From: Barthelona sp. PCE
Taxonomy: Eukaryota
Direction of reading: 5' to 3'
DNA: 64,000 nucleotides
Assembly: GCA_040285745.1 (NCBI GenBank)
Contig: JAUFOR010000006.1
Coordinates: 496,001 to 560,000, forward strand
In this document: in pieces, positions 1-64,000 of the stretch
Position numbering within the stretch: the first letter of the stretch is position 1
How the letters are laid out: each line of letters begins with the position of its first letter
The notes under the pieces: model-generated
Told to the model about the DNA's origin: nothing
Databases searched by the model: none
Seen by the model: only the letters and a program-made list of their open reading frames with translations
Position numbers and translations under genes: made by a program

Positions 1-142
1 ATCTCATCTCTTAATTAAAAGATGTTTTTAAGAGTTTTTGATTGAATAATAACATTTATGTTGTTTACGAAGGTTTACAAAGTGCTTTTTTTGCACAATA
101 TTACAATTATTTTTTTTTTTTACTTCCTAATACAACAAAAAA

Positions 143-2872
143 TTATTCAGTTCTTACCTTAATAACATGTTTAAAGAATGGGAAAGAAGTGAGTATTTGT
201 GCTAACTCGAATAAACTTAATAAAATCCAATTGCTGCTTAATCTATTACCCAAGAATGCAAAGGCGAAAAGGCAAACAACAATCACTAACTTAGAGAAAA
301 GCAAGTTGATGTCATCACGAGTATACACTTTACGATACATTAAGACTATTGGAATGTAGAAAAAACAAAAGAGCCAATTACTTATCCTGTTGCTTTCAAG
401 AATTAGTGTGGTAAGAAGATTCACAACAACTTGGGACGATAGAACAATTACCTGACTGTCAGTTAGTATTGTTTCATTTTCAATCATATGCTTATCTTCT
501 TTTCTTTGTTTAAACTTGTTAATAAATGTAAGAACCCCCATCCACATGATGCCGTATACTCCTCTACCGATGTAACATATGTCCCAAATCTGCAGAACAG
601 CAATGCTTACAACATAACTGAGGGCCCTCATTACTGTATTAAATCTACTGTTGCCAGTCTCATGGAATAAGAGTGGGAACAAAACAATTACCATCACACT
701 TATAAGTTGAGAGAAAGGCTCGTTTGTGAGCATCAACGAGAATATGCATAATATATATGCGGAAATCAACACAGGGATAGGTTTCCTGACTTCATCAACA
801 AATATAAAACGCATTGCGTTTATAGAGATGGCAATAGCAGCAAATATGACTCCGATTTTGTTGCGGCCGTCCATTGCAAACGTCATGAAGTAAGCACTGG
901 AGAAGCTAGACAGTAATAATCCAATGAGTAACAGATCACGAGTGATGAGATGAATTCTTTCCGTCTTGACGAGAATAGCATATGTTATCACGACAACAAA
1001 CGTTACCAATAGAAGAAGGATCATGTACCAGGGCATGAAGTGGAAGACATAAGGAATATTGAAATGCATTAGACTGACCAATACGAGGAAGATGCCTACG
1101 AAATAGAGGCCTGTGGCAATTTTAGTGTACTGTGGGGTGCAGAACTCACCGCGACATGATGTGATGATCCAAGCAAGTGTAAGAGGACCGACACAAAGCG
1201 TCAAAGTTACAGGTACTTGGGTCAAAGTAGACACAACAAAAAGACTCCAAGCGGCTCCGATTGCAGCAATACGCCACGATAGGACCTTCTCGAAACCACC
1301 CTCCTCTCTGATGACAAGAATTAGGAGAACATAAAAGATCATCAATACTGAAGCACTAACAAACCCGAGATCCTCAAGGGCAAAGAGCTTTAGAGCTGCA
1401 CCAAGTGTGTATTGGTACACAGCCTGGTCGTAATACTTCTTCATTCTGATACCAAATAACCACAGTATAAGAGAGGTCAGAAATACATATGCTGGATAAT
1501 ACCCATGAAAGACTCCATGTCTGATGCGCATGAGACGTGTCTCCAATATGAACAGAGCACAGAATAAAAACGCGCCACAGACCTTGAGCACTGCATGAAT
1601 TAGGGGCATGTACTCTTCCTTTCGAACGTTAATAACGACTGTGATAGTTGCACCGACCATGAATGCGATGACCCACAGGAGAATCTCGTTGTAGTCCTCA
1701 TCGGAGGTAGTTGTATAAGCTGTTGAAGTTGAAAGAATCATGATAAAGACCATTAGGTAGAGTCCAACTATTGTTATTAATTTGGACTCCTTTCCAGCAC
1801 GTTTAGCAAACCTAGATTCGTTCAAGATGAGCGTGTAGAACAAGAAAGTGAAGATGAAAGCAACTATTGGATGATCAATAGCTGAAAATATGCAAGACAT
1901 GATGGCAGACACTGGAAGAATATGGGCACCATTTTCCAGCAGCCCAAACCCCTTGACGAGGACCAGGCATATGTAGAAAGAGGCACCGAGGGCACCCAAC
2001 AGAACAAAAACTAGTGAATCTGAAGAAGGGTCTGTGATGGATACGATAACATATGCCAACGCAATGAACATGCTTGCAGCACGGTATAGGATAACTAAGA
2101 AAGGTTTCTGTTTACGCATGAGAGAAGAAAGTCTTGGAGTAGAGAATGCAGATACAATTACTGATACAGAAATTTGAAAAGCAATCGCTAAAATGAATTT
2201 TAAAAAGCTTTTGTTATACGTCATCTCATGTAAGAATGCGCTAAATGATGCGAATATTTGAAATCCTACAGCAAATAATAAAGAACCTAATATCTTTGAA
2301 TGAATGGTTGTATCTAGGAATTCTGAATCTTCCTCGTCATCATGGTGACCAAAGAAGATACAATACAGGGTCAAGACAACAATAGTTGATGAATATATTG
2401 GTGAAAATCCATGTGAAACAGTTATCAGAGTTAAAGATAATGATGCTGATAGATATAAAAGATTTGTTTCCACAGCGGAGACAAACACGCGGAGAGTATC
2501 CGGGAGGAATTCAAACCACTTAGGAAAACGAAAGACCTGTAATAATGTGGCAATTCCCAACAATGAAGTTGAGAGTGGTCTAAAGAACTGGGATAGTTCT
2601 AAAATACGGAAGCAGGCTATGACATCCATTACTACAACTGCTGCAATCGTGTAAAACATCGATAAAAATGCCAATAACATCATCTTTTGGTTATAGAAGT
2701 ATAATACTGCTGTTAAACCCAGCAGCATGACGTATGGAAACGCACCACCTAGTGTCGTTGCCAGCCAGGCCCATGAGATGATTAGAACTATGATCCTTTT
2801 AACGCTTAGCACCTCTGTATACTCCTTAAACAGCTTGGTGAGCGGTTTTTCGTCATCTGCCTCTTTTACCAT
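143..2872 (-). CDS. Large polytopic membrane protein of unknown family (~909 aa)
   Basis: Long ORF made almost entirely of hydrophobic helical segments with short loops. Start moved from the GTG at 2923 to the first ATG (MVKEADDE). No family motif recognised. Confidence 0.75.
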   Translation of the reverse strand: MVKEADDEKPLTKLFKEYTEVLSVKRIIVLIISWAWLATTLGGAFPYVMLLGLTAVLYFYNQKMMLLAFLSMFYTIAAVVVMDVIACFRILELSQFFRPLSTSLLGIATLLQVFRFPKWFEFLPDTLRVFVSAVETNLLYLSASLSLTLITVSHGFSPIYSSTIVVLTLYCIFFGHHDDEEDSEFLDTTIHSKILGSLLFAVGFQIFASFSAFLHEMTYNKSFLKFILAIAFQISVSVIVSAFSTPRLSSLMRKQKPFLVILYRAASMFIALAYVIVSITDPSSDSLVFVLLGALGASFYICLVLVKGFGLLENGAHILPVSAIMSCIFSAIDHPIVAFIFTFLFYTLILNESRFAKRAGKESKLITIVGLYLMVFIMILSTSTAYTTTSDEDYNEILLWVIAFMVGATITVVINVRKEEYMPLIHAVLKVCGAFLFCALFILETRLMRIRHGVFHGYYPAYVFLTSLILWLFGIRMKKYYDQAVYQYTLGAALKLFALEDLGFVSASVLMIFYVLLILVIREEGGFEKVLSWRIAAIGAAWSLFVVSTLTQVPVTLTLCVGPLTLAWIITSCRGEFCTPQYTKIATGLYFVGIFLVLVSLMHFNIPYVFHFMPWYMILLLLVTFVVVITYAILVKTERIHLITRDLLLIGLLLSSFSSAYFMTFAMDGRNKIGVIFAAIAISINAMRFIFVDEVRKPIPVLISAYILCIFSLMLTNEPFSQLISVMVIVLFPLLFHETGNSRFNTVMRALSYVVSIAVLQIWDICYIGRGVYGIMWMGVLTFINKFKQRKEDKHMIENETILTDSQVIVLSSQVVVNLLTTLILESNRISNWLFCFFYIPIVLMYRKVYTRDDINLLFSKLVIVVCLFAFAFLGNRLSSNWILLSLFELAQILTSFPFFKHVIKVRTE

Positions 2873-3218
2873 TGGTATATAGATACAAGAGCAGTTAGAA
2901 ATGGGAGAGAAATATTGATACACGTGTGTTGAAAAATGATGATTAATTTTTCGTGCTTTCCCAAAGCTTGTTTGATTTGTAGGTCCATGGGGACATTGAG
3001 CCTCATTTAACCAAGTATGAAATGCAATTGTAAAGATAGTGCTTAGATATTTTTTGCAGGTAGGTCACATCTTTGTTGAAAAAAAATTCAGATCCTCTTT
3101 TTCCAAGCTTTATTTATTAAAAAGCCATTATGCTGCTCAATGTTGTGCAGTGCCAATATTCAAGTATTTTGAGAATGAGTGAAAAACGAAACATTGGGTT
3201 AGATACAAACTTTATTGA

Positions 3219-6200
3219 TTATTTGGATGTAGGAGGGTTCGAAGTAACAACCACGTGACCGAATTCCTCAGAAATGACTAGAATGGCTAATTCTCTAACC
3301 TCACTAGCCTTAATAACAGAAGATGAGAAGTAATCAAACGCGCCGAGACGATCAGTGAAACCATCCTTGTAGAAAACAACCTCACCGCTATGCTTACGGC
3401 AGTAAACCTTCACATAACATGAGTGTAAGAACTTCGTTCCATCTCGAATACGTATGACACCGGCTTGTTGAACAGTCTTGGTCTGGAACTTACTAGGATG
3501 GAAGACGAGGGAGCGATCCATACCAACAACAGAAGCCTGGATGAGCAGGGAACGGTCATAAGAAGATAAGTCAATTTCATGGGTACCCTCCTCAGTGAAC
3601 TCCATAACAGTGTCAGCAACAATGTAAGCCTTCAGGGAGGTATCTTTAGAGTTAACAGCAACAGAGAATGGGCTTATTGAGAAAACAGTTTCGATATCCA
3701 GAGGGAATAATCGAACTATACACTTTTCATCATTCTTAAATGAGAGAGTAACATTTGATTGCTCATCAGAATGGACAAGGGTTACAGAAGGTGTGCGCTC
3801 GGAAAGCTTACTGAGCTCACGGAGTCTGTTCAACTCATCATCAGCATCATCAACCTTGTTACTGCGATCGACAACACGTTCCTCGGTTGAAGCATTGAGA
3901 TCAACCTCATCAATCTCCTTAAGTTGGTTGACTACCTCAGCGAAGCGGGAGTGCCATCTCTTAATAAAGAGAGGATTCTCTTCATCAACGTACTTATACG
4001 CAATCTCCCGTGCAACAGTGAGATCACCAAGAGAGAAATCGAGGTAACAGCGGAGATAATCAAGTTGAATTGATTCCTCTTCACGGTTAAGGCGGTCATA
4101 GGATGAGGCCAACTCATTTTCATCAAAGATCTTCTTTGCGGTTTCGACGCGATCAATCAAAATCAGATAGTAACAAAGATAGAGAACCAGGCGTGGGGGA
4201 TATGGTCTAGGGAGGTAGAACATAATGTTGAGGAGCTTACGATATTCGGTCTTAAGGTCATCATTCTGGAACTCGGTTGCCTTACCAGCATCGGTCTTCT
4301 TGAATTCATGCGCACGTGCATTGATGTAGGGAGCAAACTCTACAAAGTCAATTGCCATGGGGTTTTCAATACGTGTAGAGAAGAGCATACTCTCAAATAT
4401 GGGACCGACCTTGAAGAGGGATGAGTAAGTGTTGCTGATGTATAAAGCCAGTGTCTTCCAATCCTCATACTTCCAGCAGAAACGGAGCAACTGAACATCA
4501 ATAATGTGTAATTTCAGCACAGCATCACGAATCATTTCGTAGTTTTCACGGGACTGCTGACAGTGATAGTAAAGATGATGGATAAATCCAATCCACTTAT
4601 GAGAAGGAGTGTTGAACATAAATGCAATCTTCTCCTCCATGGGTGCAAACTTGAATACCCAGGCAGGATCCTCCTTGCGCTCAGCAACTTCAGGTGAGAA
4701 CTCATCAACAACAGTGTAGCTGTTTAGGTGATCGGGGTCAGCGAAAGCCTTGAGTTCTCCATCGACAGAGACGTGTGCGGGGAAGATTGTGCTTGGGGAC
4801 ATACTGGGGAAGTAGAACTTGAACGCAACAGTGTGTGTTGAGTAAGCACCGAGCGTTGCACGGGAGCAACGGGTATGAAGTGTAGATCCCAATGGGATGG
4901 CGTTCATTGGCATCTGGTACAGAACGTCCAATGAAACAGGTGTGTCAGCCATGTTGTATATTGTAATCTCACTCGTGTACATGGTCTTGGTCTTGATCTC
5001 GCCTGCAATTGCCTTACGATCATTGGCGCTATCCCTGAACGGATCCATAATCTTCTGATTCGCAATGATGAGTGACTCACCAGGTTCGTTAACGCTGGCG
5101 TATAGCTGATACAGATGATAGACGTTCTTTGCGCTAGCTGGATCGCAATCATAATCCAAATCACTGAGAGCGAGTGCAAAGAGGGCATCGTGGTAACCAC
5201 CCTGATGTAACAAGTCAAGCATTTGCTCTGAACGGAAGCACCACATGTTCTGAGATGTGATATTATTTTCTTTCTTGAGTTCAAGCAAATGTTCAGCAAA
5301 AGTAAGCCAAAATCCGTTACGGCGGACAAGATGAGAGTGGTTAGCAAACATCGTCATGTTATGCCAACCAGTTTCTTGATAGATGTGAGTTGCTCCAACT
5401 TCTTGATAGAGCTTAGCAGAATCTTTCTTTGCTTCGAAATCATCCATTCTTGGAGTAGAACTACTGGCAGACATAGTGTTACGAAGAGAACTTGATGGCG
5501 GGGTGGTGTCACTGTTCAAAACAGACAAGAAGATACGTGCGTATTCTGAACGTGGCATCTTTGTACGCTCATATACACGACGCATAGTTGTGACATATTG
5601 TTCAAACTCACCAACCTCATCAGTTAATGCACGCATAAGGATTTTCTCAAAGTCACTTAGATGAGCAGGGTTAAACACGGTTGCACGTTCACGGATACCC
5701 TTGATGTGATCCAGATCATCAATACCAATCATGATCTCTTCTAAGAGAGAGTTTTCAGGCTTTGCAATGAGGAGAGGTCTAATCTCAGCGTCGAAGAAGG
5801 GCTTGTCCTTAATAAAAAGATGGAAGAGGACTTCAGTAACAAAATACTTCTTGAGGAGCTTACGCTTCTCTTCAACATCCAAAAGATGCCATCTGTTAAG
5901 GAATGCAAATTCTTGCAACTGTGAGTGACGAGAACGGAGGACAGCGAATAAATCATTGAAGCGAGAAATTGTTCTCTGCTCAATTCCATCAGGGATATCA
6001 GCACGTTCACACTTGAGAACCAAAGATTCGACAAAATGCTCATTAGGGTTGATTGCGACACTCTCAGAGACACGAAGATCACGTGAGAAAGGAACATTCT
6101 TGGGTGATTCATCTGTGGAATAGATTGAGTAGTGGTAACATCCTGTGTTAAAATCGGTGACGACAACAAACACATACTTGGAGTGAGGGGTCAATTGGTT

Positions 6201-9200
6201 GAGAGGAATGGAAACACATGCTCCGTCATCAGGACCAACATCAATACGGTGGTTGAATGACCACTTGGCATTGGAAGCAAGGAATCCCTTGAACTGCTTG
6301 CGGGATGCACCTACGTTCTTGTTCAGACTCATTGATACAGATTGGGTTTGGTAGTCATCATCCATATAACGTTCGCGATCACGAGTGTTCTTCTCACGGA
6401 AGTTCTTCTCGCCTTCATTACCCTTCACATCCTTGTTGCGGGCTTCTCCAATGCAGCGTGGCATGACGAGGGCGCCTGGATGAGGCAGGGTGTTACCAAG
6501 ACGGGGCTCGAGATTCTGCCTACGGTGGATGTACTCCTCCTCATCACCAACAACACGCCCTTCAGAATATGAGGACATCTTGGGACTAATAGAAGCCTTG
6601 GTGGATGGCTGCTGCATCTCAACAGCAGCAAGGTGCTCGTAAATCTCGTAAGTGGAGGGAAGGGTATGCATAGAAGCAATATGCAATCTAGTATCGGGTG
6701 TGGCACCAAACAGCTCAACTGTGAGGCGTTCGACGTTGTCAACAACTTCCTCGGAGACACGAGAGATGGTCAGTGTGCTGTTTTTAACACGGGAGGCCAT
6801 GAAACAACCGTCAAGTAAGAACTCGGTTTCTGTTCTGGGCATGACGGTGATCTTAACCAAACGAGATTCAACACCGCAAACAATATTACGGAAAATGTAC
6901 TCACCAACTGCGGGTGGCATGACGCGCACAGCGGTATCACTAAGTCGTTCAACACAATTGCTGGTCAGATCTTCCAAATATCGGAACTCACCACTGTATA
7001 CCACACCATTATAGAGCCAATAACCCTCAAAGAGAGAATCAACGAGGTTGATAGGGAGGACAATGTCTTCACCTTCTTCGATGACGTAATTACTTACTTG
7101 ATTGGTATGGGATAAAAGGGATGCACCAATTTGGAATTCAACATTGGTTGCGTTGGTGCTGATCGACACAGACTGGATGTGCTTGAGCTCACCCAGGTAA
7201 ATACGACCATCAGCATCTGTACGAAGTGACTTGGTGAAGTCATGAGAGCGGTAGTTGCTCTTGAGGTTGACGTTGACAGGGAAGTTCATAATAGGCTCAG
7301 CGTTGACACCAAGAAGGGAAGCTACATACTTACCGTCACCGTCTGTGGTGAGGAAGATATCGTACAGAGGAACGCTGACAACATGCGGCTTAAGGCTGGT
7401 CTGTTTACGGTAATTATGGCGGGTCTCCTCCTTTGTGAGGGGATCGGTGTACTTGAAGTTGACATGTGTCTCAACGGAGGTGCAGCCGTCAGGAACAAAG
7501 AATCGCACAGGTGTGAAGTCAGCAGGGTCAATGTCGATGTTCTTAAACGTGTGTACGATGGGTTGGCGATCGGAGACAGAGCAAGTGATACTCACATCAA
7601 CTTCTGTAATGGTGTCAATTGGCATCAACTGATGTGAGGCTCTGGCAAAGGGATGCACCAAAATCGTAGCCTCCTTCTGAGAGATGAATGACTCCTCAGT
7701 TGAGATAATTGGACAACCAAGCTGGAGACTGCGGGAGTGAAGCTTGATGTTGAGCATCTCAACATAACCATCCTCGCATGTTACACGCAGTGATTTTTCG
7801 GTTGTTGAGGCTACATATGGAATATGGATGGCGCCACGCTTCTCAATTTCAGGAACATAGTCGATATCACCAAAACGAAGTTTGATACCATCCTTAATAA
7901 CGGCACCAGACTCATCGAGGATGAAAACATGGTTACCAACGCCAACATCAACGGTGAATGTATTGAGCTTACCCTTGAATACAATAGCTCTAAGATTACG
8001 TTTGAGAGCAGTAAAGTCTACAATCCAAACACCACGTTTCTTATTGAAGATATCATGAGTAAAGTTCATGTGATGTAAGATGAAATCTGTTTGCTTCTCA
8101 TCAATGGCAATGATCTCACGAACAGTAGGTTCCCAACCAACTAGATCCAAATCAATGGAAGGAGTTAAGCCCTGATCATAAATTGAAGGAAGATCCAATT
8201 CATAGATGTTAACAGTGACAGACGGGTATCCCTTCATATCGAACGCAATATTAACGTCATCATCAGTACTAAAGATAGAACGATTGCGTTCGTCAAACGT
8301 AAAGACTTGTTCACGGGATGGCAGCGTAAGGTCATACTTAGAAGCAAGGGTTGAACCAACCTGATGCTTAGCCTTTGTGAATAGGCGTTTAAGCTCATCT
8401 TTTTCAACGTAACTTGTAAACTGAGAGATAGAACTTACATCATCACGCTCAAAGTGCTGTACGATGATTTTCCTTCCCCAATCACTAAAATCAGAGTTGG
8501 ATGGATATGAAGCGTTGAATAATTGTACAACAAATGTGAATTCACCACTTAATGAAGCTTTACCTTTGTAGAAAAGAGAAGAACCTTTGAAATACCAGAT
8601 ATCAAGACCTTGGCTGAATACTTCCAATGTCCGAGACATGTCAAAATGACCAACCTTCCATAGTTCCATGACTATGAACATCATTGTTCTGGTACGTAAA
8701 CCAACGAGTTCAACGTTTTTCTTCAATGATTTGGTCAAATCCCAAAGCTTATTTAATGTCCTTACGCGGAGGTCTGTATCCAAACGAAGATCAACACGCC
8801 TGGGATCAGGCATCTGACGACTGAACAGGTTCTCATAAAAGACAACATAATCGCTCATATCACCGAGTGACTTCATGTCTTTAACCTGCCTGGTGGTCAT
8901 CTTGGGAAGTGCTTTTGTGACATCAGTCGCATTACAATACTTAGTCTTGGTGATTTTCTTACAGATTTGATAAAAATTTGGGAATTCGGGTCCATAAGCA
9001 TAGTTAATAACCTCCTTAAGCTTATGTCCATCAACATCACGGTAGTGCTCCTTTGCAACATGATGGTATGCTTCAGGTTTAATACGTGAATGATACTCAT
9101 CTTTAACGTCATCTCTGATCTTTTCAGGGATCATTTCAGATGATTCAGGGGTTAAGATAGAGTCTTGGGGGTTGAAGGTCTGTTGGTTGTCGGTAGAGCG

Positions 9201-9569
9201 GGTGCTCTGACTGTTTAGATCAACACTGACGACATGCTCTTCTGTGGGAGCTTCGATGTTAATGGAAAAGTTCATATTGTAGTCGATAAAATCTCGCAAT
9301 TCATCTTCCATGGGGGCCTCCCCTGTGAATTGGCGCAGTCTCATTCGATCACGAAGGAAGATATACTCTGCACAATTATCATAGTTATCCTTCTTGAACT
9401 TAGCGATAGCTTTTGTTTCTGCATCTGACACCTCGTTGGATGAGAGTTGCATGTCCAGTATCCGGATAAAGTCCTTCTTTCTTGAATCTGGAAGTTTCTC
9501 ATAAAAATCCTTGAAAGAAACGTTAATAACGCGATCTTCAAGCTCTGACAGATTAAAACTGTAATCCAT
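3219..9569 (-). CDS. Giant 2116-aa uncharacterised protein, beta-rich and helical-repeat regions, C-terminal YVKVY...FYKDGFTDRLGAFDY motif
   Basis: 6.35-kb uninterrupted ORF with ATG start and TAA stop; function not assignable. Confidence 0.85.
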   Translation of the reverse strand: MDYSFNLSELEDRVINVSFKDFYEKLPDSRKKDFIRILDMQLSSNEVSDAETKAIAKFKKDNYDNCAEYIFLRDRMRLRQFTGEAPMEDELRDFIDYNMNFSINIEAPTEEHVVSVDLNSQSTRSTDNQQTFNPQDSILTPESSEMIPEKIRDDVKDEYHSRIKPEAYHHVAKEHYRDVDGHKLKEVINYAYGPEFPNFYQICKKITKTKYCNATDVTKALPKMTTRQVKDMKSLGDMSDYVVFYENLFSRQMPDPRRVDLRLDTDLRVRTLNKLWDLTKSLKKNVELVGLRTRTMMFIVMELWKVGHFDMSRTLEVFSQGLDIWYFKGSSLFYKGKASLSGEFTFVVQLFNASYPSNSDFSDWGRKIIVQHFERDDVSSISQFTSYVEKDELKRLFTKAKHQVGSTLASKYDLTLPSREQVFTFDERNRSIFSTDDDVNIAFDMKGYPSVTVNIYELDLPSIYDQGLTPSIDLDLVGWEPTVREIIAIDEKQTDFILHHMNFTHDIFNKKRGVWIVDFTALKRNLRAIVFKGKLNTFTVDVGVGNHVFILDESGAVIKDGIKLRFGDIDYVPEIEKRGAIHIPYVASTTEKSLRVTCEDGYVEMLNIKLHSRSLQLGCPIISTEESFISQKEATILVHPFARASHQLMPIDTITEVDVSITCSVSDRQPIVHTFKNIDIDPADFTPVRFFVPDGCTSVETHVNFKYTDPLTKEETRHNYRKQTSLKPHVVSVPLYDIFLTTDGDGKYVASLLGVNAEPIMNFPVNVNLKSNYRSHDFTKSLRTDADGRIYLGELKHIQSVSISTNATNVEFQIGASLLSHTNQVSNYVIEEGEDIVLPINLVDSLFEGYWLYNGVVYSGEFRYLEDLTSNCVERLSDTAVRVMPPAVGEYIFRNIVCGVESRLVKITVMPRTETEFLLDGCFMASRVKNSTLTISRVSEEVVDNVERLTVELFGATPDTRLHIASMHTLPSTYEIYEHLAAVEMQQPSTKASISPKMSSYSEGRVVGDEEEYIHRRQNLEPRLGNTLPHPGALVMPRCIGEARNKDVKGNEGEKNFREKNTRDRERYMDDDYQTQSVSMSLNKNVGASRKQFKGFLASNAKWSFNHRIDVGPDDGACVSIPLNQLTPHSKYVFVVVTDFNTGCYHYSIYSTDESPKNVPFSRDLRVSESVAINPNEHFVESLVLKCERADIPDGIEQRTISRFNDLFAVLRSRHSQLQEFAFLNRWHLLDVEEKRKLLKKYFVTEVLFHLFIKDKPFFDAEIRPLLIAKPENSLLEEIMIGIDDLDHIKGIRERATVFNPAHLSDFEKILMRALTDEVGEFEQYVTTMRRVYERTKMPRSEYARIFLSVLNSDTTPPSSSLRNTMSASSSTPRMDDFEAKKDSAKLYQEVGATHIYQETGWHNMTMFANHSHLVRRNGFWLTFAEHLLELKKENNITSQNMWCFRSEQMLDLLHQGGYHDALFALALSDLDYDCDPASAKNVYHLYQLYASVNEPGESLIIANQKIMDPFRDSANDRKAIAGEIKTKTMYTSEITIYNMADTPVSLDVLYQMPMNAIPLGSTLHTRCSRATLGAYSTHTVAFKFYFPSMSPSTIFPAHVSVDGELKAFADPDHLNSYTVVDEFSPEVAERKEDPAWVFKFAPMEEKIAFMFNTPSHKWIGFIHHLYYHCQQSRENYEMIRDAVLKLHIIDVQLLRFCWKYEDWKTLALYISNTYSSLFKVGPIFESMLFSTRIENPMAIDFVEFAPYINARAHEFKKTDAGKATEFQNDDLKTEYRKLLNIMFYLPRPYPPRLVLYLCYYLILIDRVETAKKIFDENELASSYDRLNREEESIQLDYLRCYLDFSLGDLTVAREIAYKYVDEENPLFIKRWHSRFAEVVNQLKEIDEVDLNASTEERVVDRSNKVDDADDELNRLRELSKLSERTPSVTLVHSDEQSNVTLSFKNDEKCIVRLFPLDIETVFSISPFSVAVNSKDTSLKAYIVADTVMEFTEEGTHEIDLSSYDRSLLIQASVVGMDRSLVFHPSKFQTKTVQQAGVIRIRDGTKFLHSCYVKVYCRKHSGEVVFYKDGFTDRLGAFDYFSSSVIKASEVRELAILVISEEFGHVVVTSNPPTSK

Positions 9570-9597
9570 TTAGTTTGACAACGTAAAAAAGTGAAAA

Positions 9598-9661
9598 CTG
9601 AAGGAACGAGTGAGAAAAAATTTAACATTATGATAGAGACTGTAGATTACAGCACACTTAC
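9598..9661 (-). other. Candidate 64-nt 5'-UTR spliceosomal intron of the 2116-aa gene
   Basis: Minus strand reads GTAAGT...TTTTCTCAC-TCGTTCCTTCAG, ending 28 nt before the ATG at 9569. No protein-level support. Confidence 0.4.
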
Positions 9662-9853
9662 CATATCGGCTGGTTATCAAGGACATGTCGTTTGTTGGGA
9701 AAAATATCGTTTTACAAGCTGTTTTACCTAAGAATTTTTATAGATATCCTACATTTCAATTGATGCTATTCTTAACTCCTTAGTACACACCACACATCCA
9801 ATCACTCACGCATAACAATTTGCCAAGTGAAGCAATCACATAATAATGCTTAT

Positions 9854-12800
9854 TTACTCACTTTCAATCATTTCCTCGCTTGCTTCATCATCAGCCATAT
9901 GAATCTCATCATCTGAATGCATCTCTGTCCTTTGTTCCTTCATTCCTTTCATATCTTGCTTTCTACGCTTACTAGATTCTCTTTTGTGAATTTCATGAAT
10001 GATCTTAACATTGTTTTTACCTTTTGAAGCATGATTAAGACTGTGATACTCCAATAACGGATGAGTCTGGTTGCTCTTTGTCATAGCATCTTCGGTTGGA
10101 TGGAAAAACAAATGCTTGGGTACAAAGTCATCAATGATCTTTGCATTTGCTCCTGAAACACGTGTTGTGCAGTGCTTAGCCTTCTCAGCTACATATGCAT
10201 CGAGATACATATCAAATGCATTCACTAACACTGGTAATACAGGTTCTTCTCCACAAACCAATCTCTGTTCTGTTAAAGCTAATTTAATGTGTTTTTTGAG
10301 TAGACCATATGTTATGGCATCAGCTTTCTTACGGGAAAACAGACAATCATACAGACCATTACATAAAACGGGAAAGAAAACAGGTTTTGCATTTGGAGCA
10401 AATTCAGCAATAATATCTTGATGTAACGATAAATAAAATAACAAAGGTTCAAATAGATTTGAAGGATTGCTTGAAACAGATCCCTTCACAAGTTGTACGG
10501 ATACATAAGCATGTACACGTCGATAACAGAATAATCGTATTGTTTCATGAGAATCAAAAAGACCAAACAATAAGAAGCAGCGCAATATCTGGTGTTGGTA
10601 CCGCACAGCTTCTGTGTATGCGAAATAACGCACTTCAAAAACTTGATCAACAAAAGTATAGACAATGGAGCGGATGATTTTTGCATCAGTGACAATCATT
10701 CGTAAATCTGCCTTGTTCGCCATCATTGCCAGCAATAGGCGCATTGAGAACATGCGAACACAGACACCCCAAACATCATCAGAGAATTCATCATCAGAAA
10801 CCTCACGCACACTTCCAAATTCCAAGAAGCGAGCCAGTGCTGGGATGAGAGTTCTATCAAAATCAACGCTGCGTGTTATCAAGCACTGCAATAATCTGAA
10901 AATAGCGACACCGTATAATATATGCAATACACCATCGTTATCACTTGTGATATCATCGTTAACACTAAATATTGGGTATTCACGGGACATGAGAAAGTGC
11001 ATTGCGCTGCGAATACAATCAGTTAAGAGGGTTGTCTCCAAGAAAGGATCATATAGTTTTCCCATTTCAATGAGTGTATTCATGCAAACGATTTTATGTA
11101 GCATTCGTTGTTCATCAGAAGAAATTATGCTCTTGCACTCGTTGAGCACAGCTGCCATCTCATTAGAAAACATTTGATTAACATCGTTACCAGGTACTAA
11201 AGTTTCTGAAGAAAAAAGTAATGAAGTAATAGATCTGATGATTGGAATATCATAAAAGAAGAGCTGGGTAATGTTTGTCTCCACCGGTACGGTTGAATCA
11301 ATACCAAATTCAATTAGCATTATCTTACCAATCAAAACACTACTCAACATATCATGCTGCTCGTCTGTAATGGATATACTAAAGGCACCGCCGACAGTCA
11401 TGAGCGCATCCAACAAAGAAAGATGCTCTGTCTCATAAGCAGAAATATCACTTCCTTGTTGAGTAATGATTAGTTCGAGTAAGTGGGCCAGAACTTGTTT
11501 GACTTCTGCAGTATCGGTCCCATGGCAGGTGAAGTATCCAGTGCCCAGGCATTTAAGTACTGTGAGGCATTTAATTGTATTCGTAATTTCACCATACGTA
11601 TCAGTCTCTGCAATCACCTTAATCACATATTCAACAAAAGCTGAAGGGAGAAGTGACTTATTCTCAATGGCAACCTTGGCGGCCAACGCATTTGCTGATA
11701 GAGTTTCTTCATCAGCATTTTCTAATTGGACCAGTTCATTGATTTGCTTAAAAATGCTGTTCGGTAACGCTATCCGAGGCACTTCTCTCCCCTCCAAGGC
11801 CGCACCCATGATCTGTAGGGTCTTACTCATTACAGAAAACAAACCACTATCTTCTTCAATGGATTTATGAACTAGGAACAAAAAGTGTTCATATTCACTA
11901 GCAGGATAAGATAAAAGCATGTCATGAATCTCTGCGATGCGTTCGAAGGATACCTTGGAATGGTTAATGTTGAACAATGTCGTAAAGACGAGAGAAAACG
12001 ATGGAAGATCATCAAAACTGAATTTCTCAGCGAGAATAATAAGTGCTGCATTGGTTGCACTACGAACACTTTGTACTCGATCATCAAGTCGCTCAATCAA
12101 ACGTGAGAGCGTTTCTTCTCGGAGGTAATCAACGTGAGGCAGGACAAAGGCGAGCTGCGTGACTACATGCCCACGTACTCTTGCACTCTCATCATGTAAC
12201 GCCTCGTACAGATCTTGTGCTGACTTCTTAACTGTCTTGGGTCGTTTGACCTCAAAATCTACTAATTCAGTATTAGTTAATACAACATCTGCACCTAAAA
12301 GAATAGATCCAGCAAAAGAAAGGTAATGACACCGAATTTCATCATCATTAACCAACGCTAATTGTTCGTGTAGCCCATCAACAAGAGATACATCACCTGC
12401 AGACAATGCAATCTCGAATAAAAGTTGTCTGATTGTATTTGTGTGTACCATTCTGTTAAGTTGAGGTAAATGTCGACTAACAATAGAAGGATTCAGCAGA
12501 TACAGTTGCTTGAAAAGTAGGATGATTTGGAAGTACTCAGAATCTTCATCAGCATTAAGGAAAGCAAAGTCTGACATATAACTGTCGAAGCTAACGGAGA
12601 TTGCATAAAATAATGGTTTATGTTCTCTTAACAATCGGGTGGTGAACGAAATTAGCACGTTTGGGTCAGCTGTACGTAGCTTTTTCCCAAAAATTGCATT
12701 AACTATGGGTGCGTCAACATATTCCGTTAGAAGACCAGATAAAAGCACTGTAACAAGTGTACGCTCTTCATAAGCATGTGTAGCAAATGCGTTGATGACC

Positions 12801-13441
12801 GTGTCATGCTTGTATGTCAATTCTATCTGGGTTAATAATTCTGTACAAAGAGAAAAATAAATTGTTAGCAAAGAACCTGGTAAAATTCTTGCATGTTTAG
12901 CAATAGAAATAAATATTATTTCAATGGTCTTACATGCAAAAAATCGTCGATCCATTGATTCAAAATCTTCAATTGAAGGTTCAAAAACACCAGACTCCTC
13001 ATATGCAGTAAGTGCACAATCATCTCCATCGGCATCAAAAAAGAAACGATAGGGAGCAGCCTCAACGTAAGCCTCAAACAGCTCTTGTCGTGCAAGGATG
13101 AGCTTTGCTTTACGTTTATGTAAGTTTGGAATTGTAAGTAATACAGTATCTATCAATGAAGCAACTACATTCTCTTCAGGTGTTCTCTCTGGTATGATAG
13201 TCATGAACTTTAGGTATAGTGTGGATGACTTCAAACGAATATCCTCACGTTTGTGTTGTAAAGAATTCTCCTCAATATGGAGCATTAAATCGGCTACTTT
13301 CTCTTGAAGATCCCCTGTGATATGCGTGCTGTCATTATCAAATAACTCTATTCCCTCATTTAGAACTGTTAATGTATCGGTAACAGACAATGCTGAAGTG
13401 ATGGCCCCTTTCGCCCTTCTGAAGAAGCTGGGGGGAAACAT
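9854..13441 (-). CDS. PDS5: Sister chromatid cohesion protein PDS5-like HEAT-repeat protein
   Basis: ~1195-aa helical repeat protein. Segments HKREDIRL...IIPERTP, LHDESARVR, IERLDDRVQSVR, DQVFEVR and FEPLLFYLSLHQD correspond to conserved Pds5 blocks; charged C-terminal tail. Confidence 0.7.
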   Translation of the reverse strand: MFPPSFFRRAKGAITSALSVTDTLTVLNEGIELFDNDSTHITGDLQEKVADLMLHIEENSLQHKREDIRLKSSTLYLKFMTIIPERTPEENVVASLIDTVLLTIPNLHKRKAKLILARQELFEAYVEAAPYRFFFDADGDDCALTAYEESGVFEPSIEDFESMDRRFFACKTIEIIFISIAKHARILPGSLLTIYFSLCTELLTQIELTYKHDTVINAFATHAYEERTLVTVLLSGLLTEYVDAPIVNAIFGKKLRTADPNVLISFTTRLLREHKPLFYAISVSFDSYMSDFAFLNADEDSEYFQIILLFKQLYLLNPSIVSRHLPQLNRMVHTNTIRQLLFEIALSAGDVSLVDGLHEQLALVNDDEIRCHYLSFAGSILLGADVVLTNTELVDFEVKRPKTVKKSAQDLYEALHDESARVRGHVVTQLAFVLPHVDYLREETLSRLIERLDDRVQSVRSATNAALIILAEKFSFDDLPSFSLVFTTLFNINHSKVSFERIAEIHDMLLSYPASEYEHFLFLVHKSIEEDSGLFSVMSKTLQIMGAALEGREVPRIALPNSIFKQINELVQLENADEETLSANALAAKVAIENKSLLPSAFVEYVIKVIAETDTYGEITNTIKCLTVLKCLGTGYFTCHGTDTAEVKQVLAHLLELIITQQGSDISAYETEHLSLLDALMTVGGAFSISITDEQHDMLSSVLIGKIMLIEFGIDSTVPVETNITQLFFYDIPIIRSITSLLFSSETLVPGNDVNQMFSNEMAAVLNECKSIISSDEQRMLHKIVCMNTLIEMGKLYDPFLETTLLTDCIRSAMHFLMSREYPIFSVNDDITSDNDGVLHILYGVAIFRLLQCLITRSVDFDRTLIPALARFLEFGSVREVSDDEFSDDVWGVCVRMFSMRLLLAMMANKADLRMIVTDAKIIRSIVYTFVDQVFEVRYFAYTEAVRYQHQILRCFLLFGLFDSHETIRLFCYRRVHAYVSVQLVKGSVSSNPSNLFEPLLFYLSLHQDIIAEFAPNAKPVFFPVLCNGLYDCLFSRKKADAITYGLLKKHIKLALTEQRLVCGEEPVLPVLVNAFDMYLDAYVAEKAKHCTTRVSGANAKIIDDFVPKHLFFHPTEDAMTKSNQTHPLLEYHSLNHASKGKNNVKIIHEIHKRESSKRRKQDMKGMKEQRTEMHSDDEIHMADDEASEEMIESE

Positions 13442-13451
13442 GGGTTCCAAG

Positions 13452-13517
13452 CTGATGAAAGAAGAGAAGAAAATTAAAACAAGGTTTTTGTGTATTGTAG
13501 CACAATGGATGGTATAC
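13452..13517 (-). other. Candidate 66-nt intron just upstream of the PDS5 ATG
   Basis: AAG|GTATAC...pyrimidine tract...TCATCAG| ending 10 nt before the ATG at 13441. The upstream ATG would be out of frame, so this is uncertain. Confidence 0.3.
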
Positions 13518-13654
13518 CTTGCATTTCTAGCGGGAATGAAGCGTATTTATGCTAATGTAGAAGGTTTACTTTGGGTTTCGATTCTGCTTTTCCTCATCTT
13601 TTCTGTTTGATATAATTTTTTCTGCACGCGGGCTTTTTTTGGTGATCTATAATT

Positions 13655-14608
13655 ATGTTGAGGCTAAGTTTTGAGATATCAAAGGATTCTATGCTTTTGC
13701 CATTCTTTGAGTATCTTGAAGCCATAGTAAGAATGAAAATGCCACGTAAAAAGGGTTCAGAACACCCACTGTCACCAGTAGGATTCTCTATTAGTCCTGA
13801 TGGTGCGGAATTTTGCTTCAAATCAATGGATGTCTACATTTTCTGTCAATTTCCAATTTTTTTTGAGAGTGATCCAGCGAATGTGTTCTTTAATATCAAC
13901 CCTATTGTTGAATTAAGTCAAGATACTCAATTTTTGATTTCTAGTTTTACACAATTTTTAAGAAGTTTAACCAATTTATTCAAGCAAGATAGGCATCATG
14001 TATCGCTCACCCTTAGCGGAGGTGATCGCCAGTTCAGAGAGGAGAATCAAGGATTACAAGAAAAGACTATTGCATCAAAACGTGGACGTATAACTTTTTT
14101 AAAAATGAAAACAAGGATAACAACATGTTTTGTTGAATGTTTAACAATATTTCCACAATATCAGGAGATATTTGATCTTACTGATCAATACAGTAGTTTC
14201 GATTCATTGAAATTTACACTGTCTTCAATGCAAGTAATTCGTTTAAGTCGATTTTTACTTGGTATTAAGAGTGCATGTCGGTACTTTGATTTCAATGTCT
14301 CTTATAACATTGAAAAGGATACTTATTTTTTAGTAGTATTAGGTACTGCAGATACAATGGTTGCTAGATTAAGTGAACTACCAATTCAGTTAAACATCGA
14401 AGAAGATAATAGTGAATCATCTCCACTTGATATCAATGTTCGCTTTCGTTCTAAACAAATTAGTCAGTGCTTTTTAGTTTATGATCATATAAATCCTCAT
14501 GATGTATCTACTACAATAACATTAAATGAAAACGTTATTGTGTTGACGGTCGAGGTTAACGGTGCACGTATGTTCTCTACTTTCCCAGCTTATAGTGGTG
14601 AGGAGTAG
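13655..14608 (+). CDS. Divergent PCNA-fold clamp subunit, most like Hus1 of the 9-1-1 checkpoint clamp
   Basis: 317 aa. GFSISPDGAEF, VYIFCQFPIFF, VRFRSKQISQCF and the terminal MFSTFPA resemble the strand/helix pattern of Hus1 (LRISPDKLNF, MWCEL..FF, YFIPA). Confidence 0.45.
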   Translation: MLRLSFEISKDSMLLPFFEYLEAIVRMKMPRKKGSEHPLSPVGFSISPDGAEFCFKSMDVYIFCQFPIFFESDPANVFFNINPIVELSQDTQFLISSFTQFLRSLTNLFKQDRHHVSLTLSGGDRQFREENQGLQEKTIASKRGRITFLKMKTRITTCFVECLTIFPQYQEIFDLTDQYSSFDSLKFTLSSMQVIRLSRFLLGIKSACRYFDFNVSYNIEKDTYFLVVLGTADTMVARLSELPIQLNIEEDNSESSPLDINVRFRSKQISQCFLVYDHINPHDVSTTITLNENVIVLTVEVNGARMFSTFPAYSGEE

Positions 14609-15009
14609 CAACAGTGATTTTTGAGAGTTAGAAAACTGGTATTGGTATTATCATTAAAAAATTGCGCTATTGGGTCTTATACGTAGCGGGGTAGCTATTT
14701 ATAACCGTCGAATGGATATATTTAAGTTGAGGTTTGGAATATTGAGATATGAGTATTGCATGTAAATAAGTCAATCGCAAGCAGACAAACGCCCCCAACA
14801 TATATATTTAGGCAACATACGTTCAGTTAAAGTATAGGAACATCTTTCTAAAAAAAGCATTTCAATTATTTGTTTCGAAAACCTTCTGGGCTTCTTATAC
14901 TTGGTATAGGTGCTCTAATTGTATACCCATCCCGCTTAATGTAAAAGAAAAGTACATTGAACAGTGAGATATAAATAAAACACCATATTTTTTTTATCAC
15001 CTGTATCTA

Positions 15010-15046
15010 GTATGTGACTCAACAATTTAGCAGCGCTTACCTTTAG
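15010..15046 (+). other. Candidate 37-nt 5'-UTR intron ending immediately before the ATG of the SatP-like gene
   Basis: GTATGT...GCTTAC-CTTTAG|ATG. Same donor hexamer and branch/acceptor spacing as the downstream coding intron. Confidence 0.6.
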
Positions 15047-15770
15047 ATGAGCACCCATCCCATTGAAATTGCTGAAGCTGATGACTTACCTAAGTCTGTC
15101 GAAGTTTCATTCAAACATGCGTTACCTCAAGTTCCCTTAAACATCTGGGGGTATGTTATTCACCTACAACAATGGCTTTAGCAAGTCATTTTTGAATTTT
15201 TCTTGTTTGCTTACACCTAGTCTTCTTGGTTTCGGTATTACCACCATGCTTTTGAACATTCACAATGCTTTCCCTTCTCACTACGGCTTCAACGGCCTTA
15301 TCCTCGGTCACGGTTGTATGATTGGTTGTCTTCTTCAATTGGTTTCTGCCTTCCTTGAATTAAAGGCTCGTAACGCCTTTGCCGCCACTGCCTTCTTCTC
15401 CTATGCTCTTTTCTGGGCTGCCCTTTGTTTCTCCAAGTTCTTTAACTATGCCTGGTCCACCAACGAAGCTGATGCTAGAGTTGCCAAGGAATTCACTGGA
15501 TGGTTCTTAGCTGTTTGGGGTTTCTTCACATTCTTTATGCTCTTAATTCTTTGTCTTAAGCCCAAGGGCAAGAAGAACCCTCAACTCATTAACATTTTCG
15601 GTTCCCTTTTCATTCTTTTCTGTTTGCTTGCTGCTGGTGATTTCTTGAACAACACAACCATTGGTAGAATTGCTGGTTTCGAGGGTATCTATTGCGGGTT
15701 CTGTGCCTTTATGCACGGTATAGCTGCTCTCTTCAAGCATGAGACTGGTTACAAGCTCTTGTTCTTCTAA
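15047..15770 (+). CDS. GPR1/FUN34/YaaH (SatP) family acetate/succinate channel; exons 15047-15150 and 15221-15770 (217 aa)
   Basis: Spliced product MSTHP...PLNIWG|LLGFGITTMLLNIHNA, with AFFSYALFW, GWFLAVWGFFT and AGFEGIYCG, matches the SatP/YaaH pattern. The ORF-track start at 15153 lies inside the intron donor. Confidence 0.88.
15151..15220 (+). other. 70-nt spliceosomal intron (phase 2) in the SatP-like gene
   Basis: GTATGT...GCTTAC-ACCTAG. Removal joins the 104-nt exon from ATG 15047 in frame and restores the family motif GLLGFG. Confidence 0.85.
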
Positions 15771-15985
15771 GAATTTTTCAAGTCAATCCATATATTAACT
15801 GTACACTGTATATTCTGGAGTACGATATTGAATAAAGAAAGATTCCAATTTTTTTTGTGTTTTCTTTTGTTTTTTTTGGCTCTTCACTGAATAAATATTG
15901 TATCACAGATGATAATGTAACCTTTTTACATCACTAAAATTCCTAATTCAGAAGTGGGAATGTCCGTTTTTATTTTGCAACAAGC

Positions 15986-16498
15986 TTAAACAAGAGCACG
16001 AATCTGATCCTCGGTCTCGAGCTGATCCTTCTTGATGAGATCAGTCCATTCCTTGGGGGTCTTGTTCTCAACAGTGCAACCGACAGAACGGCATGTTCCG
16101 AGAACTTCACGGACAGTACCAGCGAAGTGACGGGACATGGAGCGCTCTCTGAGCTCACCAGCAATCTCGATAACATCGTTAAGGGAGAGGTTGCCATCGT
16201 GAAGGATGTTCTTGACCTTCTTACGATCACGCATGGGCTCCTTGAGGGCCTTCAGGATGTAGGAAGAAGCACCGGGGAGAAGGGTAACGGTGGGAACACG
16301 GTTGCAAACATCAACACGGCATCTGATCTTGACACCCTTGAAAGCAGCAGAAACCTTTGCGATTTCCTTGTTTACCATCGCAGGACCCATACCGATGGAT
16401 GAACACTTGGGTGCGATCACTGGCATAGCGGCTCCCATAGATCCAATAGTTTGGACAAAAAAAGTGTGAGTTTCTTCAGCTTGAGGCTTACCGGGCAT
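15986..16498 (-). CDS. RPL12: 60S ribosomal protein L12 (uL11)
   Basis: IAPK...GMGP, ILKALKEPMRDRKKVKNILHDGNLSL, GTVREVLGTCRSVGCTV; start set at MPGK. Confidence 0.96.
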   Translation of the reverse strand: MPGKPQAEETHTFFVQTIGSMGAAMPVIAPKCSSIGMGPAMVNKEIAKVSAAFKGVKIRCRVDVCNRVPTVTLLPGASSYILKALKEPMRDRKKVKNILHDGNLSLNDVIEIAGELRERSMSRHFAGTVREVLGTCRSVGCTVENKTPKEWTDLIKKDQLETEDQIRALV

Positions 16499-16499
16499 T

Positions 16500-16562
16500 C
16501 TAAACGTGAGCTTGTTTTGATCTAAAATATGCAACTAGAGCCTGTGGAGACTGTTACTTAAC
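16500..16562 (-). other. Candidate 5'-UTR intron of RPL12 ending 1 nt before the ATG
   Basis: Minus strand AG|GTTAAGT (alternative donor GTAACA at 16557)...GCTCAC-GTTTAG|AATG; same branch-N3-TAG architecture as the SatP introns. Confidence 0.55.
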
Positions 16563-17222
16563 CTAAAGACAAGAGAAATAAAAGACTTGTTTCTCTGTAG
16601 CTTGTATCCACTATTTATCAACTGGCTGAGAACAGAATACGACTGGCAAAAGCTGCAAGGTAGAATATACTTGTATAACTTTGTAAGAACGGAGAAAATG
16701 CAAAAGAAGTGTTTTTCCTTCATTTCAGATTCGCTCATTCTTAAACATGTATTTGTGATGCGTTTGATCCTTCTTTTTAGGTCAGAAATATTGTTACTAA
16801 GCTTAAGCGTTAATGTTTGATTTTCCTTCTCTGTTTAACACTTCATGACGTCATGTATCTTATTGTATTATTGTCCGTATGGACAGCGAGCTGCTACACA
16901 AACAGTTATATATGAATATCACCTTTTTAGCAGTTTACACTACACAGGTTTATGTTAGAGGCTTTTTTTATTGTGGGTAAAGTATTTATTGGGGAGAGCT
17001 GATTACTGTTTGATATATTGTTGACTTATGATGTTTATACAATGGTTTTAAAAAACTGTTTTGTCATGTGAGTTAAAGAAAACTTTACTTTTTGATTTGT
17101 GATACTGCATCATCATTAATACTGATTAATCACTCAATTAAACTGTCCAAAATCACCTCGTGTATCAATCTAAAGATTGTAAAATTGTTTAAAAAAATCA
17201 ATTCAAATACCATCATTCTAGA

Positions 17223-18278
17223 TTAAAAATCCTCAACCTGCATTGTATCCCAGGGATCAGTACTCTTCCCATAATTCCGCAGTGGAACACACTCAGTACA
17301 TGATTTTTTATGTAAGAAAACTTCTTGAGGTAAAAAAAGAGGAATACTGCAATTAAAATCTAATTCCCAATCGATCGGTAATCTAGGACATGCAATAACA
17401 CAAATTCCATCATAGAACCGAGCAAGAGTTTGTAGATAATTCTCCTTAATTAATGATACAAAGATTACTGTTGTTTCAATATTCTGCATCTTAAATTCTT
17501 CAAGAACTCTTCTAGTAAGCTTTGAATCACCTTGTTTTCCCAAAATACCCTCCAAAACAACAACACGTTGCATTCCTGCTATTCTGTTCATACTTAATTG
17601 TCTTCTATTAACAATTTCTAATGCATTATACTCGAAAAGCCTTACTTCCGGTTCAGGAGCTAATGGATCATACTTATAAAGAGTTATACCAGGGTTTTGG
17701 AGGAGCATAGCCTCAGGATGGAAACGTCCATCACCAACATATAAAACAGCGTCAATATTTTTCAATTTTGGCGCTGTACAACCTAATACAACTCCTTCAG
17801 GTAGCATTCCACAGTTAGGCCTGTCTATTACAAGGCCAGCTTCCTCCCAGGCAGTATATGCTTCATATACATTACTCCTGAACTGAGTGGTACAGATGAC
17901 ATGCAGAATGGTACCTTGTTTAAAATACTGAATAACAGAATTGATCAACTTTGTGCCATCAATTTCTCTCCTTGTAGAGTAGTAATAGTTTGGAATCATA
18001 TGCTTTTCTGTTTTAATAAGTCGATCATGTCCAAAATGAAAAATGGCATCAAGTCTCATCCTTGATGCAATATCGTCTTCAATACAACATGCTCCGTATA
18101 TGGCATCGCAGAATACCATCGCTTCGATGCCAGACTCACGTTCTAAATCCCTTACAAAGTCATAAACAAATGCAATTAATCCCTCAGGTACTTGAATGGC
18201 TATTCTTTTATAGTTTTCTTCAGCTAAAATCCCCAGAACCTCATCGTATGCAAAAGTATATGGACCAAAAGTTCTCAT
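17223..18278 (-). CDS. DPH1: Diphthamide biosynthesis protein Dph1
   Basis: IAIQVPEGL, YGACCIED, HFGH, VLGCTAP, YVGDGRFHPE, GILGKQG, IACPRLPIDW; the three Fe-S cysteine motifs are present. Confidence 0.92.
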   Translation of the reverse strand: MRTFGPYTFAYDEVLGILAEENYKRIAIQVPEGLIAFVYDFVRDLERESGIEAMVFCDAIYGACCIEDDIASRMRLDAIFHFGHDRLIKTEKHMIPNYYYSTRREIDGTKLINSVIQYFKQGTILHVICTTQFRSNVYEAYTAWEEAGLVIDRPNCGMLPEGVVLGCTAPKLKNIDAVLYVGDGRFHPEAMLLQNPGITLYKYDPLAPEPEVRLFEYNALEIVNRRQLSMNRIAGMQRVVVLEGILGKQGDSKLTRRVLEEFKMQNIETTVIFVSLIKENYLQTLARFYDGICVIACPRLPIDWELDFNCSIPLFLPQEVFLHKKSCTECVPLRNYGKSTDPWDTMQVEDF

Positions 18279-18590
18279 AACAGTTGAATTGGAGAAAAAA
18301 TGTAGAAGTATGTTTTATTGATCATACATACCGGATGTATACTCAAATAGTCTTCTATATACGATTATCTTCCACATTATAAGTATTATATTGTATTTGA
18401 CAGAGCACGAGAGAAATGATAGAATTAAAGGTAATATTGGCAAATAAAGAGATTCTAGAAAAGGCACAGGTTTGAAATTGTTAAGCACAGCTGATTGCCG
18501 TTTACTAAACTTAAAAAAGGATAAATGTTTGAAATTGCTTGATATAAAAAAACTTACCTTTCTCATTACTATGTTATCTTATTAAAGTTG

Positions 18591-19928
18591 ATGGAAAATT
18601 ATGAGGCCATCTCCCTTATTGGCGAGGGAACGTACGGGTACGTTGCTAAATGCGAGCATAAGCCAACTGGCCAGCTAGTAGCTATCAAGCGTTTTAAAAA
18701 GCTTCGCAGCTCCAAGAAGGTGCAAGAGATTGCTCTTAGGGAATCAAGAATCCTAAGTGTTCTTTCACACGAGAACATTATTGATTTACTTGCCATTTTT
18801 CGGCATCAAAGCACATTTTATTTAGTTTCTGAATTGTGTAGTTGCAACGTTCTTGATAAGATAGAAGAATTTGATGGATTAGAATATCAAAAGGCATTAT
18901 TTTATACATACCAATTGCTTAAAGGTATTAAATATTGTCATGATCACAATATCATCCACCGTGACATCAAGCCAGAGAACTTATTAGTCACAGATAACGA
19001 TTTACTCAAAGTTTGTGATTTTGGTTTTGCTCGTTCAATTGCTTTAGATGGATCAATGACTGATTATGTATCAACCAGATGGTATCGTGCCCCATGTTTA
19101 TTGGTTGGGAATACAAATTATGGTCGAGCAGTTGATATATGGGCCATTGGATGTTTATTTCCAGAAATGATAACTGGAGATCCATTATTTGATGGAGATA
19201 CTGATATAGAACAATTGAATTTGATATTTAATGTTGTAGGAAATCAGATGAATCAATATAATGTAGAGATGGTACAAGATATATTAAAAAGAAAATTTGG
19301 AAAAATTCCACCTGAAGCAATAGATTTTATTAGTCAATGTTTACGTTTTAATCCACAAGAACGATGGACAATAGATCAGTTATTGGAGCATTATGTATTC
19401 AATGATTTTAGAGTTTCATTTGATGAATTGATCAGTAATGCAGCAGAAAAAGAGCAAAAAGATAATCCTTTAAAACAAATGGTTGCTGCAAAACGACAAA
19501 AAAGAGAGAAAATGGTTACAGAATGGTCTGGTACTGCTTCTTCAGCTAGATTAGTAACTACTAATACCAAATTATCTGCTCAACATACAATAACACCAAA
19601 ACCTAAGCGTACCAGGAAAATCGTGAAACAACCATCACATAAGAGTATTGAAAGTTCGCGTAATACACCACCAAGAGCAAAGCCGATAACTAGAAGTATA
19701 AAAGGTGGTGTGGCTAGCACTCGCTTAAGTCAACAAAAAACACCAATTGAATCTTTAACATCAAGGTTGACTCTTCGGAAACATAATTCACAAAAACGTG
19801 TTGCACCTAGTATATTTCAACAACCTAAAACATCAAAAACATCATTGTATTCTTCATCTCATTCACATCATACAGGTTCACAACCTATAAATAATGTTTC
19901 AAGGCTTAGAAGACGTTTTGGAGTATAG
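18591..19928 (+). CDS. CDKL-family (CMGC) Ser/Thr kinase with basic low-complexity tail
   Basis: GEGTYG, VAIKRFK, EIALRE helix (KKIALRE-like), HRDIKPEN, DFGFAR, TDYVSTRWYRAP. Confidence 0.9.
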   Translation: MENYEAISLIGEGTYGYVAKCEHKPTGQLVAIKRFKKLRSSKKVQEIALRESRILSVLSHENIIDLLAIFRHQSTFYLVSELCSCNVLDKIEEFDGLEYQKALFYTYQLLKGIKYCHDHNIIHRDIKPENLLVTDNDLLKVCDFGFARSIALDGSMTDYVSTRWYRAPCLLVGNTNYGRAVDIWAIGCLFPEMITGDPLFDGDTDIEQLNLIFNVVGNQMNQYNVEMVQDILKRKFGKIPPEAIDFISQCLRFNPQERWTIDQLLEHYVFNDFRVSFDELISNAAEKEQKDNPLKQMVAAKRQKREKMVTEWSGTASSARLVTTNTKLSAQHTITPKPKRTRKIVKQPSHKSIESSRNTPPRAKPITRSIKGGVASTRLSQQKTPIESLTSRLTLRKHNSQKRVAPSIFQQPKTSKTSLYSSSHSHHTGSQPINNVSRLRRRFGV

Positions 19929-19932
19929 TAAA

Positions 19933-22761
19933 CTATTTAGAAATTATTTCTTGCGTTATAAAAGGTGAATATCCTAACGGTGCATCAACGATTTGACATA
20001 TTAGATTTCTCAGTGTCGGAGCATGGTTCTGAATAGCATCTCTCTCTTGGATTTCATTCTTAAAGTACAACTGGTCTGATATAGTTAACATCCATTGTGA
20101 CCGAACTGATTCAGCATTGATTTCAAAAAACGAAACTTTAGATTCATCACGGCGTACACTGAGAAGGATAGGGCGAGCAGACTCCTCGATGGAACCTGTT
20201 TCCATTGCAAAAAACGTCTTACCGTTATGTACTTCATGCAGATGGTCATCATCGAAGTGATTATCAAAGATAATTTTATCATTAATATAACGCATGATTG
20301 TTCCCTTGGACTTCCCAATCAGCACCTGTTCGTACACAAACGAAAGCAGCGCAAGCTTAACCACATCTTTTTCAATTACATGAAGAGGTAATGAACGATC
20401 CTTATATTGTAAAGAATCTGTTAAAGAACGCATTACAAAACGATCTAAATCCTCTTCAGATGACTTCTTAAGTAAAATAATGAGATTACGGTATATTCTC
20501 CATCCTAAAGCACATGAAGCTTGTGATCCCAAATTCTCTTTCATTACTAATTCTTTAAAATCATCTAAGTTAGTTGGGAAGTGTTTGCTCATGCCGATGC
20601 GACCGCTCCTACGCTCCAGTTCCATAATTAGATTGGATTCACTTATATTTGATACAAAAGATTCTGTATCTGAATTATCAGTACCATCATCACTTTCTAA
20701 CATTGAATTCTCATACAAATTACAATAATACACGGAAGAATATGCAAACCAATGAATAAAACTGAATCTCATATCATTATTGATCAATAATTGTTTTAAA
20801 ACCAATCTGTTAAATAACAAACCATCACTCTCATAATCATGAATGTATCTCCATGTCTGGAACAGAGAAAACCCTGTTTTGTCAACTGTTGCATCTGCTA
20901 AAGCAGTATACTCTTGATTCTGACAATAGGTACCAGCCAGTTCAAAACCACGTATTTGATATTTCTGATAGAACATATTGCTCTCAATTACTTGTACGAA
21001 ATATCCAAGTTCCTCCTTCTTAAAAATGAAACATGATCCAGGAAGCATAAAAGCAGGAAATTTAAAAACTTTTAGAAATTCTTCACTGTCAAATTGAAAA
21101 GCTGAGCTGAATTGATCTGTACACTCTGTAGACTTCAAGAATAGGCGTTGCCCACCAGGGAATCCAGGTCTATAAAATAACGAAATCGCTGGCATAGGTA
21201 CTAGAGGAATTCCTCCAATAAATGCAACAAGATATAAGGTGATAAAAATTGGTAAAGCAGGTGCTAAAACCAGAGCAGAAGATAACTTTGAAAAGTATGG
21301 TCTGTAAGAAAATAACATTTGAAGATTCCTGTACGAATAGACTAAACGATGAACAGCAAGAGCACTCACAATATATGTGACTGTGAATCCTAATTGGATA
21401 TCTTCTGGAAGTAGCATCAATAATAAAAAGGAAATAGAAGGGAAGGGTGCATTGATACTGAGCCGAAATAGGAAGAAATAAATGAAATAGTTGTCTGCTT
21501 TGTCATGTGGTAAAATTAATGGTACAAATATGAACATAACCCATCGCATAGCTTTTTCTAGTGTGTTTGCTCGGGGTGAATATCTATAAATGTAGCAGAA
21601 AAAAGAAATAATTGATATTACACTTAAAATGCTAACGACAATATATTTAACAATATATCCCTCAACAGAATATATGATTTTCTGAGCCAAAATGCAGAAA
21701 AGTGTTGTGCCTATACTTAAAAAGATTGAAAAGATTAACGTATCAACAATATCACGTAAACTAAATTTCCTTATCGGGGGTAGTCTAGCTTGATAACATG
21801 CACATAGAGCAGCAATTGAGATACTGATACTATGACTTTCAATTCCAAACCAATCATAACTTTCAATACAAACAATAAGTAAAGAAATAAAAAACACTCT
21901 AAAGAAATCAAAAACTGCACTCCACATGCTGGATTGTAATACACCTCCACTGACTAATATGAGCTGTTCACATATCCAAAACAAACCTTGTTTTATATTG
22001 GGTAAAAAACCAAAAGCATAGATTAATGGGAAAAGAGTTAAAATCGGTAGAAAATAAACATATATATAAGGAATATCTTCTAATGCATACCATATGATGA
22101 AAACTATAGTTAACCATATTGCACGACTGTATCTATTAGTCGATTCACCGGGAGAAAATGAGTTAGCGTCAAGTTCAGGTGGGTGAAACAATGCATAAAT
22201 ACCTGTGAAGATACTAAATCCCACTAGGAAATATTCTGATAAAGTTAACCATCTGGCCATTACTGAACTAACTGATAACAGTAAGGCTCCTATAAATGGT
22301 CCAAAAATTGAAAAACTCTTTAGATTCACATCACTGCAATGTGCTTTCATACATATTGGGGAGAACTTGAGTTCTCTTACAACTATTTCATTCAATATAT
22401 CGTCCAAATTCTCACCTTCCTGTGTTCTTATAAGTAATTCTAAAACGAATTTTGGATCATTCTCAACAAAATCGAAAGCCTGCTCATTATATTCATAGTC
22501 TGAGTGAACTTTTGAGAACAAAACTAGAACTACAATGCTAAGCACAAAAAAACCTGTGAAAATAATGCCCCACCATGTGAAAAATGTCCATAGATCGAAC
22601 GAAGGTTGCAATACAGGCGAGAGCATAAGCCAAAGTACCGTGAGTACTAATCCTATGAGGTAACTCAAAAGTGATATGGATGTGCGATTCCGCGCCAGCC
22701 CACCTAAGAATGTTGGAAGGAATGTGTCTACCAACCAATTCTCGAAGGTTGGTAATTTCAT
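19933..22761 (-). CDS. PCNX: Pecanex-like multi-pass membrane protein
   Basis: QIRGFELAGTYCQNQE and C-terminal INAESVRSQW...ERDAIQNH..LRNLI....DAPLGY match the Pecanex C-terminal conserved blocks; many N-terminal TM helices. Confidence 0.85.
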   Translation of the reverse strand: MKLPTFENWLVDTFLPTFLGGLARNRTSISLLSYLIGLVLTVLWLMLSPVLQPSFDLWTFFTWWGIIFTGFFVLSIVVLVLFSKVHSDYEYNEQAFDFVENDPKFVLELLIRTQEGENLDDILNEIVVRELKFSPICMKAHCSDVNLKSFSIFGPFIGALLLSVSSVMARWLTLSEYFLVGFSIFTGIYALFHPPELDANSFSPGESTNRYSRAIWLTIVFIIWYALEDIPYIYVYFLPILTLFPLIYAFGFLPNIKQGLFWICEQLILVSGGVLQSSMWSAVFDFFRVFFISLLIVCIESYDWFGIESHSISISIAALCACYQARLPPIRKFSLRDIVDTLIFSIFLSIGTTLFCILAQKIIYSVEGYIVKYIVVSILSVISIISFFCYIYRYSPRANTLEKAMRWVMFIFVPLILPHDKADNYFIYFFLFRLSINAPFPSISFLLLMLLPEDIQLGFTVTYIVSALAVHRLVYSYRNLQMLFSYRPYFSKLSSALVLAPALPIFITLYLVAFIGGIPLVPMPAISLFYRPGFPGGQRLFLKSTECTDQFSSAFQFDSEEFLKVFKFPAFMLPGSCFIFKKEELGYFVQVIESNMFYQKYQIRGFELAGTYCQNQEYTALADATVDKTGFSLFQTWRYIHDYESDGLLFNRLVLKQLLINNDMRFSFIHWFAYSSVYYCNLYENSMLESDDGTDNSDTESFVSNISESNLIMELERRSGRIGMSKHFPTNLDDFKELVMKENLGSQASCALGWRIYRNLIILLKKSSEEDLDRFVMRSLTDSLQYKDRSLPLHVIEKDVVKLALLSFVYEQVLIGKSKGTIMRYINDKIIFDNHFDDDHLHEVHNGKTFFAMETGSIEESARPILLSVRRDESKVSFFEINAESVRSQWMLTISDQLYFKNEIQERDAIQNHAPTLRNLICQIVDAPLGYSPFITQEIISK

Positions 22762-23191
22762 TCAAAGCTCAATATGAGATGTTGAACGAGATAGAAATAG
22801 GTATAGCAAAATCTACTGGATTCAAATACGGATAGATGGTGGTGCATCCGTACAGTAGGCAGTGGAAATACTTTTACAAAGTTGATATTTCTGTGAATAA
22901 CTGTTTTTTGGTTTTTTTAGTTTTATTCGAATTTTTTGAAAGTGCACGATGTATAGACCAGGTTTTTACATATTGCCCACAAGTTTAGTATGTAAAAGTT
23001 GCTGTACTTATGTTTAAACTGAATTAGGTAGAATTAGGTGTATTGATGATATTATGGAAGATATATTGTTATATCCACTTTATTATCGATAGTATCTTCC
23101 ATAAACAACGATAATTCCATCATGTAAGCGGTTGTGATAACATACATGTATTGACTTTATTCGTCTGGTTCCGACCTCTTATTTCGCATAA

Positions 23192-24229
23192 ATGACATCA
23201 TTTCTGGCATTTAACTCGAATTTTGGCATGCTTGAAGCCCTAGTAAGGGGTTATTACACAGAACTTCTTAAACCTTATGAGTACAGCAGTCTGCAGCAAT
23301 GTGAGACATTGGAAGATCTTCGTCTACAACTATGTTCATCCAGCTACGCCACAATTCTTCAGAGCGCTCCTTCCAATTTGACAATTCTTGATATTCGTTC
23401 TATTTGTCGTCAACAGCTTGTTAATGAGTTTAACCACCTGTACCTACAGTCTCCTGAGCCTATGAAGACATTCATGGACTATATTAAGTATGGGTATATG
23501 ATTGATAACGTAGTTCTCATGATTAGTGGTTCTTTAAAGAATTATAACACCCAAAAACTGCTCAAGGACGCACATCCCCTTGGTTTATTCCCAGCATTAT
23601 CTACCCTTTCACTCATGACGAGTCCACGCGAGATATATCGTCTTGTCCTCATCGATACACCATTAAGTGAGTTCTTTGTTGACTGCTTAGATCTCGAGGA
23701 CCTGGATGATATGCACATTGAGATCATGCGAGCTCTTTTACAGAAGAAGTATCTCGAAAAGTTTTACGAATTCGTACAAACTTTGAAAGGTGCTTCTAAA
23801 CCAACAATGATGAGTATTCTAGAGTTCTTAGCCGACAGGCGTGCGATCACTCTCACATTCAATGCTTTGCATACAGATTTGTCAAAGGATCAACGCAAGA
23901 AATTGTACCCCAATTTTGGTAAACTTTATCCTTTTTTTACAAAACGTCTTTCTAATGTATCAAACGCAGACGACATAAAGTCTATTCTTCGTGGTGTTGT
24001 TCCTTATCGTCGTATTCTTGAATTTGTTGAGACTGATGGTTTGGAAGAAGCATTTGATGTTGCCGAGATGGAAGTATTACGTTTATCAATGTTACATCAG
24101 TACTCATTTGCTCCATTCTTTGTATGGATTAAAATGAAAGAACAAGAAATGAAAAATATTACCTACATTGCTGATTGTATTGCTTTAAAGAAAAAACCTA
24201 AAAATTATGTGATTACAGCTACTCACTGA
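23192..24229 (+). CDS. VMA6: V-type ATPase V0 subunit d
   Basis: FNSNFGMLEALVRGY, LQQCETLEDLRLQL, YMIDNVVL, HPLG, LIDTPL, IEIMR, KEQEMKNI..IADCI. Confidence 0.95.
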   Translation: MTSFLAFNSNFGMLEALVRGYYTELLKPYEYSSLQQCETLEDLRLQLCSSSYATILQSAPSNLTILDIRSICRQQLVNEFNHLYLQSPEPMKTFMDYIKYGYMIDNVVLMISGSLKNYNTQKLLKDAHPLGLFPALSTLSLMTSPREIYRLVLIDTPLSEFFVDCLDLEDLDDMHIEIMRALLQKKYLEKFYEFVQTLKGASKPTMMSILEFLADRRAITLTFNALHTDLSKDQRKKLYPNFGKLYPFFTKRLSNVSNADDIKSILRGVVPYRRILEFVETDGLEEAFDVAEMEVLRLSMLHQYSFAPFFVWIKMKEQEMKNITYIADCIALKKKPKNYVITATH

Positions 24230-25404
24230 TAGAACACAAATAGTCTTACAGAATAAACTGTTAGTAGAAAGACTACAATGCATAAGAAACAATTGTAGAG
24301 TAAATTGCGTACAGCGATCTTTGTTGGACAAGTAGGACGGTTCCACAACACAATGGTCTCATTAATAAGTCCTGCGAAAGAACTTTCGCTTCCACAGAAG
24401 CTTGAAATAAAACACTGCCAGAAATATATGCTAAATGATGAACCTACACCAATTCTAAACATCAAAACGTTGTGTGCCAGCGCGATGAGGATACAGCTAA
24501 GAACATTAACCTTAAAAGTCCCCCATTGAATCCCATTAGGATGATTCCTTGAGTTAGCTGCTACATAAGATCCAATGAGACTTCCGCATACACACATGAC
24601 CCAATGAACTACGAAAACCTGGACAGCTGTTTTGTTTGGGTTCATTTCAATCTCTGGAGTAATCTGAAACATTAGGCTCGTCGGTATAAAAAAATGCAAT
24701 GCTATAATATGTAGAAAAGGAACTAAGAAGCAGCCAATCAGGATAACACGATGCCTACTCTTCAGTTTCAATGTTCCATGTCTTTTTCTTTTGTCGATTT
24801 GCAATAACAAATGTGAATGTAGATATCGTAGGTCATATTCATTAGTAATGACAGATACTCCATGGTGCATAGAGCTACGTTCCGTTGTCACGGCCACTTC
24901 ATGGTTCAATCTAGTGTTCTCGTTGTTTAATAACGCTAAAGAATTGGAATGAACAGTACCTATTTTGAAATGTTTAGCTAAATTAATTCCGAAAGAATAA
25001 AACATCCAACTAAGAATGAGAGTTAGGAACATGTTGAGCGGTGATTGTATTAAAGATCCTGTGTACAATAATCGATCAGTATCCTCAATGAAATTTCCAA
25101 AGGTAGTAAAGACTGAACAAAACCCATCATGAATTGCATTGTACATAAAGTACGTCTGTGGGTATTGGAACTTAATTCCTTGATACATTGTTACAATTGC
25201 AGCTATTAAGCATCCAATACAGTTAACAAAAAGATTTGTCAAGTTAAACGCTGTATTTGGTACGTAAAATGTCGGTGCCCACGCTGTAAGTGTTGCAGCA
25301 AAGCTTGCAATTGAAATTGTCCACACAACGCGACTGAACGTTTCATTTGTGAACGTAAAAAAAGGCTGTGAAACTACCTCAAGATCCTTTGATGTTGATA
25401 CCAT
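24223..25404 (-). CDS. FEX-type fluoride exporter (two fused Fluc/CrcB domains)
   Basis: Two Fluc-like repeats: NLFVNCIGC...GFCSVFTTFGNF and WGTFKVNVLSC...SFCGSESSFAGL, separated by a soluble loop and a linker TM helix. Confidence 0.8.
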   Translation of the reverse strand: MVSTSKDLEVVSQPFFTFTNETFSRVVWTISIASFAATLTAWAPTFYVPNTAFNLTNLFVNCIGCLIAAIVTMYQGIKFQYPQTYFMYNAIHDGFCSVFTTFGNFIEDTDRLLYTGSLIQSPLNMFLTLILSWMFYSFGINLAKHFKIGTVHSNSLALLNNENTRLNHEVAVTTERSSMHHGVSVITNEYDLRYLHSHLLLQIDKRKRHGTLKLKSRHRVILIGCFLVPFLHIIALHFFIPTSLMFQITPEIEMNPNKTAVQVFVVHWVMCVCGSLIGSYVAANSRNHPNGIQWGTFKVNVLSCILIALAHNVLMFRIGVGSSFSIYFWQCFISSFCGSESSFAGLINETIVLWNRPTCPTKIAVRNLLYNCFLCIVVFLLTVYSVRLFVFYQ

Positions 25405-25508
25405 AGTGCATCGCTAATACATAAAAATATAGCTTGAAGAGAGAGTGAGAAAATCGTTATCGCATTTTTTTTTTGTATCACTTGTTATTTAGTCTTACTT
25501 ACGTTTAA

Positions 25509-28500
25509 ATGAGCAATTCGAGGATATCTCAGCTCATTTCAGCGTTTCAAAGTGAGATAGACAAACAAAACTCCTCTGTGTCCAATTGGGAGTCTTTCAA
25601 AAGCAAAAGTAAGGACAAACAGGGTAGGGGAAAGTTTTCGGATCTGGTTTCTAGCGTGAGGGCCCAACAAACAGAAGATATTAAGTCAAGTTCAAAGGAT
25701 TTATTTACCAGCAGCTCTACTTCCTCACCAAAACCAAAATCTATTGATGTTCAACCCCCGGAAGATCCAAAAAGGGATTCCAAGAAGGAAGAAGGTGTTG
25801 AACAGGAGAGTGTTCAATCTTCATTGATTGAGATTGAGATTGAGGAATCACCTGATATAAAGACAGTAATAGACTCACAAGAGTACATTTTCAACCCACA
25901 TGAAGAGAATGAAGTTACAAAAACTCTTGAAAAAAATGCTTCTCTAACTAGTCTAACTGTACCAGGATTTTCAATGCCTGATATGGAGGTAGCGGTTAGT
26001 GAATACGAGGAACTTTCAGAAGATGCTACCGAATCAGATGTACTTGAGGTTGATGTCTCTTTAGATTTGTTAATTGGATCACAGTTTAAAGCAGAAAGTG
26101 CAGGACTTTTCAATACTGATGATAATGTAAGCGTTGAATATCAGCCGTACTTTAAGAAGCTGGAATATTTGTTGGGTAAATATCTGCCTTTTCTTCCCAA
26201 TAATTTACCTGCTTTACGTTTAGGACATTTATATTTCTTCAAGAAGTTTAATCAAAACAAATCAGATTTGATCGAAGGAAAGCTAAAACTCACTGTAGAA
26301 CAACCTAAGGATAGGGAATTATTCCTTAATGTTATTTATGAGAATAATAACAACATTGCAAAGAAGACTCTTGCATTTAATTTGGATAGACCAATCAAAG
26401 ATGTCTTCTTAATACTTCAGAGGAAGTTGCCCATTCAAAATAAGAAAGATATTAATGATTTGGACTTTGTATTGAAAATGTTTGGCAGAGACATATTCTT
26501 TGATCCAGAATGTACTTTCAGTGATTATCCTGTACTTTTAGACGCCCTTCCCACTTATATTCACAGATTAGTACCCATTTCATTACTCCCCAAGGTAATC
26601 GATAATCGTTTCACAGGTGTTGGGCCGTTTACGGTTGATCAATATGAATTATTCCGAGGTAAACTCGCAAGGGATGAGTTTGTTGAACCAATCGATCACG
26701 CAAAGTGTATGGCTTATCTTAAAGTTGAGCAGGAAGTTTTTAGAACTAAGGTACCGTACAATCTTTCAATTAATAGTGATCGTGTGGTCAAGAGACGTGC
26801 ATGCCGTCCTTCAATGAGCCCGTTTGAGCTTTTGGGAACCGTATTGAATGAGTATCCTAACCAACAGTATCATGACGCCATTGATACCAGTAATGAATCA
26901 TTGCACTTGGCACATTGTTACTTGAAGCAACCGCTGACGGTGCACATTGAGTCGATCGAAAACATTGCAGTGGATATACTCGAGGAAATTCTGATGATCC
27001 CTAATTCAAATCTTTATGTTCGTCTACAACTCGTGCATGGATGTCATTGCGTTGAAGAGAAGACAGCAGGACCGTTCAAACTTGGTTCAAACATGGGATT
27101 CACAATGTTGTGTGAGAAACCTTTTGTTTTTAACACCCGGATTTGTGATTTACCAAAGGAGGCAATGATTATCATTAACATTTACGGTGCCGTAGGAAAT
27201 GGTTCATACTTTGACGTGATCGAGCCACTCATCTCCGAGTTACATGCAAAAGCCCTGAAAAAGAAATTAGGTAAAGCTCCAAAGAAAGAGATGAATGTAT
27301 CCAGCATTTCAAAGGTGGGAATGTGCGTTGCTTCTGCAACCTTCAACCTTTGGAATTTCGATGGATTGTTGGTTTCAGGGCGTAATACATTTAACATGTG
27401 GCCAAATTTGCACTTTACTACACGTGGTTATATTCTTCAACCTACTCTATCAACAAAGACCCCTTATATTTCACTGTACATTCCACCAACACCAACAGGT
27501 GTTGTTTTTCAGAACGACCGTGAGTATATGATGGCTTTATTAGCGAGAAGGTACATTGACGAGTCACTTCGTTCAACCCAGTCAGATGTTGAGGAAAGTG
27601 AGGCCATCAAGCTCAGTGCAAACCCGTTGTTACGGCATAAGATTAAAAGGAAATATGTTAAGCCTGAACTACAAGTGGAGTTTGAAAAATCTCTTGGAGC
27701 TTTCCCTGAAATTGTTGATGATATTTTGGAAGGAAAGAATACCATTGAGAAGCTTGCAGCCACAGCACATAAGCAGATGACCATGCTTTCTTTACCACCT
27801 GAAGAAGTATTACTATCACTCATGAAACTTTTTGTTTGTGATCTTATTAAAATCCCAACTGAAATAGAAACGAAACTTATGTGGGAGTATAGAAACTTCT
27901 TGGTCAAAGATTCACGTTCTCTTTATCATTTTGCCACAGGATTGAATTCATTCGACATTTTATGTGTTTTTGAATTTGAGAACTTTCTTTTACCAAAATG
28001 GAAACCTTATGAAGAACCAATGGCTTACCTCATGCTTTTGGATCGTGCATGTATGGCAGAGACTGTCATTCAACATGCCTTGAGCAACCTCCAGAAGTTA
28101 TCAAGTCAGAAGTTGTTATTGATTGCACCTCAATTCGTTGCAGCTTTAGCACATCAACGTTACCTGGTAAACCCTGTTATTGAGTTCTTATGGACAAAAT
28201 ATGATGTTAACGATCTGTATTGGTTACTTTATTCAACCTTTGAGAACAGATATCACTCTATGCAGTCTTTCTTTTTACTAGAACAAATGCTCTGGTATGC
28301 TCAAGACGTTTCACTCTTAATTGAACAGAAACATCTCATAGATGAACTGGAAAGTATAGCCGACGTTATTAAGGCACAATCTAGTGTGGAATATACATGG
28401 GATTATGAACTCCTTAACGAACTTGTTGATGAGTTAAATGAAAAGCTTAGTTCATCATTATTACCAGTATCGGGTCATCTACGTGTTAAACGAGTGTTAA

Positions 28501-29348
28501 AATCACGTGTCATGAGCAGTAAGAAACGACCTCTTTGGTTAGTCTTTGAGAATGCCGATCCTCTAGGTCAACCAATACAAATCATCTTTAAGAAAGGTGA
28601 TGATGTCAGGCAAGATATTCTCACATTACAGTTGTTTGAATACTTTAGACGTCTTTGGTTACACCAATCAATTCCTCAAGATCTTGTATTATATTCAGTT
28701 GTTGCTACAGGTGCACAATGTGGAATATTGGAAGTTGTATTGGAAGCAGAAACTACAGCAACAGTAACCAAGCAGTATGGTGGTACATTTGCAGCTTTCT
28801 CAAAGGAACCCTTTAAAGTATGGTTGGAACAAGGGAAAAACGCAGTTGAATATAAGGAAGCAGCTGATCGTTTTACCGTTTCATTGGCAAACTACTCTGT
28901 TGCTTGTTATGTACTGGGAATTGGTGATCGTCACAATGATAATGTGATGATGAAACACGAAGGCCCAATATTTCACATTGATTTTGGCCATTTCTTGGGC
29001 AATATCAAATATTTCCATGGTATCAAACGTGAACGTGCACCATTCATCTTAACTCCTGCAATGCTTGAAGTTGTAGGAGATAGAACAGATGAATTGGTTA
29101 ATATAAGTCAGTTATGTTATAATTCCTTGAGGGAAGTAGGTCCGGTAATTGTGGGATTTTTCTTGGCTATGTTGCCTTCAGAGATGCCAGAATTAGTTGC
29201 ACGTCGTGATTTAACATATCTTTTAGGTTCTTTAAGACCTGATTTAACTCAGGATGATGCAAATGATTATTTCCATTCATTAATTAAGCAATCAGAAACA
29301 ACTTTCTTTACACAAATCAATGATGCTTTTCATATCGCAGCCCATTAG
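25509..29348 (+). CDS. Phosphatidylinositol 3-kinase, class I/II-like (C2, helical and kinase domains)
   Basis: MSSKKRPLW, IFKKGDDVRQDILTLQ, YVLGIGDRHNDN, FHIDFGHFLGN, RERAPFILT; C2-like segment ICDLPKEA. Confidence 0.95.
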   Translation: MSNSRISQLISAFQSEIDKQNSSVSNWESFKSKSKDKQGRGKFSDLVSSVRAQQTEDIKSSSKDLFTSSSTSSPKPKSIDVQPPEDPKRDSKKEEGVEQESVQSSLIEIEIEESPDIKTVIDSQEYIFNPHEENEVTKTLEKNASLTSLTVPGFSMPDMEVAVSEYEELSEDATESDVLEVDVSLDLLIGSQFKAESAGLFNTDDNVSVEYQPYFKKLEYLLGKYLPFLPNNLPALRLGHLYFFKKFNQNKSDLIEGKLKLTVEQPKDRELFLNVIYENNNNIAKKTLAFNLDRPIKDVFLILQRKLPIQNKKDINDLDFVLKMFGRDIFFDPECTFSDYPVLLDALPTYIHRLVPISLLPKVIDNRFTGVGPFTVDQYELFRGKLARDEFVEPIDHAKCMAYLKVEQEVFRTKVPYNLSINSDRVVKRRACRPSMSPFELLGTVLNEYPNQQYHDAIDTSNESLHLAHCYLKQPLTVHIESIENIAVDILEEILMIPNSNLYVRLQLVHGCHCVEEKTAGPFKLGSNMGFTMLCEKPFVFNTRICDLPKEAMIIINIYGAVGNGSYFDVIEPLISELHAKALKKKLGKAPKKEMNVSSISKVGMCVASATFNLWNFDGLLVSGRNTFNMWPNLHFTTRGYILQPTLSTKTPYISLYIPPTPTGVVFQNDREYMMALLARRYIDESLRSTQSDVEESEAIKLSANPLLRHKIKRKYVKPELQVEFEKSLGAFPEIVDDILEGKNTIEKLAATAHKQMTMLSLPPEEVLLSLMKLFVCDLIKIPTEIETKLMWEYRNFLVKDSRSLYHFATGLNSFDILCVFEFENFLLPKWKPYEEPMAYLMLLDRACMAETVIQHALSNLQKLSSQKLLLIAPQFVAALAHQRYLVNPVIEFLWTKYDVNDLYWLLYSTFENRYHSMQSFFLLEQMLWYAQDVSLLIEQKHLIDELESIADVIKAQSSVEYTWDYELLNELVDELNEKLSSSLLPVSGHLRVKRVLKSRVMSSKKRPLWLVFENADPLGQPIQIIFKKGDDVRQDILTLQLFEYFRRLWLHQSIPQDLVLYSVVATGAQCGILEVVLEAETTATVTKQYGGTFAAFSKEPFKVWLEQGKNAVEYKEAADRFTVSLANYSVACYVLGIGDRHNDNVMMKHEGPIFHIDFGHFLGNIKYFHGIKRERAPFILTPAMLEVVGDRTDELVNISQLCYNSLREVGPVIVGFFLAMLPSEMPELVARRDLTYLLGSLRPDLTQDDANDYFHSLIKQSETTFFTQINDAFHIAAH

Positions 29349-29423
29349 TCATTATTTTTCAATAATAAACAGCAATTTACTCTACTTTCTTTTGATTTGA
29401 TTGCTTAAAAAAATACAAACTAA

Positions 29424-30917
29424 CTAGAAACCCCTGTTTGACCAAAAATCATCAGGATTGTTATTGACAGATTTTGATGCATAATAACGATCCTTTGCAT
29501 CATTACCTAACAAATCTAAATCGGCTTCTGATTTAATTACACCCTTTGGAAGATATTCGATCAAATCTGCACCAAACTCCTGCAATAGACGCTGACGTTC
29601 TTCTTCGACAAGACGTTGGATAGCAGCTTCGTTTTCTTGTTCCTTCATGAATTCGAATAATTCTAACTCCTTCTCTTGTTGTCGTCTGTCACGTTGAGCA
29701 GCAAGTTGTTGCTCAAGCTCAATGCGATGGTGCAGGAGATCTGTGGCGCGTTGGGCTGCGCGTTCTGCTTCTCTTGCTTCAATAGCAGCATTCTCTAACT
29801 GTAATTGATACTCGTACTCTGCTTCACGTTGACGATCCATACGAGCACGTTCACGCTTCTGTTGCAAGATTTCCTCGTTAGCACGAGCGATTTCAGCACG
29901 TTGACGAGCTTCTTCCTCAATGCGCATTGCTTCACTTTCACGAAGACGAGCCTTGTCTTCTTCCTCTTGTAAAAGGGTGAGAACCTCCTCATACTCATCG
30001 CGACGACGCTTGGCTTCAAGGGCCTGAGAAGATAAGTGCTCAAATAGCTCTTGACGTTGTGCTTCAAGTTTCTGACGTTGTTCAGCTTGTTGATTCTTAC
30101 GGTAATCAACGGCCTCTCTGTACTCAGCAATTTCAATTTCCTCCTGTCTGGTGCGCTCAGCTTCAGCGGCCAAATAAGCTTGACGATCAGCCAAATAATC
30201 AGTAATAAATTTGTGAACTTCTTGACGACGTTGTTCGTGCTTTCTTTGTTCAGCCATCTGTTCATTGCGAACCTGAGCAACAATACGCTCGACTTCTTCT
30301 CTCTCTTTTTCTTTTTCAAGAAGAAGCATACGCTTACGTTCTTCGCGTTCAGATATTTGCTGAGATAATACTCTTTGTCCTTCAATAGCGTTATTACGAC
30401 GGCGTTCTTCGTCCATGATGATGCGCTGCTCCATCTCTCGATCAGCTTGCATGTTAAGTTGGAACTCTTCATGAGAAATTTCTTTTTGGTGTTGTTGAAG
30501 AAGTTCTTTTTCAGCAGCCTGCGCTTTTTGTTCTTTGGCAACCATTGCCATCTTGAGCTTGGCTGTGAGATCCCTTAATTCAGCATTCTCACTGCGCAAA
30601 CGACGACGAAGCATTTCATCTCTCATTTTTTCATCGTTCTTTTCCTTCAAATATGCGCTCATCCTTTTCTCTGCAGCATCAGTTTCCTGTTGCAACATGC
30701 GCTTCCTCTGAAGTTCTTCGTATTGTTGACGTAATTGTTGTTGTTTCAATTGTTCGTTACGAATGTTACTGGCACGCTTGGCCTGAATCTTGGCTTCAAT
30801 GTGACCTCGATCCTTATGTGCAGCATGCTGTTGAGCAAACGTTCCGTAAACTTTCTGACGTTCTTCATATGCACGTTCGTTTTGAATCTGTCTTGCGTAC
30901 GCGTTGGTTGGATTCAT
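29424..30917 (-). CDS. MNS1: Meiosis-specific nuclear structural protein 1 (axonemal coiled-coil, TPH domain)
   Basis: Coiled coil with LRSENAELRDLTAKLKMA and C-terminal VEEERQRLL.E....LIEYLPKGV. Confidence 0.85.
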   Translation of the reverse strand: MNPTNAYARQIQNERAYEERQKVYGTFAQQHAAHKDRGHIEAKIQAKRASNIRNEQLKQQQLRQQYEELQRKRMLQQETDAAEKRMSAYLKEKNDEKMRDEMLRRRLRSENAELRDLTAKLKMAMVAKEQKAQAAEKELLQQHQKEISHEEFQLNMQADREMEQRIIMDEERRRNNAIEGQRVLSQQISEREERKRMLLLEKEKEREEVERIVAQVRNEQMAEQRKHEQRRQEVHKFITDYLADRQAYLAAEAERTRQEEIEIAEYREAVDYRKNQQAEQRQKLEAQRQELFEHLSSQALEAKRRRDEYEEVLTLLQEEEDKARLRESEAMRIEEEARQRAEIARANEEILQQKRERARMDRQREAEYEYQLQLENAAIEAREAERAAQRATDLLHHRIELEQQLAAQRDRRQQEKELELFEFMKEQENEAAIQRLVEEERQRLLQEFGADLIEYLPKGVIKSEADLDLLGNDAKDRYYASKSVNNNPDDFWSNRGF

Positions 30918-31167
30918 CGTATTATCTGTCTTTCACAGGTATTTATAGTTAAAAGAGAAGGATATGTACAAACACATAAAAGTTTACTCATGTGTTTCTT
31001 CAACAATCTGTTCACTTAAAGTGTAATACGGAGCCTGAAAGATTCCAAAAACATCCATAAATAACTCAATTCTTACTTTATTTTTGAAAAAGATAGCGTT
31101 TGCTTTGTATATGCCACAGTATGGTATTATAGTATCATGTTACTGTACTAATCACAAATAGGCAGTA

Positions 31168-32760
31168 TCATTTCGCAAAGATGGCATACAGGCCGAGGAC
31201 CGAGAACGAGACGCCGGCGACGAGCATCATCCACGCGTACTTGCGGTGCTCGCGGTACCTGAGGCGCGTCGTGCGGCCCGGCCTTGTCAGCGACAGGAAC
31301 GACAGCGATGGCATCATGAAGACGACAAACGTCGACACAGTCGCGCCCGCGAACTGCAGGATGATTCCCAGGTCGGTTATTAGGAACGTCATACCGTAGC
31401 ACATCGCGACGACGACAACGATAAGCAGCTTGTACTTCTTCGTGTTGAAGATTCCCATGAAGATCGTCCTCGCGGCGTAGCAGATGATGGGGAACGACAG
31501 GCAAACGACGACAGACATGAAGAACTTGGCGAGGTAGACGGTGACGTGTGTCGGGTCGTAGTTGAGCAGCAGGTTTGGCTGGCATCCTGTTCCGAAGTGG
31601 AAGTATGCAAACATGCCGATTACGACGTAGAAGATGCCGTCGATTGAGATGGCGCGCTTGACGACCTTCTTCATCTTTGGCGTGGAGCGATGGTGCAGCT
31701 CCTCGTACATTTTGGGAATGTTCAGGTGCGCGCTGAAGATGAGAAGTAGGATCGACAGCCCGCTGATTGCGTGCTTGAAGCTGCGCGGGGCGATCAGGCT
31801 GAACGTATCGAGCCCGGGAAACCCGGAGTCAAGGCTTCGGAATATGATGATGAACGCGCATGCAATGACACCGACGATCGCGATCGAAGATGCGGTAGCC
31901 AGCGACTTGAGCGAGCGCAGCAATGACAGCGGGAGGAGGATTGTGATGACGATGACTCCCAACAAAAAGTTGCCTGACGAGTACCAGCCGGGTTCGACGA
32001 AGATCTCTACGAGTGGCGTGAAGTAGTCCTTGATGATGATCATGTACGCCGTCAGAAAGCACAGACAGAGCAGCGAGATGAAGAAGTCGACAACGCCGAG
32101 GACATAGCGCGGGAACGCCGCGACGAGGATATCCTTCCACGTGAACTTCTTACACATGTTGCAGCAGTGCGTGATCAGGATCATCGAGTAACCGGACATG
32201 ATGCCCAGGGCGATGACTGCGATGATTGTTGGGATGAACGACAGCAGCGAGAAGGCGTACGAGACCGAGAGGACGCCGGTGCCGACGAGGTTGTTCATGA
32301 GGTTGATTGTCTGGGCACGGACGGTCGTCGTGTGCTCGGCCGAGAACGACGGGGCTGCCATAGACACGCCGCGGATGCGGTGGACCTGGCTCCTGCCTGC
32401 GTCGTTGACATCCTCGTCGAGGTCGATCTGGATGAAGGAGCCCAGGCTGCCTGTCTTGGGGAAGAAGAAGGATGACGCCGACCTGAGGAAGCTGCCGGTG
32501 AACGACATGCGGCCCTCGTCCTTCTTCTCGACGTCCGACCCGTCTGTGTGCTCAGACTCGGTCTCAGACTCGGAAAGCCCGTTTGACTCGTCGTCTGTGG
32601 CTGGAACGATCAGCTTGACGGCGGTCTCGGCGTCTGACAGGATTTCTTCCGCCTGGATCTGCTGCTCGTCGGTCTCGAGCGGAGGTTCGTTGGTTGTGAT
32701 GCTCTCGAGGGTTCCCATCTCCTCCTCGACTGGGGACATGTGCGGTTCGATGTCGCTCAT
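31168..32760 (-). CDS. Amino acid transporter, AAAP/SLC38-like (Aa_trans) family, copy A (530 aa, intact)
   Basis: NLMNNLVGTGVLSVSYAF, ILLPLSLLRSLKSL, IFSAHLNIP, FPIICYAAR, GATVSTFVVFMMP; acidic N-terminal tail; start at MSDIEPHM. Confidence 0.92.
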   Translation of the reverse strand: MSDIEPHMSPVEEEMGTLESITTNEPPLETDEQQIQAEEILSDAETAVKLIVPATDDESNGLSESETESEHTDGSDVEKKDEGRMSFTGSFLRSASSFFFPKTGSLGSFIQIDLDEDVNDAGRSQVHRIRGVSMAAPSFSAEHTTTVRAQTINLMNNLVGTGVLSVSYAFSLLSFIPTIIAVIALGIMSGYSMILITHCCNMCKKFTWKDILVAAFPRYVLGVVDFFISLLCLCFLTAYMIIIKDYFTPLVEIFVEPGWYSSGNFLLGVIVITILLPLSLLRSLKSLATASSIAIVGVIACAFIIIFRSLDSGFPGLDTFSLIAPRSFKHAISGLSILLLIFSAHLNIPKMYEELHHRSTPKMKKVVKRAISIDGIFYVVIGMFAYFHFGTGCQPNLLLNYDPTHVTVYLAKFFMSVVVCLSFPIICYAARTIFMGIFNTKKYKLLIVVVVAMCYGMTFLITDLGIILQFAGATVSTFVVFMMPSLSFLSLTRPGRTTRLRYREHRKYAWMMLVAGVSFSVLGLYAIFAK

Positions 32761-33917
32761 TCGTGGGGTGCTTGTGATGCGCGAAAGTGGACGAAAAAGA
32801 GAGAATGCAGATTGTGGCGGGAGCTCCCAGCACGCGTCCAACGCACCTGTGTGGCGGGTGGGCCCATGCGCACTCCCCCCTGGGGCACCGGCGGGTCGCA
32901 CGGGGACGATTGCTGGGGGGAGATTCTATCAGATACAGGCCCAATCAAATCAACTCCCACCGCTCCGCTCCGCCCATAGCCGTCGCCCCTCGCCGTCGCA
33001 CCTGCCGCACAGCCGTGGAGCCCATGTAGTTCGTTGCGATGCCGTAAACCGCAATCAACATTCCAGCTGCATTCAAGCGCCCAGCCGCCCCCGTGGCCCG
33101 CCCGCAGCCACGCGCCCGCGCCCCAGGATGCGGGGGGACAAATGCGTCATTAAGTGCGATTCTCAATTAAGAGACGGAGGGGGTGCCTGCGCGGGTTCCA
33201 GCCCAGAAAGAACGCACCCTGTCAAGGCCGCCCACACCGGCGCAGCGCAGCGCTCCCACAAACCAACATTACTGTTTCCCGTTTTCTCACCCGTTTCGTA
33301 AGCAGCAACATGAGCAGAGTATCAATCAAGCCCGGCACACAGTACCCGGCCGCCACAGGCCTGTACGTCCTCGGCTCCGAACATGACGGCGCTCGCTCCT
33401 TCCTCGCCCTCAGCTGGTGCACTCGCTTCAGCAGCTCGCCCAAGAAGGCGCTGTGGGTCGCAGGCATCAACCGTCGCCACAACACGCTCGCAATGATCCG
33501 CGAGGTCGGTACCTTTTCTATGAGCATCGTCTCTCCCGACTGGGCTGACAAGGCCGACGCCATGGGCCTCAAGAGCTCCCGCGCCGTTGACAAGGCGTCG
33601 TTCGTGGACGGCATCGAGCACACAACGATGCTCAACATGCCTTTTCCCACAGAAGCTCGCGTCGTTATGGACTGCCGCCTGGTTGACATCAACGAGATTG
33701 AAGGCGTCCCGAACGCCATGGTCACGTTTGAGGTCGTTGGCGCCGAGGCCAAGGAGGAGTGCGTGCGGAACAGCGTATGCACACACGAGGCCGTCGATCC
33801 GCTCGTGTTCCTGATGGGCAACGACGGCAACGTGTACCACCGCCTCGACTTCTCGGAGGGCGGGTCGTACGTCGCCAATGCGTGGTCCGCTGGCCGTGCG
33901 ATCGTGCAGGCTGCTGA
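31175..33917. repeat. Inverted repeat arm A (2,743 bp, GC-rich)
   Basis: Reverse complement of 49641-52383. Translations are identical apart from four single-base indels seen by eye. Confidence 0.97.
32761..33309. promoter_or_regulatory. GC-rich bidirectional intergenic/promoter region between the transporter and flavoredoxin genes (copy B at 50249-50796)
   Basis: Lies between two divergent ATGs; up to ~78% GC in a sampled 60-mer; pyrimidine-rich tracts precede both ATGs. Confidence 0.55.
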
Positions 33918-33927
33918 AGAAAAATGA
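33310..33927 (+). CDS. Flavoredoxin / flavin reductase-like FMN-binding split-barrel protein, copy A (205 aa)
   Basis: YP..LYVLGS, LSWC, HNTLAMIREVGTFSMSI, ADAMGLKSSRAVDK, VMDCRLV, VDPLVF and terminal ANAWSAGR resemble prokaryotic flavoredoxins. Confidence 0.85.
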   Translation: MSRVSIKPGTQYPAATGLYVLGSEHDGARSFLALSWCTRFSSSPKKALWVAGINRRHNTLAMIREVGTFSMSIVSPDWADKADAMGLKSSRAVDKASFVDGIEHTTMLNMPFPTEARVVMDCRLVDINEIEGVPNAMVTFEVVGAEAKEECVRNSVCTHEAVDPLVFLMGNDGNVYHRLDFSEGGSYVANAWSAGRAIVQAAEEK

Positions 33928-34010
33928 TGATATTCTTGTAAATTACGTTTGTAAGAGTTTGATTTAACAAGCCAATCATAGCTAAATGTTTTTTACAGAA
34001 AAATTATACA

Positions 34011-34487
34011 CTATTTAATAGAAGGCATTTCTAAACCTCGTTTCCTTCGCATTTCAATTAACTTTTGATACTCTTGAGGAGTTAATTTAATACGAACGTT
34101 GCTTGCTGTTATAAGTTTCCTATTGGAATGTGTGGGAGAATCTTGATTGATTGGCATATCTAAAATCTTCTTGATTTGTGGGAGTTTACGTGGTGATGCA
34201 GACATCACCTTTGACGCGCTGATGTGGTTAATTAAGGCACTCATGGATCGATGAATAATGCATCTTATTTTTGAAAATTCGCAGATTAGTGGTGATCCAC
34301 AGTTTTTATGCTCGAAATCTACAATCATTTCAGACAACCGTCTTACTTCTTTAAGTAATTCTTCGCATTTATCGATGTTCTCTGTTTTCTGATTCAATAA
34401 ATGCTCAACACAATTATCTACCTCAATAGTGAACGAAGCGGCCTTTTCCAATGATTCCTCGGTCGGTTCTAAACAAAAAAGGTCCAT
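34011..34487 (-). CDS. Hypothetical protein (158 aa)
   Basis: ORF with plausible composition filling an otherwise empty slot; start set at MDLFCLEP. Confidence 0.6.
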   Translation of the reverse strand: MDLFCLEPTEESLEKAASFTIEVDNCVEHLLNQKTENIDKCEELLKEVRRLSEMIVDFEHKNCGSPLICEFSKIRCIIHRSMSALINHISASKVMSASPRKLPQIKKILDMPINQDSPTHSNRKLITASNVRIKLTPQEYQKLIEMRRKRGLEMPSIK

Positions 34488-34885
34488 AACCGTTGTGCAA
34501 AAAATGTAAAAGATAAAGAAAAGGAAAACAGATATCTGTGTCACTTTTTGATGTTCTGTCGCTGTTTTAACGTGGACGCGTGCGTGTGCAAAATAATGTA
34601 AATAGAAAATGAAAGAGTTGACAGTGTAACAATTTCAACCATTACTCCAACGTTGAGTGCATGTTGATGGCAAGGTAAAGTTATTAACGCTTAAAAAAGC
34701 ATTTTATTTACAATTCTTACCAGTTTATGCAGGTATATTTTCTTATTCTTTAACACGGATATAAGTGAAACCAGATCATAATGAACACCATATAGCTCAA
34801 AATTAACATATTATACTTATTGGACTATTTGTGTGGGTTGTTTTTTCTTTATTCCACCTTTTCACATTTCATAGCACCAATAATT

Positions 34886-35818
34886 ATGTCAGACGGTGTA
34901 GCTGCATGTTTTGGTAAAGTTGAGAATCGTCAATTGATACCAACCGAAGAGGGAGTGTTAAGGGTTTCTACAAGCTATAAACTGCTTCGACTCATTTTTG
35001 AGGTTAAGAAAGAGATTCTATTTGAGAAGACAATCCTCTTACCCTCCAGCATTTTGATAAAATCTATTTCTAAACGTTCAGATTCTGGTTCTCCACAGAT
35101 TTACAGGTTTATTTTTGATAATGGAACGGAATTTGAGGACAGTGCCTACTTTTTCTTCACAACAACAAATTCAGCTGTTGATCAACAATTTTTTACATAT
35201 TTGCAACAAAAAACAGCTTTAGAAACAAAATATTATTATAATGAAACATATTTTGGGCATGGTGACAGATCTATCTTTCATAAAATTAATCGACGCAGAA
35301 TATTAGGTGTACCTATGAATATTGATGATGAAGAATTTGCGGAACATTTACGAGCACTGGTAGATATGGGCGGCAGAAGACGTTCCAGACAGGAAGTTGA
35401 CTATCCACCTCAAGATATGAACTTCTCAAACTTTTTATTGGGTGTTGTTGAACATTTGCAATCGAATAATGTGAATATTACAGAGGAAGAAAATGGTAAT
35501 TTGAGAGCAATGCTTCCTGCAACTGTTGCAGGCTCACCAGATAGATTAGATAGTACATTTAATAGCCCTTCTTTTAGAGATTTTCTGCAAATATTTAATG
35601 AAACTTTAGAATCAGGACAATTAGGTTATTATTCCGGTGAATTTGGCTTTCCTAATCATACTCTTGATAATTCCCAATCACTTATGAATCACTTAGTAAG
35701 AGAGCAACCAAATTTTCAGAATCAAAGGAGACGTGCAAGAGATGATGAAAATGAAGAAGAATATGATGAAGAGAATGACATTGTTTTGCCACCTCATCCA
35801 GCATGTGATATGCAATAG
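34886..35818 (+). CDS. RPN13: Proteasome ubiquitin receptor Rpn13/ADRM1-like
   Basis: N-terminal Pru-like strands (GKVENRQLIP..EGVLRV, YFFF) and C-terminal DEUBAD-like LP......TFNSPSFRDFLQIFNETLESGQLG....FGF. Confidence 0.75.
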   Translation: MSDGVAACFGKVENRQLIPTEEGVLRVSTSYKLLRLIFEVKKEILFEKTILLPSSILIKSISKRSDSGSPQIYRFIFDNGTEFEDSAYFFFTTTNSAVDQQFFTYLQQKTALETKYYYNETYFGHGDRSIFHKINRRRILGVPMNIDDEEFAEHLRALVDMGGRRRSRQEVDYPPQDMNFSNFLLGVVEHLQSNNVNITEEENGNLRAMLPATVAGSPDRLDSTFNSPSFRDFLQIFNETLESGQLGYYSGEFGFPNHTLDNSQSLMNHLVREQPNFQNQRRRARDDENEEEYDEENDIVLPPHPACDMQ

Positions 35819-35860
35819 TTCAAAAAATTTGTTATAGTAAAACTCACCTTCACATATCCA

Positions 35861-38044
35861 ATGCTTTCGACTCAGCTGGATTTTGAGGATGAGAATGAAC
35901 TTCGCACTATTTCAACCACGCAAATGGTGAATGTAGAAGAGGAACCGCAAGAAGAACAAAGGATGAGTTTTGCGGAACGATATGGGGAGTTATTTAAGAA
36001 GTATTCAGAGAGCGCAGACATCTTCGGTATCGACATTACTGGTATTTTGGAGACCTTTAGGAACCAAGCTGAAGAAATTAATGCAGAATTGAACTACTTT
36101 GTTCGCGCCGCCTGGATCATTGAAAGCTCAGCGTTCCAGTATGCAAGGAAGGTGGAAACGCTTTCTAAACGTGTTAACAAACTTCAAACTCAGTTATATG
36201 GTGTTTTCACAGATTCGTCACTTAATGAGGAAGAAACAAAGGAAAATGGTGGCAAAAAGGGAAAAAGGCGAAACAAAGACGGTTTTTGTAAGGGTAACCA
36301 CAGTGAAATTAATCTTAAGAAATCTCCATTATCTGTGTTTAATGATATTACCAAAAAGCGTGTACCATTCCTCATTCGTTCATCAGCAAATGTAAGTACC
36401 CAGACTCATAGGCAGAAGCTGCTTAACTGTGATCTTTTGAGAGCAGATTTTGTTGAGACAGGTGTGCTGGACATTATCAAGCATTATAGTTTCAGTACAT
36501 CTATAGATCCAGTGCTATTGAACCCCCAAATACCAGAGAGTACAAAAACAGAAAAAAGTTTGGAAGAAATCCAAAGTGAAGAAACAGTTGATATTGAACA
36601 AATGGCTATTCGTTCCAGTTCATTCATTGATTATAAAACCCCTGTTAGGGGAGTCGCTACACCCAGGGCCCCATTGACAGAACGCACACCTGGCGGCCCA
36701 GCTGGATTGTTTGAAGTAGAGAATTATGTTGCTTCTGAAGCTGTTGCTTCTGAAGCTGTTGAATCTGAAGATTCTGTTCAGCCTGTTGATGATGATGTTA
36801 TACCTGATATTCCAGATTTTGACATAATGGATAGCATTGATGTGGACCCTGATAATTCAACACCTTTATTAATGACGCCTGTTCCAGTTGTTGAAAAACC
36901 TAAACCTACTCGAGTGTTGCCCCAGAAAATGAGGGATGATGCAAGAGAATCGCAGGAAAAAGCTTTTGCTTTGTATGAACCGCATGTTGTACAAAAATCA
37001 AAACCATTTGTGCTTGGAAACATTCCAGAGAAGCCTGATTTCCTTAAACATATTCAACAAGAGAAGCGAAAGACTAAGGATATTCAAAAATTACTTACAA
37101 ACGTTAAGCGTTCAACATTGTTTAACGTTGAGTTAGAACCGTTCTTCAGGAAGATACAGAAACGTCAGAGAAAGGAAAAAGCAGCTTTTAGACGGAAGAA
37201 GATGAAAGAAGAACGTGACAGAGTTGCAGAAAGTGGTGAAGATGATGTTGAAGCTGTTGAAGTGCCAGCTGTTTCTCTCACATCAATTTTTGCAAATGTC
37301 ACACCTGGTAACATACCAAAGAAGGCCAGTTTGGTGTCTGATTTGACAGAAGAACCTTCTAACGAGTTCTTTAATATTGATGACGATGATACATTGTCGT
37401 ACAATAAGAACGATGCTGAAAGGACGCCCATGCCCCGTATACGTCTAGATCTTACAGCTGAAACAGAGGAAACTCCCATGAAACAAGATAGCAGAATGCG
37501 TGAGTATTATGTTAAGTTGATGGAAGCACGTGCTGAGCAAATTTCACGTCAAAAACGTGTCAGATGGCAAGAACGTGTCGATACTTGGCGCAATAAGCTG
37601 GAGTTGAGGATGGAGAAGGAAAAACGTCGACGCCACTTTGACATTACTCAATACAGAACAGAGATCGCACAAGACATTGCTATCAAACTTGAACATAAAC
37701 AGGAAGCTGAAAAGACTGTTAATGAGGAAAGAGATGTAGAGAGTGAGAATATTGATAGTGAAGAAGAAAATTATAACCCACTTGCTGAAATGGAAGGTTT
37801 TGAAGAATATTCATCTTCACGTAAGGATAAAAGGGAGAGATTTGTTGTCAATAACACAATTTCATTGCAGAATGTTTTTGAAGACAAGTCACGAGAAGAT
37901 ATCTCAAGAAATTTCTTAACAATGCTGCAGTTGTGCAATGAAGGGCGCATATCTATGGATGAAGATGATGTGGTCGTGCTTGAAAATACAGATAAGCTTA
38001 AAAACTTGGAACTATTGGATTTAGATTTGAGCGATGGCGAATAA
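35861..38044 (+). CDS. NCAPH2: Condensin II kleisin subunit CAP-H2
   Basis: N-terminal FVRAAWIIESSAFQYARKVETL and C-terminal W..R...W, FDITQY, ISRNFLTMLQLCNEGRI are kleisin-beta signatures. Confidence 0.85.
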   Translation: MLSTQLDFEDENELRTISTTQMVNVEEEPQEEQRMSFAERYGELFKKYSESADIFGIDITGILETFRNQAEEINAELNYFVRAAWIIESSAFQYARKVETLSKRVNKLQTQLYGVFTDSSLNEEETKENGGKKGKRRNKDGFCKGNHSEINLKKSPLSVFNDITKKRVPFLIRSSANVSTQTHRQKLLNCDLLRADFVETGVLDIIKHYSFSTSIDPVLLNPQIPESTKTEKSLEEIQSEETVDIEQMAIRSSSFIDYKTPVRGVATPRAPLTERTPGGPAGLFEVENYVASEAVASEAVESEDSVQPVDDDVIPDIPDFDIMDSIDVDPDNSTPLLMTPVPVVEKPKPTRVLPQKMRDDARESQEKAFALYEPHVVQKSKPFVLGNIPEKPDFLKHIQQEKRKTKDIQKLLTNVKRSTLFNVELEPFFRKIQKRQRKEKAAFRRKKMKEERDRVAESGEDDVEAVEVPAVSLTSIFANVTPGNIPKKASLVSDLTEEPSNEFFNIDDDDTLSYNKNDAERTPMPRIRLDLTAETEETPMKQDSRMREYYVKLMEARAEQISRQKRVRWQERVDTWRNKLELRMEKEKRRRHFDITQYRTEIAQDIAIKLEHKQEAEKTVNEERDVESENIDSEEENYNPLAEMEGFEEYSSSRKDKRERFVVNNTISLQNVFEDKSREDISRNFLTMLQLCNEGRISMDEDDVVVLENTDKLKNLELLDLDLSDGE
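36728..36772 (+). repeat. In-frame 15-bp tandem repeat (2 perfect + 1 degenerate unit) encoding VASEA-VASEA-VESED
   Basis: gttgcttctgaagct x2 then gttgaatctgaagat, inside the CAP-H2 linker. Confidence 0.85.
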
Positions 38045-38149
38045 ATTTTTATTATCAACTAGTTTCAAGGTTCATGAGCGTTTCCAACAGTACTAACAAA
38101 TTTCAAAATCCGAAAGGAACTGGTTTCAACTATTTCATTTTATTCCGGC

Positions 38150-39025
38150 ATGTTGTCTTCTTCGGACACTATTATGATGGTCGCGCTGACAGCGTGGAAC
38201 GTCTTATCACACATTTCCATTTCGTTTTTGTTGCTACCTAAACTCATTTCTAATGTTTTTCTACTTTTTCTTTTTGAGATAATTATGACTTTCTTTTGGG
38301 TAACAGGGACTGTATCTCATTGGAGATCCGCAAAAACGGATCCAGGAATTGTTCCTGTGGGATACAAACCTGAATTTGAACCAAATCGATTTGATAACGA
38401 AGATTTGGCTAAAGTAGCATCATTGTATCATCCCACATATTGTGATAAGTGTGATAGGTGGCGTCCTCCTCGCGCTCATCATTCACGTGATGCAAGAGCT
38501 TGTGTAATGAAATATGATCATTATTGTCCTTTTGTGGGAAATGTTGTTGGAGCAAAGAATGAAAAATATTTTCTGTTGTTCACATTTTATGCTATGGTTC
38601 ATCAAGTTGTAGGATTCTTTTTAAGTATATTTTATTTGATGATAACTGCTGAATCAAAAGCTAAAGATGATAGCAACTATATGGTTCTTGTTGCTTTTTC
38701 TTTGTGGATGTTTTTTATCTTTGGATTCAGTTCTGGTAGTATGTTTTTTAATCAAATGAGTTTAATAATTCGTAACATGTCGGGTGTTGATAGAGTTATT
38801 TTAAAAAAAGCTCTCAGATTAATTAGAAACGGTGAATTGTCCATTAAAGCGTTGTTAGAAGCAGAACCAAATATAGTACGTGTGGGTAATGATGAATTCA
38901 GACGTAATTTGAAGTATTATTTTGGTGAAGGTGGATTTTTTTCACATATTATTCCCAAAAAACGTCAGCATCGTGTTTTACCTCATTATTTGATTCATAA
39001 CGAGCCATTTTATGAGATGGTGTAA
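38150..39025 (+). CDS. DHHC-family palmitoyltransferase (DHYC variant)
   Basis: TDPGIVP, CDKCDRWRPPRAHH, CVMKYDHYCPFVGNVVG..NEKYFLLF; four TM helices. Confidence 0.92.
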   Translation: MLSSSDTIMMVALTAWNVLSHISISFLLLPKLISNVFLLFLFEIIMTFFWVTGTVSHWRSAKTDPGIVPVGYKPEFEPNRFDNEDLAKVASLYHPTYCDKCDRWRPPRAHHSRDARACVMKYDHYCPFVGNVVGAKNEKYFLLFTFYAMVHQVVGFFLSIFYLMITAESKAKDDSNYMVLVAFSLWMFFIFGFSSGSMFFNQMSLIIRNMSGVDRVILKKALRLIRNGELSIKALLEAEPNIVRVGNDEFRRNLKYYFGEGGFFSHIIPKKRQHRVLPHYLIHNEPFYEMV

Positions 39026-39046
39026 TCAAAACACACGTTTATTAAT

Positions 39047-41053
39047 TTATATACGCTCAAAAATTGAAAATAATTCTTTGTTGTTAGAGATTCTCTTTAT
39101 CACTTTTGAAACATTATGAACAGTAATCTTTGCTGTTTTCTTAATGAGCGGGAATACAATAGCCTGGATTTGAGGTAAAGTATACTGATATTCATACTTT
39201 GATTCGAAACTATATGGTAAAAAAAATTCAACCAATGTTTTAATTGATGTTTTCAATGCCAATAATTCAGATTCGAAGTTTGTGTCCAACAGCAGTTTAA
39301 ATATTAACTCAGGAAGAGCTAAATGATGTGGATCTACACAAGGAATTATTTGTGGAATACTAATTAACTTTTTTTCTTCTGGATCCATTGTAATACCTAA
39401 CAAAGTCTCAAAGAATCTATGCTGACGTTCCAAACGATCCATACCAATGTTTATAATATCTGTATCAATTTTTCCAAAACGATTCATACATGTTTCTTCT
39501 AAAGCTTCACGAATATCCAAATTTTTTTTGAAAATTAGCAATGGAAATGATGGAGCGAATCGTAAAATATGTTGGAACAAAGCCAAATTCAATAAATTTC
39601 TGAAAGAAGCTATGTATAAAGTATCATCACTTTGAAGAAATAAAAAATCTTCTTCAAACCCCAAGCAAGTTGAATTTTCAAGTATTTTATGGGTATTTTC
39701 ATCATCTTTATCAACAATTTGTTCCAATAATTCCTCAAAACTATCTCTACCTGCAAAACAAGTTTGCACATCTGAAAAATGCGGAATATTATTCACAAAA
39801 CTACTTCCAAATGAAATACGAGGTCCAGGAGCTATTTTCCTATCCTTTGGAACATATGTAACATAACTATCTAGAGTTTTTTGTTTATGGTCAACATGCA
39901 CATGACTATAATCTTCTCTTCCACTCGGTTTGTTCTTCTTTTGAGCTTTTTTCGGTGGTTCTGATAATGATACATGTTCATCTTTGTGCTTTCGGGCTGG
40001 AAAATAATTATCAATAGTCTTCTGAACATCTATATGTTGTGTTGCACTAACTTTTTCAATCATGCAATCAATACATGAAACTAAGTATTCATGCAGCTTC
40101 TTGACGATAAGGTGTTCAAATAAGAGCTGTACAAACAGCTTATTAGGATGAATATTAACATCAACCTCGTTACCCGGCACAGTTAATGAACAAAGCACAA
40201 TAGGAAGCTTATGTTTAATGAAAGTACTGTACAATGATTTAAAACACTCTGTAAATGCTGGGATATGCACTCTCCTTTTGTTAACAAATAAAGAAAGAGC
40301 TTTTATGCGAACTCCACCATATTTAAGACTAAATTGACGTTCATCTAATAGGGAATCTGGTGAACTTACAAAAACATTAGCTGTGAACTTTGGTGTTTCT
40401 GAATTTAACTCAAAGAATGGCAGATCAGACCCACAAATCTGAAAAATACGAAATTTTGCTTGAGATACACTTCTAAATACGCACACTGAGGAGCCATTGA
40501 TGATCAAACTATAAGATATCAGAGGGTTGTTGATAGAAAAATCACAAATACACTGTACTAAACTATTCTTATCATTTGTAACTCTATGCGAGAATAAACG
40601 ACCGAATAAATCATTAACACGAACAGTGGTGCCAGTTTCACGGATACAATCGCTATATTCAATGAGTTTTCCGTTCTTAAAAACACCTTCCCAACCTACA
40701 GATTCGTTTTTATGCTGTGATGATATGTAGACGTTACTCACGCAACTGATTGCGTAAAGAGCTTCCCCTCTGAAGCCAAAAGAATGGATATCATCAATAT
40801 CCTTAAAGTCAACAATCTTTGATGTCGCATGTCTTGCACAGACATTATCTTTATCATTTTTACGAATCCCTTCCCCATTATCCGTAATCTTAAAGTTGAT
40901 ACATGCAACTGAATCAAGCTCTACTACAATATTTGTGGCTTTAGCATCCATACTATTTTCAATAAGTTCTTTTATCGCAGATTTAGCTGAAGTTACAACC
41001 TCCCCAGCTGAAATAAGACCAATGACATCATCGCTTAATCGTTGAATAGACAT
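39047..41053 (-). CDS. MLH1: DNA mismatch repair protein MLH1
   Basis: GHKL ATPase motifs ISAGEVV, KELIENSMDA, DNGEGI, HATSKI, FGFRGEAL, VDVNIHPNK; ends LFSIFERI, equivalent to the MLH1 FERC terminus. Confidence 0.92.
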   Translation of the reverse strand: MSIQRLSDDVIGLISAGEVVTSAKSAIKELIENSMDAKATNIVVELDSVACINFKITDNGEGIRKNDKDNVCARHATSKIVDFKDIDDIHSFGFRGEALYAISCVSNVYISSQHKNESVGWEGVFKNGKLIEYSDCIRETGTTVRVNDLFGRLFSHRVTNDKNSLVQCICDFSINNPLISYSLIINGSSVCVFRSVSQAKFRIFQICGSDLPFFELNSETPKFTANVFVSSPDSLLDERQFSLKYGGVRIKALSLFVNKRRVHIPAFTECFKSLYSTFIKHKLPIVLCSLTVPGNEVDVNIHPNKLFVQLLFEHLIVKKLHEYLVSCIDCMIEKVSATQHIDVQKTIDNYFPARKHKDEHVSLSEPPKKAQKKNKPSGREDYSHVHVDHKQKTLDSYVTYVPKDRKIAPGPRISFGSSFVNNIPHFSDVQTCFAGRDSFEELLEQIVDKDDENTHKILENSTCLGFEEDFLFLQSDDTLYIASFRNLLNLALFQHILRFAPSFPLLIFKKNLDIREALEETCMNRFGKIDTDIINIGMDRLERQHRFFETLLGITMDPEEKKLISIPQIIPCVDPHHLALPELIFKLLLDTNFESELLALKTSIKTLVEFFLPYSFESKYEYQYTLPQIQAIVFPLIKKTAKITVHNVSKVIKRISNNKELFSIFERI

Positions 41054-41120
41054 ACAAAAATTCCCTGCAAAAAAAGGTTAGAAACAAATAAACACATTTC
41101 TATGTCGCTAATAATAAGAA

Positions 41121-42303
41121 ATGGCCAATGCAAATGCTGCAACAACACTCAAATTAGTGAATGACAAATTAGTTGATGGTTTATACTGTTTTCCAATCTT
41201 TATTCCTTATGTTCATTTTTAACAAAGTACACGCGGCAGGGCAAAGGGGATCTCGCATTCCTGAAAGATATTTTCAGCGAATTATAAAGCGTAAGTATGC
41301 TAAACAAAGAATGGGGATTAAAAGTGTCTTTAAGTTTCTACACGAGGCGGTAAAGGAATTAGGGGAGACGGGTAATTTTAAAGATGTTAAAGCCTCGGTT
41401 ATACAACGTACAAAAGAGAAGAAATTTGACGTTGCCATTGATTTTAAAGAGAAAAAGAATTTAAATAAGAAAATTAGTGCCCATGTGACAGCAACCCCAC
41501 ATAATACTGTTCTTGCAACAATTTCTAGCAGTATTTCACCATATGTTGGCAGTTCTCTCAGTGCACACTTAAGTCAGAATTATTCCAAGTATGCCCCTGT
41601 ATCCAATGGGTTCACTTTAAAGTTTGTTGATGATTTTTTCATGAAAAAAGACCTAAATTTTGATGCTTCTATTACTAGGCAAAAGAATGTAACTAAAATG
41701 GAAGCTAATTTGATAAAACCAATATGTTTTGGGTCTGTTGGTTTCAGCTACGATAATTATTTTGGTACACATGATGTTTTTGATTTTAGTTTTGGTGTAA
41801 GTGCAATGCGTCATTTCAGAAATCTGTTATTAAAACGTACGGTAAAGGAATATAAGCTTAATGTTGGACTCTTTGTTCGTGACAATCATTTCCAAATGAA
41901 GTATAAGAAGAAAGGTTTGAAGATTGATGTTAAAAATTTTGTTTCAACCAATGCATCATCTCCATTTTTTACTCAAAGACAATATGTTACGTATATTCCC
42001 AGAGGTTTTGATATTAAAAATAGTTTTTACAACAGCATGATTGGAAGTATCAAAATTGAACAACAAATTGGAAAGAGATTATTTGCTTTTTTCAATCATT
42101 TACATGGTTTTGATCCATTAGATATGTCTCGTGATAGTTTACAAATGAGAACTTTCTTGAATTCTGCTGGTTTTGGCATTAAAAGCATAATTCCAAAAGT
42201 TCCTCTTGAGCTGTACTATTGCATTCCTTTAACAACACGTACAAAGAACCCTAACACTCGAATTACATTTAAAAACATTGGTTTTGGTCTTACTTTTGAA
42301 TAA
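41121..42303 (+). CDS. SAM50: Divergent Sam50/Omp85 outer-membrane beta-barrel insertase; exons 41121-41178 and 41228-42303 (377 aa)
   Basis: POTRA-like HEAVKELGETGNFKDV...DVAIDFKEK, loop-6-like PRGF, C-terminal SAGFGI.....LELYYCIPL and beta-signal-like IGFGLTFE. Confidence 0.78.
41179..41227 (+). other. 49-nt phase-1 intron in SAM50
   Basis: GTTTAT...TTTTAAC-AAAG. Removal joins the ATG-41121 exon (otherwise stopped by TAA inside the intron) in frame to the long ORF. Confidence 0.72.
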
Positions 42304-42658
42304 AAATTGGTCTCTCAGCAGCATTTTCATTTGATGGTTTAAGTTGATGAATAATGCTATATAATAGCGGAACTTCTTGTGGTGTCCCTTCAAGATTGAG
42401 TTGCTGCTCTACAATACTTCTATGAACAGTTGCTTCGCTATTTGATTCGGGCGCAAAAACACTTTCACTGTATGTGAAACCATTAAATTGCAAATACTCG
42501 AGAATCAGAGTATTTATCAATGCATTCTCGGGTGATTGTGATGCTGCAGGAGCATTTTGTAAAGATTTAATGATTTCACCTCTAATATGTGCTTTTAGTG
42601 TACCCAATGCGCCTTGCGCACGCAGGCTAGACATAAGTGTGCTTCTAAGCTCATCCAT
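42290..42658 (-). CDS. CEP20: FOP-family LisH centriolar/basal-body protein (FOR20/CEP20-like)
   Basis: ELRSTL..SL...G.L..LKAHIRGEI, ENALINTLILEYLQFNGF.YSESVF..ES, VPLLY. Confidence 0.85.
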   Translation of the reverse strand: MDELRSTLMSSLRAQGALGTLKAHIRGEIIKSLQNAPAASQSPENALINTLILEYLQFNGFTYSESVFAPESNSEATVHRSIVEQQLNLEGTPQEVPLLYSIIHQLKPSNENAAERPIFIQK

Positions 42659-42702
42659 TTAAAATAATGCAGTGATATGGTTATAAAAAAAAATTACATA
42701 TT

Positions 42703-43827
42703 TTATTGAACGGATTCAACAGAAATTGTTGGATCAATCATCGGTGTATCGGCCAAAAACATCTTGGGGTTGCTCATAATGCAAGAACGACGAATGTGAT
42801 CCACAAAAACGTGTGAAACATCAAATACTTTGATCTTTGGACATTCTCTAACGTACCAAGACATTGAGTTGGGATGAGAGTTTGTACCTAGAATAAGCTC
42901 AATATTGGAAGCGTTTAATGCAATGATAGTATCTTCATCTGGAATTGCTAAATGAGTAGTCAATGCATACACAGCCTTTGCACCAGCAGACAGGTAAGCA
43001 TCAGCAGCCTTGCAAATAGTACCACCAGATCTAATCATATCATCATAGATAATAACAACCTTACCTTCAACATCACCAATAACATTCATTACTTTAGTGT
43101 TTTCCATTGTTCGTACCTTTCTGATGAAGGCAAGGTCTGTGTTAAACTTGTTGGCGAATGTTTGTACCCAGCTTGGTCGACCAAGATCTGCAGATCCAAA
43201 CATAAACGATTCAGGTTCTAAATTAAGTGATTCAACTGCTCTTAACAGCACTCCTTCACCATAAAGTTCGAATGCCGTTGTTTCTTGGAAATAGTTAAGG
43301 ATGCTAGAAACATGCAAATCGAGGAAAAGGAAAATGTTACCAAGACCTGTATTAGGGATAGAACTCATCATAATAATATTTGAAGCACATGTTACGCACT
43401 CGCAGGGACGGACTGAACGCTCCATTGTACTGTAACCAAGGAAAGGAACGATAAAGAGACGTCGACGAGTACCTAAAGCGGCAAGTTCGCAACCAACACG
43501 GAAAAGAAGCAGTAGATCTTCATCGGTTGCAGTCGCAGTGATAAGGATAGCATCTCTTCCAATGAGAGATTTACGATCGTCTAGACCAATTCTATAATAG
43601 CGCTCACGGTCACGAAATTCCTTCAATACTAACTTTGTAATCGGGAGTCCCAACTGTTGTGCAATGGGTTCGGCGATGTATCTGGATGAAGGACTGCATA
43701 AAATGATAGGAGCAAAGTCATGATCTGTAGGAAGTAGAGTAACTATTTCTCCTCCTTGAATTAGACATGCCTCCTGTAATGTAGGAACATAAGTGGATGT
43801 TGTGGATAAATTGTCAGAAGGATTCAT
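42703..43827 (-). CDS. PRPS: Ribose-phosphate pyrophosphokinase (PRPP synthetase)
   Basis: LDLH, IGDVEGKVVIIYDDMIRSGGTI..AA..YLSAGA..VYALTTH, TNSHP. Confidence 0.93.
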   Translation of the reverse strand: MNPSDNLSTTSTYVPTLQEACLIQGGEIVTLLPTDHDFAPIILCSPSSRYIAEPIAQQLGLPITKLVLKEFRDRERYYRIGLDDRKSLIGRDAILITATATDEDLLLLFRVGCELAALGTRRRLFIVPFLGYSTMERSVRPCECVTCASNIIMMSSIPNTGLGNIFLFLDLHVSSILNYFQETTAFELYGEGVLLRAVESLNLEPESFMFGSADLGRPSWVQTFANKFNTDLAFIRKVRTMENTKVMNVIGDVEGKVVIIYDDMIRSGGTICKAADAYLSAGAKAVYALTTHLAIPDEDTIIALNASNIELILGTNSHPNSMSWYVRECPKIKVFDVSHVFVDHIRRSCIMSNPKMFLADTPMIDPTISVESVQ

Positions 43828-44325
43828 AATAATAGATAAAATCTCGTTTTGTGAATGTTTTATGACAATGAAAGTGTTTTAAAGGGTTCTGTGGAAGCAA
43901 ATTACTGCCCGAATGTGGATGAAAGGGATATAAAACCTTTTGCAAAGTTTGGCATGAAATCTTCAATATTTACACAAAATCCTTAGATATACATAAAACA
44001 TCCATCCCAATCCGTTATATAGCCCATTGAGAACCTCCCTTAAGCATTTTTAGAAGAAAACAATACAAGTTAATGAAGTGAGGAAGAAAAGTAAATTTGC
44101 CACGTTTTGGGATAGTTTTTTCTCAATGTTATCAGGATGCTTTTCTATGTGAAAGACACTGATCGTTTGAAACATTCACCCTGCTCAATATTCAAAAAAA
44201 TTTTGAAGTTGTACTGTTATTATTCTACCGGTCTTATCATTAATGATTGCAATTTTTATACTTGAATTTATATCAATTTTTTTAGTAAACTGATAAAACA
44301 CAGCTTTTGCATTTTCAACCTTCAA

Positions 44326-45552
44326 ATGACTGATAACACTACATCAACAGTAGTCACAGCAAAATGCAGGTATCTTGTTGCAGATGCTGGTACGTTCTTT
44401 CGTCCAGACGTTCAACTGCACTTGTTAGCTGAGAATATTTGCACAACACCGGGCGTTATTGCAGAGGTTCGCGACCGCGTCTCCAGAGATCGTCTGGCGT
44501 CGAACCCAGCACTGGGAATTACAGGATTAGATATTGTTGAACCTTCTCAAGAAGCTATCCAATTTATTCGTCGTTATGCACATGCTACAGGTGACTTATC
44601 TGTACTTTCAGAGGTAGATATGGGGGTGGCAGCACTAGCATATGACGTAACTAAACAGTACGATAAGTCTCGTAACATTCGGCCTATGCCTGAGCAATCC
44701 TATTTGGAGGATGCACAATTGATCACAGCCCTCCCCAAGCGGAATAAGGTTCTTAAGGGTGTATTTGATGAAGACGGTTTCCGTGTATTCACAAAAGATA
44801 CATCAAGTCGTCAAGAACGTAAGATTGAGCGCATTCAACAAGAACAAACACAAGAGGAGGCTGAAGCTGAAACTTGTGAGAACGTTGAAGAGCAAGAAGA
44901 AGCAAAAGAAGAAGCTTTGGAATTTGAGCTTGATGATGAAGATATGGAAATTGATGATAATGCTTGGATTACAGAATACAACGTAGAAGAACATCTCAAC
45001 CGTGATGCAGGAAACCAACCTGAGAAGAAAATTAAGCAAATTAAAGTGGCAACAATGACAGGTGATTTAGCATTGCAGAATCTTTTAGTTCGAATGGCTT
45101 TGGTAATTATTGGTACACAAGGACAAAAAATTACTAAATTTAAGAGCTTTATTCTAAGATGTCGTTCTTGTAGCAGAGTTGAACGTAATATGAGAAGAGT
45201 TTTTTGTGGTAGCTGTGGATACCAAAGTTTAGAAAGAACTCCTTATTATATTGATAAAAAAGGTAGAATGAGATTGCCTCCAATTAGATCACGCACTCTA
45301 AAAGGAATTCAGTACGATGCTCCAATGCCGAAAGGCGGCAGAACTAATATTGTCTGGAATGAAAGTGAATTATTACGTCGTAATCCTCATGCTTATAAGG
45401 AACCTAAGAACAGAACAAAAGGATATGATCCCAACGTCAGCTCACATGTGAAACAAACTCGTTCACATAGAGATGTTCAAGTTGGTCTTGGTAGGCGTAA
45501 TCCAAACATCCCAAAGAAACGTCATCACAAAAAGAAGAAATCTAGACGTTAG
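44326..45552 (+). CDS. NOB1: 20S pre-rRNA endonuclease NOB1
   Basis: PIN motifs VADAG, VIAEVRD, TGDLSVLSEVD, WIT..N, TGDLALQN; zinc ribbon CRSC...FCGSCG; terminal GRRNPN. Confidence 0.93.
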   Translation: MTDNTTSTVVTAKCRYLVADAGTFFRPDVQLHLLAENICTTPGVIAEVRDRVSRDRLASNPALGITGLDIVEPSQEAIQFIRRYAHATGDLSVLSEVDMGVAALAYDVTKQYDKSRNIRPMPEQSYLEDAQLITALPKRNKVLKGVFDEDGFRVFTKDTSSRQERKIERIQQEQTQEEAEAETCENVEEQEEAKEEALEFELDDEDMEIDDNAWITEYNVEEHLNRDAGNQPEKKIKQIKVATMTGDLALQNLLVRMALVIIGTQGQKITKFKSFILRCRSCSRVERNMRRVFCGSCGYQSLERTPYYIDKKGRMRLPPIRSRTLKGIQYDAPMPKGGRTNIVWNESELLRRNPHAYKEPKNRTKGYDPNVSSHVKQTRSHRDVQVGLGRRNPNIPKKRHHKKKKSRR

Positions 45553-45553
45553 A

Positions 45554-46996
45554 TTATCCAAGTCGTTCTAATGATTTAAATAAAGCATATATAGCAGTTT
45601 TCCATTGCATTTTTTCTTCAATTGAATCAAAACGAATTGTTAATTGTCGTCCCTTATCCACCAACATCATCGTAATACATCGTTCTTCATTTTCAAGGTC
45701 TAAATTATTTGAACCATCAACACATGAAGTGACTGTCTCAGCTCTCCATTCTGATGATGTTCTACGCTTTGCCCAAGCAATTTGACATCTTTCGGGGATA
45801 AATACGAGATATCTTCTGCGTAGCTTAAATTTCGTAGTCCATTTGGTGACCATACATCCTCTTGTAGTAAAATCTAATGCTTCACGTACTTCGGGTGTAA
45901 TTAAATCTTCCACCGATGGTGTTTCAGAGTGTGTTTCAATTGTTTCTACGAGGATATCTCCAGTATCACTTCCAGTGGGCGACATTAGCAATTTCCCATC
46001 AAAATCAACTGCAGGAGGGCTTAGAGAACCAGCTTCTGGATTTAAGCTGAACCTTGAAGTCTGAGAGAAGTTGTATGAGTGTGGACTTACATTAACGGAT
46101 GAAGATTGTGGAGTTAACTCAAGTTCTTTTTCAAGAAAATCCAGATCCATAGGTAATTTTGAAGGTAAAATTACATTATCAGGAGTACCCGCTTCGTTAG
46201 GCATGAAATTGATCTCCAAAACTTCTTTATCCTCTAAAATTGGTTGTGTTAACGATATAGAATCTAATATGGAACCACTCAACAAATCATCACTAGTTCT
46301 GGCATTCTCCTCTTTCAAACGTTCACGTTCTCTTTTCCTCAACATCTTTTTTCGCAGTTTCTGCCTCTTTAAATCTTCTTCACGAATTTCTTTTATCTTT
46401 TCTTGCAAACTAGAAAGATTTTTCTGAATCTCTTTTTCTTTTTCTGCTTCAGCTTTTTCTTTCTTCAGTTTCTCTTCAAGTTCTATCTTTGCAGCTTCTC
46501 TTTTCTGTTCCTCAACCTCGGCAAGCTTCTTCATTGAAGCTTCAGGCAATTGAACTTCAATGTTATTCAACTCTCTATTTCTTTGTTGACGCTGTTTAAA
46601 ACTTGCCCTGAGCTCACTACGCATCTTTGCAGGTGTGCGTTTCTTCCTCAGTTCCTCCTCGTGTTCAAAACGAGTTGTTGGAGTAAATGAAAAAGATTGT
46701 GATTTTCCTTGATCTGGGTTCTCTACCTCCTTAATTGGTGTTTTTTGCTCTGGGGTCGGTCGCCTTACAAGTTTTCTACGAGAAGAACTTTTTTGAATGA
46801 CACCTTTTCGAGAATTTGTCTGAAATGGAAAATGGTTGGTCGCAATTTCACCGTCAGGTAAAGCTTCGTCAAAAGTTTGTTGTTGCTTTTTCTCTCTTCG
46901 AACAGCTTTCTTCAAAGAAGAATGTATAATGTCCAAATTAGGTTCCATTATATGTATTTTCTCATGCAAAGACTCTAAACCTGGTCGAAAACTCAT
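45554..46996 (-). CDS. Coiled-coil protein with C-terminal PH-like domain
   Basis: Charged coiled coil followed by G.MVTKW.....RRRYL...IAW...RQLTIRFDSIEEKMQWKTAI (terminal PH helix Trp). Confidence 0.7.
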   Translation of the reverse strand: MSFRPGLESLHEKIHIMEPNLDIIHSSLKKAVRREKKQQQTFDEALPDGEIATNHFPFQTNSRKGVIQKSSSRRKLVRRPTPEQKTPIKEVENPDQGKSQSFSFTPTTRFEHEEELRKKRTPAKMRSELRASFKQRQQRNRELNNIEVQLPEASMKKLAEVEEQKREAAKIELEEKLKKEKAEAEKEKEIQKNLSSLQEKIKEIREEDLKRQKLRKKMLRKRERERLKEENARTSDDLLSGSILDSISLTQPILEDKEVLEINFMPNEAGTPDNVILPSKLPMDLDFLEKELELTPQSSSVNVSPHSYNFSQTSRFSLNPEAGSLSPPAVDFDGKLLMSPTGSDTGDILVETIETHSETPSVEDLITPEVREALDFTTRGCMVTKWTTKFKLRRRYLVFIPERCQIAWAKRRTSSEWRAETVTSCVDGSNNLDLENEERCITMMLVDKGRQLTIRFDSIEEKMQWKTAIYALFKSLERLG

Positions 46997-47059
46997 GCCC
47001 AACAATTGCAATTAATGAAAATGGATAAATATGTTTTTACAAGAAATATGCTACAAATC

Positions 47060-48418
47060 CTACTTCTTATTCAAATAAGCGGAAAAGGTACGTTTAGAGT
47101 GTTCTTTCTTTAATTCTGTGGCTCTGTTCGTACGTGGAGGTCTAAAACTAACAGGTCTAGAGGGTTTCTCAATCACAATGGGATCCTGGAACAAATCGCT
47201 AATTGTGATATCTTGGCGTTTAGTAGGCATACCTGCAACACCATTTTGCTTCTTCATAAGAAGCTTCTTAGGCTTACCTAATTCAGAACGAGTTAATAAT
47301 GCATTTCTCTTTCTGAAATAAGTTGTGCGATCTTCAACAATAACAGGTCCTTTAACACTCTTAGGTGAACCAGGAACATGTAATCTCTTTGTTAAAGTTA
47401 ACCATCTGTTGGGTGAAATGTTATCATTAATAACACCAGCTTTGAGCTGTGCTTCTCTTCCTAAAGCTTCAACGTGACTCCAACGTTCTAATTCAGGCCA
47501 AAGAGGGGATTCCCTCAGAGGACCAACAATAGAAAGAATGCTTTCAGGATCAGGTACATGACGCTCCAAGAAAAGCATGTAATTTAATTGTTCACCTTCA
47601 CCACATGATCGAACAATAGCTTCCAACTCTTTCTGAGTGAATGCAACATGGAAAAGCCTTAGGAGTGATTTGAAAACTCTGATATTGATATAATGAGTAT
47701 TTTGAACATCTGTAAGACGACAATTTTTAGCCAAACTTTCAACTTTTCCTAAAATTCTTTTCTTAAGTAAAAATTCGTCACCTTCTTCAAGATTCTCTCT
47801 GTAGAATGGTGATTCAATAAAACTTGGTCCTAAAGGAGAAGGATTAGCATATTCTGGACGATTAGTAATTGAAGTAGCAAAAGAGCTTCCAATAGAGGCA
47901 GAAGCTTCAGATGTAGAGCGTGAATGATCGGCAACATGGCTTTCAACAGACTTATGTGATACAGATGCATGTTCTTCATGTTCTTCAATGTTAACAGGTG
48001 TAGCAGTTTTGGGAACTGCAACCCTGAGCATAAGATCATAAACAGAAGGGTTGATTGTAATGTTCCTTGTGGGATGCCATTCAAAAGAGAGGTTACGCGT
48101 AAACGCATTCCAATCCAATTGTTCGCCATCACCAAATACTTCAAGTGCGGCATAAAGATCAGGTTTGTGAATATCGCAATCTGATTCTTTGATGATCCCT
48201 ACAAGAGTTTCGAAAGGAATATGACGAGTTCTATTCGGATCAGAAGCCTTACAAGCTTTACGGATTTGTGAACGTTTTGCACGGAAAATGAGGCGTAATT
48301 TCGCGGTTCCCTCGTCGTCTCCTTCATGAACCTGTGTGACCACGGAGATATCGGTTTTCAAACTGCTTAAATCGCTGATATAGCTTTGAACATCCATTGG
48401 TAAATTCTCAATCGACAT
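47060..48418 (-). CDS. Protein with two degenerate EF-hand pairs
   Basis: ACKASDPNRTRHIPFE...LDWNAF and NCRLTDVQNTHYINIRVF...LNYMLF form an internally repeated EF-hand-like unit; start set at MSIENLP. Confidence 0.65.
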   Translation of the reverse strand: MSIENLPMDVQSYISDLSSLKTDISVVTQVHEGDDEGTAKLRLIFRAKRSQIRKACKASDPNRTRHIPFETLVGIIKESDCDIHKPDLYAALEVFGDGEQLDWNAFTRNLSFEWHPTRNITINPSVYDLMLRVAVPKTATPVNIEEHEEHASVSHKSVESHVADHSRSTSEASASIGSSFATSITNRPEYANPSPLGPSFIESPFYRENLEEGDEFLLKKRILGKVESLAKNCRLTDVQNTHYINIRVFKSLLRLFHVAFTQKELEAIVRSCGEGEQLNYMLFLERHVPDPESILSIVGPLRESPLWPELERWSHVEALGREAQLKAGVINDNISPNRWLTLTKRLHVPGSPKSVKGPVIVEDRTTYFRKRNALLTRSELGKPKKLLMKKQNGVAGMPTKRQDITISDLFQDPIVIEKPSRPVSFRPPRTNRATELKKEHSKRTFSAYLNKK

Positions 48419-48436
48419 CGTTTTATGTTCTTTGGG

Positions 48437-48485
48437 CTGTGGAGAGACAGTAAAGATATACAAGTGAAAGAAAAAGGTGTAAAAC
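48437..48485 (-). other. Candidate 49-nt 5'-UTR intron of the EF-hand gene
   Basis: GG|GTTTTA...TTTAC-TGTCTCTCCACAG| ending 18 nt before the ATG at 48418. Confidence 0.35.
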
Positions 48486-48890
48486 CCGGTTACATGAAAG
48501 AATTTTAGAACCTTTTTTCTTCTCCGTTCCAAGTTAATTCTCAAAGGTTAAGGCTTTTATTAGAGCCTTTAGGTGACCAGAATCCCTTTAAATTTTGTAA
48601 AAACTCTGTATATATTGATATTTCTTTTACTCATCATATGACTTCTTTATTGTGATTTTACCTTGTTCAATCGGAATATTATGATATATTAATACGTATT
48701 AATCACATATTATTCCATAAAACCAGTTATTCACAACTATTGAGTTTAGCACATGAATTTGACCGTTGATATTCAAATTGTTGACATTTCACGGAGATAT
48801 TATCAAAAAATCGACGTGTCCCAAAACAAATATAGTCAAAAGATTTGTTTTTGCAAATAGTAACCATTTCACTCTGATTTCGTGGGCAAA

Positions 48891-49472
48891 ATGTCAGAAA
48901 TGATTGAGCGAACCTTACGCGTTCGACAGGTAGCAATGCCTAAGCGGGTAAAAGTGCTCACAGTAGGCGACGTTAAAACGGGAAAATCTGCACTTATAAA
49001 GCAGTATTGTGAGAATAGATTCGTGTCACAGTATCTCATGACAATTGGGATTGACTACGGGGTTAAAGTAGTTAAGCACAATTCAAGCATGTACCATCTA
49101 AATTTCTGGGATTGCTCAGGTTTACCTGAGTTTACTGATTGTAGGATCGAGTTCTACAGCGATTGCAACGTCATTGTACTCGTCTTTGACTACACATGCC
49201 CAGATAGTTTTGATAATCTTACCAGTTGGATTGGTGAGATCAGACAGGTCGTATCAACACTTCCACCCATAATTCTTGTTGGAAATAAGGCAGACCTTAC
49301 TGGTAGAGCAAGGAAAGGTACGGTAAAAGAAAAGCAAGTTGCAGAATTTTTGAACAGATTTAAATTTCCTTTCTTTAAGACTTCTGCTTCCACTAATGAA
49401 GGTATACAAGCCTTATTTGATGAAATATTAAACATAGCTGAAGAACAAACAGCTCTTCCAAGTATAAGATGA
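48891..49472 (+). CDS. RJL-family (Rjl/DNAJC27-like, no J domain) small GTPase
   Basis: GDVKTGKSALIKQYCENRFVSQYLMTIGIDYGV, WDCSGL (no catalytic Gln), IEFY, NKAD, TSA; no CAAX box. Confidence 0.85.
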   Translation: MSEMIERTLRVRQVAMPKRVKVLTVGDVKTGKSALIKQYCENRFVSQYLMTIGIDYGVKVVKHNSSMYHLNFWDCSGLPEFTDCRIEFYSDCNVIVLVFDYTCPDSFDNLTSWIGEIRQVVSTLPPIILVGNKADLTGRARKGTVKEKQVAEFLNRFKFPFFKTSASTNEGIQALFDEILNIAEEQTALPSIR

Positions 49473-49633
49473 TGGATATAAATATAGTGACGTTGATTAA
49501 GTTCACGCATATAGAGATTATTCAGTGTTTTACAAAGTGTCAAAACATAAGATATTTGTTGTGATGACCCTTCTGGCCAATAAAAAAGATATTTTAAAAC
49601 TGTTTTTAATTATTTATTAATGAGGACAACCTG

Positions 49634-50248
49634 CTACTCATCAGCAGCCTGCACGATCGCACGGCCAGCGGACCACGCATTGGCGACGTACGACCCGCCC
49701 TCCGAGAAGTCGAGGCGGTGGTACACGTTGCCGTCGTTGCCCATCAGGAACACGAGCGGATCGACGGCCTCGTGTGTGCATACGCTGTTCCGCACGCACT
49801 CCTCCTTGGCCTCGGCGCCAACGACCTCAAACGTGACCATGGCGTTCGGGACGCCTTCAATCTCGTTGATGTCAACCAGGCGGCAGTCCATAACGACGCG
49901 AGCTTCTGTGGGAAAAGGCATGTTGAGCATCGTTGTGTGCTCGATGCCGTCCACGAACGACGCCTTGTCAACGGCGCGGGAGCTCTTGAGGCCCATGGCG
50001 TCGGCCTTGTCAGCCCAGTCGGGAGAGACGATGCTCATAGAAAAGGTACCGACCTCGCGGATCATTGCGAGCGTGTTGTGGCGACGGTTGATGCCTGCGA
50101 CCCACAGCGCCTTCTTGGGCGAGCTGCTGAAGCGAGTGCACCAGCTGAGGGCGAGGAAGGAGCGAGCGCCGTCATGTTCGGAGCCGAGGACGTACAGGCC
50201 TGTGGCGGCCGGGTACTGTGTGCCGGGCTTGATTGATACTCTGCTCAT
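49634..50248 (-). CDS. Flavoredoxin / flavin reductase-like protein, copy B (204 aa)
   Basis: Identical to copy A except the C-terminus (AADE* versus AAEEK*). Confidence 0.85.
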   Translation of the reverse strand: MSRVSIKPGTQYPAATGLYVLGSEHDGARSFLALSWCTRFSSSPKKALWVAGINRRHNTLAMIREVGTFSMSIVSPDWADKADAMGLKSSRAVDKASFVDGIEHTTMLNMPFPTEARVVMDCRLVDINEIEGVPNAMVTFEVVGAEAKEECVRNSVCTHEAVDPLVFLMGNDGNVYHRLDFSEGGSYVANAWSAGRAIVQAADE

Positions 50249-52383
50249 GTTGCTGCTTACGAAACGGGTGAGAAAACGGGAACAGTAATGTTGGTTTGTG
50301 GGAGCGCTGCGCTGCGCCGGTGTGGGCGGCCTTGACAGGGTGCGTTCTTTCTGGGCTGGAACCCGCGCAGGCACCCCCTCCGTCTCATTAATTGAGAATC
50401 GCACTTAATGACGCATTTGTCCCCCCGCATCCTGGGGCGCGGGCGCGTGGCTGCGGGCGGGCCACGGGGGCGGCTGGGCGCTTGAATGCAGCTGGAATGT
50501 TGATTGCGGTTTACGGCATCGCAACGAACTACATGGGCTCCACGGCTGTGCGGCAGGTGCGACGGCGAGGGGCGACGGCTATGGGCGGAGCGGAGCGGTG
50601 GGAGTTGATTTGATTGGGCCTGTATCTGATAGAATCTCCCCCCAGCAATCGTCCCCGTGCGACCCGCCGGTGCCCCAGGGGGAGTGCGCATGGGCCCACC
50701 CGCCACACAGGTGCGTTGGACGCGTGCTGGGAGCTCCCGCCACAATCTGCATTCTCTCTTTTTCGTCCACTTTCGCGCATCACAAGCACCCCACGAATGA
50801 GCGACATCGAACCGCACATGTCCCCAGTCGAGGAGGAGATGGGAACCCTCGAGAGCATCACAACCAACGAACCTCCGCTCGAGACCGACGAGCAGCAGAT
50901 CCAGGCGGAAGAAATCCTGTCAGACGCCGAGACCGCCGTCAAGCTGATCGTTCCAGCCACAGACGACGAGTCAAACGGGCTTTCCGAGTCTGAGACCGAG
51001 TCTGAGCACACAGACGGGTCGGACGTCGAGAAGAAGGACGAGGGCCGCATGTCGTTCACCGGCAGCTTCCTCAGGTCGGCGTCATCCTTCTTCTTCCCCA
51101 AGACAGGCAGCCTGGGCTCCTTCATCCAGATCGACCTCGACGAGGATGTCAACGACGCAGGCAGGAGCCAGGTCCACCGCATCCGCGGCGTGTCTATGGC
51201 AGCCCCGTCGTTCTCGGCCGAGCACACGACGACCGTCCGTGCCCAGACAATCAACCTCATGAACAACCTCGTCGGCACCGGCGTCCTCTCGGTCTCGTAC
51301 GCCTTCTCGCTGCTGTCGTTCATCCCAACAATCATCGCAGTCATCGCCCTGGGCATCATGTCCGGTTACTCGATGATCCTGATCACGCACTGCTGCAACA
51401 TGTGTAAGAAGTTCACGTGGAAGGATATCCTCGTCGCGGCGTTCCCGCGCTATGTCCTCGGCGTTGTCGACTTCTTCATCTCGCTGCTCTGTCTGTGCTT
51501 TCTGACGGCGTACATGATCATCATCAAGGACTACTTCACGCCACTCGTAGAGATCTTCGTCGAACCCGGCTGGTACTCGTCAGGCAACTTTTTTGTTGGG
51601 AGTCATCGTCATCACAATCCTCCTCCCGCTGTCATTGCTGCGCTCGCTCAAGTCGCTGGCTACCGCATCTTCGATCGCGATCGTCGGTGTCATTGCATGC
51701 GCGTTCATCATCATATTCCGAAGCCTTGACTCCGGGTTTCCCGGGCTCGATACGTTCAGCCTGATCGCCCCGCGCAGCTTCAAGCACGCAATCAGCGGGC
51801 TGTCGATCCTACTTCTCATCTTCAGCGCGCACCTGAACATTCCCAAAATGTACGAGGAGCTGCACCATCGCTCCACGCCAAAGATGAAGAAGGTCGTCAA
51901 GCGCGCCATCTCAATCGACGGCATCTTCTACGTCGTAATCGGCATGTTTGCATACTTCCACTTCGGAACAGGATGCCAGCCAAACCTGCTGCTCAACTAC
52001 GACCCGACACACGTCACCGTCTACCTCGCCAAGTTCTTCATGTCTGTCGTCGTTTGCCTGTCGTTCCCCATCATCTGCTACGCCGCGAGGACGATCTTCA
52101 TGGGAATCTTCAACACGAAGAAGTACAAGCTGCTTATCGTTGTCGTCGTCGCGATGTGCTACGGTATGACGTTCCTAATAACCGACCTGGGAATCATCCT
52201 GCAGTTCGCGGGCGCGACTGTGTCGACGTTTGTCGTCTTCATGATGCCATCGCTGTCGTTCCTGTCGCTGACAAGGCCGGGCCGCACGACGCGCCTCAGG
52301 TACCGCGAGCACCGCAAGTACGCGTGGATGATGCTCGTCGCCGGCGTCTCGTTCTCGGTCCTCGGCCTGTATGCCATCTTTGC
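49641..52383. repeat. Inverted repeat arm B (2,743 bp, GC-rich)
   Basis: Reverse complement of 31175-33917. Confidence 0.97.
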
Positions 52384-52390
52384 AAAGTGA
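50797..52390 (+). pseudogene. Amino acid transporter copy B, frameshifted as assembled (+1 T in run 51589-51594); may be an intact gene with a sequencing error
   Basis: Same protein as copy A, split over two frames; T6 here versus T5 (A5 at 31964-31968) in copy A. Confidence 0.5.
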
Positions 52391-52521
52391 TCACATTAAT
52401 GATTTAATAAATTGGAATTCTGATTAGAATCAGCTAGCCACGTAAAAATAATTTCTAAACACTTAATATTATTTTTATTCAATATTTGCTGTCAAATCCA
52501 ATCAACTAACCGTCATACTGA

Positions 52522-55500
52522 TCAGTAAAAAGGAACACTTTCTTCAGCATCTGTGTCGTGCTGAGGTCCGCCAGCGATGGTTCCCATCATAATGCTCTTG
52601 ACGTCATTCACTTCATCATCCAAATGTATGGCACTCAGTGTTTTCTCCATGCTTTTAACTCTGGGCATGTCGTCTAGAGGTGCAAGCGGGGAGTAATCGC
52701 GTTCCATGTCTGTGAACTCGGGTACTTCCGAGAGCTCTTCCATCTCCTCCATGTCGAGTGCGAGAACATCAACCATGGAGACATCTGTGGCGTTGGCAAT
52801 TGATTCAAGCTCTTCATCGGAAAGCTCTTCACTTTCACAAACTCTACCTAACTGTTCTTCAGTTTCACTTTCTGAAGGAGAGTCCTTTTCCTTTCCTTCC
52901 TTGCGCCACTGTTCAAGGAGCTCCTTGAACTTAACGGACTCTTCATTTGAGAGCTCGATCTTTGAATCACCAATATTTAATAATGAAGGTGATGTGTCCA
53001 ACAGTCTCTTTTCTGAATTTTCCTTGGTGAGCTCATCATCGTTGCGGCACAGATCCTTGATCTGGCCGTAGAACATCCATAAGAACAGAATAACGTTGCT
53101 TAAAACGAGAATGAAATCAATAACACCAATCCAGGTTTTGGAACGATCAGAGATATTGGAATTCATGAGAATCATGGCCAATAGAGTGACGAATAGTGTC
53201 AACAGAGACACAAATTCAAGTAAATTATCGCGATAATCATCATAAGGCAGAAGTCTGGTATGAGCCAACAAGAATGCAAATAGGAACAGTAACGCAACCA
53301 TAGAACCTTCTGTCTGGTCAGCGAACAGGACAGTGGTCATGATAATGACAAGCTTCTTGCACATGACTGCAATCTCGAACATGTACGACTCAGGCTTGTA
53401 GTTGCTATACAGACAACCTAATAAAGCTTTGGCTTTGGGTTTGTTCAACGCCTTTTTCTTGTTGAGCCTGTTGAGGATGAACGCCAGTGTAAACGGAACA
53501 CCAATGACGTATACTGCAACGCCCAGATAGAAGTAGGGTTGGAATGAGTTCCACTTATCGTCGTAGCAAACGACATCAGGCGCCCTGAACAGGACCTGCA
53601 AGTCTCCACCTGAAGGGGAGTAGCAGTTTCTGATCGAAATAATGCTATCTGAAATAAAAGTGTAGGTATAAATTGCAATGAGCACAAACGCACTGACAAC
53701 CTTGTCAAACACGTTAACAAACGGTTTCTTGCGGTCCTTCATACACTTGCAACATCCCAAGATGCGAGGTAAAAGCCAGATCAAGCAACCAATGAAGAAT
53801 AGCACGGCGAAACAAATTGGAAGAAGCAATAACTTAACAATATAATAATCATAGAAAGTGAGGGGAGTTACGCACTGAGGGTTGACTGTAAAATTAAGGA
53901 AATCAAAGCTAAATGTCTCTTTGAAGAAATTAAATATTGAAGAGAAAAAGCTCTGTAAAGCACCTAAATCAAGGTTGAAAGTCTGGAAAAGACCCAAAAT
54001 CTGTGAGAAATTAATGAAAACAGCGAGTTTTGAGAACTTGACCAGACGTCCAATACGCTTCATACCCTTGCTGAATGAATCACTTGAGACCAGCTCCCAG
54101 AAATCACCAATGTCATCGGAAATTTCATCGGAAGCACTCTGCAGAACGATAAGGATGTACATGCCTGTAAGAGACAAGAATGTCATGATGCCAGTCTGTC
54201 CCGAACTAGATGGGCACTCGGCGCAAGATTCATCGGTCTTGTAGTAACCTTCATCACATGAAGCGCAACGGTCGCCAATATAGCCACTAGCACATTGAGT
54301 GGTACAGGCATCTGATGAGCAATTGGCAGCAACGAAACCAAGACATGCCTCCTCAGGCTGACACAACGAAATAAGAGCAAAATCCACTTCATCACGGTAA
54401 GCACCCTCTTCTGGGATTGGCCAGCGGTTGTTAGGCGCATCACAAGTGGCGTGGCTAGGACAGCTGTAGCATGGACCGCCAACAGCTCCGTAATAACCAC
54501 TGTTGCAGTAGCAGTCCATAACTGATGTTGAATGCTGAGCACTGGATGAATGGTCGGGGCATGTGTGGTATGTGGCTGCTGCTGTGGTGTTCACGTACGT
54601 TCCCTCGGGAGCATCAGCACACTGGATTGCACCACGCTCATCGGCGTACGTGCCAATAGAACAATTGGTACAAACATCCTCGAACGTAGTCGCTTGTTGA
54701 CCAAGTTCGCACTTGTTGAATTCGAAAGTCATGTTTGTGAGTTCGAAATCATCAGCAAACAGTGAAACAAACACATCTGCCTCAATGCTGTAACGGAAAG
54801 ATGGAACAGTGAAGTTTGCGTGAGTTGCGTTCATGAATGTTATGATTGCGTCGCTCTCACCAATAAGGTCTTCATAAGTACCATTGAAACGGAGTTTGGG
54901 TTTGGTTGAAGCAGCAGAGCCGACGAACGCTGTGAAGCCTTCACCGATGAGGTAGTTCACAACCTGACCGTACTGATAATGTTCAGCAAACTCAAGAGAT
55001 GTAAACGTGGGGGGATAGGTCACATAGATCGTTACAGGCTCGAAGCTATAAATAGGCGAGATTTCAGCACTCATCTCGATCGTGTACGAGCCGAGAGACA
55101 GCTTTGAACACATTGACGCGGTGTTGAATCTGACGATGAATGTCTTCAAGTCCTCAGACACGTCATCTGACGCAATGGTCTGGGTGTGCACAACGTCGTC
55201 GAGTTGGTCAGTCAGAATGATGCTGAAAACAGTCTCATTGGTAGCTGTCGGAATGGGAGCTTCGTGAAAAATGGTTAAGTTGACCTCGGGTTCGGTTAAA
55301 TCACAAAACGGTGTTAGGAGGTACTCACTGAGTTTAGAAATCTCGATTTCCGATCCCTCAACATATGTTAAAGTGGGGTCTGATGATGAAATCTCAAGGA
55401 AATCTATTCCGTTGGGAGAATACAGCAGACTGACGGTTTTACCCGCGGAGAAGAATGGAGTGGCCACGACAATGGTCGCACCGTCAACTGACTTGGTGTT

Positions 55501-57507
55501 CACATCGATATACGAAGCTGTGTCATCGACATTAATAAAACGAATTACGCTGTTGACTCCGTTGATGGTGTTTGCAGGGCTGTCCATTGTGATCGTGAGC
55601 TCCTTACCGGACAGAGCAACGCTTAACTCATCGAAATTGATCGACTCAACGCGCTGTGTGATGTAAGAACTAATTGCAACTGGAATATCGGTGTTATCAG
55701 AACGTGTTCCAGTCCAATAAACCTCGATCTCATACGTGTCAATGGTGCCCAACACGATGTTGGAGCTGGTCTGGACTGTGAACTGAAGATCATCGCCTAG
55801 TGTGGAGTAATCCAAGTCGAGATCCTCTTCGTATGTCACTGAACCACCCTTATAAAGAACAAACTTGGGGGTTAAATCGGTCCATCGGGAAAGATCTGGG
55901 ACCTGTGACGACTGATATTTGATCTCAAGTGATGTGTTGACACCAACAGGAAGACTCGTGGTTGACAATGAGACGGGCGACGGAACAACAAAGAACGTGA
56001 GAGTTGAGTTCTCGTTGATGTACTCGTCAGGAACGTTGCCTGTCCACCAGCCAACTGGTAGCCCGAAATCATAAGTGGCAAACGTAGTTGTCGAAAACCT
56101 TTCAAGTAAGGCATCCTTCTCAAGCCTAATGTTGAGCAGACATGTGGTCTGACCACTACACTCGGTGGGAACGTTGACATTGTCCAGCGGGTTATCCTTG
56201 CCAAGTACCATACGTGTGATGGTTTGTGAAACTTGACTTGTTGGATCATTGTAAGATGGATACACTTCAGAGTAGTCACCAATAGTCAGTGCAATATCCA
56301 CCCCATAACCCGGGTTTGATCCAATGTACTCAACCAGATTCGGGGAAATAGATGTAACTTTCGGTAGCGAAACAGTATCAGTAGCATTTAAAAATGTGTG
56401 CAAAACAATGCACTCATAGATATTTGTTTCAGCATAGCTTACGAAAAAGCCATCGGGTGCCACGTCATGAGGCCAATCTTCGTTAAAGACAACACGGATT
56501 GAAAGATTTGTTATAGCATCATCAAATATTTGCTCATAGTTGAAGAATCCTTTCGTGTATTCACTAATATCCAATGAATACCTATCAGAAATAGTGCTTT
56601 CATGAGAAACACACATATAAACTTCAGCCTCCACGTTACCCATACATATTTTGAGAGTATCATCATAATAATCAAGATCATTAAAAGAAAATGAGTCATC
56701 TGAAGACAATTTCAATTCAATAATATCTGGATACGTAGACTGTTCTTGAAATATTTGATCAGGTAATACTGACTCAATCGTCAACACAATATCCGTTGAT
56801 CCATCAAAATCTTCCCCCTCTAAATCAGGACAATACGTCATATCCAGAATAAATGTGTCATACCATGACATTCCTTGATACTCAAGCATTGGATCTGGAC
56901 TGAACTGTTGTTGTAAATCTCTTGAAACGTTACATGCCCACCATCCTGATGGGGTGATTGAAGTAAGATTACAAGATGATATCATGTCATCTGCAAACGT
57001 AAATAACATTTTTGGAGTATCAAGATATTCATTACTGTCTCTAATAAAGAATGGAAGAAAGTTAGATACATTATAATGAATATCCTTAAAGCGTGTCATC
57101 ACAGGTAAAGGTGTATTATAAATTAGAAATCCACTGAAATATATTTGCCCTTCTGAATTTTTAAATTGCATTTGTAATTCTGTAACTTCAGGTGATTCTC
57201 TCCTGGGTACATAACATCTGTGCACCAAGATATTACCTCCATCATACCCTACTACCTCTGGTTGAAAGCAATCAAGCTCTTTGTCAAACACTTCTTCACC
57301 AGTATCATAATAAATTGAATATGGAAAATATGGAAAGATTGATGCTGTTCTCATGTCGACCGGTAACATGACTAGACTTGTGGATTGAGAATCTGGGACT
57401 CCTTTTTGATAATCTGGATGTGAAGACCATGATATTTCACATACACCAATTGATACAATAGAAAGCAGAACAATCATCTGTAAAACTTTAATGTTCGGTA
57501 AAAACAT
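52522..57507 (-). CDS. Large cell-surface receptor-like protein: signal peptide, Ig/IPT-like beta domains, Cys-rich (GCC2/GCC3- and EGF-like) repeats, ~7-9 TM region, acidic tail
   Basis: Hydrophobic N-terminus; PKVTSISP and YSPNGIDF (IPT-like); C..C..GTY....G...C repeats; GCLYSNYKPESYMFE and PYDDYRDNLLE motifs typical of protist Cys-rich multi-TM families. Confidence 0.85.
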   Translation of the reverse strand: MFLPNIKVLQMIVLLSIVSIGVCEISWSSHPDYQKGVPDSQSTSLVMLPVDMRTASIFPYFPYSIYYDTGEEVFDKELDCFQPEVVGYDGGNILVHRCYVPRRESPEVTELQMQFKNSEGQIYFSGFLIYNTPLPVMTRFKDIHYNVSNFLPFFIRDSNEYLDTPKMLFTFADDMISSCNLTSITPSGWWACNVSRDLQQQFSPDPMLEYQGMSWYDTFILDMTYCPDLEGEDFDGSTDIVLTIESVLPDQIFQEQSTYPDIIELKLSSDDSFSFNDLDYYDDTLKICMGNVEAEVYMCVSHESTISDRYSLDISEYTKGFFNYEQIFDDAITNLSIRVVFNEDWPHDVAPDGFFVSYAETNIYECIVLHTFLNATDTVSLPKVTSISPNLVEYIGSNPGYGVDIALTIGDYSEVYPSYNDPTSQVSQTITRMVLGKDNPLDNVNVPTECSGQTTCLLNIRLEKDALLERFSTTTFATYDFGLPVGWWTGNVPDEYINENSTLTFFVVPSPVSLSTTSLPVGVNTSLEIKYQSSQVPDLSRWTDLTPKFVLYKGGSVTYEEDLDLDYSTLGDDLQFTVQTSSNIVLGTIDTYEIEVYWTGTRSDNTDIPVAISSYITQRVESINFDELSVALSGKELTITMDSPANTINGVNSVIRFINVDDTASYIDVNTKSVDGATIVVATPFFSAGKTVSLLYSPNGIDFLEISSSDPTLTYVEGSEIEISKLSEYLLTPFCDLTEPEVNLTIFHEAPIPTATNETVFSIILTDQLDDVVHTQTIASDDVSEDLKTFIVRFNTASMCSKLSLGSYTIEMSAEISPIYSFEPVTIYVTYPPTFTSLEFAEHYQYGQVVNYLIGEGFTAFVGSAASTKPKLRFNGTYEDLIGESDAIITFMNATHANFTVPSFRYSIEADVFVSLFADDFELTNMTFEFNKCELGQQATTFEDVCTNCSIGTYADERGAIQCADAPEGTYVNTTAAATYHTCPDHSSSAQHSTSVMDCYCNSGYYGAVGGPCYSCPSHATCDAPNNRWPIPEEGAYRDEVDFALISLCQPEEACLGFVAANCSSDACTTQCASGYIGDRCASCDEGYYKTDESCAECPSSSGQTGIMTFLSLTGMYILIVLQSASDEISDDIGDFWELVSSDSFSKGMKRIGRLVKFSKLAVFINFSQILGLFQTFNLDLGALQSFFSSIFNFFKETFSFDFLNFTVNPQCVTPLTFYDYYIVKLLLLPICFAVLFFIGCLIWLLPRILGCCKCMKDRKKPFVNVFDKVVSAFVLIAIYTYTFISDSIISIRNCYSPSGGDLQVLFRAPDVVCYDDKWNSFQPYFYLGVAVYVIGVPFTLAFILNRLNKKKALNKPKAKALLGCLYSNYKPESYMFEIAVMCKKLVIIMTTVLFADQTEGSMVALLFLFAFLLAHTRLLPYDDYRDNLLEFVSLLTLFVTLLAMILMNSNISDRSKTWIGVIDFILVLSNVILFLWMFYGQIKDLCRNDDELTKENSEKRLLDTSPSLLNIGDSKIELSNEESVKFKELLEQWRKEGKEKDSPSESETEEQLGRVCESEELSDEELESIANATDVSMVDVLALDMEEMEELSEVPEFTDMERDYSPLAPLDDMPRVKSMEKTLSAIHLDDEVNDVKSIMMGTIAGGPQHDTDAEESVPFY

Positions 57508-57518
57508 AGCTGCTTAAC

Positions 57519-57592
57519 CTAAAATAAAGTTAAAAACAATAAAGAAAAGGAAGAATATGTAAAACTGCACTGATAGGAATAAATATAAATAC
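57519..57592 (-). other. Candidate 74-nt 5'-UTR intron of the surface-receptor gene
   Basis: GG|GTATTT...TTTTAAC-TTTATTTTAG|G ending 11 nt before the ATG at 57507. Confidence 0.5.
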
Positions 57593-57992
57593 CCGTGCAG
57601 TACAGTGATAGCAATGTACGTTTAACCCATCTAAAGTGTCTTGCTTAACATAAATATTTAATACTGAGGATTTCCGAAAACAGTGTAGATTAAAGAATCG
57701 TTACCATCAATGAATGCACATCAAACACTCAGATCGGACATGGAGCATGAATTCATGCTTTCATGTACTCAGAAAGCTGAAAAAATCTGAAATAGCTTGA
57801 CTGAAATCTCAAGAAAAAACTCATTTATTTTACTCCAATAAACTCTTTAAATCCATTGCCACACTCAAAAATTGCAAAAAAATATCTAAATTACAACATA
57901 ACTTCAAATTTCAAAACCTAATGCATTAACTTAACTTAGCCACTATAGGATCACACAACCCAGTCCACACACTAGAAAAATATACCCACGCC

Positions 57993-58241
57993 TTATTTAA
58001 TGCTTGCAGAAGGAGTCTGAGTTTGGGGAACCTGCTTGCCATCATCAAAGTCAAATTGTGCTGCCTTTGCCATTGGAGTACGATTGTCTTCGGGTGACCG
58101 GAAGCCGAAGACGTCTGCTGTTGTTGTTGCCTTCACAGGTGTCTCAAGAACTGTAGTCTGACTAATCTGCTCATATTCTTCTTCAATTTCTGCATTTTCA
58201 TCATTATCACGATGGCCAACCTTTGATGACTTGGACCCCAT
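57993..58241 (-). CDS. Small (82 aa) disordered protein with N-myristoylation-like start
   Basis: MGSKSSK fits MGxxxS; several S/T-P sites; no family recognised. Confidence 0.65.
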   Translation of the reverse strand: MGSKSSKVGHRDNDENAEIEEEYEQISQTTVLETPVKATTTADVFGFRSPEDNRTPMAKAAQFDFDDGKQVPQTQTPSASIK

Positions 58242-58318
58242 TGTGTTAAAAACAAGAATAAAAGGGTTATATTGTTGTATTCGCTTTATCATAGCTTTAT
58301 CTTACTCATTCTATAGCA

Positions 58319-61300
58319 ATGAGCGAAGACGAACACATAAGTACCGAGACAGGGCCTCAGGAGTTAGAAGAACAACCCGAAACACAGGAACAGCCCAATG
58401 AACCTGAAGCTGAGAAGTTTTCCGGTGAAGTTGAAGCTGATGAGTTGGAGCAAGCGGATGACAAGATTCAGGGTATCGAGCTGGATGATTCGGATAACGA
58501 AGAAGACGATGCCAACCTTCTAACAAAAACTGCTTTCGTCTTTGACGAACTGGACGATGCGGCTACTCGAAGTGCATACTTCAAGGAACAGGCTGAAGGT
58601 CAAATCGATAGAGATATGGCAGAGGAAGAAGAAGGCCAAGAAGATGAAGAACTTGTTGAAGAATATATTGAACCACAAGCTCTTCTTACCACTGGACATG
58701 TCGACGCCACACTTGCACGGTTCTTTGACAAGTCAATGTATCACCATCCTATCATTGAATCTGCTAAAACACCAGTTGTTCCAGCACCACCAATGCCCAC
58801 TGTTGAAGAGCAGGCTAAGGAGCAGGCTGAAGTTGAAAAGACGGCATCTGTGCTCAGAGAGCAAAATATTGATGAAGTTGTAGATTTTATGAAAAATTAT
58901 CTTTTTGAACTAAGATATCGAAAGGAAATTCATATGACAATGATGAGCGGCATGAACATTTGGGATAACACAGATGAACTCTTTTATAAGAACGTTGAGA
59001 AGTTTTTAAGAATATTAGTAGATTACAAGTGGAGTTTATTAGAACCTGAATATCTTCGTATCTATCAAACTGATGAGATTAATGAAATTTTTGAATTCTT
59101 TGGTTATGAGCCAATTATTTCTAACATGGATTTAAGGACACAAAATTATCTTTCTGGTTTGCGTTTATGGCGTTTTTATGATATTATGGAGATGGTTGTA
59201 CCTTTGAAACAACAGAAGACAGAGTTCACACAACTTGTTAAACAGTATATTTTCCCTGATTGTGGTGAAGAAGGGATATTCCCAAAGACATTGCAAGAAA
59301 AATATCGTACTGTGATCATTGATAAGGTGAAGTCTGTATATGTCATGCATGACCTTCAGGATAAGTTTTATCCAATGAATGAAGATATTTTAAGCGTTTT
59401 TACATTGTTTCCTCATGAAATTTCGGAGAATATTGAGGTTGGTACATTAATTCATGAACCAAAATTGCAAGGAACGTTAGAAACTGATATGAGCTTTTCT
59501 ATGAGTGAAGAAACAGTTAGTGAAATTGTTATCAACAAATACGTAGAATGTTTAGTTAAAGATATTTCTATTCGTAACGTCACCAGAGATTTATTTATTA
59601 AGAATTCTTCTATTAAAATGAAGGGTGATAGTATTCCTGAGTTTTTAAAGGGTGAATACAATTTTGTTGATCTATTTGCTCCTTTAAGTGGTCAAATCAT
59701 TGGTTTAGTTGGTGAAATCACCAATCTAATTCATTTAGGTCAAGCTAATATTGAAATTATTGTCACCAAGGAACAACGTCAAAATTTATTCAATACTGTT
59801 ATGGCTGCTTCATCCAACTCTGAAATGCAGTATCTGCACAAAACTATGCGTAAGGTTTGGGGTCGTGCACTTAAGAAACTCCATAATTATCATGTTAAGA
59901 CTATTAAAGGTCTGATCCTTGAAGAAGGTGAACGTCAACTTATTTTAGAACTTCAAAATTCTTATCGTGAACTTTCTCTTATCGCCCCATTCAACACACA
60001 ATCTTTCCCAGGTCATGTAATTGGTGCATATGTTCAAGATTCACGGTTTTATCGCTCCAAAACTGGTGGCGATTTAGTTTTCCTTAACCAACAAGGTGTT
60101 GTTGATGATCATTTCACTCTTCCCAATGCAATTCCTAAGATGAGTCTGAATCAAAAACGACCTCTGTTAACAAAGTTACAGGAAAGATGCAAGAGCGAAG
60201 AGAATCGTATCGTTGCAATTGCTGTTGCTGTTGATTCACTGGATACTTTACGTCTCATCAATAATCTCTTCTCTTTCGTGATGGATTTCCCTAACGCTAT
60301 TGAGATTGTACCTGTACCTGTTATTTCTCTACCTAATAGTTCTTTCAATAATTTATTCATTACTGATGCCAATTTCAGTTTAGATTCTGAGGCAAAACGT
60401 AGAGCTATCACTGCTGCTCTTTATCTTCAATCACCATTATTCCTCTATTCTTTAGTTGAAGCAAGCAACAGAGGTATCATTGCTGCTCAGCATTCGAAGT
60501 ACTTTACGTCATTTAACACAAAGCGTATCAAGAACGAAGGTCTCATGTGTGAAGCCCTCGAACGTGCCACTTCAGATGCATTGCTTGCCGTTGGTGTTGA
60601 TATCATCGACAAGGACCAGTTCTCCAGGTTCGTTCCCTTGTTACCAGGTGTACCACGTACAATTGCAAACAGCCTTGCTTTTGACGATGATGCAACCACC
60701 CGTTCCAAGATTCTAAAGAAGTTAACACCTTCTGTTGCCAAGTCTGTTGCAACTGCCATTCGTTCAAGTCTAAGTCCAGCTCAAATTCGCAACCATGATA
60801 TTAGTTCTTATGATTTGATGGATTGTTTCCGTATTCATCCTGATGATTATGATCTCATTAGAGGTTTCATGCAGTTTACAATTGAAAAGAGCGATGAACT
60901 CTTGAGTTCTGAGCAAGAACAGAACAAAAAGCTTCTGGAATCACTTGAAATGAGTTTAAAGGACCAAGAAGATGCAAGAGATGATGCTGATCAGCAATAT
61001 GGTGAGCTGAAAACACAACTGGAACAATTACAGGCTCAACCACAGCCCGCCAACACTTGGTCCATGGATGATGATCATGATCCAGATGCTATGCAACGTA
61101 TCTCTATTCAGAATCAACTCAATGCAAAGAGTGAGGAATTGAACCAACTCGCTATGGATTGCGATAGTCTTCGTCAGAACATTCTTGCACTCAAGGATGA
61201 GGCCAGTAAGTTTACTGAAATTCCTCAACGTAATAAGAAACATGTAGTGCAGGATTATATTTTAAGGGAAGGAAAGCATATTCCCCAACGAGTAACTGAA

Positions 61301-62611
61301 GAAGCTGTTGTTGAGTATATCAATGCAATCAACGAAGAGCGTACCGCCAAACACCGTCAGTTACTTGAGGAACAGAAGGAGCGTGAGCGTGAGGAACTGG
61401 AAAAAGCTCAAGTTAAGAAGCTTTCTGATGCTGCCAACGAGAACCACCTTCTTGAAGATGGTGAGGTTGATAACGCACCTGTTACAATGGAAGCAGTTGA
61501 GGAAGAGAAAGAAATCGTGTTGACAGAGGAAGATCTAGAGAAAGTACAACTTCAGGTTGGACCAGCCAAGATGTCGCTTATTGTTAATGAGTTGAACAAG
61601 CCCAACAGTCTTTATTGGTCTAACAATATGATGTTCCACTCTCCTACACCAGACGAAGTGTTTACAATTGCTGCTGGCAATCCAATTAGCTACTATCAAA
61701 TCGTTACCGTCACAATCGTAAAACAGCTCAACCAAGAAATATACGATTCATCAATGATTGAGTACGCCTGTATCTGTGACGATGCGCCTCTTTCGGGTCG
61801 CATCATGTTGCGGAACACTGTCGAACGCTACACAAAGGTTCGTGCTCGAATTGATATTAATACTTTTAACGCACGTCGTTTCAGTGTTAACTTCTTTGAG
61901 TACTCTGAAGAAGAAGAAGCTATGGATACCATGAGCAGTAAGCATATTCGTATCAAGTGTTACGATATCATGCATCCTAAATTCTTTAACGTTACAGGTG
62001 TTGAAGCTCGTGAACGTCTTTTGAGTGATGAGGCACTGCAGTACCTAATCCGCCCATCTGCTATGCCTGATACAGTCGTTGTTTCTGTTCGTTATGCCAA
62101 GGATATCATTGCAAACTATCGCTTTGGTATTCGTAAGGATCGTAAAACTGGTGCATTCACATTTACATACGAGAATGAGACATATGATTCTGTAGATAAC
62201 ATTGCTTCAAGATTTATCGCTTCGCTTTTGCGTCAGTTCAACGCTTGCTTCTATCACCCCAAATTTTGTCCTTCTACAACAGTTGAGGAGGTCAAGGATC
62301 ATTTGAAACAGATGGTTGAATTCAAAGAAGGTAGTCACAGCGAATGGTGTCTTGCGGTCGTTAAAGAATATCCAGGTGAAATTTGCATGTTTGTTTATGC
62401 TGGTGAGTTCCGTACACCAGTTACATTACGTGCTGTTGTTTCTCACAAGGGTTTCCTGTTTGAAAACCAATCTTATAACCATATTAAGCTACTAATCAAA
62501 GGTTTCAAAAACACAATTAGAACTAGAGCCAGTTCTATTACTCAACAGCCTACTGGTATGGTTCCTGTCGAGGAACCTGCTGCTGTGGAAGAAGAGGAAT
62601 GGTCTTGGTAA
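58319..62611 (+). CDS. SPT6: Transcription elongation factor / histone chaperone SPT6 (divergent)
   Basis: Acidic N-terminus, LWRFYD, RRAITAALYLQSPL, VGVDI, MDCFRIHPDDY and C-terminal tandem SH2-like region (IMHPKFFNV, IRPS, YDSVDNIASRFI). Confidence 0.85.
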   Translation: MSEDEHISTETGPQELEEQPETQEQPNEPEAEKFSGEVEADELEQADDKIQGIELDDSDNEEDDANLLTKTAFVFDELDDAATRSAYFKEQAEGQIDRDMAEEEEGQEDEELVEEYIEPQALLTTGHVDATLARFFDKSMYHHPIIESAKTPVVPAPPMPTVEEQAKEQAEVEKTASVLREQNIDEVVDFMKNYLFELRYRKEIHMTMMSGMNIWDNTDELFYKNVEKFLRILVDYKWSLLEPEYLRIYQTDEINEIFEFFGYEPIISNMDLRTQNYLSGLRLWRFYDIMEMVVPLKQQKTEFTQLVKQYIFPDCGEEGIFPKTLQEKYRTVIIDKVKSVYVMHDLQDKFYPMNEDILSVFTLFPHEISENIEVGTLIHEPKLQGTLETDMSFSMSEETVSEIVINKYVECLVKDISIRNVTRDLFIKNSSIKMKGDSIPEFLKGEYNFVDLFAPLSGQIIGLVGEITNLIHLGQANIEIIVTKEQRQNLFNTVMAASSNSEMQYLHKTMRKVWGRALKKLHNYHVKTIKGLILEEGERQLILELQNSYRELSLIAPFNTQSFPGHVIGAYVQDSRFYRSKTGGDLVFLNQQGVVDDHFTLPNAIPKMSLNQKRPLLTKLQERCKSEENRIVAIAVAVDSLDTLRLINNLFSFVMDFPNAIEIVPVPVISLPNSSFNNLFITDANFSLDSEAKRRAITAALYLQSPLFLYSLVEASNRGIIAAQHSKYFTSFNTKRIKNEGLMCEALERATSDALLAVGVDIIDKDQFSRFVPLLPGVPRTIANSLAFDDDATTRSKILKKLTPSVAKSVATAIRSSLSPAQIRNHDISSYDLMDCFRIHPDDYDLIRGFMQFTIEKSDELLSSEQEQNKKLLESLEMSLKDQEDARDDADQQYGELKTQLEQLQAQPQPANTWSMDDDHDPDAMQRISIQNQLNAKSEELNQLAMDCDSLRQNILALKDEASKFTEIPQRNKKHVVQDYILREGKHIPQRVTEEAVVEYINAINEERTAKHRQLLEEQKEREREELEKAQVKKLSDAANENHLLEDGEVDNAPVTMEAVEEEKEIVLTEEDLEKVQLQVGPAKMSLIVNELNKPNSLYWSNNMMFHSPTPDEVFTIAAGNPISYYQIVTVTIVKQLNQEIYDSSMIEYACICDDAPLSGRIMLRNTVERYTKVRARIDINTFNARRFSVNFFEYSEEEEAMDTMSSKHIRIKCYDIMHPKFFNVTGVEARERLLSDEALQYLIRPSAMPDTVVVSVRYAKDIIANYRFGIRKDRKTGAFTFTYENETYDSVDNIASRFIASLLRQFNACFYHPKFCPSTTVEEVKDHLKQMVEFKEGSHSEWCLAVVKEYPGEICMFVYAGEFRTPVTLRAVVSHKGFLFENQSYNHIKLLIKGFKNTIRTRASSITQQPTGMVPVEEPAAVEEEEWSW

Positions 62612-62661
62612 TAACTTTCAAGAAAAGTCAAGTAAAAAGTCAGTTCACTGAAAGCAGCAGT

Positions 62662-63624
62662 TTATTTACGACCTCTGTTACCCTTACCACCTCTCTTAGA
62701 GTTGATACGTTGTTGTTTACGTTGTTCTTGTTGCATATGAATACCAGTAGCCTTTTTCATATCCATACCCATGGATTCTCTATCAATCTTCCTTAATAAA
62801 CGCTGTTGGATCTTCTCTTCTTCTTCTTGCCCAAGGTTCTTCTTGTTCTTTCGGATACGTCTAGGCTCATTCTTTACCTCTCGATCGAACTCACCCATTG
62901 AAGCTGTAGCAAATTGAGCATTCTTTAGAGCCTTCTTCATCTGTTGCTTAGCAAGAGCACCCTTTTGCTTTGTTTTACGAAGAGCATGACTGACAAGACC
63001 TGTTGTACCAGGTTGTGCATTTTTGACCATTCTCCTCAAGTTTGCATCTTCACGTTTCTTTTGATTGCGGACACGAGTGCGTTTTTCCTCTTCACGTAGT
63101 GTGAAACCGTCAACTGTCTGACCTGGTTTAACTGCTATAGCAATATCATCAGGGGTGACTTCTTGTTTACCAAATCTACGTTCGTGTTTGCCCGTTTCAG
63201 GGTTGTACTCAAAAGGCGTCCTGCTCTTTTTGTTCTTAATACCCTTAGACTCAGCGAATTTCTCCCACCTGGTCTTCTCAGGAGCTACTGGTACTGGTTT
63301 CTCACGAGGAATGTTTTGTACTGGATATGGGAGATCCACGATCTTACCCTGTTCTGTCTTGCGATCAGAAACAGGTAAATTAAACATCTCATTGCTTAAA
63401 AGCTGCACTAAATTACGTGCATGATTCTGCATATTCAATTCTCTGTGTTCTTCTTGGAAGAATGCTGGGATGATATCACTACCATCAAAGCAAGTGAAAT
63501 TACCAAGATCTGACTCGTAAGTTGCAATTTCAGGGTGCAAAATCTCAGTAAGTTCCATTTGCTGGCTTTTGTGTGCTGCTAGGATACCACTTACATCCAT
63601 TGCTGTTTCATTTGTGCCTTCCAT
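62662..63624 (-). CDS. RRS1: Ribosome biogenesis regulatory protein RRS1
   Basis: DLGNF..FD, ARNLVQLL...MFNLP, IPREKPVP....TRWEKFAESKGI, ATASMGEFD. Confidence 0.92.
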   Translation of the reverse strand: MEGTNETAMDVSGILAAHKSQQMELTEILHPEIATYESDLGNFTCFDGSDIIPAFFQEEHRELNMQNHARNLVQLLSNEMFNLPVSDRKTEQGKIVDLPYPVQNIPREKPVPVAPEKTRWEKFAESKGIKNKKSRTPFEYNPETGKHERRFGKQEVTPDDIAIAVKPGQTVDGFTLREEEKRTRVRNQKKREDANLRRMVKNAQPGTTGLVSHALRKTKQKGALAKQQMKKALKNAQFATASMGEFDREVKNEPRRIRKNKKNLGQEEEEKIQQRLLRKIDRESMGMDMKKATGIHMQQEQRKQQRINSKRGGKGNRGRK

Positions 63625-64000
63625 TGTGCCCCTTAATGTGTGAAATATGTGAAAAGGTAGAAAAACGCAAAAGTAATTTCCTTTACTGTATTTCAAATAA
63701 TTTTCCTTGGAATCCAGAATTTAACTTTACTTTGGGTACGGATACAATGTATAATATTAGCATAAAGCTTTCTGTAACAAGATAAAAATGATATTGCATA
63801 ATTCGCAACACTGTACATCGTTGGGTATCAGACAGGCGAACACCAACGGAACAGTTGAACCTTAGATATGTGTTATATAGCATGTAACTCTATCGTAGTT
63901 TGATTTATGTTTCTTGAACACAACAGGAAAGTGATTCCCCTAGAATATGGTAGTTTATGTCATAATCGTGGAATAAATATGCCTGAAACTAAAAGTTTGA

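Follow-up and report, generated by a model that had tools for sequence, protein, structure and literature searches.

A GC-rich inverted repeat of two divergent genes in Barthelona sp. PCE, consistent with gene conversion between old duplicates

Architecture and gene content of the repeat

Here we describe a large inverted repeat in the compact nuclear genome (10.2-Mb assembly) of the free-living protist Barthelona sp. PCE, found in a window of 64,000 nt (the whole stretch of DNA analysed). Arm 1 (31175..33917, 2,743 nt, GC ~0.60) is a perfect-identity tract as far as substitutions go, and arm 2 (49641..52383) is its reverse complement, as determined by repeat search and alignment. The repeat search recovered the pair as five collinear inverted segments (31167-33920 vs 49638-52391), and global alignment gave 0 substitutions and four 1-nt indels over the 2,743 nt in this single nanopore-based assembly. 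The arm coordinates given in the initial annotation are exact and its claim of identity holds for substitutions, but the indels had been overlooked. A perfect reverse complement of 2.7 kb cannot arise by chance. Separating the arms is a single-copy spacer of ~15.7 kb (33918..49640, GC 0.30-0.41) with 11 ordinary eukaryotic ORFs of at least 150 aa, including RPN13-like, condensin-II CAP-H2, DHHC palmitoyltransferase, MLH1, PRPP synthetase, NOB1, and Ras-family GTPase genes.

Three of the four indels sit in homopolymers: A5 vs A6 at 31963/51594, within the transporter CDS, C6 vs C5 at 32875/50683, and T3 vs T2 at 33275/50283. The fourth is one additional T outside any homopolymer (33170/50387). 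The assembly is nanopore R9.5 based and is described as corrected with Nanopolish and Illumina data (PMC11316075). With three of the four in homopolymers, the indels most likely represent nanopore errors left uncorrected because the repeat is beyond the reach of short-read polishing. Both transporter copies would then be intact.

Judged by profile and sequence matches, each arm is a head-to-head pair of a eukaryote-type Aa_trans amino-acid transporter and a flavoredoxin-like flavin reductase, in agreement with the gene labels proposed earlier. Transporter copy 1 (31168..32760, minus strand, ATG at 32760) is intact and encodes 530 aa with a GC3 of 0.84, Aa_trans/SLC38-like features, and an acidic N-terminal extension of 140 aa. 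It matches Aa_trans (PF01490) with 146.8 bits (cut-off 25.6, 9.7e-43) over profile positions 1-409 of 410, and its best solved-structure sequence match is SLC38A9 (9.1e-10). The protein is classed as an SLC38-like member of PF01490 and a predicted amino-acid transporter. An NCBI protein under the label Barthelona sp. PCE matches it with 100% identity, and the three Atlas clusters nearest to it are 100% Eukaryota. In copy 2 (50797..52390, plus strand), an additional A at 51594 interrupts the assembled reading frame, and the public 518-aa gene model of this copy contains ~32 out-of-frame residues before returning to frame.

The flavin reductase is encoded by copy 1 at 33310..33927 (plus strand, 205 aa, C-terminus EEK-TGA, GC3 0.80) and by copy 2 at 49634..50248 (minus strand, 204 aa, C-terminus DE-TAG). 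It scores 64.3 bits against Flavin_Reduct (PF01613; cut-off 27, 1.8e-17), and among solved structures its best sequence matches carry the name flavoredoxin (3bnk, 2.4e-11; 2d5m, 9.8e-06). It is accordingly assigned to PF01613 as a flavoredoxin-like protein, with FMN binding and activity predicted. Its protein cluster has 2 member sequences, and its nearest named relatives are prokaryotic.

Between the two start codons lies a divergent intergenic region of 549 nt and 63% GC (copy 1, 32761..33309), the putative shared promoter; its counterpart in copy 2 (50249..50796) holds three of the four indels. A search of 32761..33309 for Rfam families and tRNA found neither. Host-like T-rich motifs occur directly upstream of both ATGs, with TTTTCTCAC preceding the flavoredoxin ATG by ~27 nt. 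Elsewhere in the window, TTTTCT is found upstream of 10/27 genes (1.8 expected) and TTTCTC upstream of 6/27 (0.9 expected).

Ends and base composition of the repeat

At each end of the tract, identity and high GC both give out no more than three codons from the stop codon. The transporter copies close with GCG AAA TGA in copy 1 (31168..31174, minus strand, outside the identity tract) and GCA AAG TGA in copy 2 (52382-52390, plus strand). Both tails read Ala-Lys-stop and they differ by 2 synonymous changes in 6 nt, at 2/3 synonymous positions. The chance that unrelated flanking sequence would encode Ala-Lys-stop is ~1e-4 by an arithmetic estimate. The flavoredoxin copies end in GAA GAA AAA TGA (copy 1) and GAT GAG TAG (copy 2). 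The sample of homologous sequence beyond the identity tract is small, at 2-3 codons per end. Local alignment of the 3' flanks found no similarity: both scores were 16, whereas shuffled sequences averaged 19.0 and 19.9. The terminal codons and the unrelated 3' UTRs are as the initial annotation had them.

The arms have a GC content of 0.597 vs 0.383 in the remainder of the window. The two genes have a coding GC of 0.58 and 0.62 and a GC3 of 0.80-0.84, vs a GC3 of 0.22-0.53 in the 27 other genes of the window. Each of the 15 fifty-codon bins of the arm genes has a GC3 of 0.74-0.90, and the profile is flat up to the tract ends. This flatness counts against GC-biased conversion, since with short conversion tracts the edges should be converted less frequently and show a gradient. 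The shared promoter region averages 0.63 vs 0.20-0.36 in 24 other intergenic spacers. The step is abrupt, with the drop falling inside one 60-nt bin at each arm end, and flanking 60-mers have a GC of 0.22-0.42. The 78% once given for the intergenic region corresponds to its richest single 60-mer (0.77) rather than to its mean.

At the protein level, GC1, GC2, GARP, FYMINK, and R/(K+R) of both products fall inside the range seen for the other genes of the window or at its margin. As far as coding sequence goes, the GC shift is confined to silent sites and the proteins are host-like. The silent sites follow the host in a specific way. Across the four-fold families (n = 8), C/(C+G) in the two-gene cassette correlates with host T/(T+A) (Spearman 0.83, p = 0.010), and it shows no correlation with host C/(C+G) (rho -0.10). 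A one-parameter model of host usage plus W-to-S transitions (q = 0.75) outperforms a one-parameter S-ending tilt (lnL -653.9 vs -670.7). By these codon tests, which are post hoc and based on 735 codons, cassette codon usage is host usage shifted by W-to-S transitions.

The highest single-copy GC3 values in the window belong to two likely highly expressed genes, ribosomal uL11 (0.53) and a Gpr1/Fun34 channel (0.50), which indicates that some expression-linked codon bias toward C exists. These two genes avoid NCG, CTG, GGC, and CGC codons, all of which the cassette uses; NCG accounts for 73/186 NCN codons in the cassette vs 1/87 in uL11 and Gpr1 combined. The arm dinucleotide signature is outside that of all 112 host windows (delta* 0.138 vs a maximum of 0.117), with a CpG o/e of 1.18 vs 0.75. 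A signature outside the host range sits against biased conversion and is also what a foreign origin predicts.

Origin of the identity and the GC content

The evidence from the tract and its ends supports well that the arms duplicated long ago and that gene conversion has since homogenised them, as 2,743 nt without substitution adjoin diverged synonymous Ala-Lys-stop tails and unalignable 3' flanks. A recent duplication cannot give this pattern. A single recent whole-arm conversion of the old pair would produce the same picture in one genome as continual homogenisation. The initial annotation had proposed both an old, homogenised pair and a GC bias in the process. The former stands on the tails, flanks, and identity; the latter is consistent with the data, and GC-biased conversion, as read from the composition of one genome, is a plausible cause of the GC island.

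Searches for a donor returned only distant relatives. The best non-self relatives of the transporter are just 23-26% identical by protein comparison. The best non-self match of the flavoredoxin among 1.84 billion representatives has an E-value of 7.5e-13 and 29% identity. Neither protein has a relative above 34% identity, and DNA-level scans gave no match. A laterally transferred island finds little support here, as these searches gave no close donor sequence and as protein composition and codon choice are host-like rather than donor-like. The eukaryote-type transporter and the prokaryote-related flavoredoxin also have their unusual composition in common, which is more readily explained by a process acting on the region than by a single transfer.

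We favour GC-biased conversion over foreign origin or codon selection, based on the host-like amino acids, the transition-shifted codons, the NCG usage, and the lack of any relative above 34% identity. Under this explanation, a native two-gene unit, with transporter and flavoredoxin transcribed divergently from one 549-nt promoter region, would have been duplicated long ago in inverted orientation, with ~15.7 kb and 11 genes now separating the copies. Arm-to-arm (interlocus) conversion would then have written one copy over the other across both CDSs and the promoter, halting where homology halts, within three codons of each stop. If heteroduplex mismatch repair favours G/C, new A/T-to-G/C changes would reach both arms more often than the reverse. 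Around three quarters of A/T-ending codons and much of the promoter would thereby have moved to their transition partners, raising silent-site GC from ~30% to 80-84% while the proteins remained host-like. Taken as a whole, we give this explanation slightly better than an even chance.

The alternative that deserves the most attention is that the cassette was GC-rich beforehand, perhaps having come from another eukaryote, GC-rich and so far unsampled, or from some GC-rich region of this genome, and that conversion only maintains identity or that GC-rich DNA converts more readily. In Paramecium, the high GC of converting paralogues was judged a cause of their retention rather than its consequence (PMC4199370). 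A cassette of this kind would account for the sharp composition step that is flat to the edges and for the dinucleotide signature beyond the host range, and the mainly prokaryotic flavoredoxin family points to acquisition at some depth. The absent donor is weak evidence against it because protist genomes are poorly sampled, even with no relative above 34% identity. However, the amino-acid composition resembles the host and not a GC-rich genome, codon choice mirrors the host by transitions, host-type T-rich promoter motifs are present, and a eukaryote-type and a prokaryote-type gene have the same composition. The tails and flanks also imply long residence, during which the high GC should have decayed in an AT-biased genome unless it was maintained. 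We regard prior GC richness as unlikely, though worth serious consideration.

Selection could instead have favoured G/C-ending codons or GC-rich transcripts, acting on mRNA stability or by way of very high expression of the two genes, and conversion would then explain the identity only. This idea draws on the top single-copy GC3 values of uL11 and the Gpr1/Fun34 channel, but a GC3 of 0.80-0.84 far exceeds that of the ribosomal-protein gene, the cassette uses NCG, CTG, GGC, and CGC codons, which those two genes avoid, and the non-coding promoter region is also 63% GC. This reading is improbable. A very recent segmental duplication without conversion, in which identity simply reflects youth, would explain zero substitutions in 2,743 nt and is more improbable still: each end lies no more than three codons from a stop codon, the Ala-Lys-stop tails carry two synonymous differences in 6 nt beside 2,743 identical nt and would come from unrelated flank with a chance of only ~1e-4, and the GC island is left unexplained. 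The nanopore R9.5 assembly and its Nanopolish and Illumina correction (PMC11316075), together with the four 1-nt indels that persist in the arms, could suggest an artefact, either a contaminant inserted twice or diverged copies made identical by polishing. Such an origin is hardly credible for arms flanked on both sides by unique protist genes in one contig, each running in frame into tail codons and a stop of its own, and for a transporter that is eukaryote-type. In addition, 2.7 kb should be short enough for long reads to span, and randomly placed short reads would not be expected to erase real differences systematically.

The force that GC-biased conversion requires is large, with B at ~2.0-2.6, and this weighs against it. 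If one event decides the fate of each mutation, these values equal a per-event G/C transmission bias of 0.89-0.93; in the same simple model, the ~0.70 bias reported for primate palindromes (PMC8981503) gives only ~0.5 GC. It is possible, although we hold this tentatively and at somewhat less than an even chance, that barthelonid arm-to-arm conversion is very strongly GC-biased (B ~2.4, or a per-event G/C transmission of 0.9 or more), such that a two-copy 2.7-kb palindrome drove ~75% of its A/T-ending codons and its promoter to G/C. If this is true, the change by transitions, with a C/G equilibrium still unreached, would point to a recent or ongoing process. Few nuclear two-copy repeats would then show as strong a signature of biased gene conversion at a single locus, and the implication would be either sexual recombination in a very large population or mismatch repair with an unusual bias. 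To our knowledge, sex has never been seen in the barthelonid lineage.

Comparison with other converting duplicates

GC enrichment in exchanging repeats has several precedents. The plastid inverted repeat is one example, and exchanging copies of Hsp70 and of yeast or Arabidopsis duplicates are GC-richer at silent sites. GC enrichment of converting mammalian histones was reportedly described by Galtier in 2003. Most of these cases involve many copies or organelle genomes and modest shifts, whereas the Barthelona repeat is nuclear, has two copies, and belongs to an AT-rich protist.

Primate sex-chromosome palindromes have arms that are GC-richer than their flanks via GC-biased conversion (Jackson et al. 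2021, PMC8981503). As in Barthelona, those arms are described as nearly identical (>99%) through intrachromosomal conversion, with GC above the single-copy flanks that extends to non-coding sequence (PMC8981503). The primate arms span tens to hundreds of kb and have 46.3% vs 41.2% GC, ~5 points over their flanks (PMC8981503). In contrast, the Barthelona arms are 2.7 kb long and lie between two stop codons, and their GC is ~21 points above that of the flanks overall (0.597 vs 0.383) and ~50 points above it at silent sites. The primate bias was measured with outgroups (PMC8981503), while the Barthelona bias is read from the composition of one genome.

The closest parallel for the ends of the tract comes from old yeast whole-genome-duplication paralogues, in which conversion is reported to be confined to coding regions (Fawcett and Innan 2011, PMC3924837). 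There too the converted region ends with the CDS and flank homology is undetectable, and the explanation given is that purifying selection holds coding sequence similar enough for continued conversion (PMC3924837). Unlike the yeast paralogues as described there, Barthelona appears to convert two adjacent genes and the intervening promoter as one unit, its copies are inverted on the same chromosome 16 kb apart, and its composition shift is extreme. Set beside the known GC-biased conversion of duplicates, the Barthelona locus is a further and unusually extreme example.

Structure and gene content of the inverted arms

Here we compared the two arms, the reverse-complement copies at 31175-33917 (arm 1) and 49641-52383 (arm 2). 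Global alignment bore out the inverted repeat described in the initial annotation, with 0 substitutions across 2,743 nt, and a repeat search of the window placed it in five collinear inverted segments, 31167-33920 against 49638-52391. The alignment also contained four single-base indels (arm 1/arm 2): A5/A6 at 31963/51594, C6/C5 at 32875/50683, one extra T at 33170/50387, and T3/T2 at 33275/50283. Four indels with no substitutions are unlike true divergence and, judging by the assembly methods, resemble a nanopore consensus that double-mapping short reads could not polish. Excerpts of the genome paper describe nanopore R9.5 reads, base-calling with Albacore, assembly with ABruijn, and polishing with Nanopolish followed by Illumina correction via Unicycler (PMC11316075). 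The extra A at 51594 disrupts the reading frame of the arm-2 transporter, 50797-52390 (+), and its public 518-aa model runs out of frame for about 32 residues before the frame is restored. This frameshift is probably an unpolished nanopore or assembly error in the repeat rather than the mark of a pseudogene.

Each arm carries a two-gene cassette, divergently transcribed, with 549 nt separating the start codons. The transporter, 31168-32760 (-) in arm 1, belongs to Aa_trans (PF01490, 146.8 bits), is 530 aa long and has an acidic N-terminal extension of 140 residues; among solved structures, the sequences closest to it are those of SLC38A9. The second gene, 33310-33927 (+) and 49634-50248 (-), encodes a flavin reductase of 205 aa in arm 1 and 204 aa in arm 2 (Flavin_Reduct, PF01613, 64.3 bits) whose best solved relatives bear the name flavoredoxin. 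In the public annotation, the arm-1 transporter is modelled as 598 aa, with a start 68 residues ahead of the ATG chosen in the model of the other copy. The extra stretch, 32761-32964 (-), is GC-rich promoter region without stop codons, upstream of the ATG at 32760, and the start of this model is likely over-extended.

Between the arms lie about 15.7 kb with 11 single-copy ORFs of at least 150 aa. One of these, 39047-41053 (-), is an MLH1 homologue of the mismatch-repair MutL family, which shows that some of the components required for heteroduplex repair are encoded in this genome; its position between the arms is probably a coincidence. The arms and their GC-rich promoter region gave no Rfam match at the gathering score, and no tRNA was found in the whole 64-kb window. 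Internal repeats of the arm region were limited to three trivial short tandem arrays, and the only other repeat pair in the window was a 31-nt chance match. A mobile element was rejected, since both ends of the repeat fall within coding sequence and terminal repeats were not observed.

The window as a whole (64 kb, GC 0.401) is compact, apparently intron-poor eukaryotic nuclear DNA. Its genes use all three stop codons, and its long ORFs encode ordinary eukaryotic products: diphthamide synthase, a protein kinase, V-ATPase subunit d, a PI3/PI4-kinase and condensin subunits, together with MLH1, NOB1, a Ras-family GTPase, an Spt6-like SH2 protein and RRS1. Gene packing is extreme: 7 nt (24223-24229) are shared by the convergent ORFs 23192-24229 (+) and 24223-25404 (-), and two more convergent pairs are separated by 4 nt (19929-19932) and 1 nt (45553). 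Five long ORFs, all (-), matched no Pfam family at E up to 0.001: 143-2872 (909 aa), 3219-9569 (2116 aa), 52522-57507 (1661 aa), 45554-46996 (480 aa), and 47060-48418 (452 aa). The 2116-aa and 1661-aa ORFs have the top GC at third codon positions (GC3) among the long genes, 0.45 and 0.44. In the single-copy part of the window, CpG (observed/expected 0.75) and TpA (0.70) are both depleted. According to excerpts of PMC11316075, the Barthelona sp. PCE assembly spans 10.2 Mb in 8 contigs (40.3% GC, 4.46% repetitive, 5,064 proteins), among the smallest free-living eukaryotic genomes.

Tract ends and age of the duplicate

Identity between the copies ceases 7 nt short of the transporter CDS end. As the initial annotation had reported, the transporter tails read GCG AAA TGA and GCA AAG TGA, encoding Ala-Lys-stop in both with both synonymous sites changed, and the flavoredoxin tails read GAA GAA AAA TGA and GAT GAG TAG. 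Its unrelated 3' flanks also held up, with local alignment scores of 16 and 16, lower than the means for shuffled sequence (19.0 and 19.9). By our own arithmetic, Ala-Lys-stop would arise from an unrelated flank with a probability of about 1e-4. Tail differences beside an identical tract, together with this improbable chance match, indicate that the copies are old and their identity secondary. A recent duplication was rejected because the tail codons hold 2 differences in 6 nt adjoining 2,743 identical nt.

The copies are thus very probably an old inverted duplicate made identical by gene conversion, with the end of homology as its limit. Conversion between old yeast duplicates is likewise described as confined to coding sequence (PMC3924837, excerpts). 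A single genome does not distinguish between one recent event covering the whole arm and continual conversion.

Composition and provenance of the GC island

The arms have a GC content of 0.597, compared to 0.383 in the remainder of the window, and the step is abrupt in 60-nt bins: on the left, GC jumps from 0.30 to 0.67, and on the right it drops from 0.72 to 0.22-0.35. GC3 is 0.84 in the transporter and 0.80 in flavoredoxin (0.81 in copy 2), while 27 other genes range from 0.22 to 0.53. The promoter region common to both genes has a mean GC of 0.63, against 0.20-0.36 in 24 other spacers of at least 21 nt; the intergenic value of about 78% proposed earlier applies only to the richest 60-mer.

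Two single-copy genes hint at an expression-linked codon bias toward T/C-ending codons in this genome. The top single-copy GC3 values belong to ribosomal uL11, 15986-16498 (-), at 0.53 and a Gpr1/Fun34/YaaH channel, 15153-15770 (+), at 0.50. Both genes favour codons ending in T or C, with strong avoidance of NCG, CTG and GTG. NCG makes up only 1 of their 87 NCN codons, compared to 73 of 186 in the cassette. This NCG usage and the 63% GC promoter argue against codon optimisation as the cause of the island, and it was rejected.

The dinucleotide signature of the arms falls outside all 112 host windows, as a foreign origin would predict. However, A/T to G/C (W-to-S) transitions predict CpG gain and TpA loss, and this shift does not discriminate because such changes (TpA to CpA/TpG to CpG) predict the same outcome as foreign origin. 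Several tests instead point to the island being native. GC1, GC2, GARP, FYMINK and R/(K+R) of both proteins stay within, or just at the limits of, the values seen in other genes, so the shift is limited to silent sites. Which G/C-ending codon is used tracks, by transition, the A/T-ending codon preferred by the host (GTT to GTC, GGT to GGC, CGT to CGC, NCA to NCG), with a post hoc Spearman correlation of 0.83 (p = 0.010, 8 four-fold families) versus -0.10 for the host's own C/G choice. Across 735 codons, also post hoc, host usage plus 75% W-to-S transitions fitted better (lnL -653.9) than an equal-size G/C-ending tilt (-670.7); on the same codons, host usage alone gave -1100.9 and the saturated model -597.1.

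Both cassette promoters retain T-rich motifs enriched upstream of host genes, and TTTTCTCAC sits 27 nt upstream of the flavoredoxin ATG. TTTTCT precedes 10 of 27 genes (expected 1.8) and TTTCTC 6 of 27 (expected 0.9). In the 80 nt scanned ahead of start codons, enrichment of these motifs and of TTTCTCAC / TTTCACAC was seen at a distance of 20-50 nt from many of them, and the motifs are candidates for a core promoter or initiator element in this organism. The sense-strand pyrimidine content of the promoters lies inside the host range and is uninformative.

Protein and DNA searches found no GC-rich donor with a near-identical cassette, which the initial annotation had named as contrary evidence. 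The transporter matches, at 100% identity, an NCBI protein that carries the label Barthelona sp. PCE, and its best non-self relatives are only 23-26% identical (5 and 6 proteins passed). A search of 1.84 billion representatives gave 107 flavoredoxin matches at E up to 0.001, of which the best non-self one reached only E 7.5e-13 at 29% identity. Pattern searches for cassette-related DNA gave 66 and 144 matches in metagenomes and 91 in prokaryote genomes, with 0 confirmed in either. The named flavoredoxin relatives are prokaryotic flavin reductases, and the Atlas clusters closest to the transporter are entirely (100%) eukaryotic. A bacterial donor of the whole cassette was rejected since the transporter is of eukaryote type. 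Two genes of unlike ancestry and a promoter sharing one composition fit a regional process better than a single transfer.

Proposed GC-biased conversion and known systems

The initial annotation had proposed an old duplicate homogenised by GC-biased gene conversion. The duplicate and its conversion are well supported; GC bias acting on it is the best single explanation of the island, though an unproven one that we favour only slightly. GC3 stays at 0.74-0.90 across all 15 fifty-codon bins with no drop toward the tract ends, which is unlike the outcome of short conversion tracts and counts against biased conversion. So does the large force needed: moving from a neutral GC of 0.28-0.34 to 0.80-0.84 takes a conversion bias B of about 2.0-2.6. 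In a model where the fate of each mutation is settled by a single event, G/C would have to be transmitted at 0.89-0.93. Population-level amplification of the bias would need inter-chromosomal recombination and a large population. To our knowledge, no sexual cycle has been described in this lineage. The G/C bias inferred for primate X palindromes is about 0.70 (PMC8981503, excerpts), which in the one-event model yields only about 0.5 GC. In Paramecium, high GC was judged to have led to the retention of converting paralogues rather than to have resulted from it (PMC4199370, excerpts).

If the island is a product of biased conversion, the locus would be a very clean natural gauge of the bias, with only two copies, sharp limits, and coding and non-coding sites shifting together. 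The rate and bias of conversion in metamonads could then be estimated directly from a few strains or sister species. There are also practical warnings. Composition-based screens for contamination or gene transfer see such islands as foreign DNA, and repeats of this size retain nanopore indels that lead to broken gene models, as with the arm-2 transporter.

By titles and abstract openings, the literature searched on Barthelona and on GC-biased conversion in Giardia gave no description of metamonad GC islands of this kind, and the terms "gene conversion", "flavin" and "amino acid transporter" do not occur in the main text of the genome paper (PMC11316075). The closest described system is GC-biased arm-to-arm conversion in primate sex-chromosome palindromes, whose arms lie about 5 GC points above their flanks (PMC8981503, excerpts). 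The Barthelona arms, a 2.7-kb two-copy repeat, lie about 21 points above the remainder overall and about 50 at silent sites. The locus is an unusually extreme case of an already known phenomenon.
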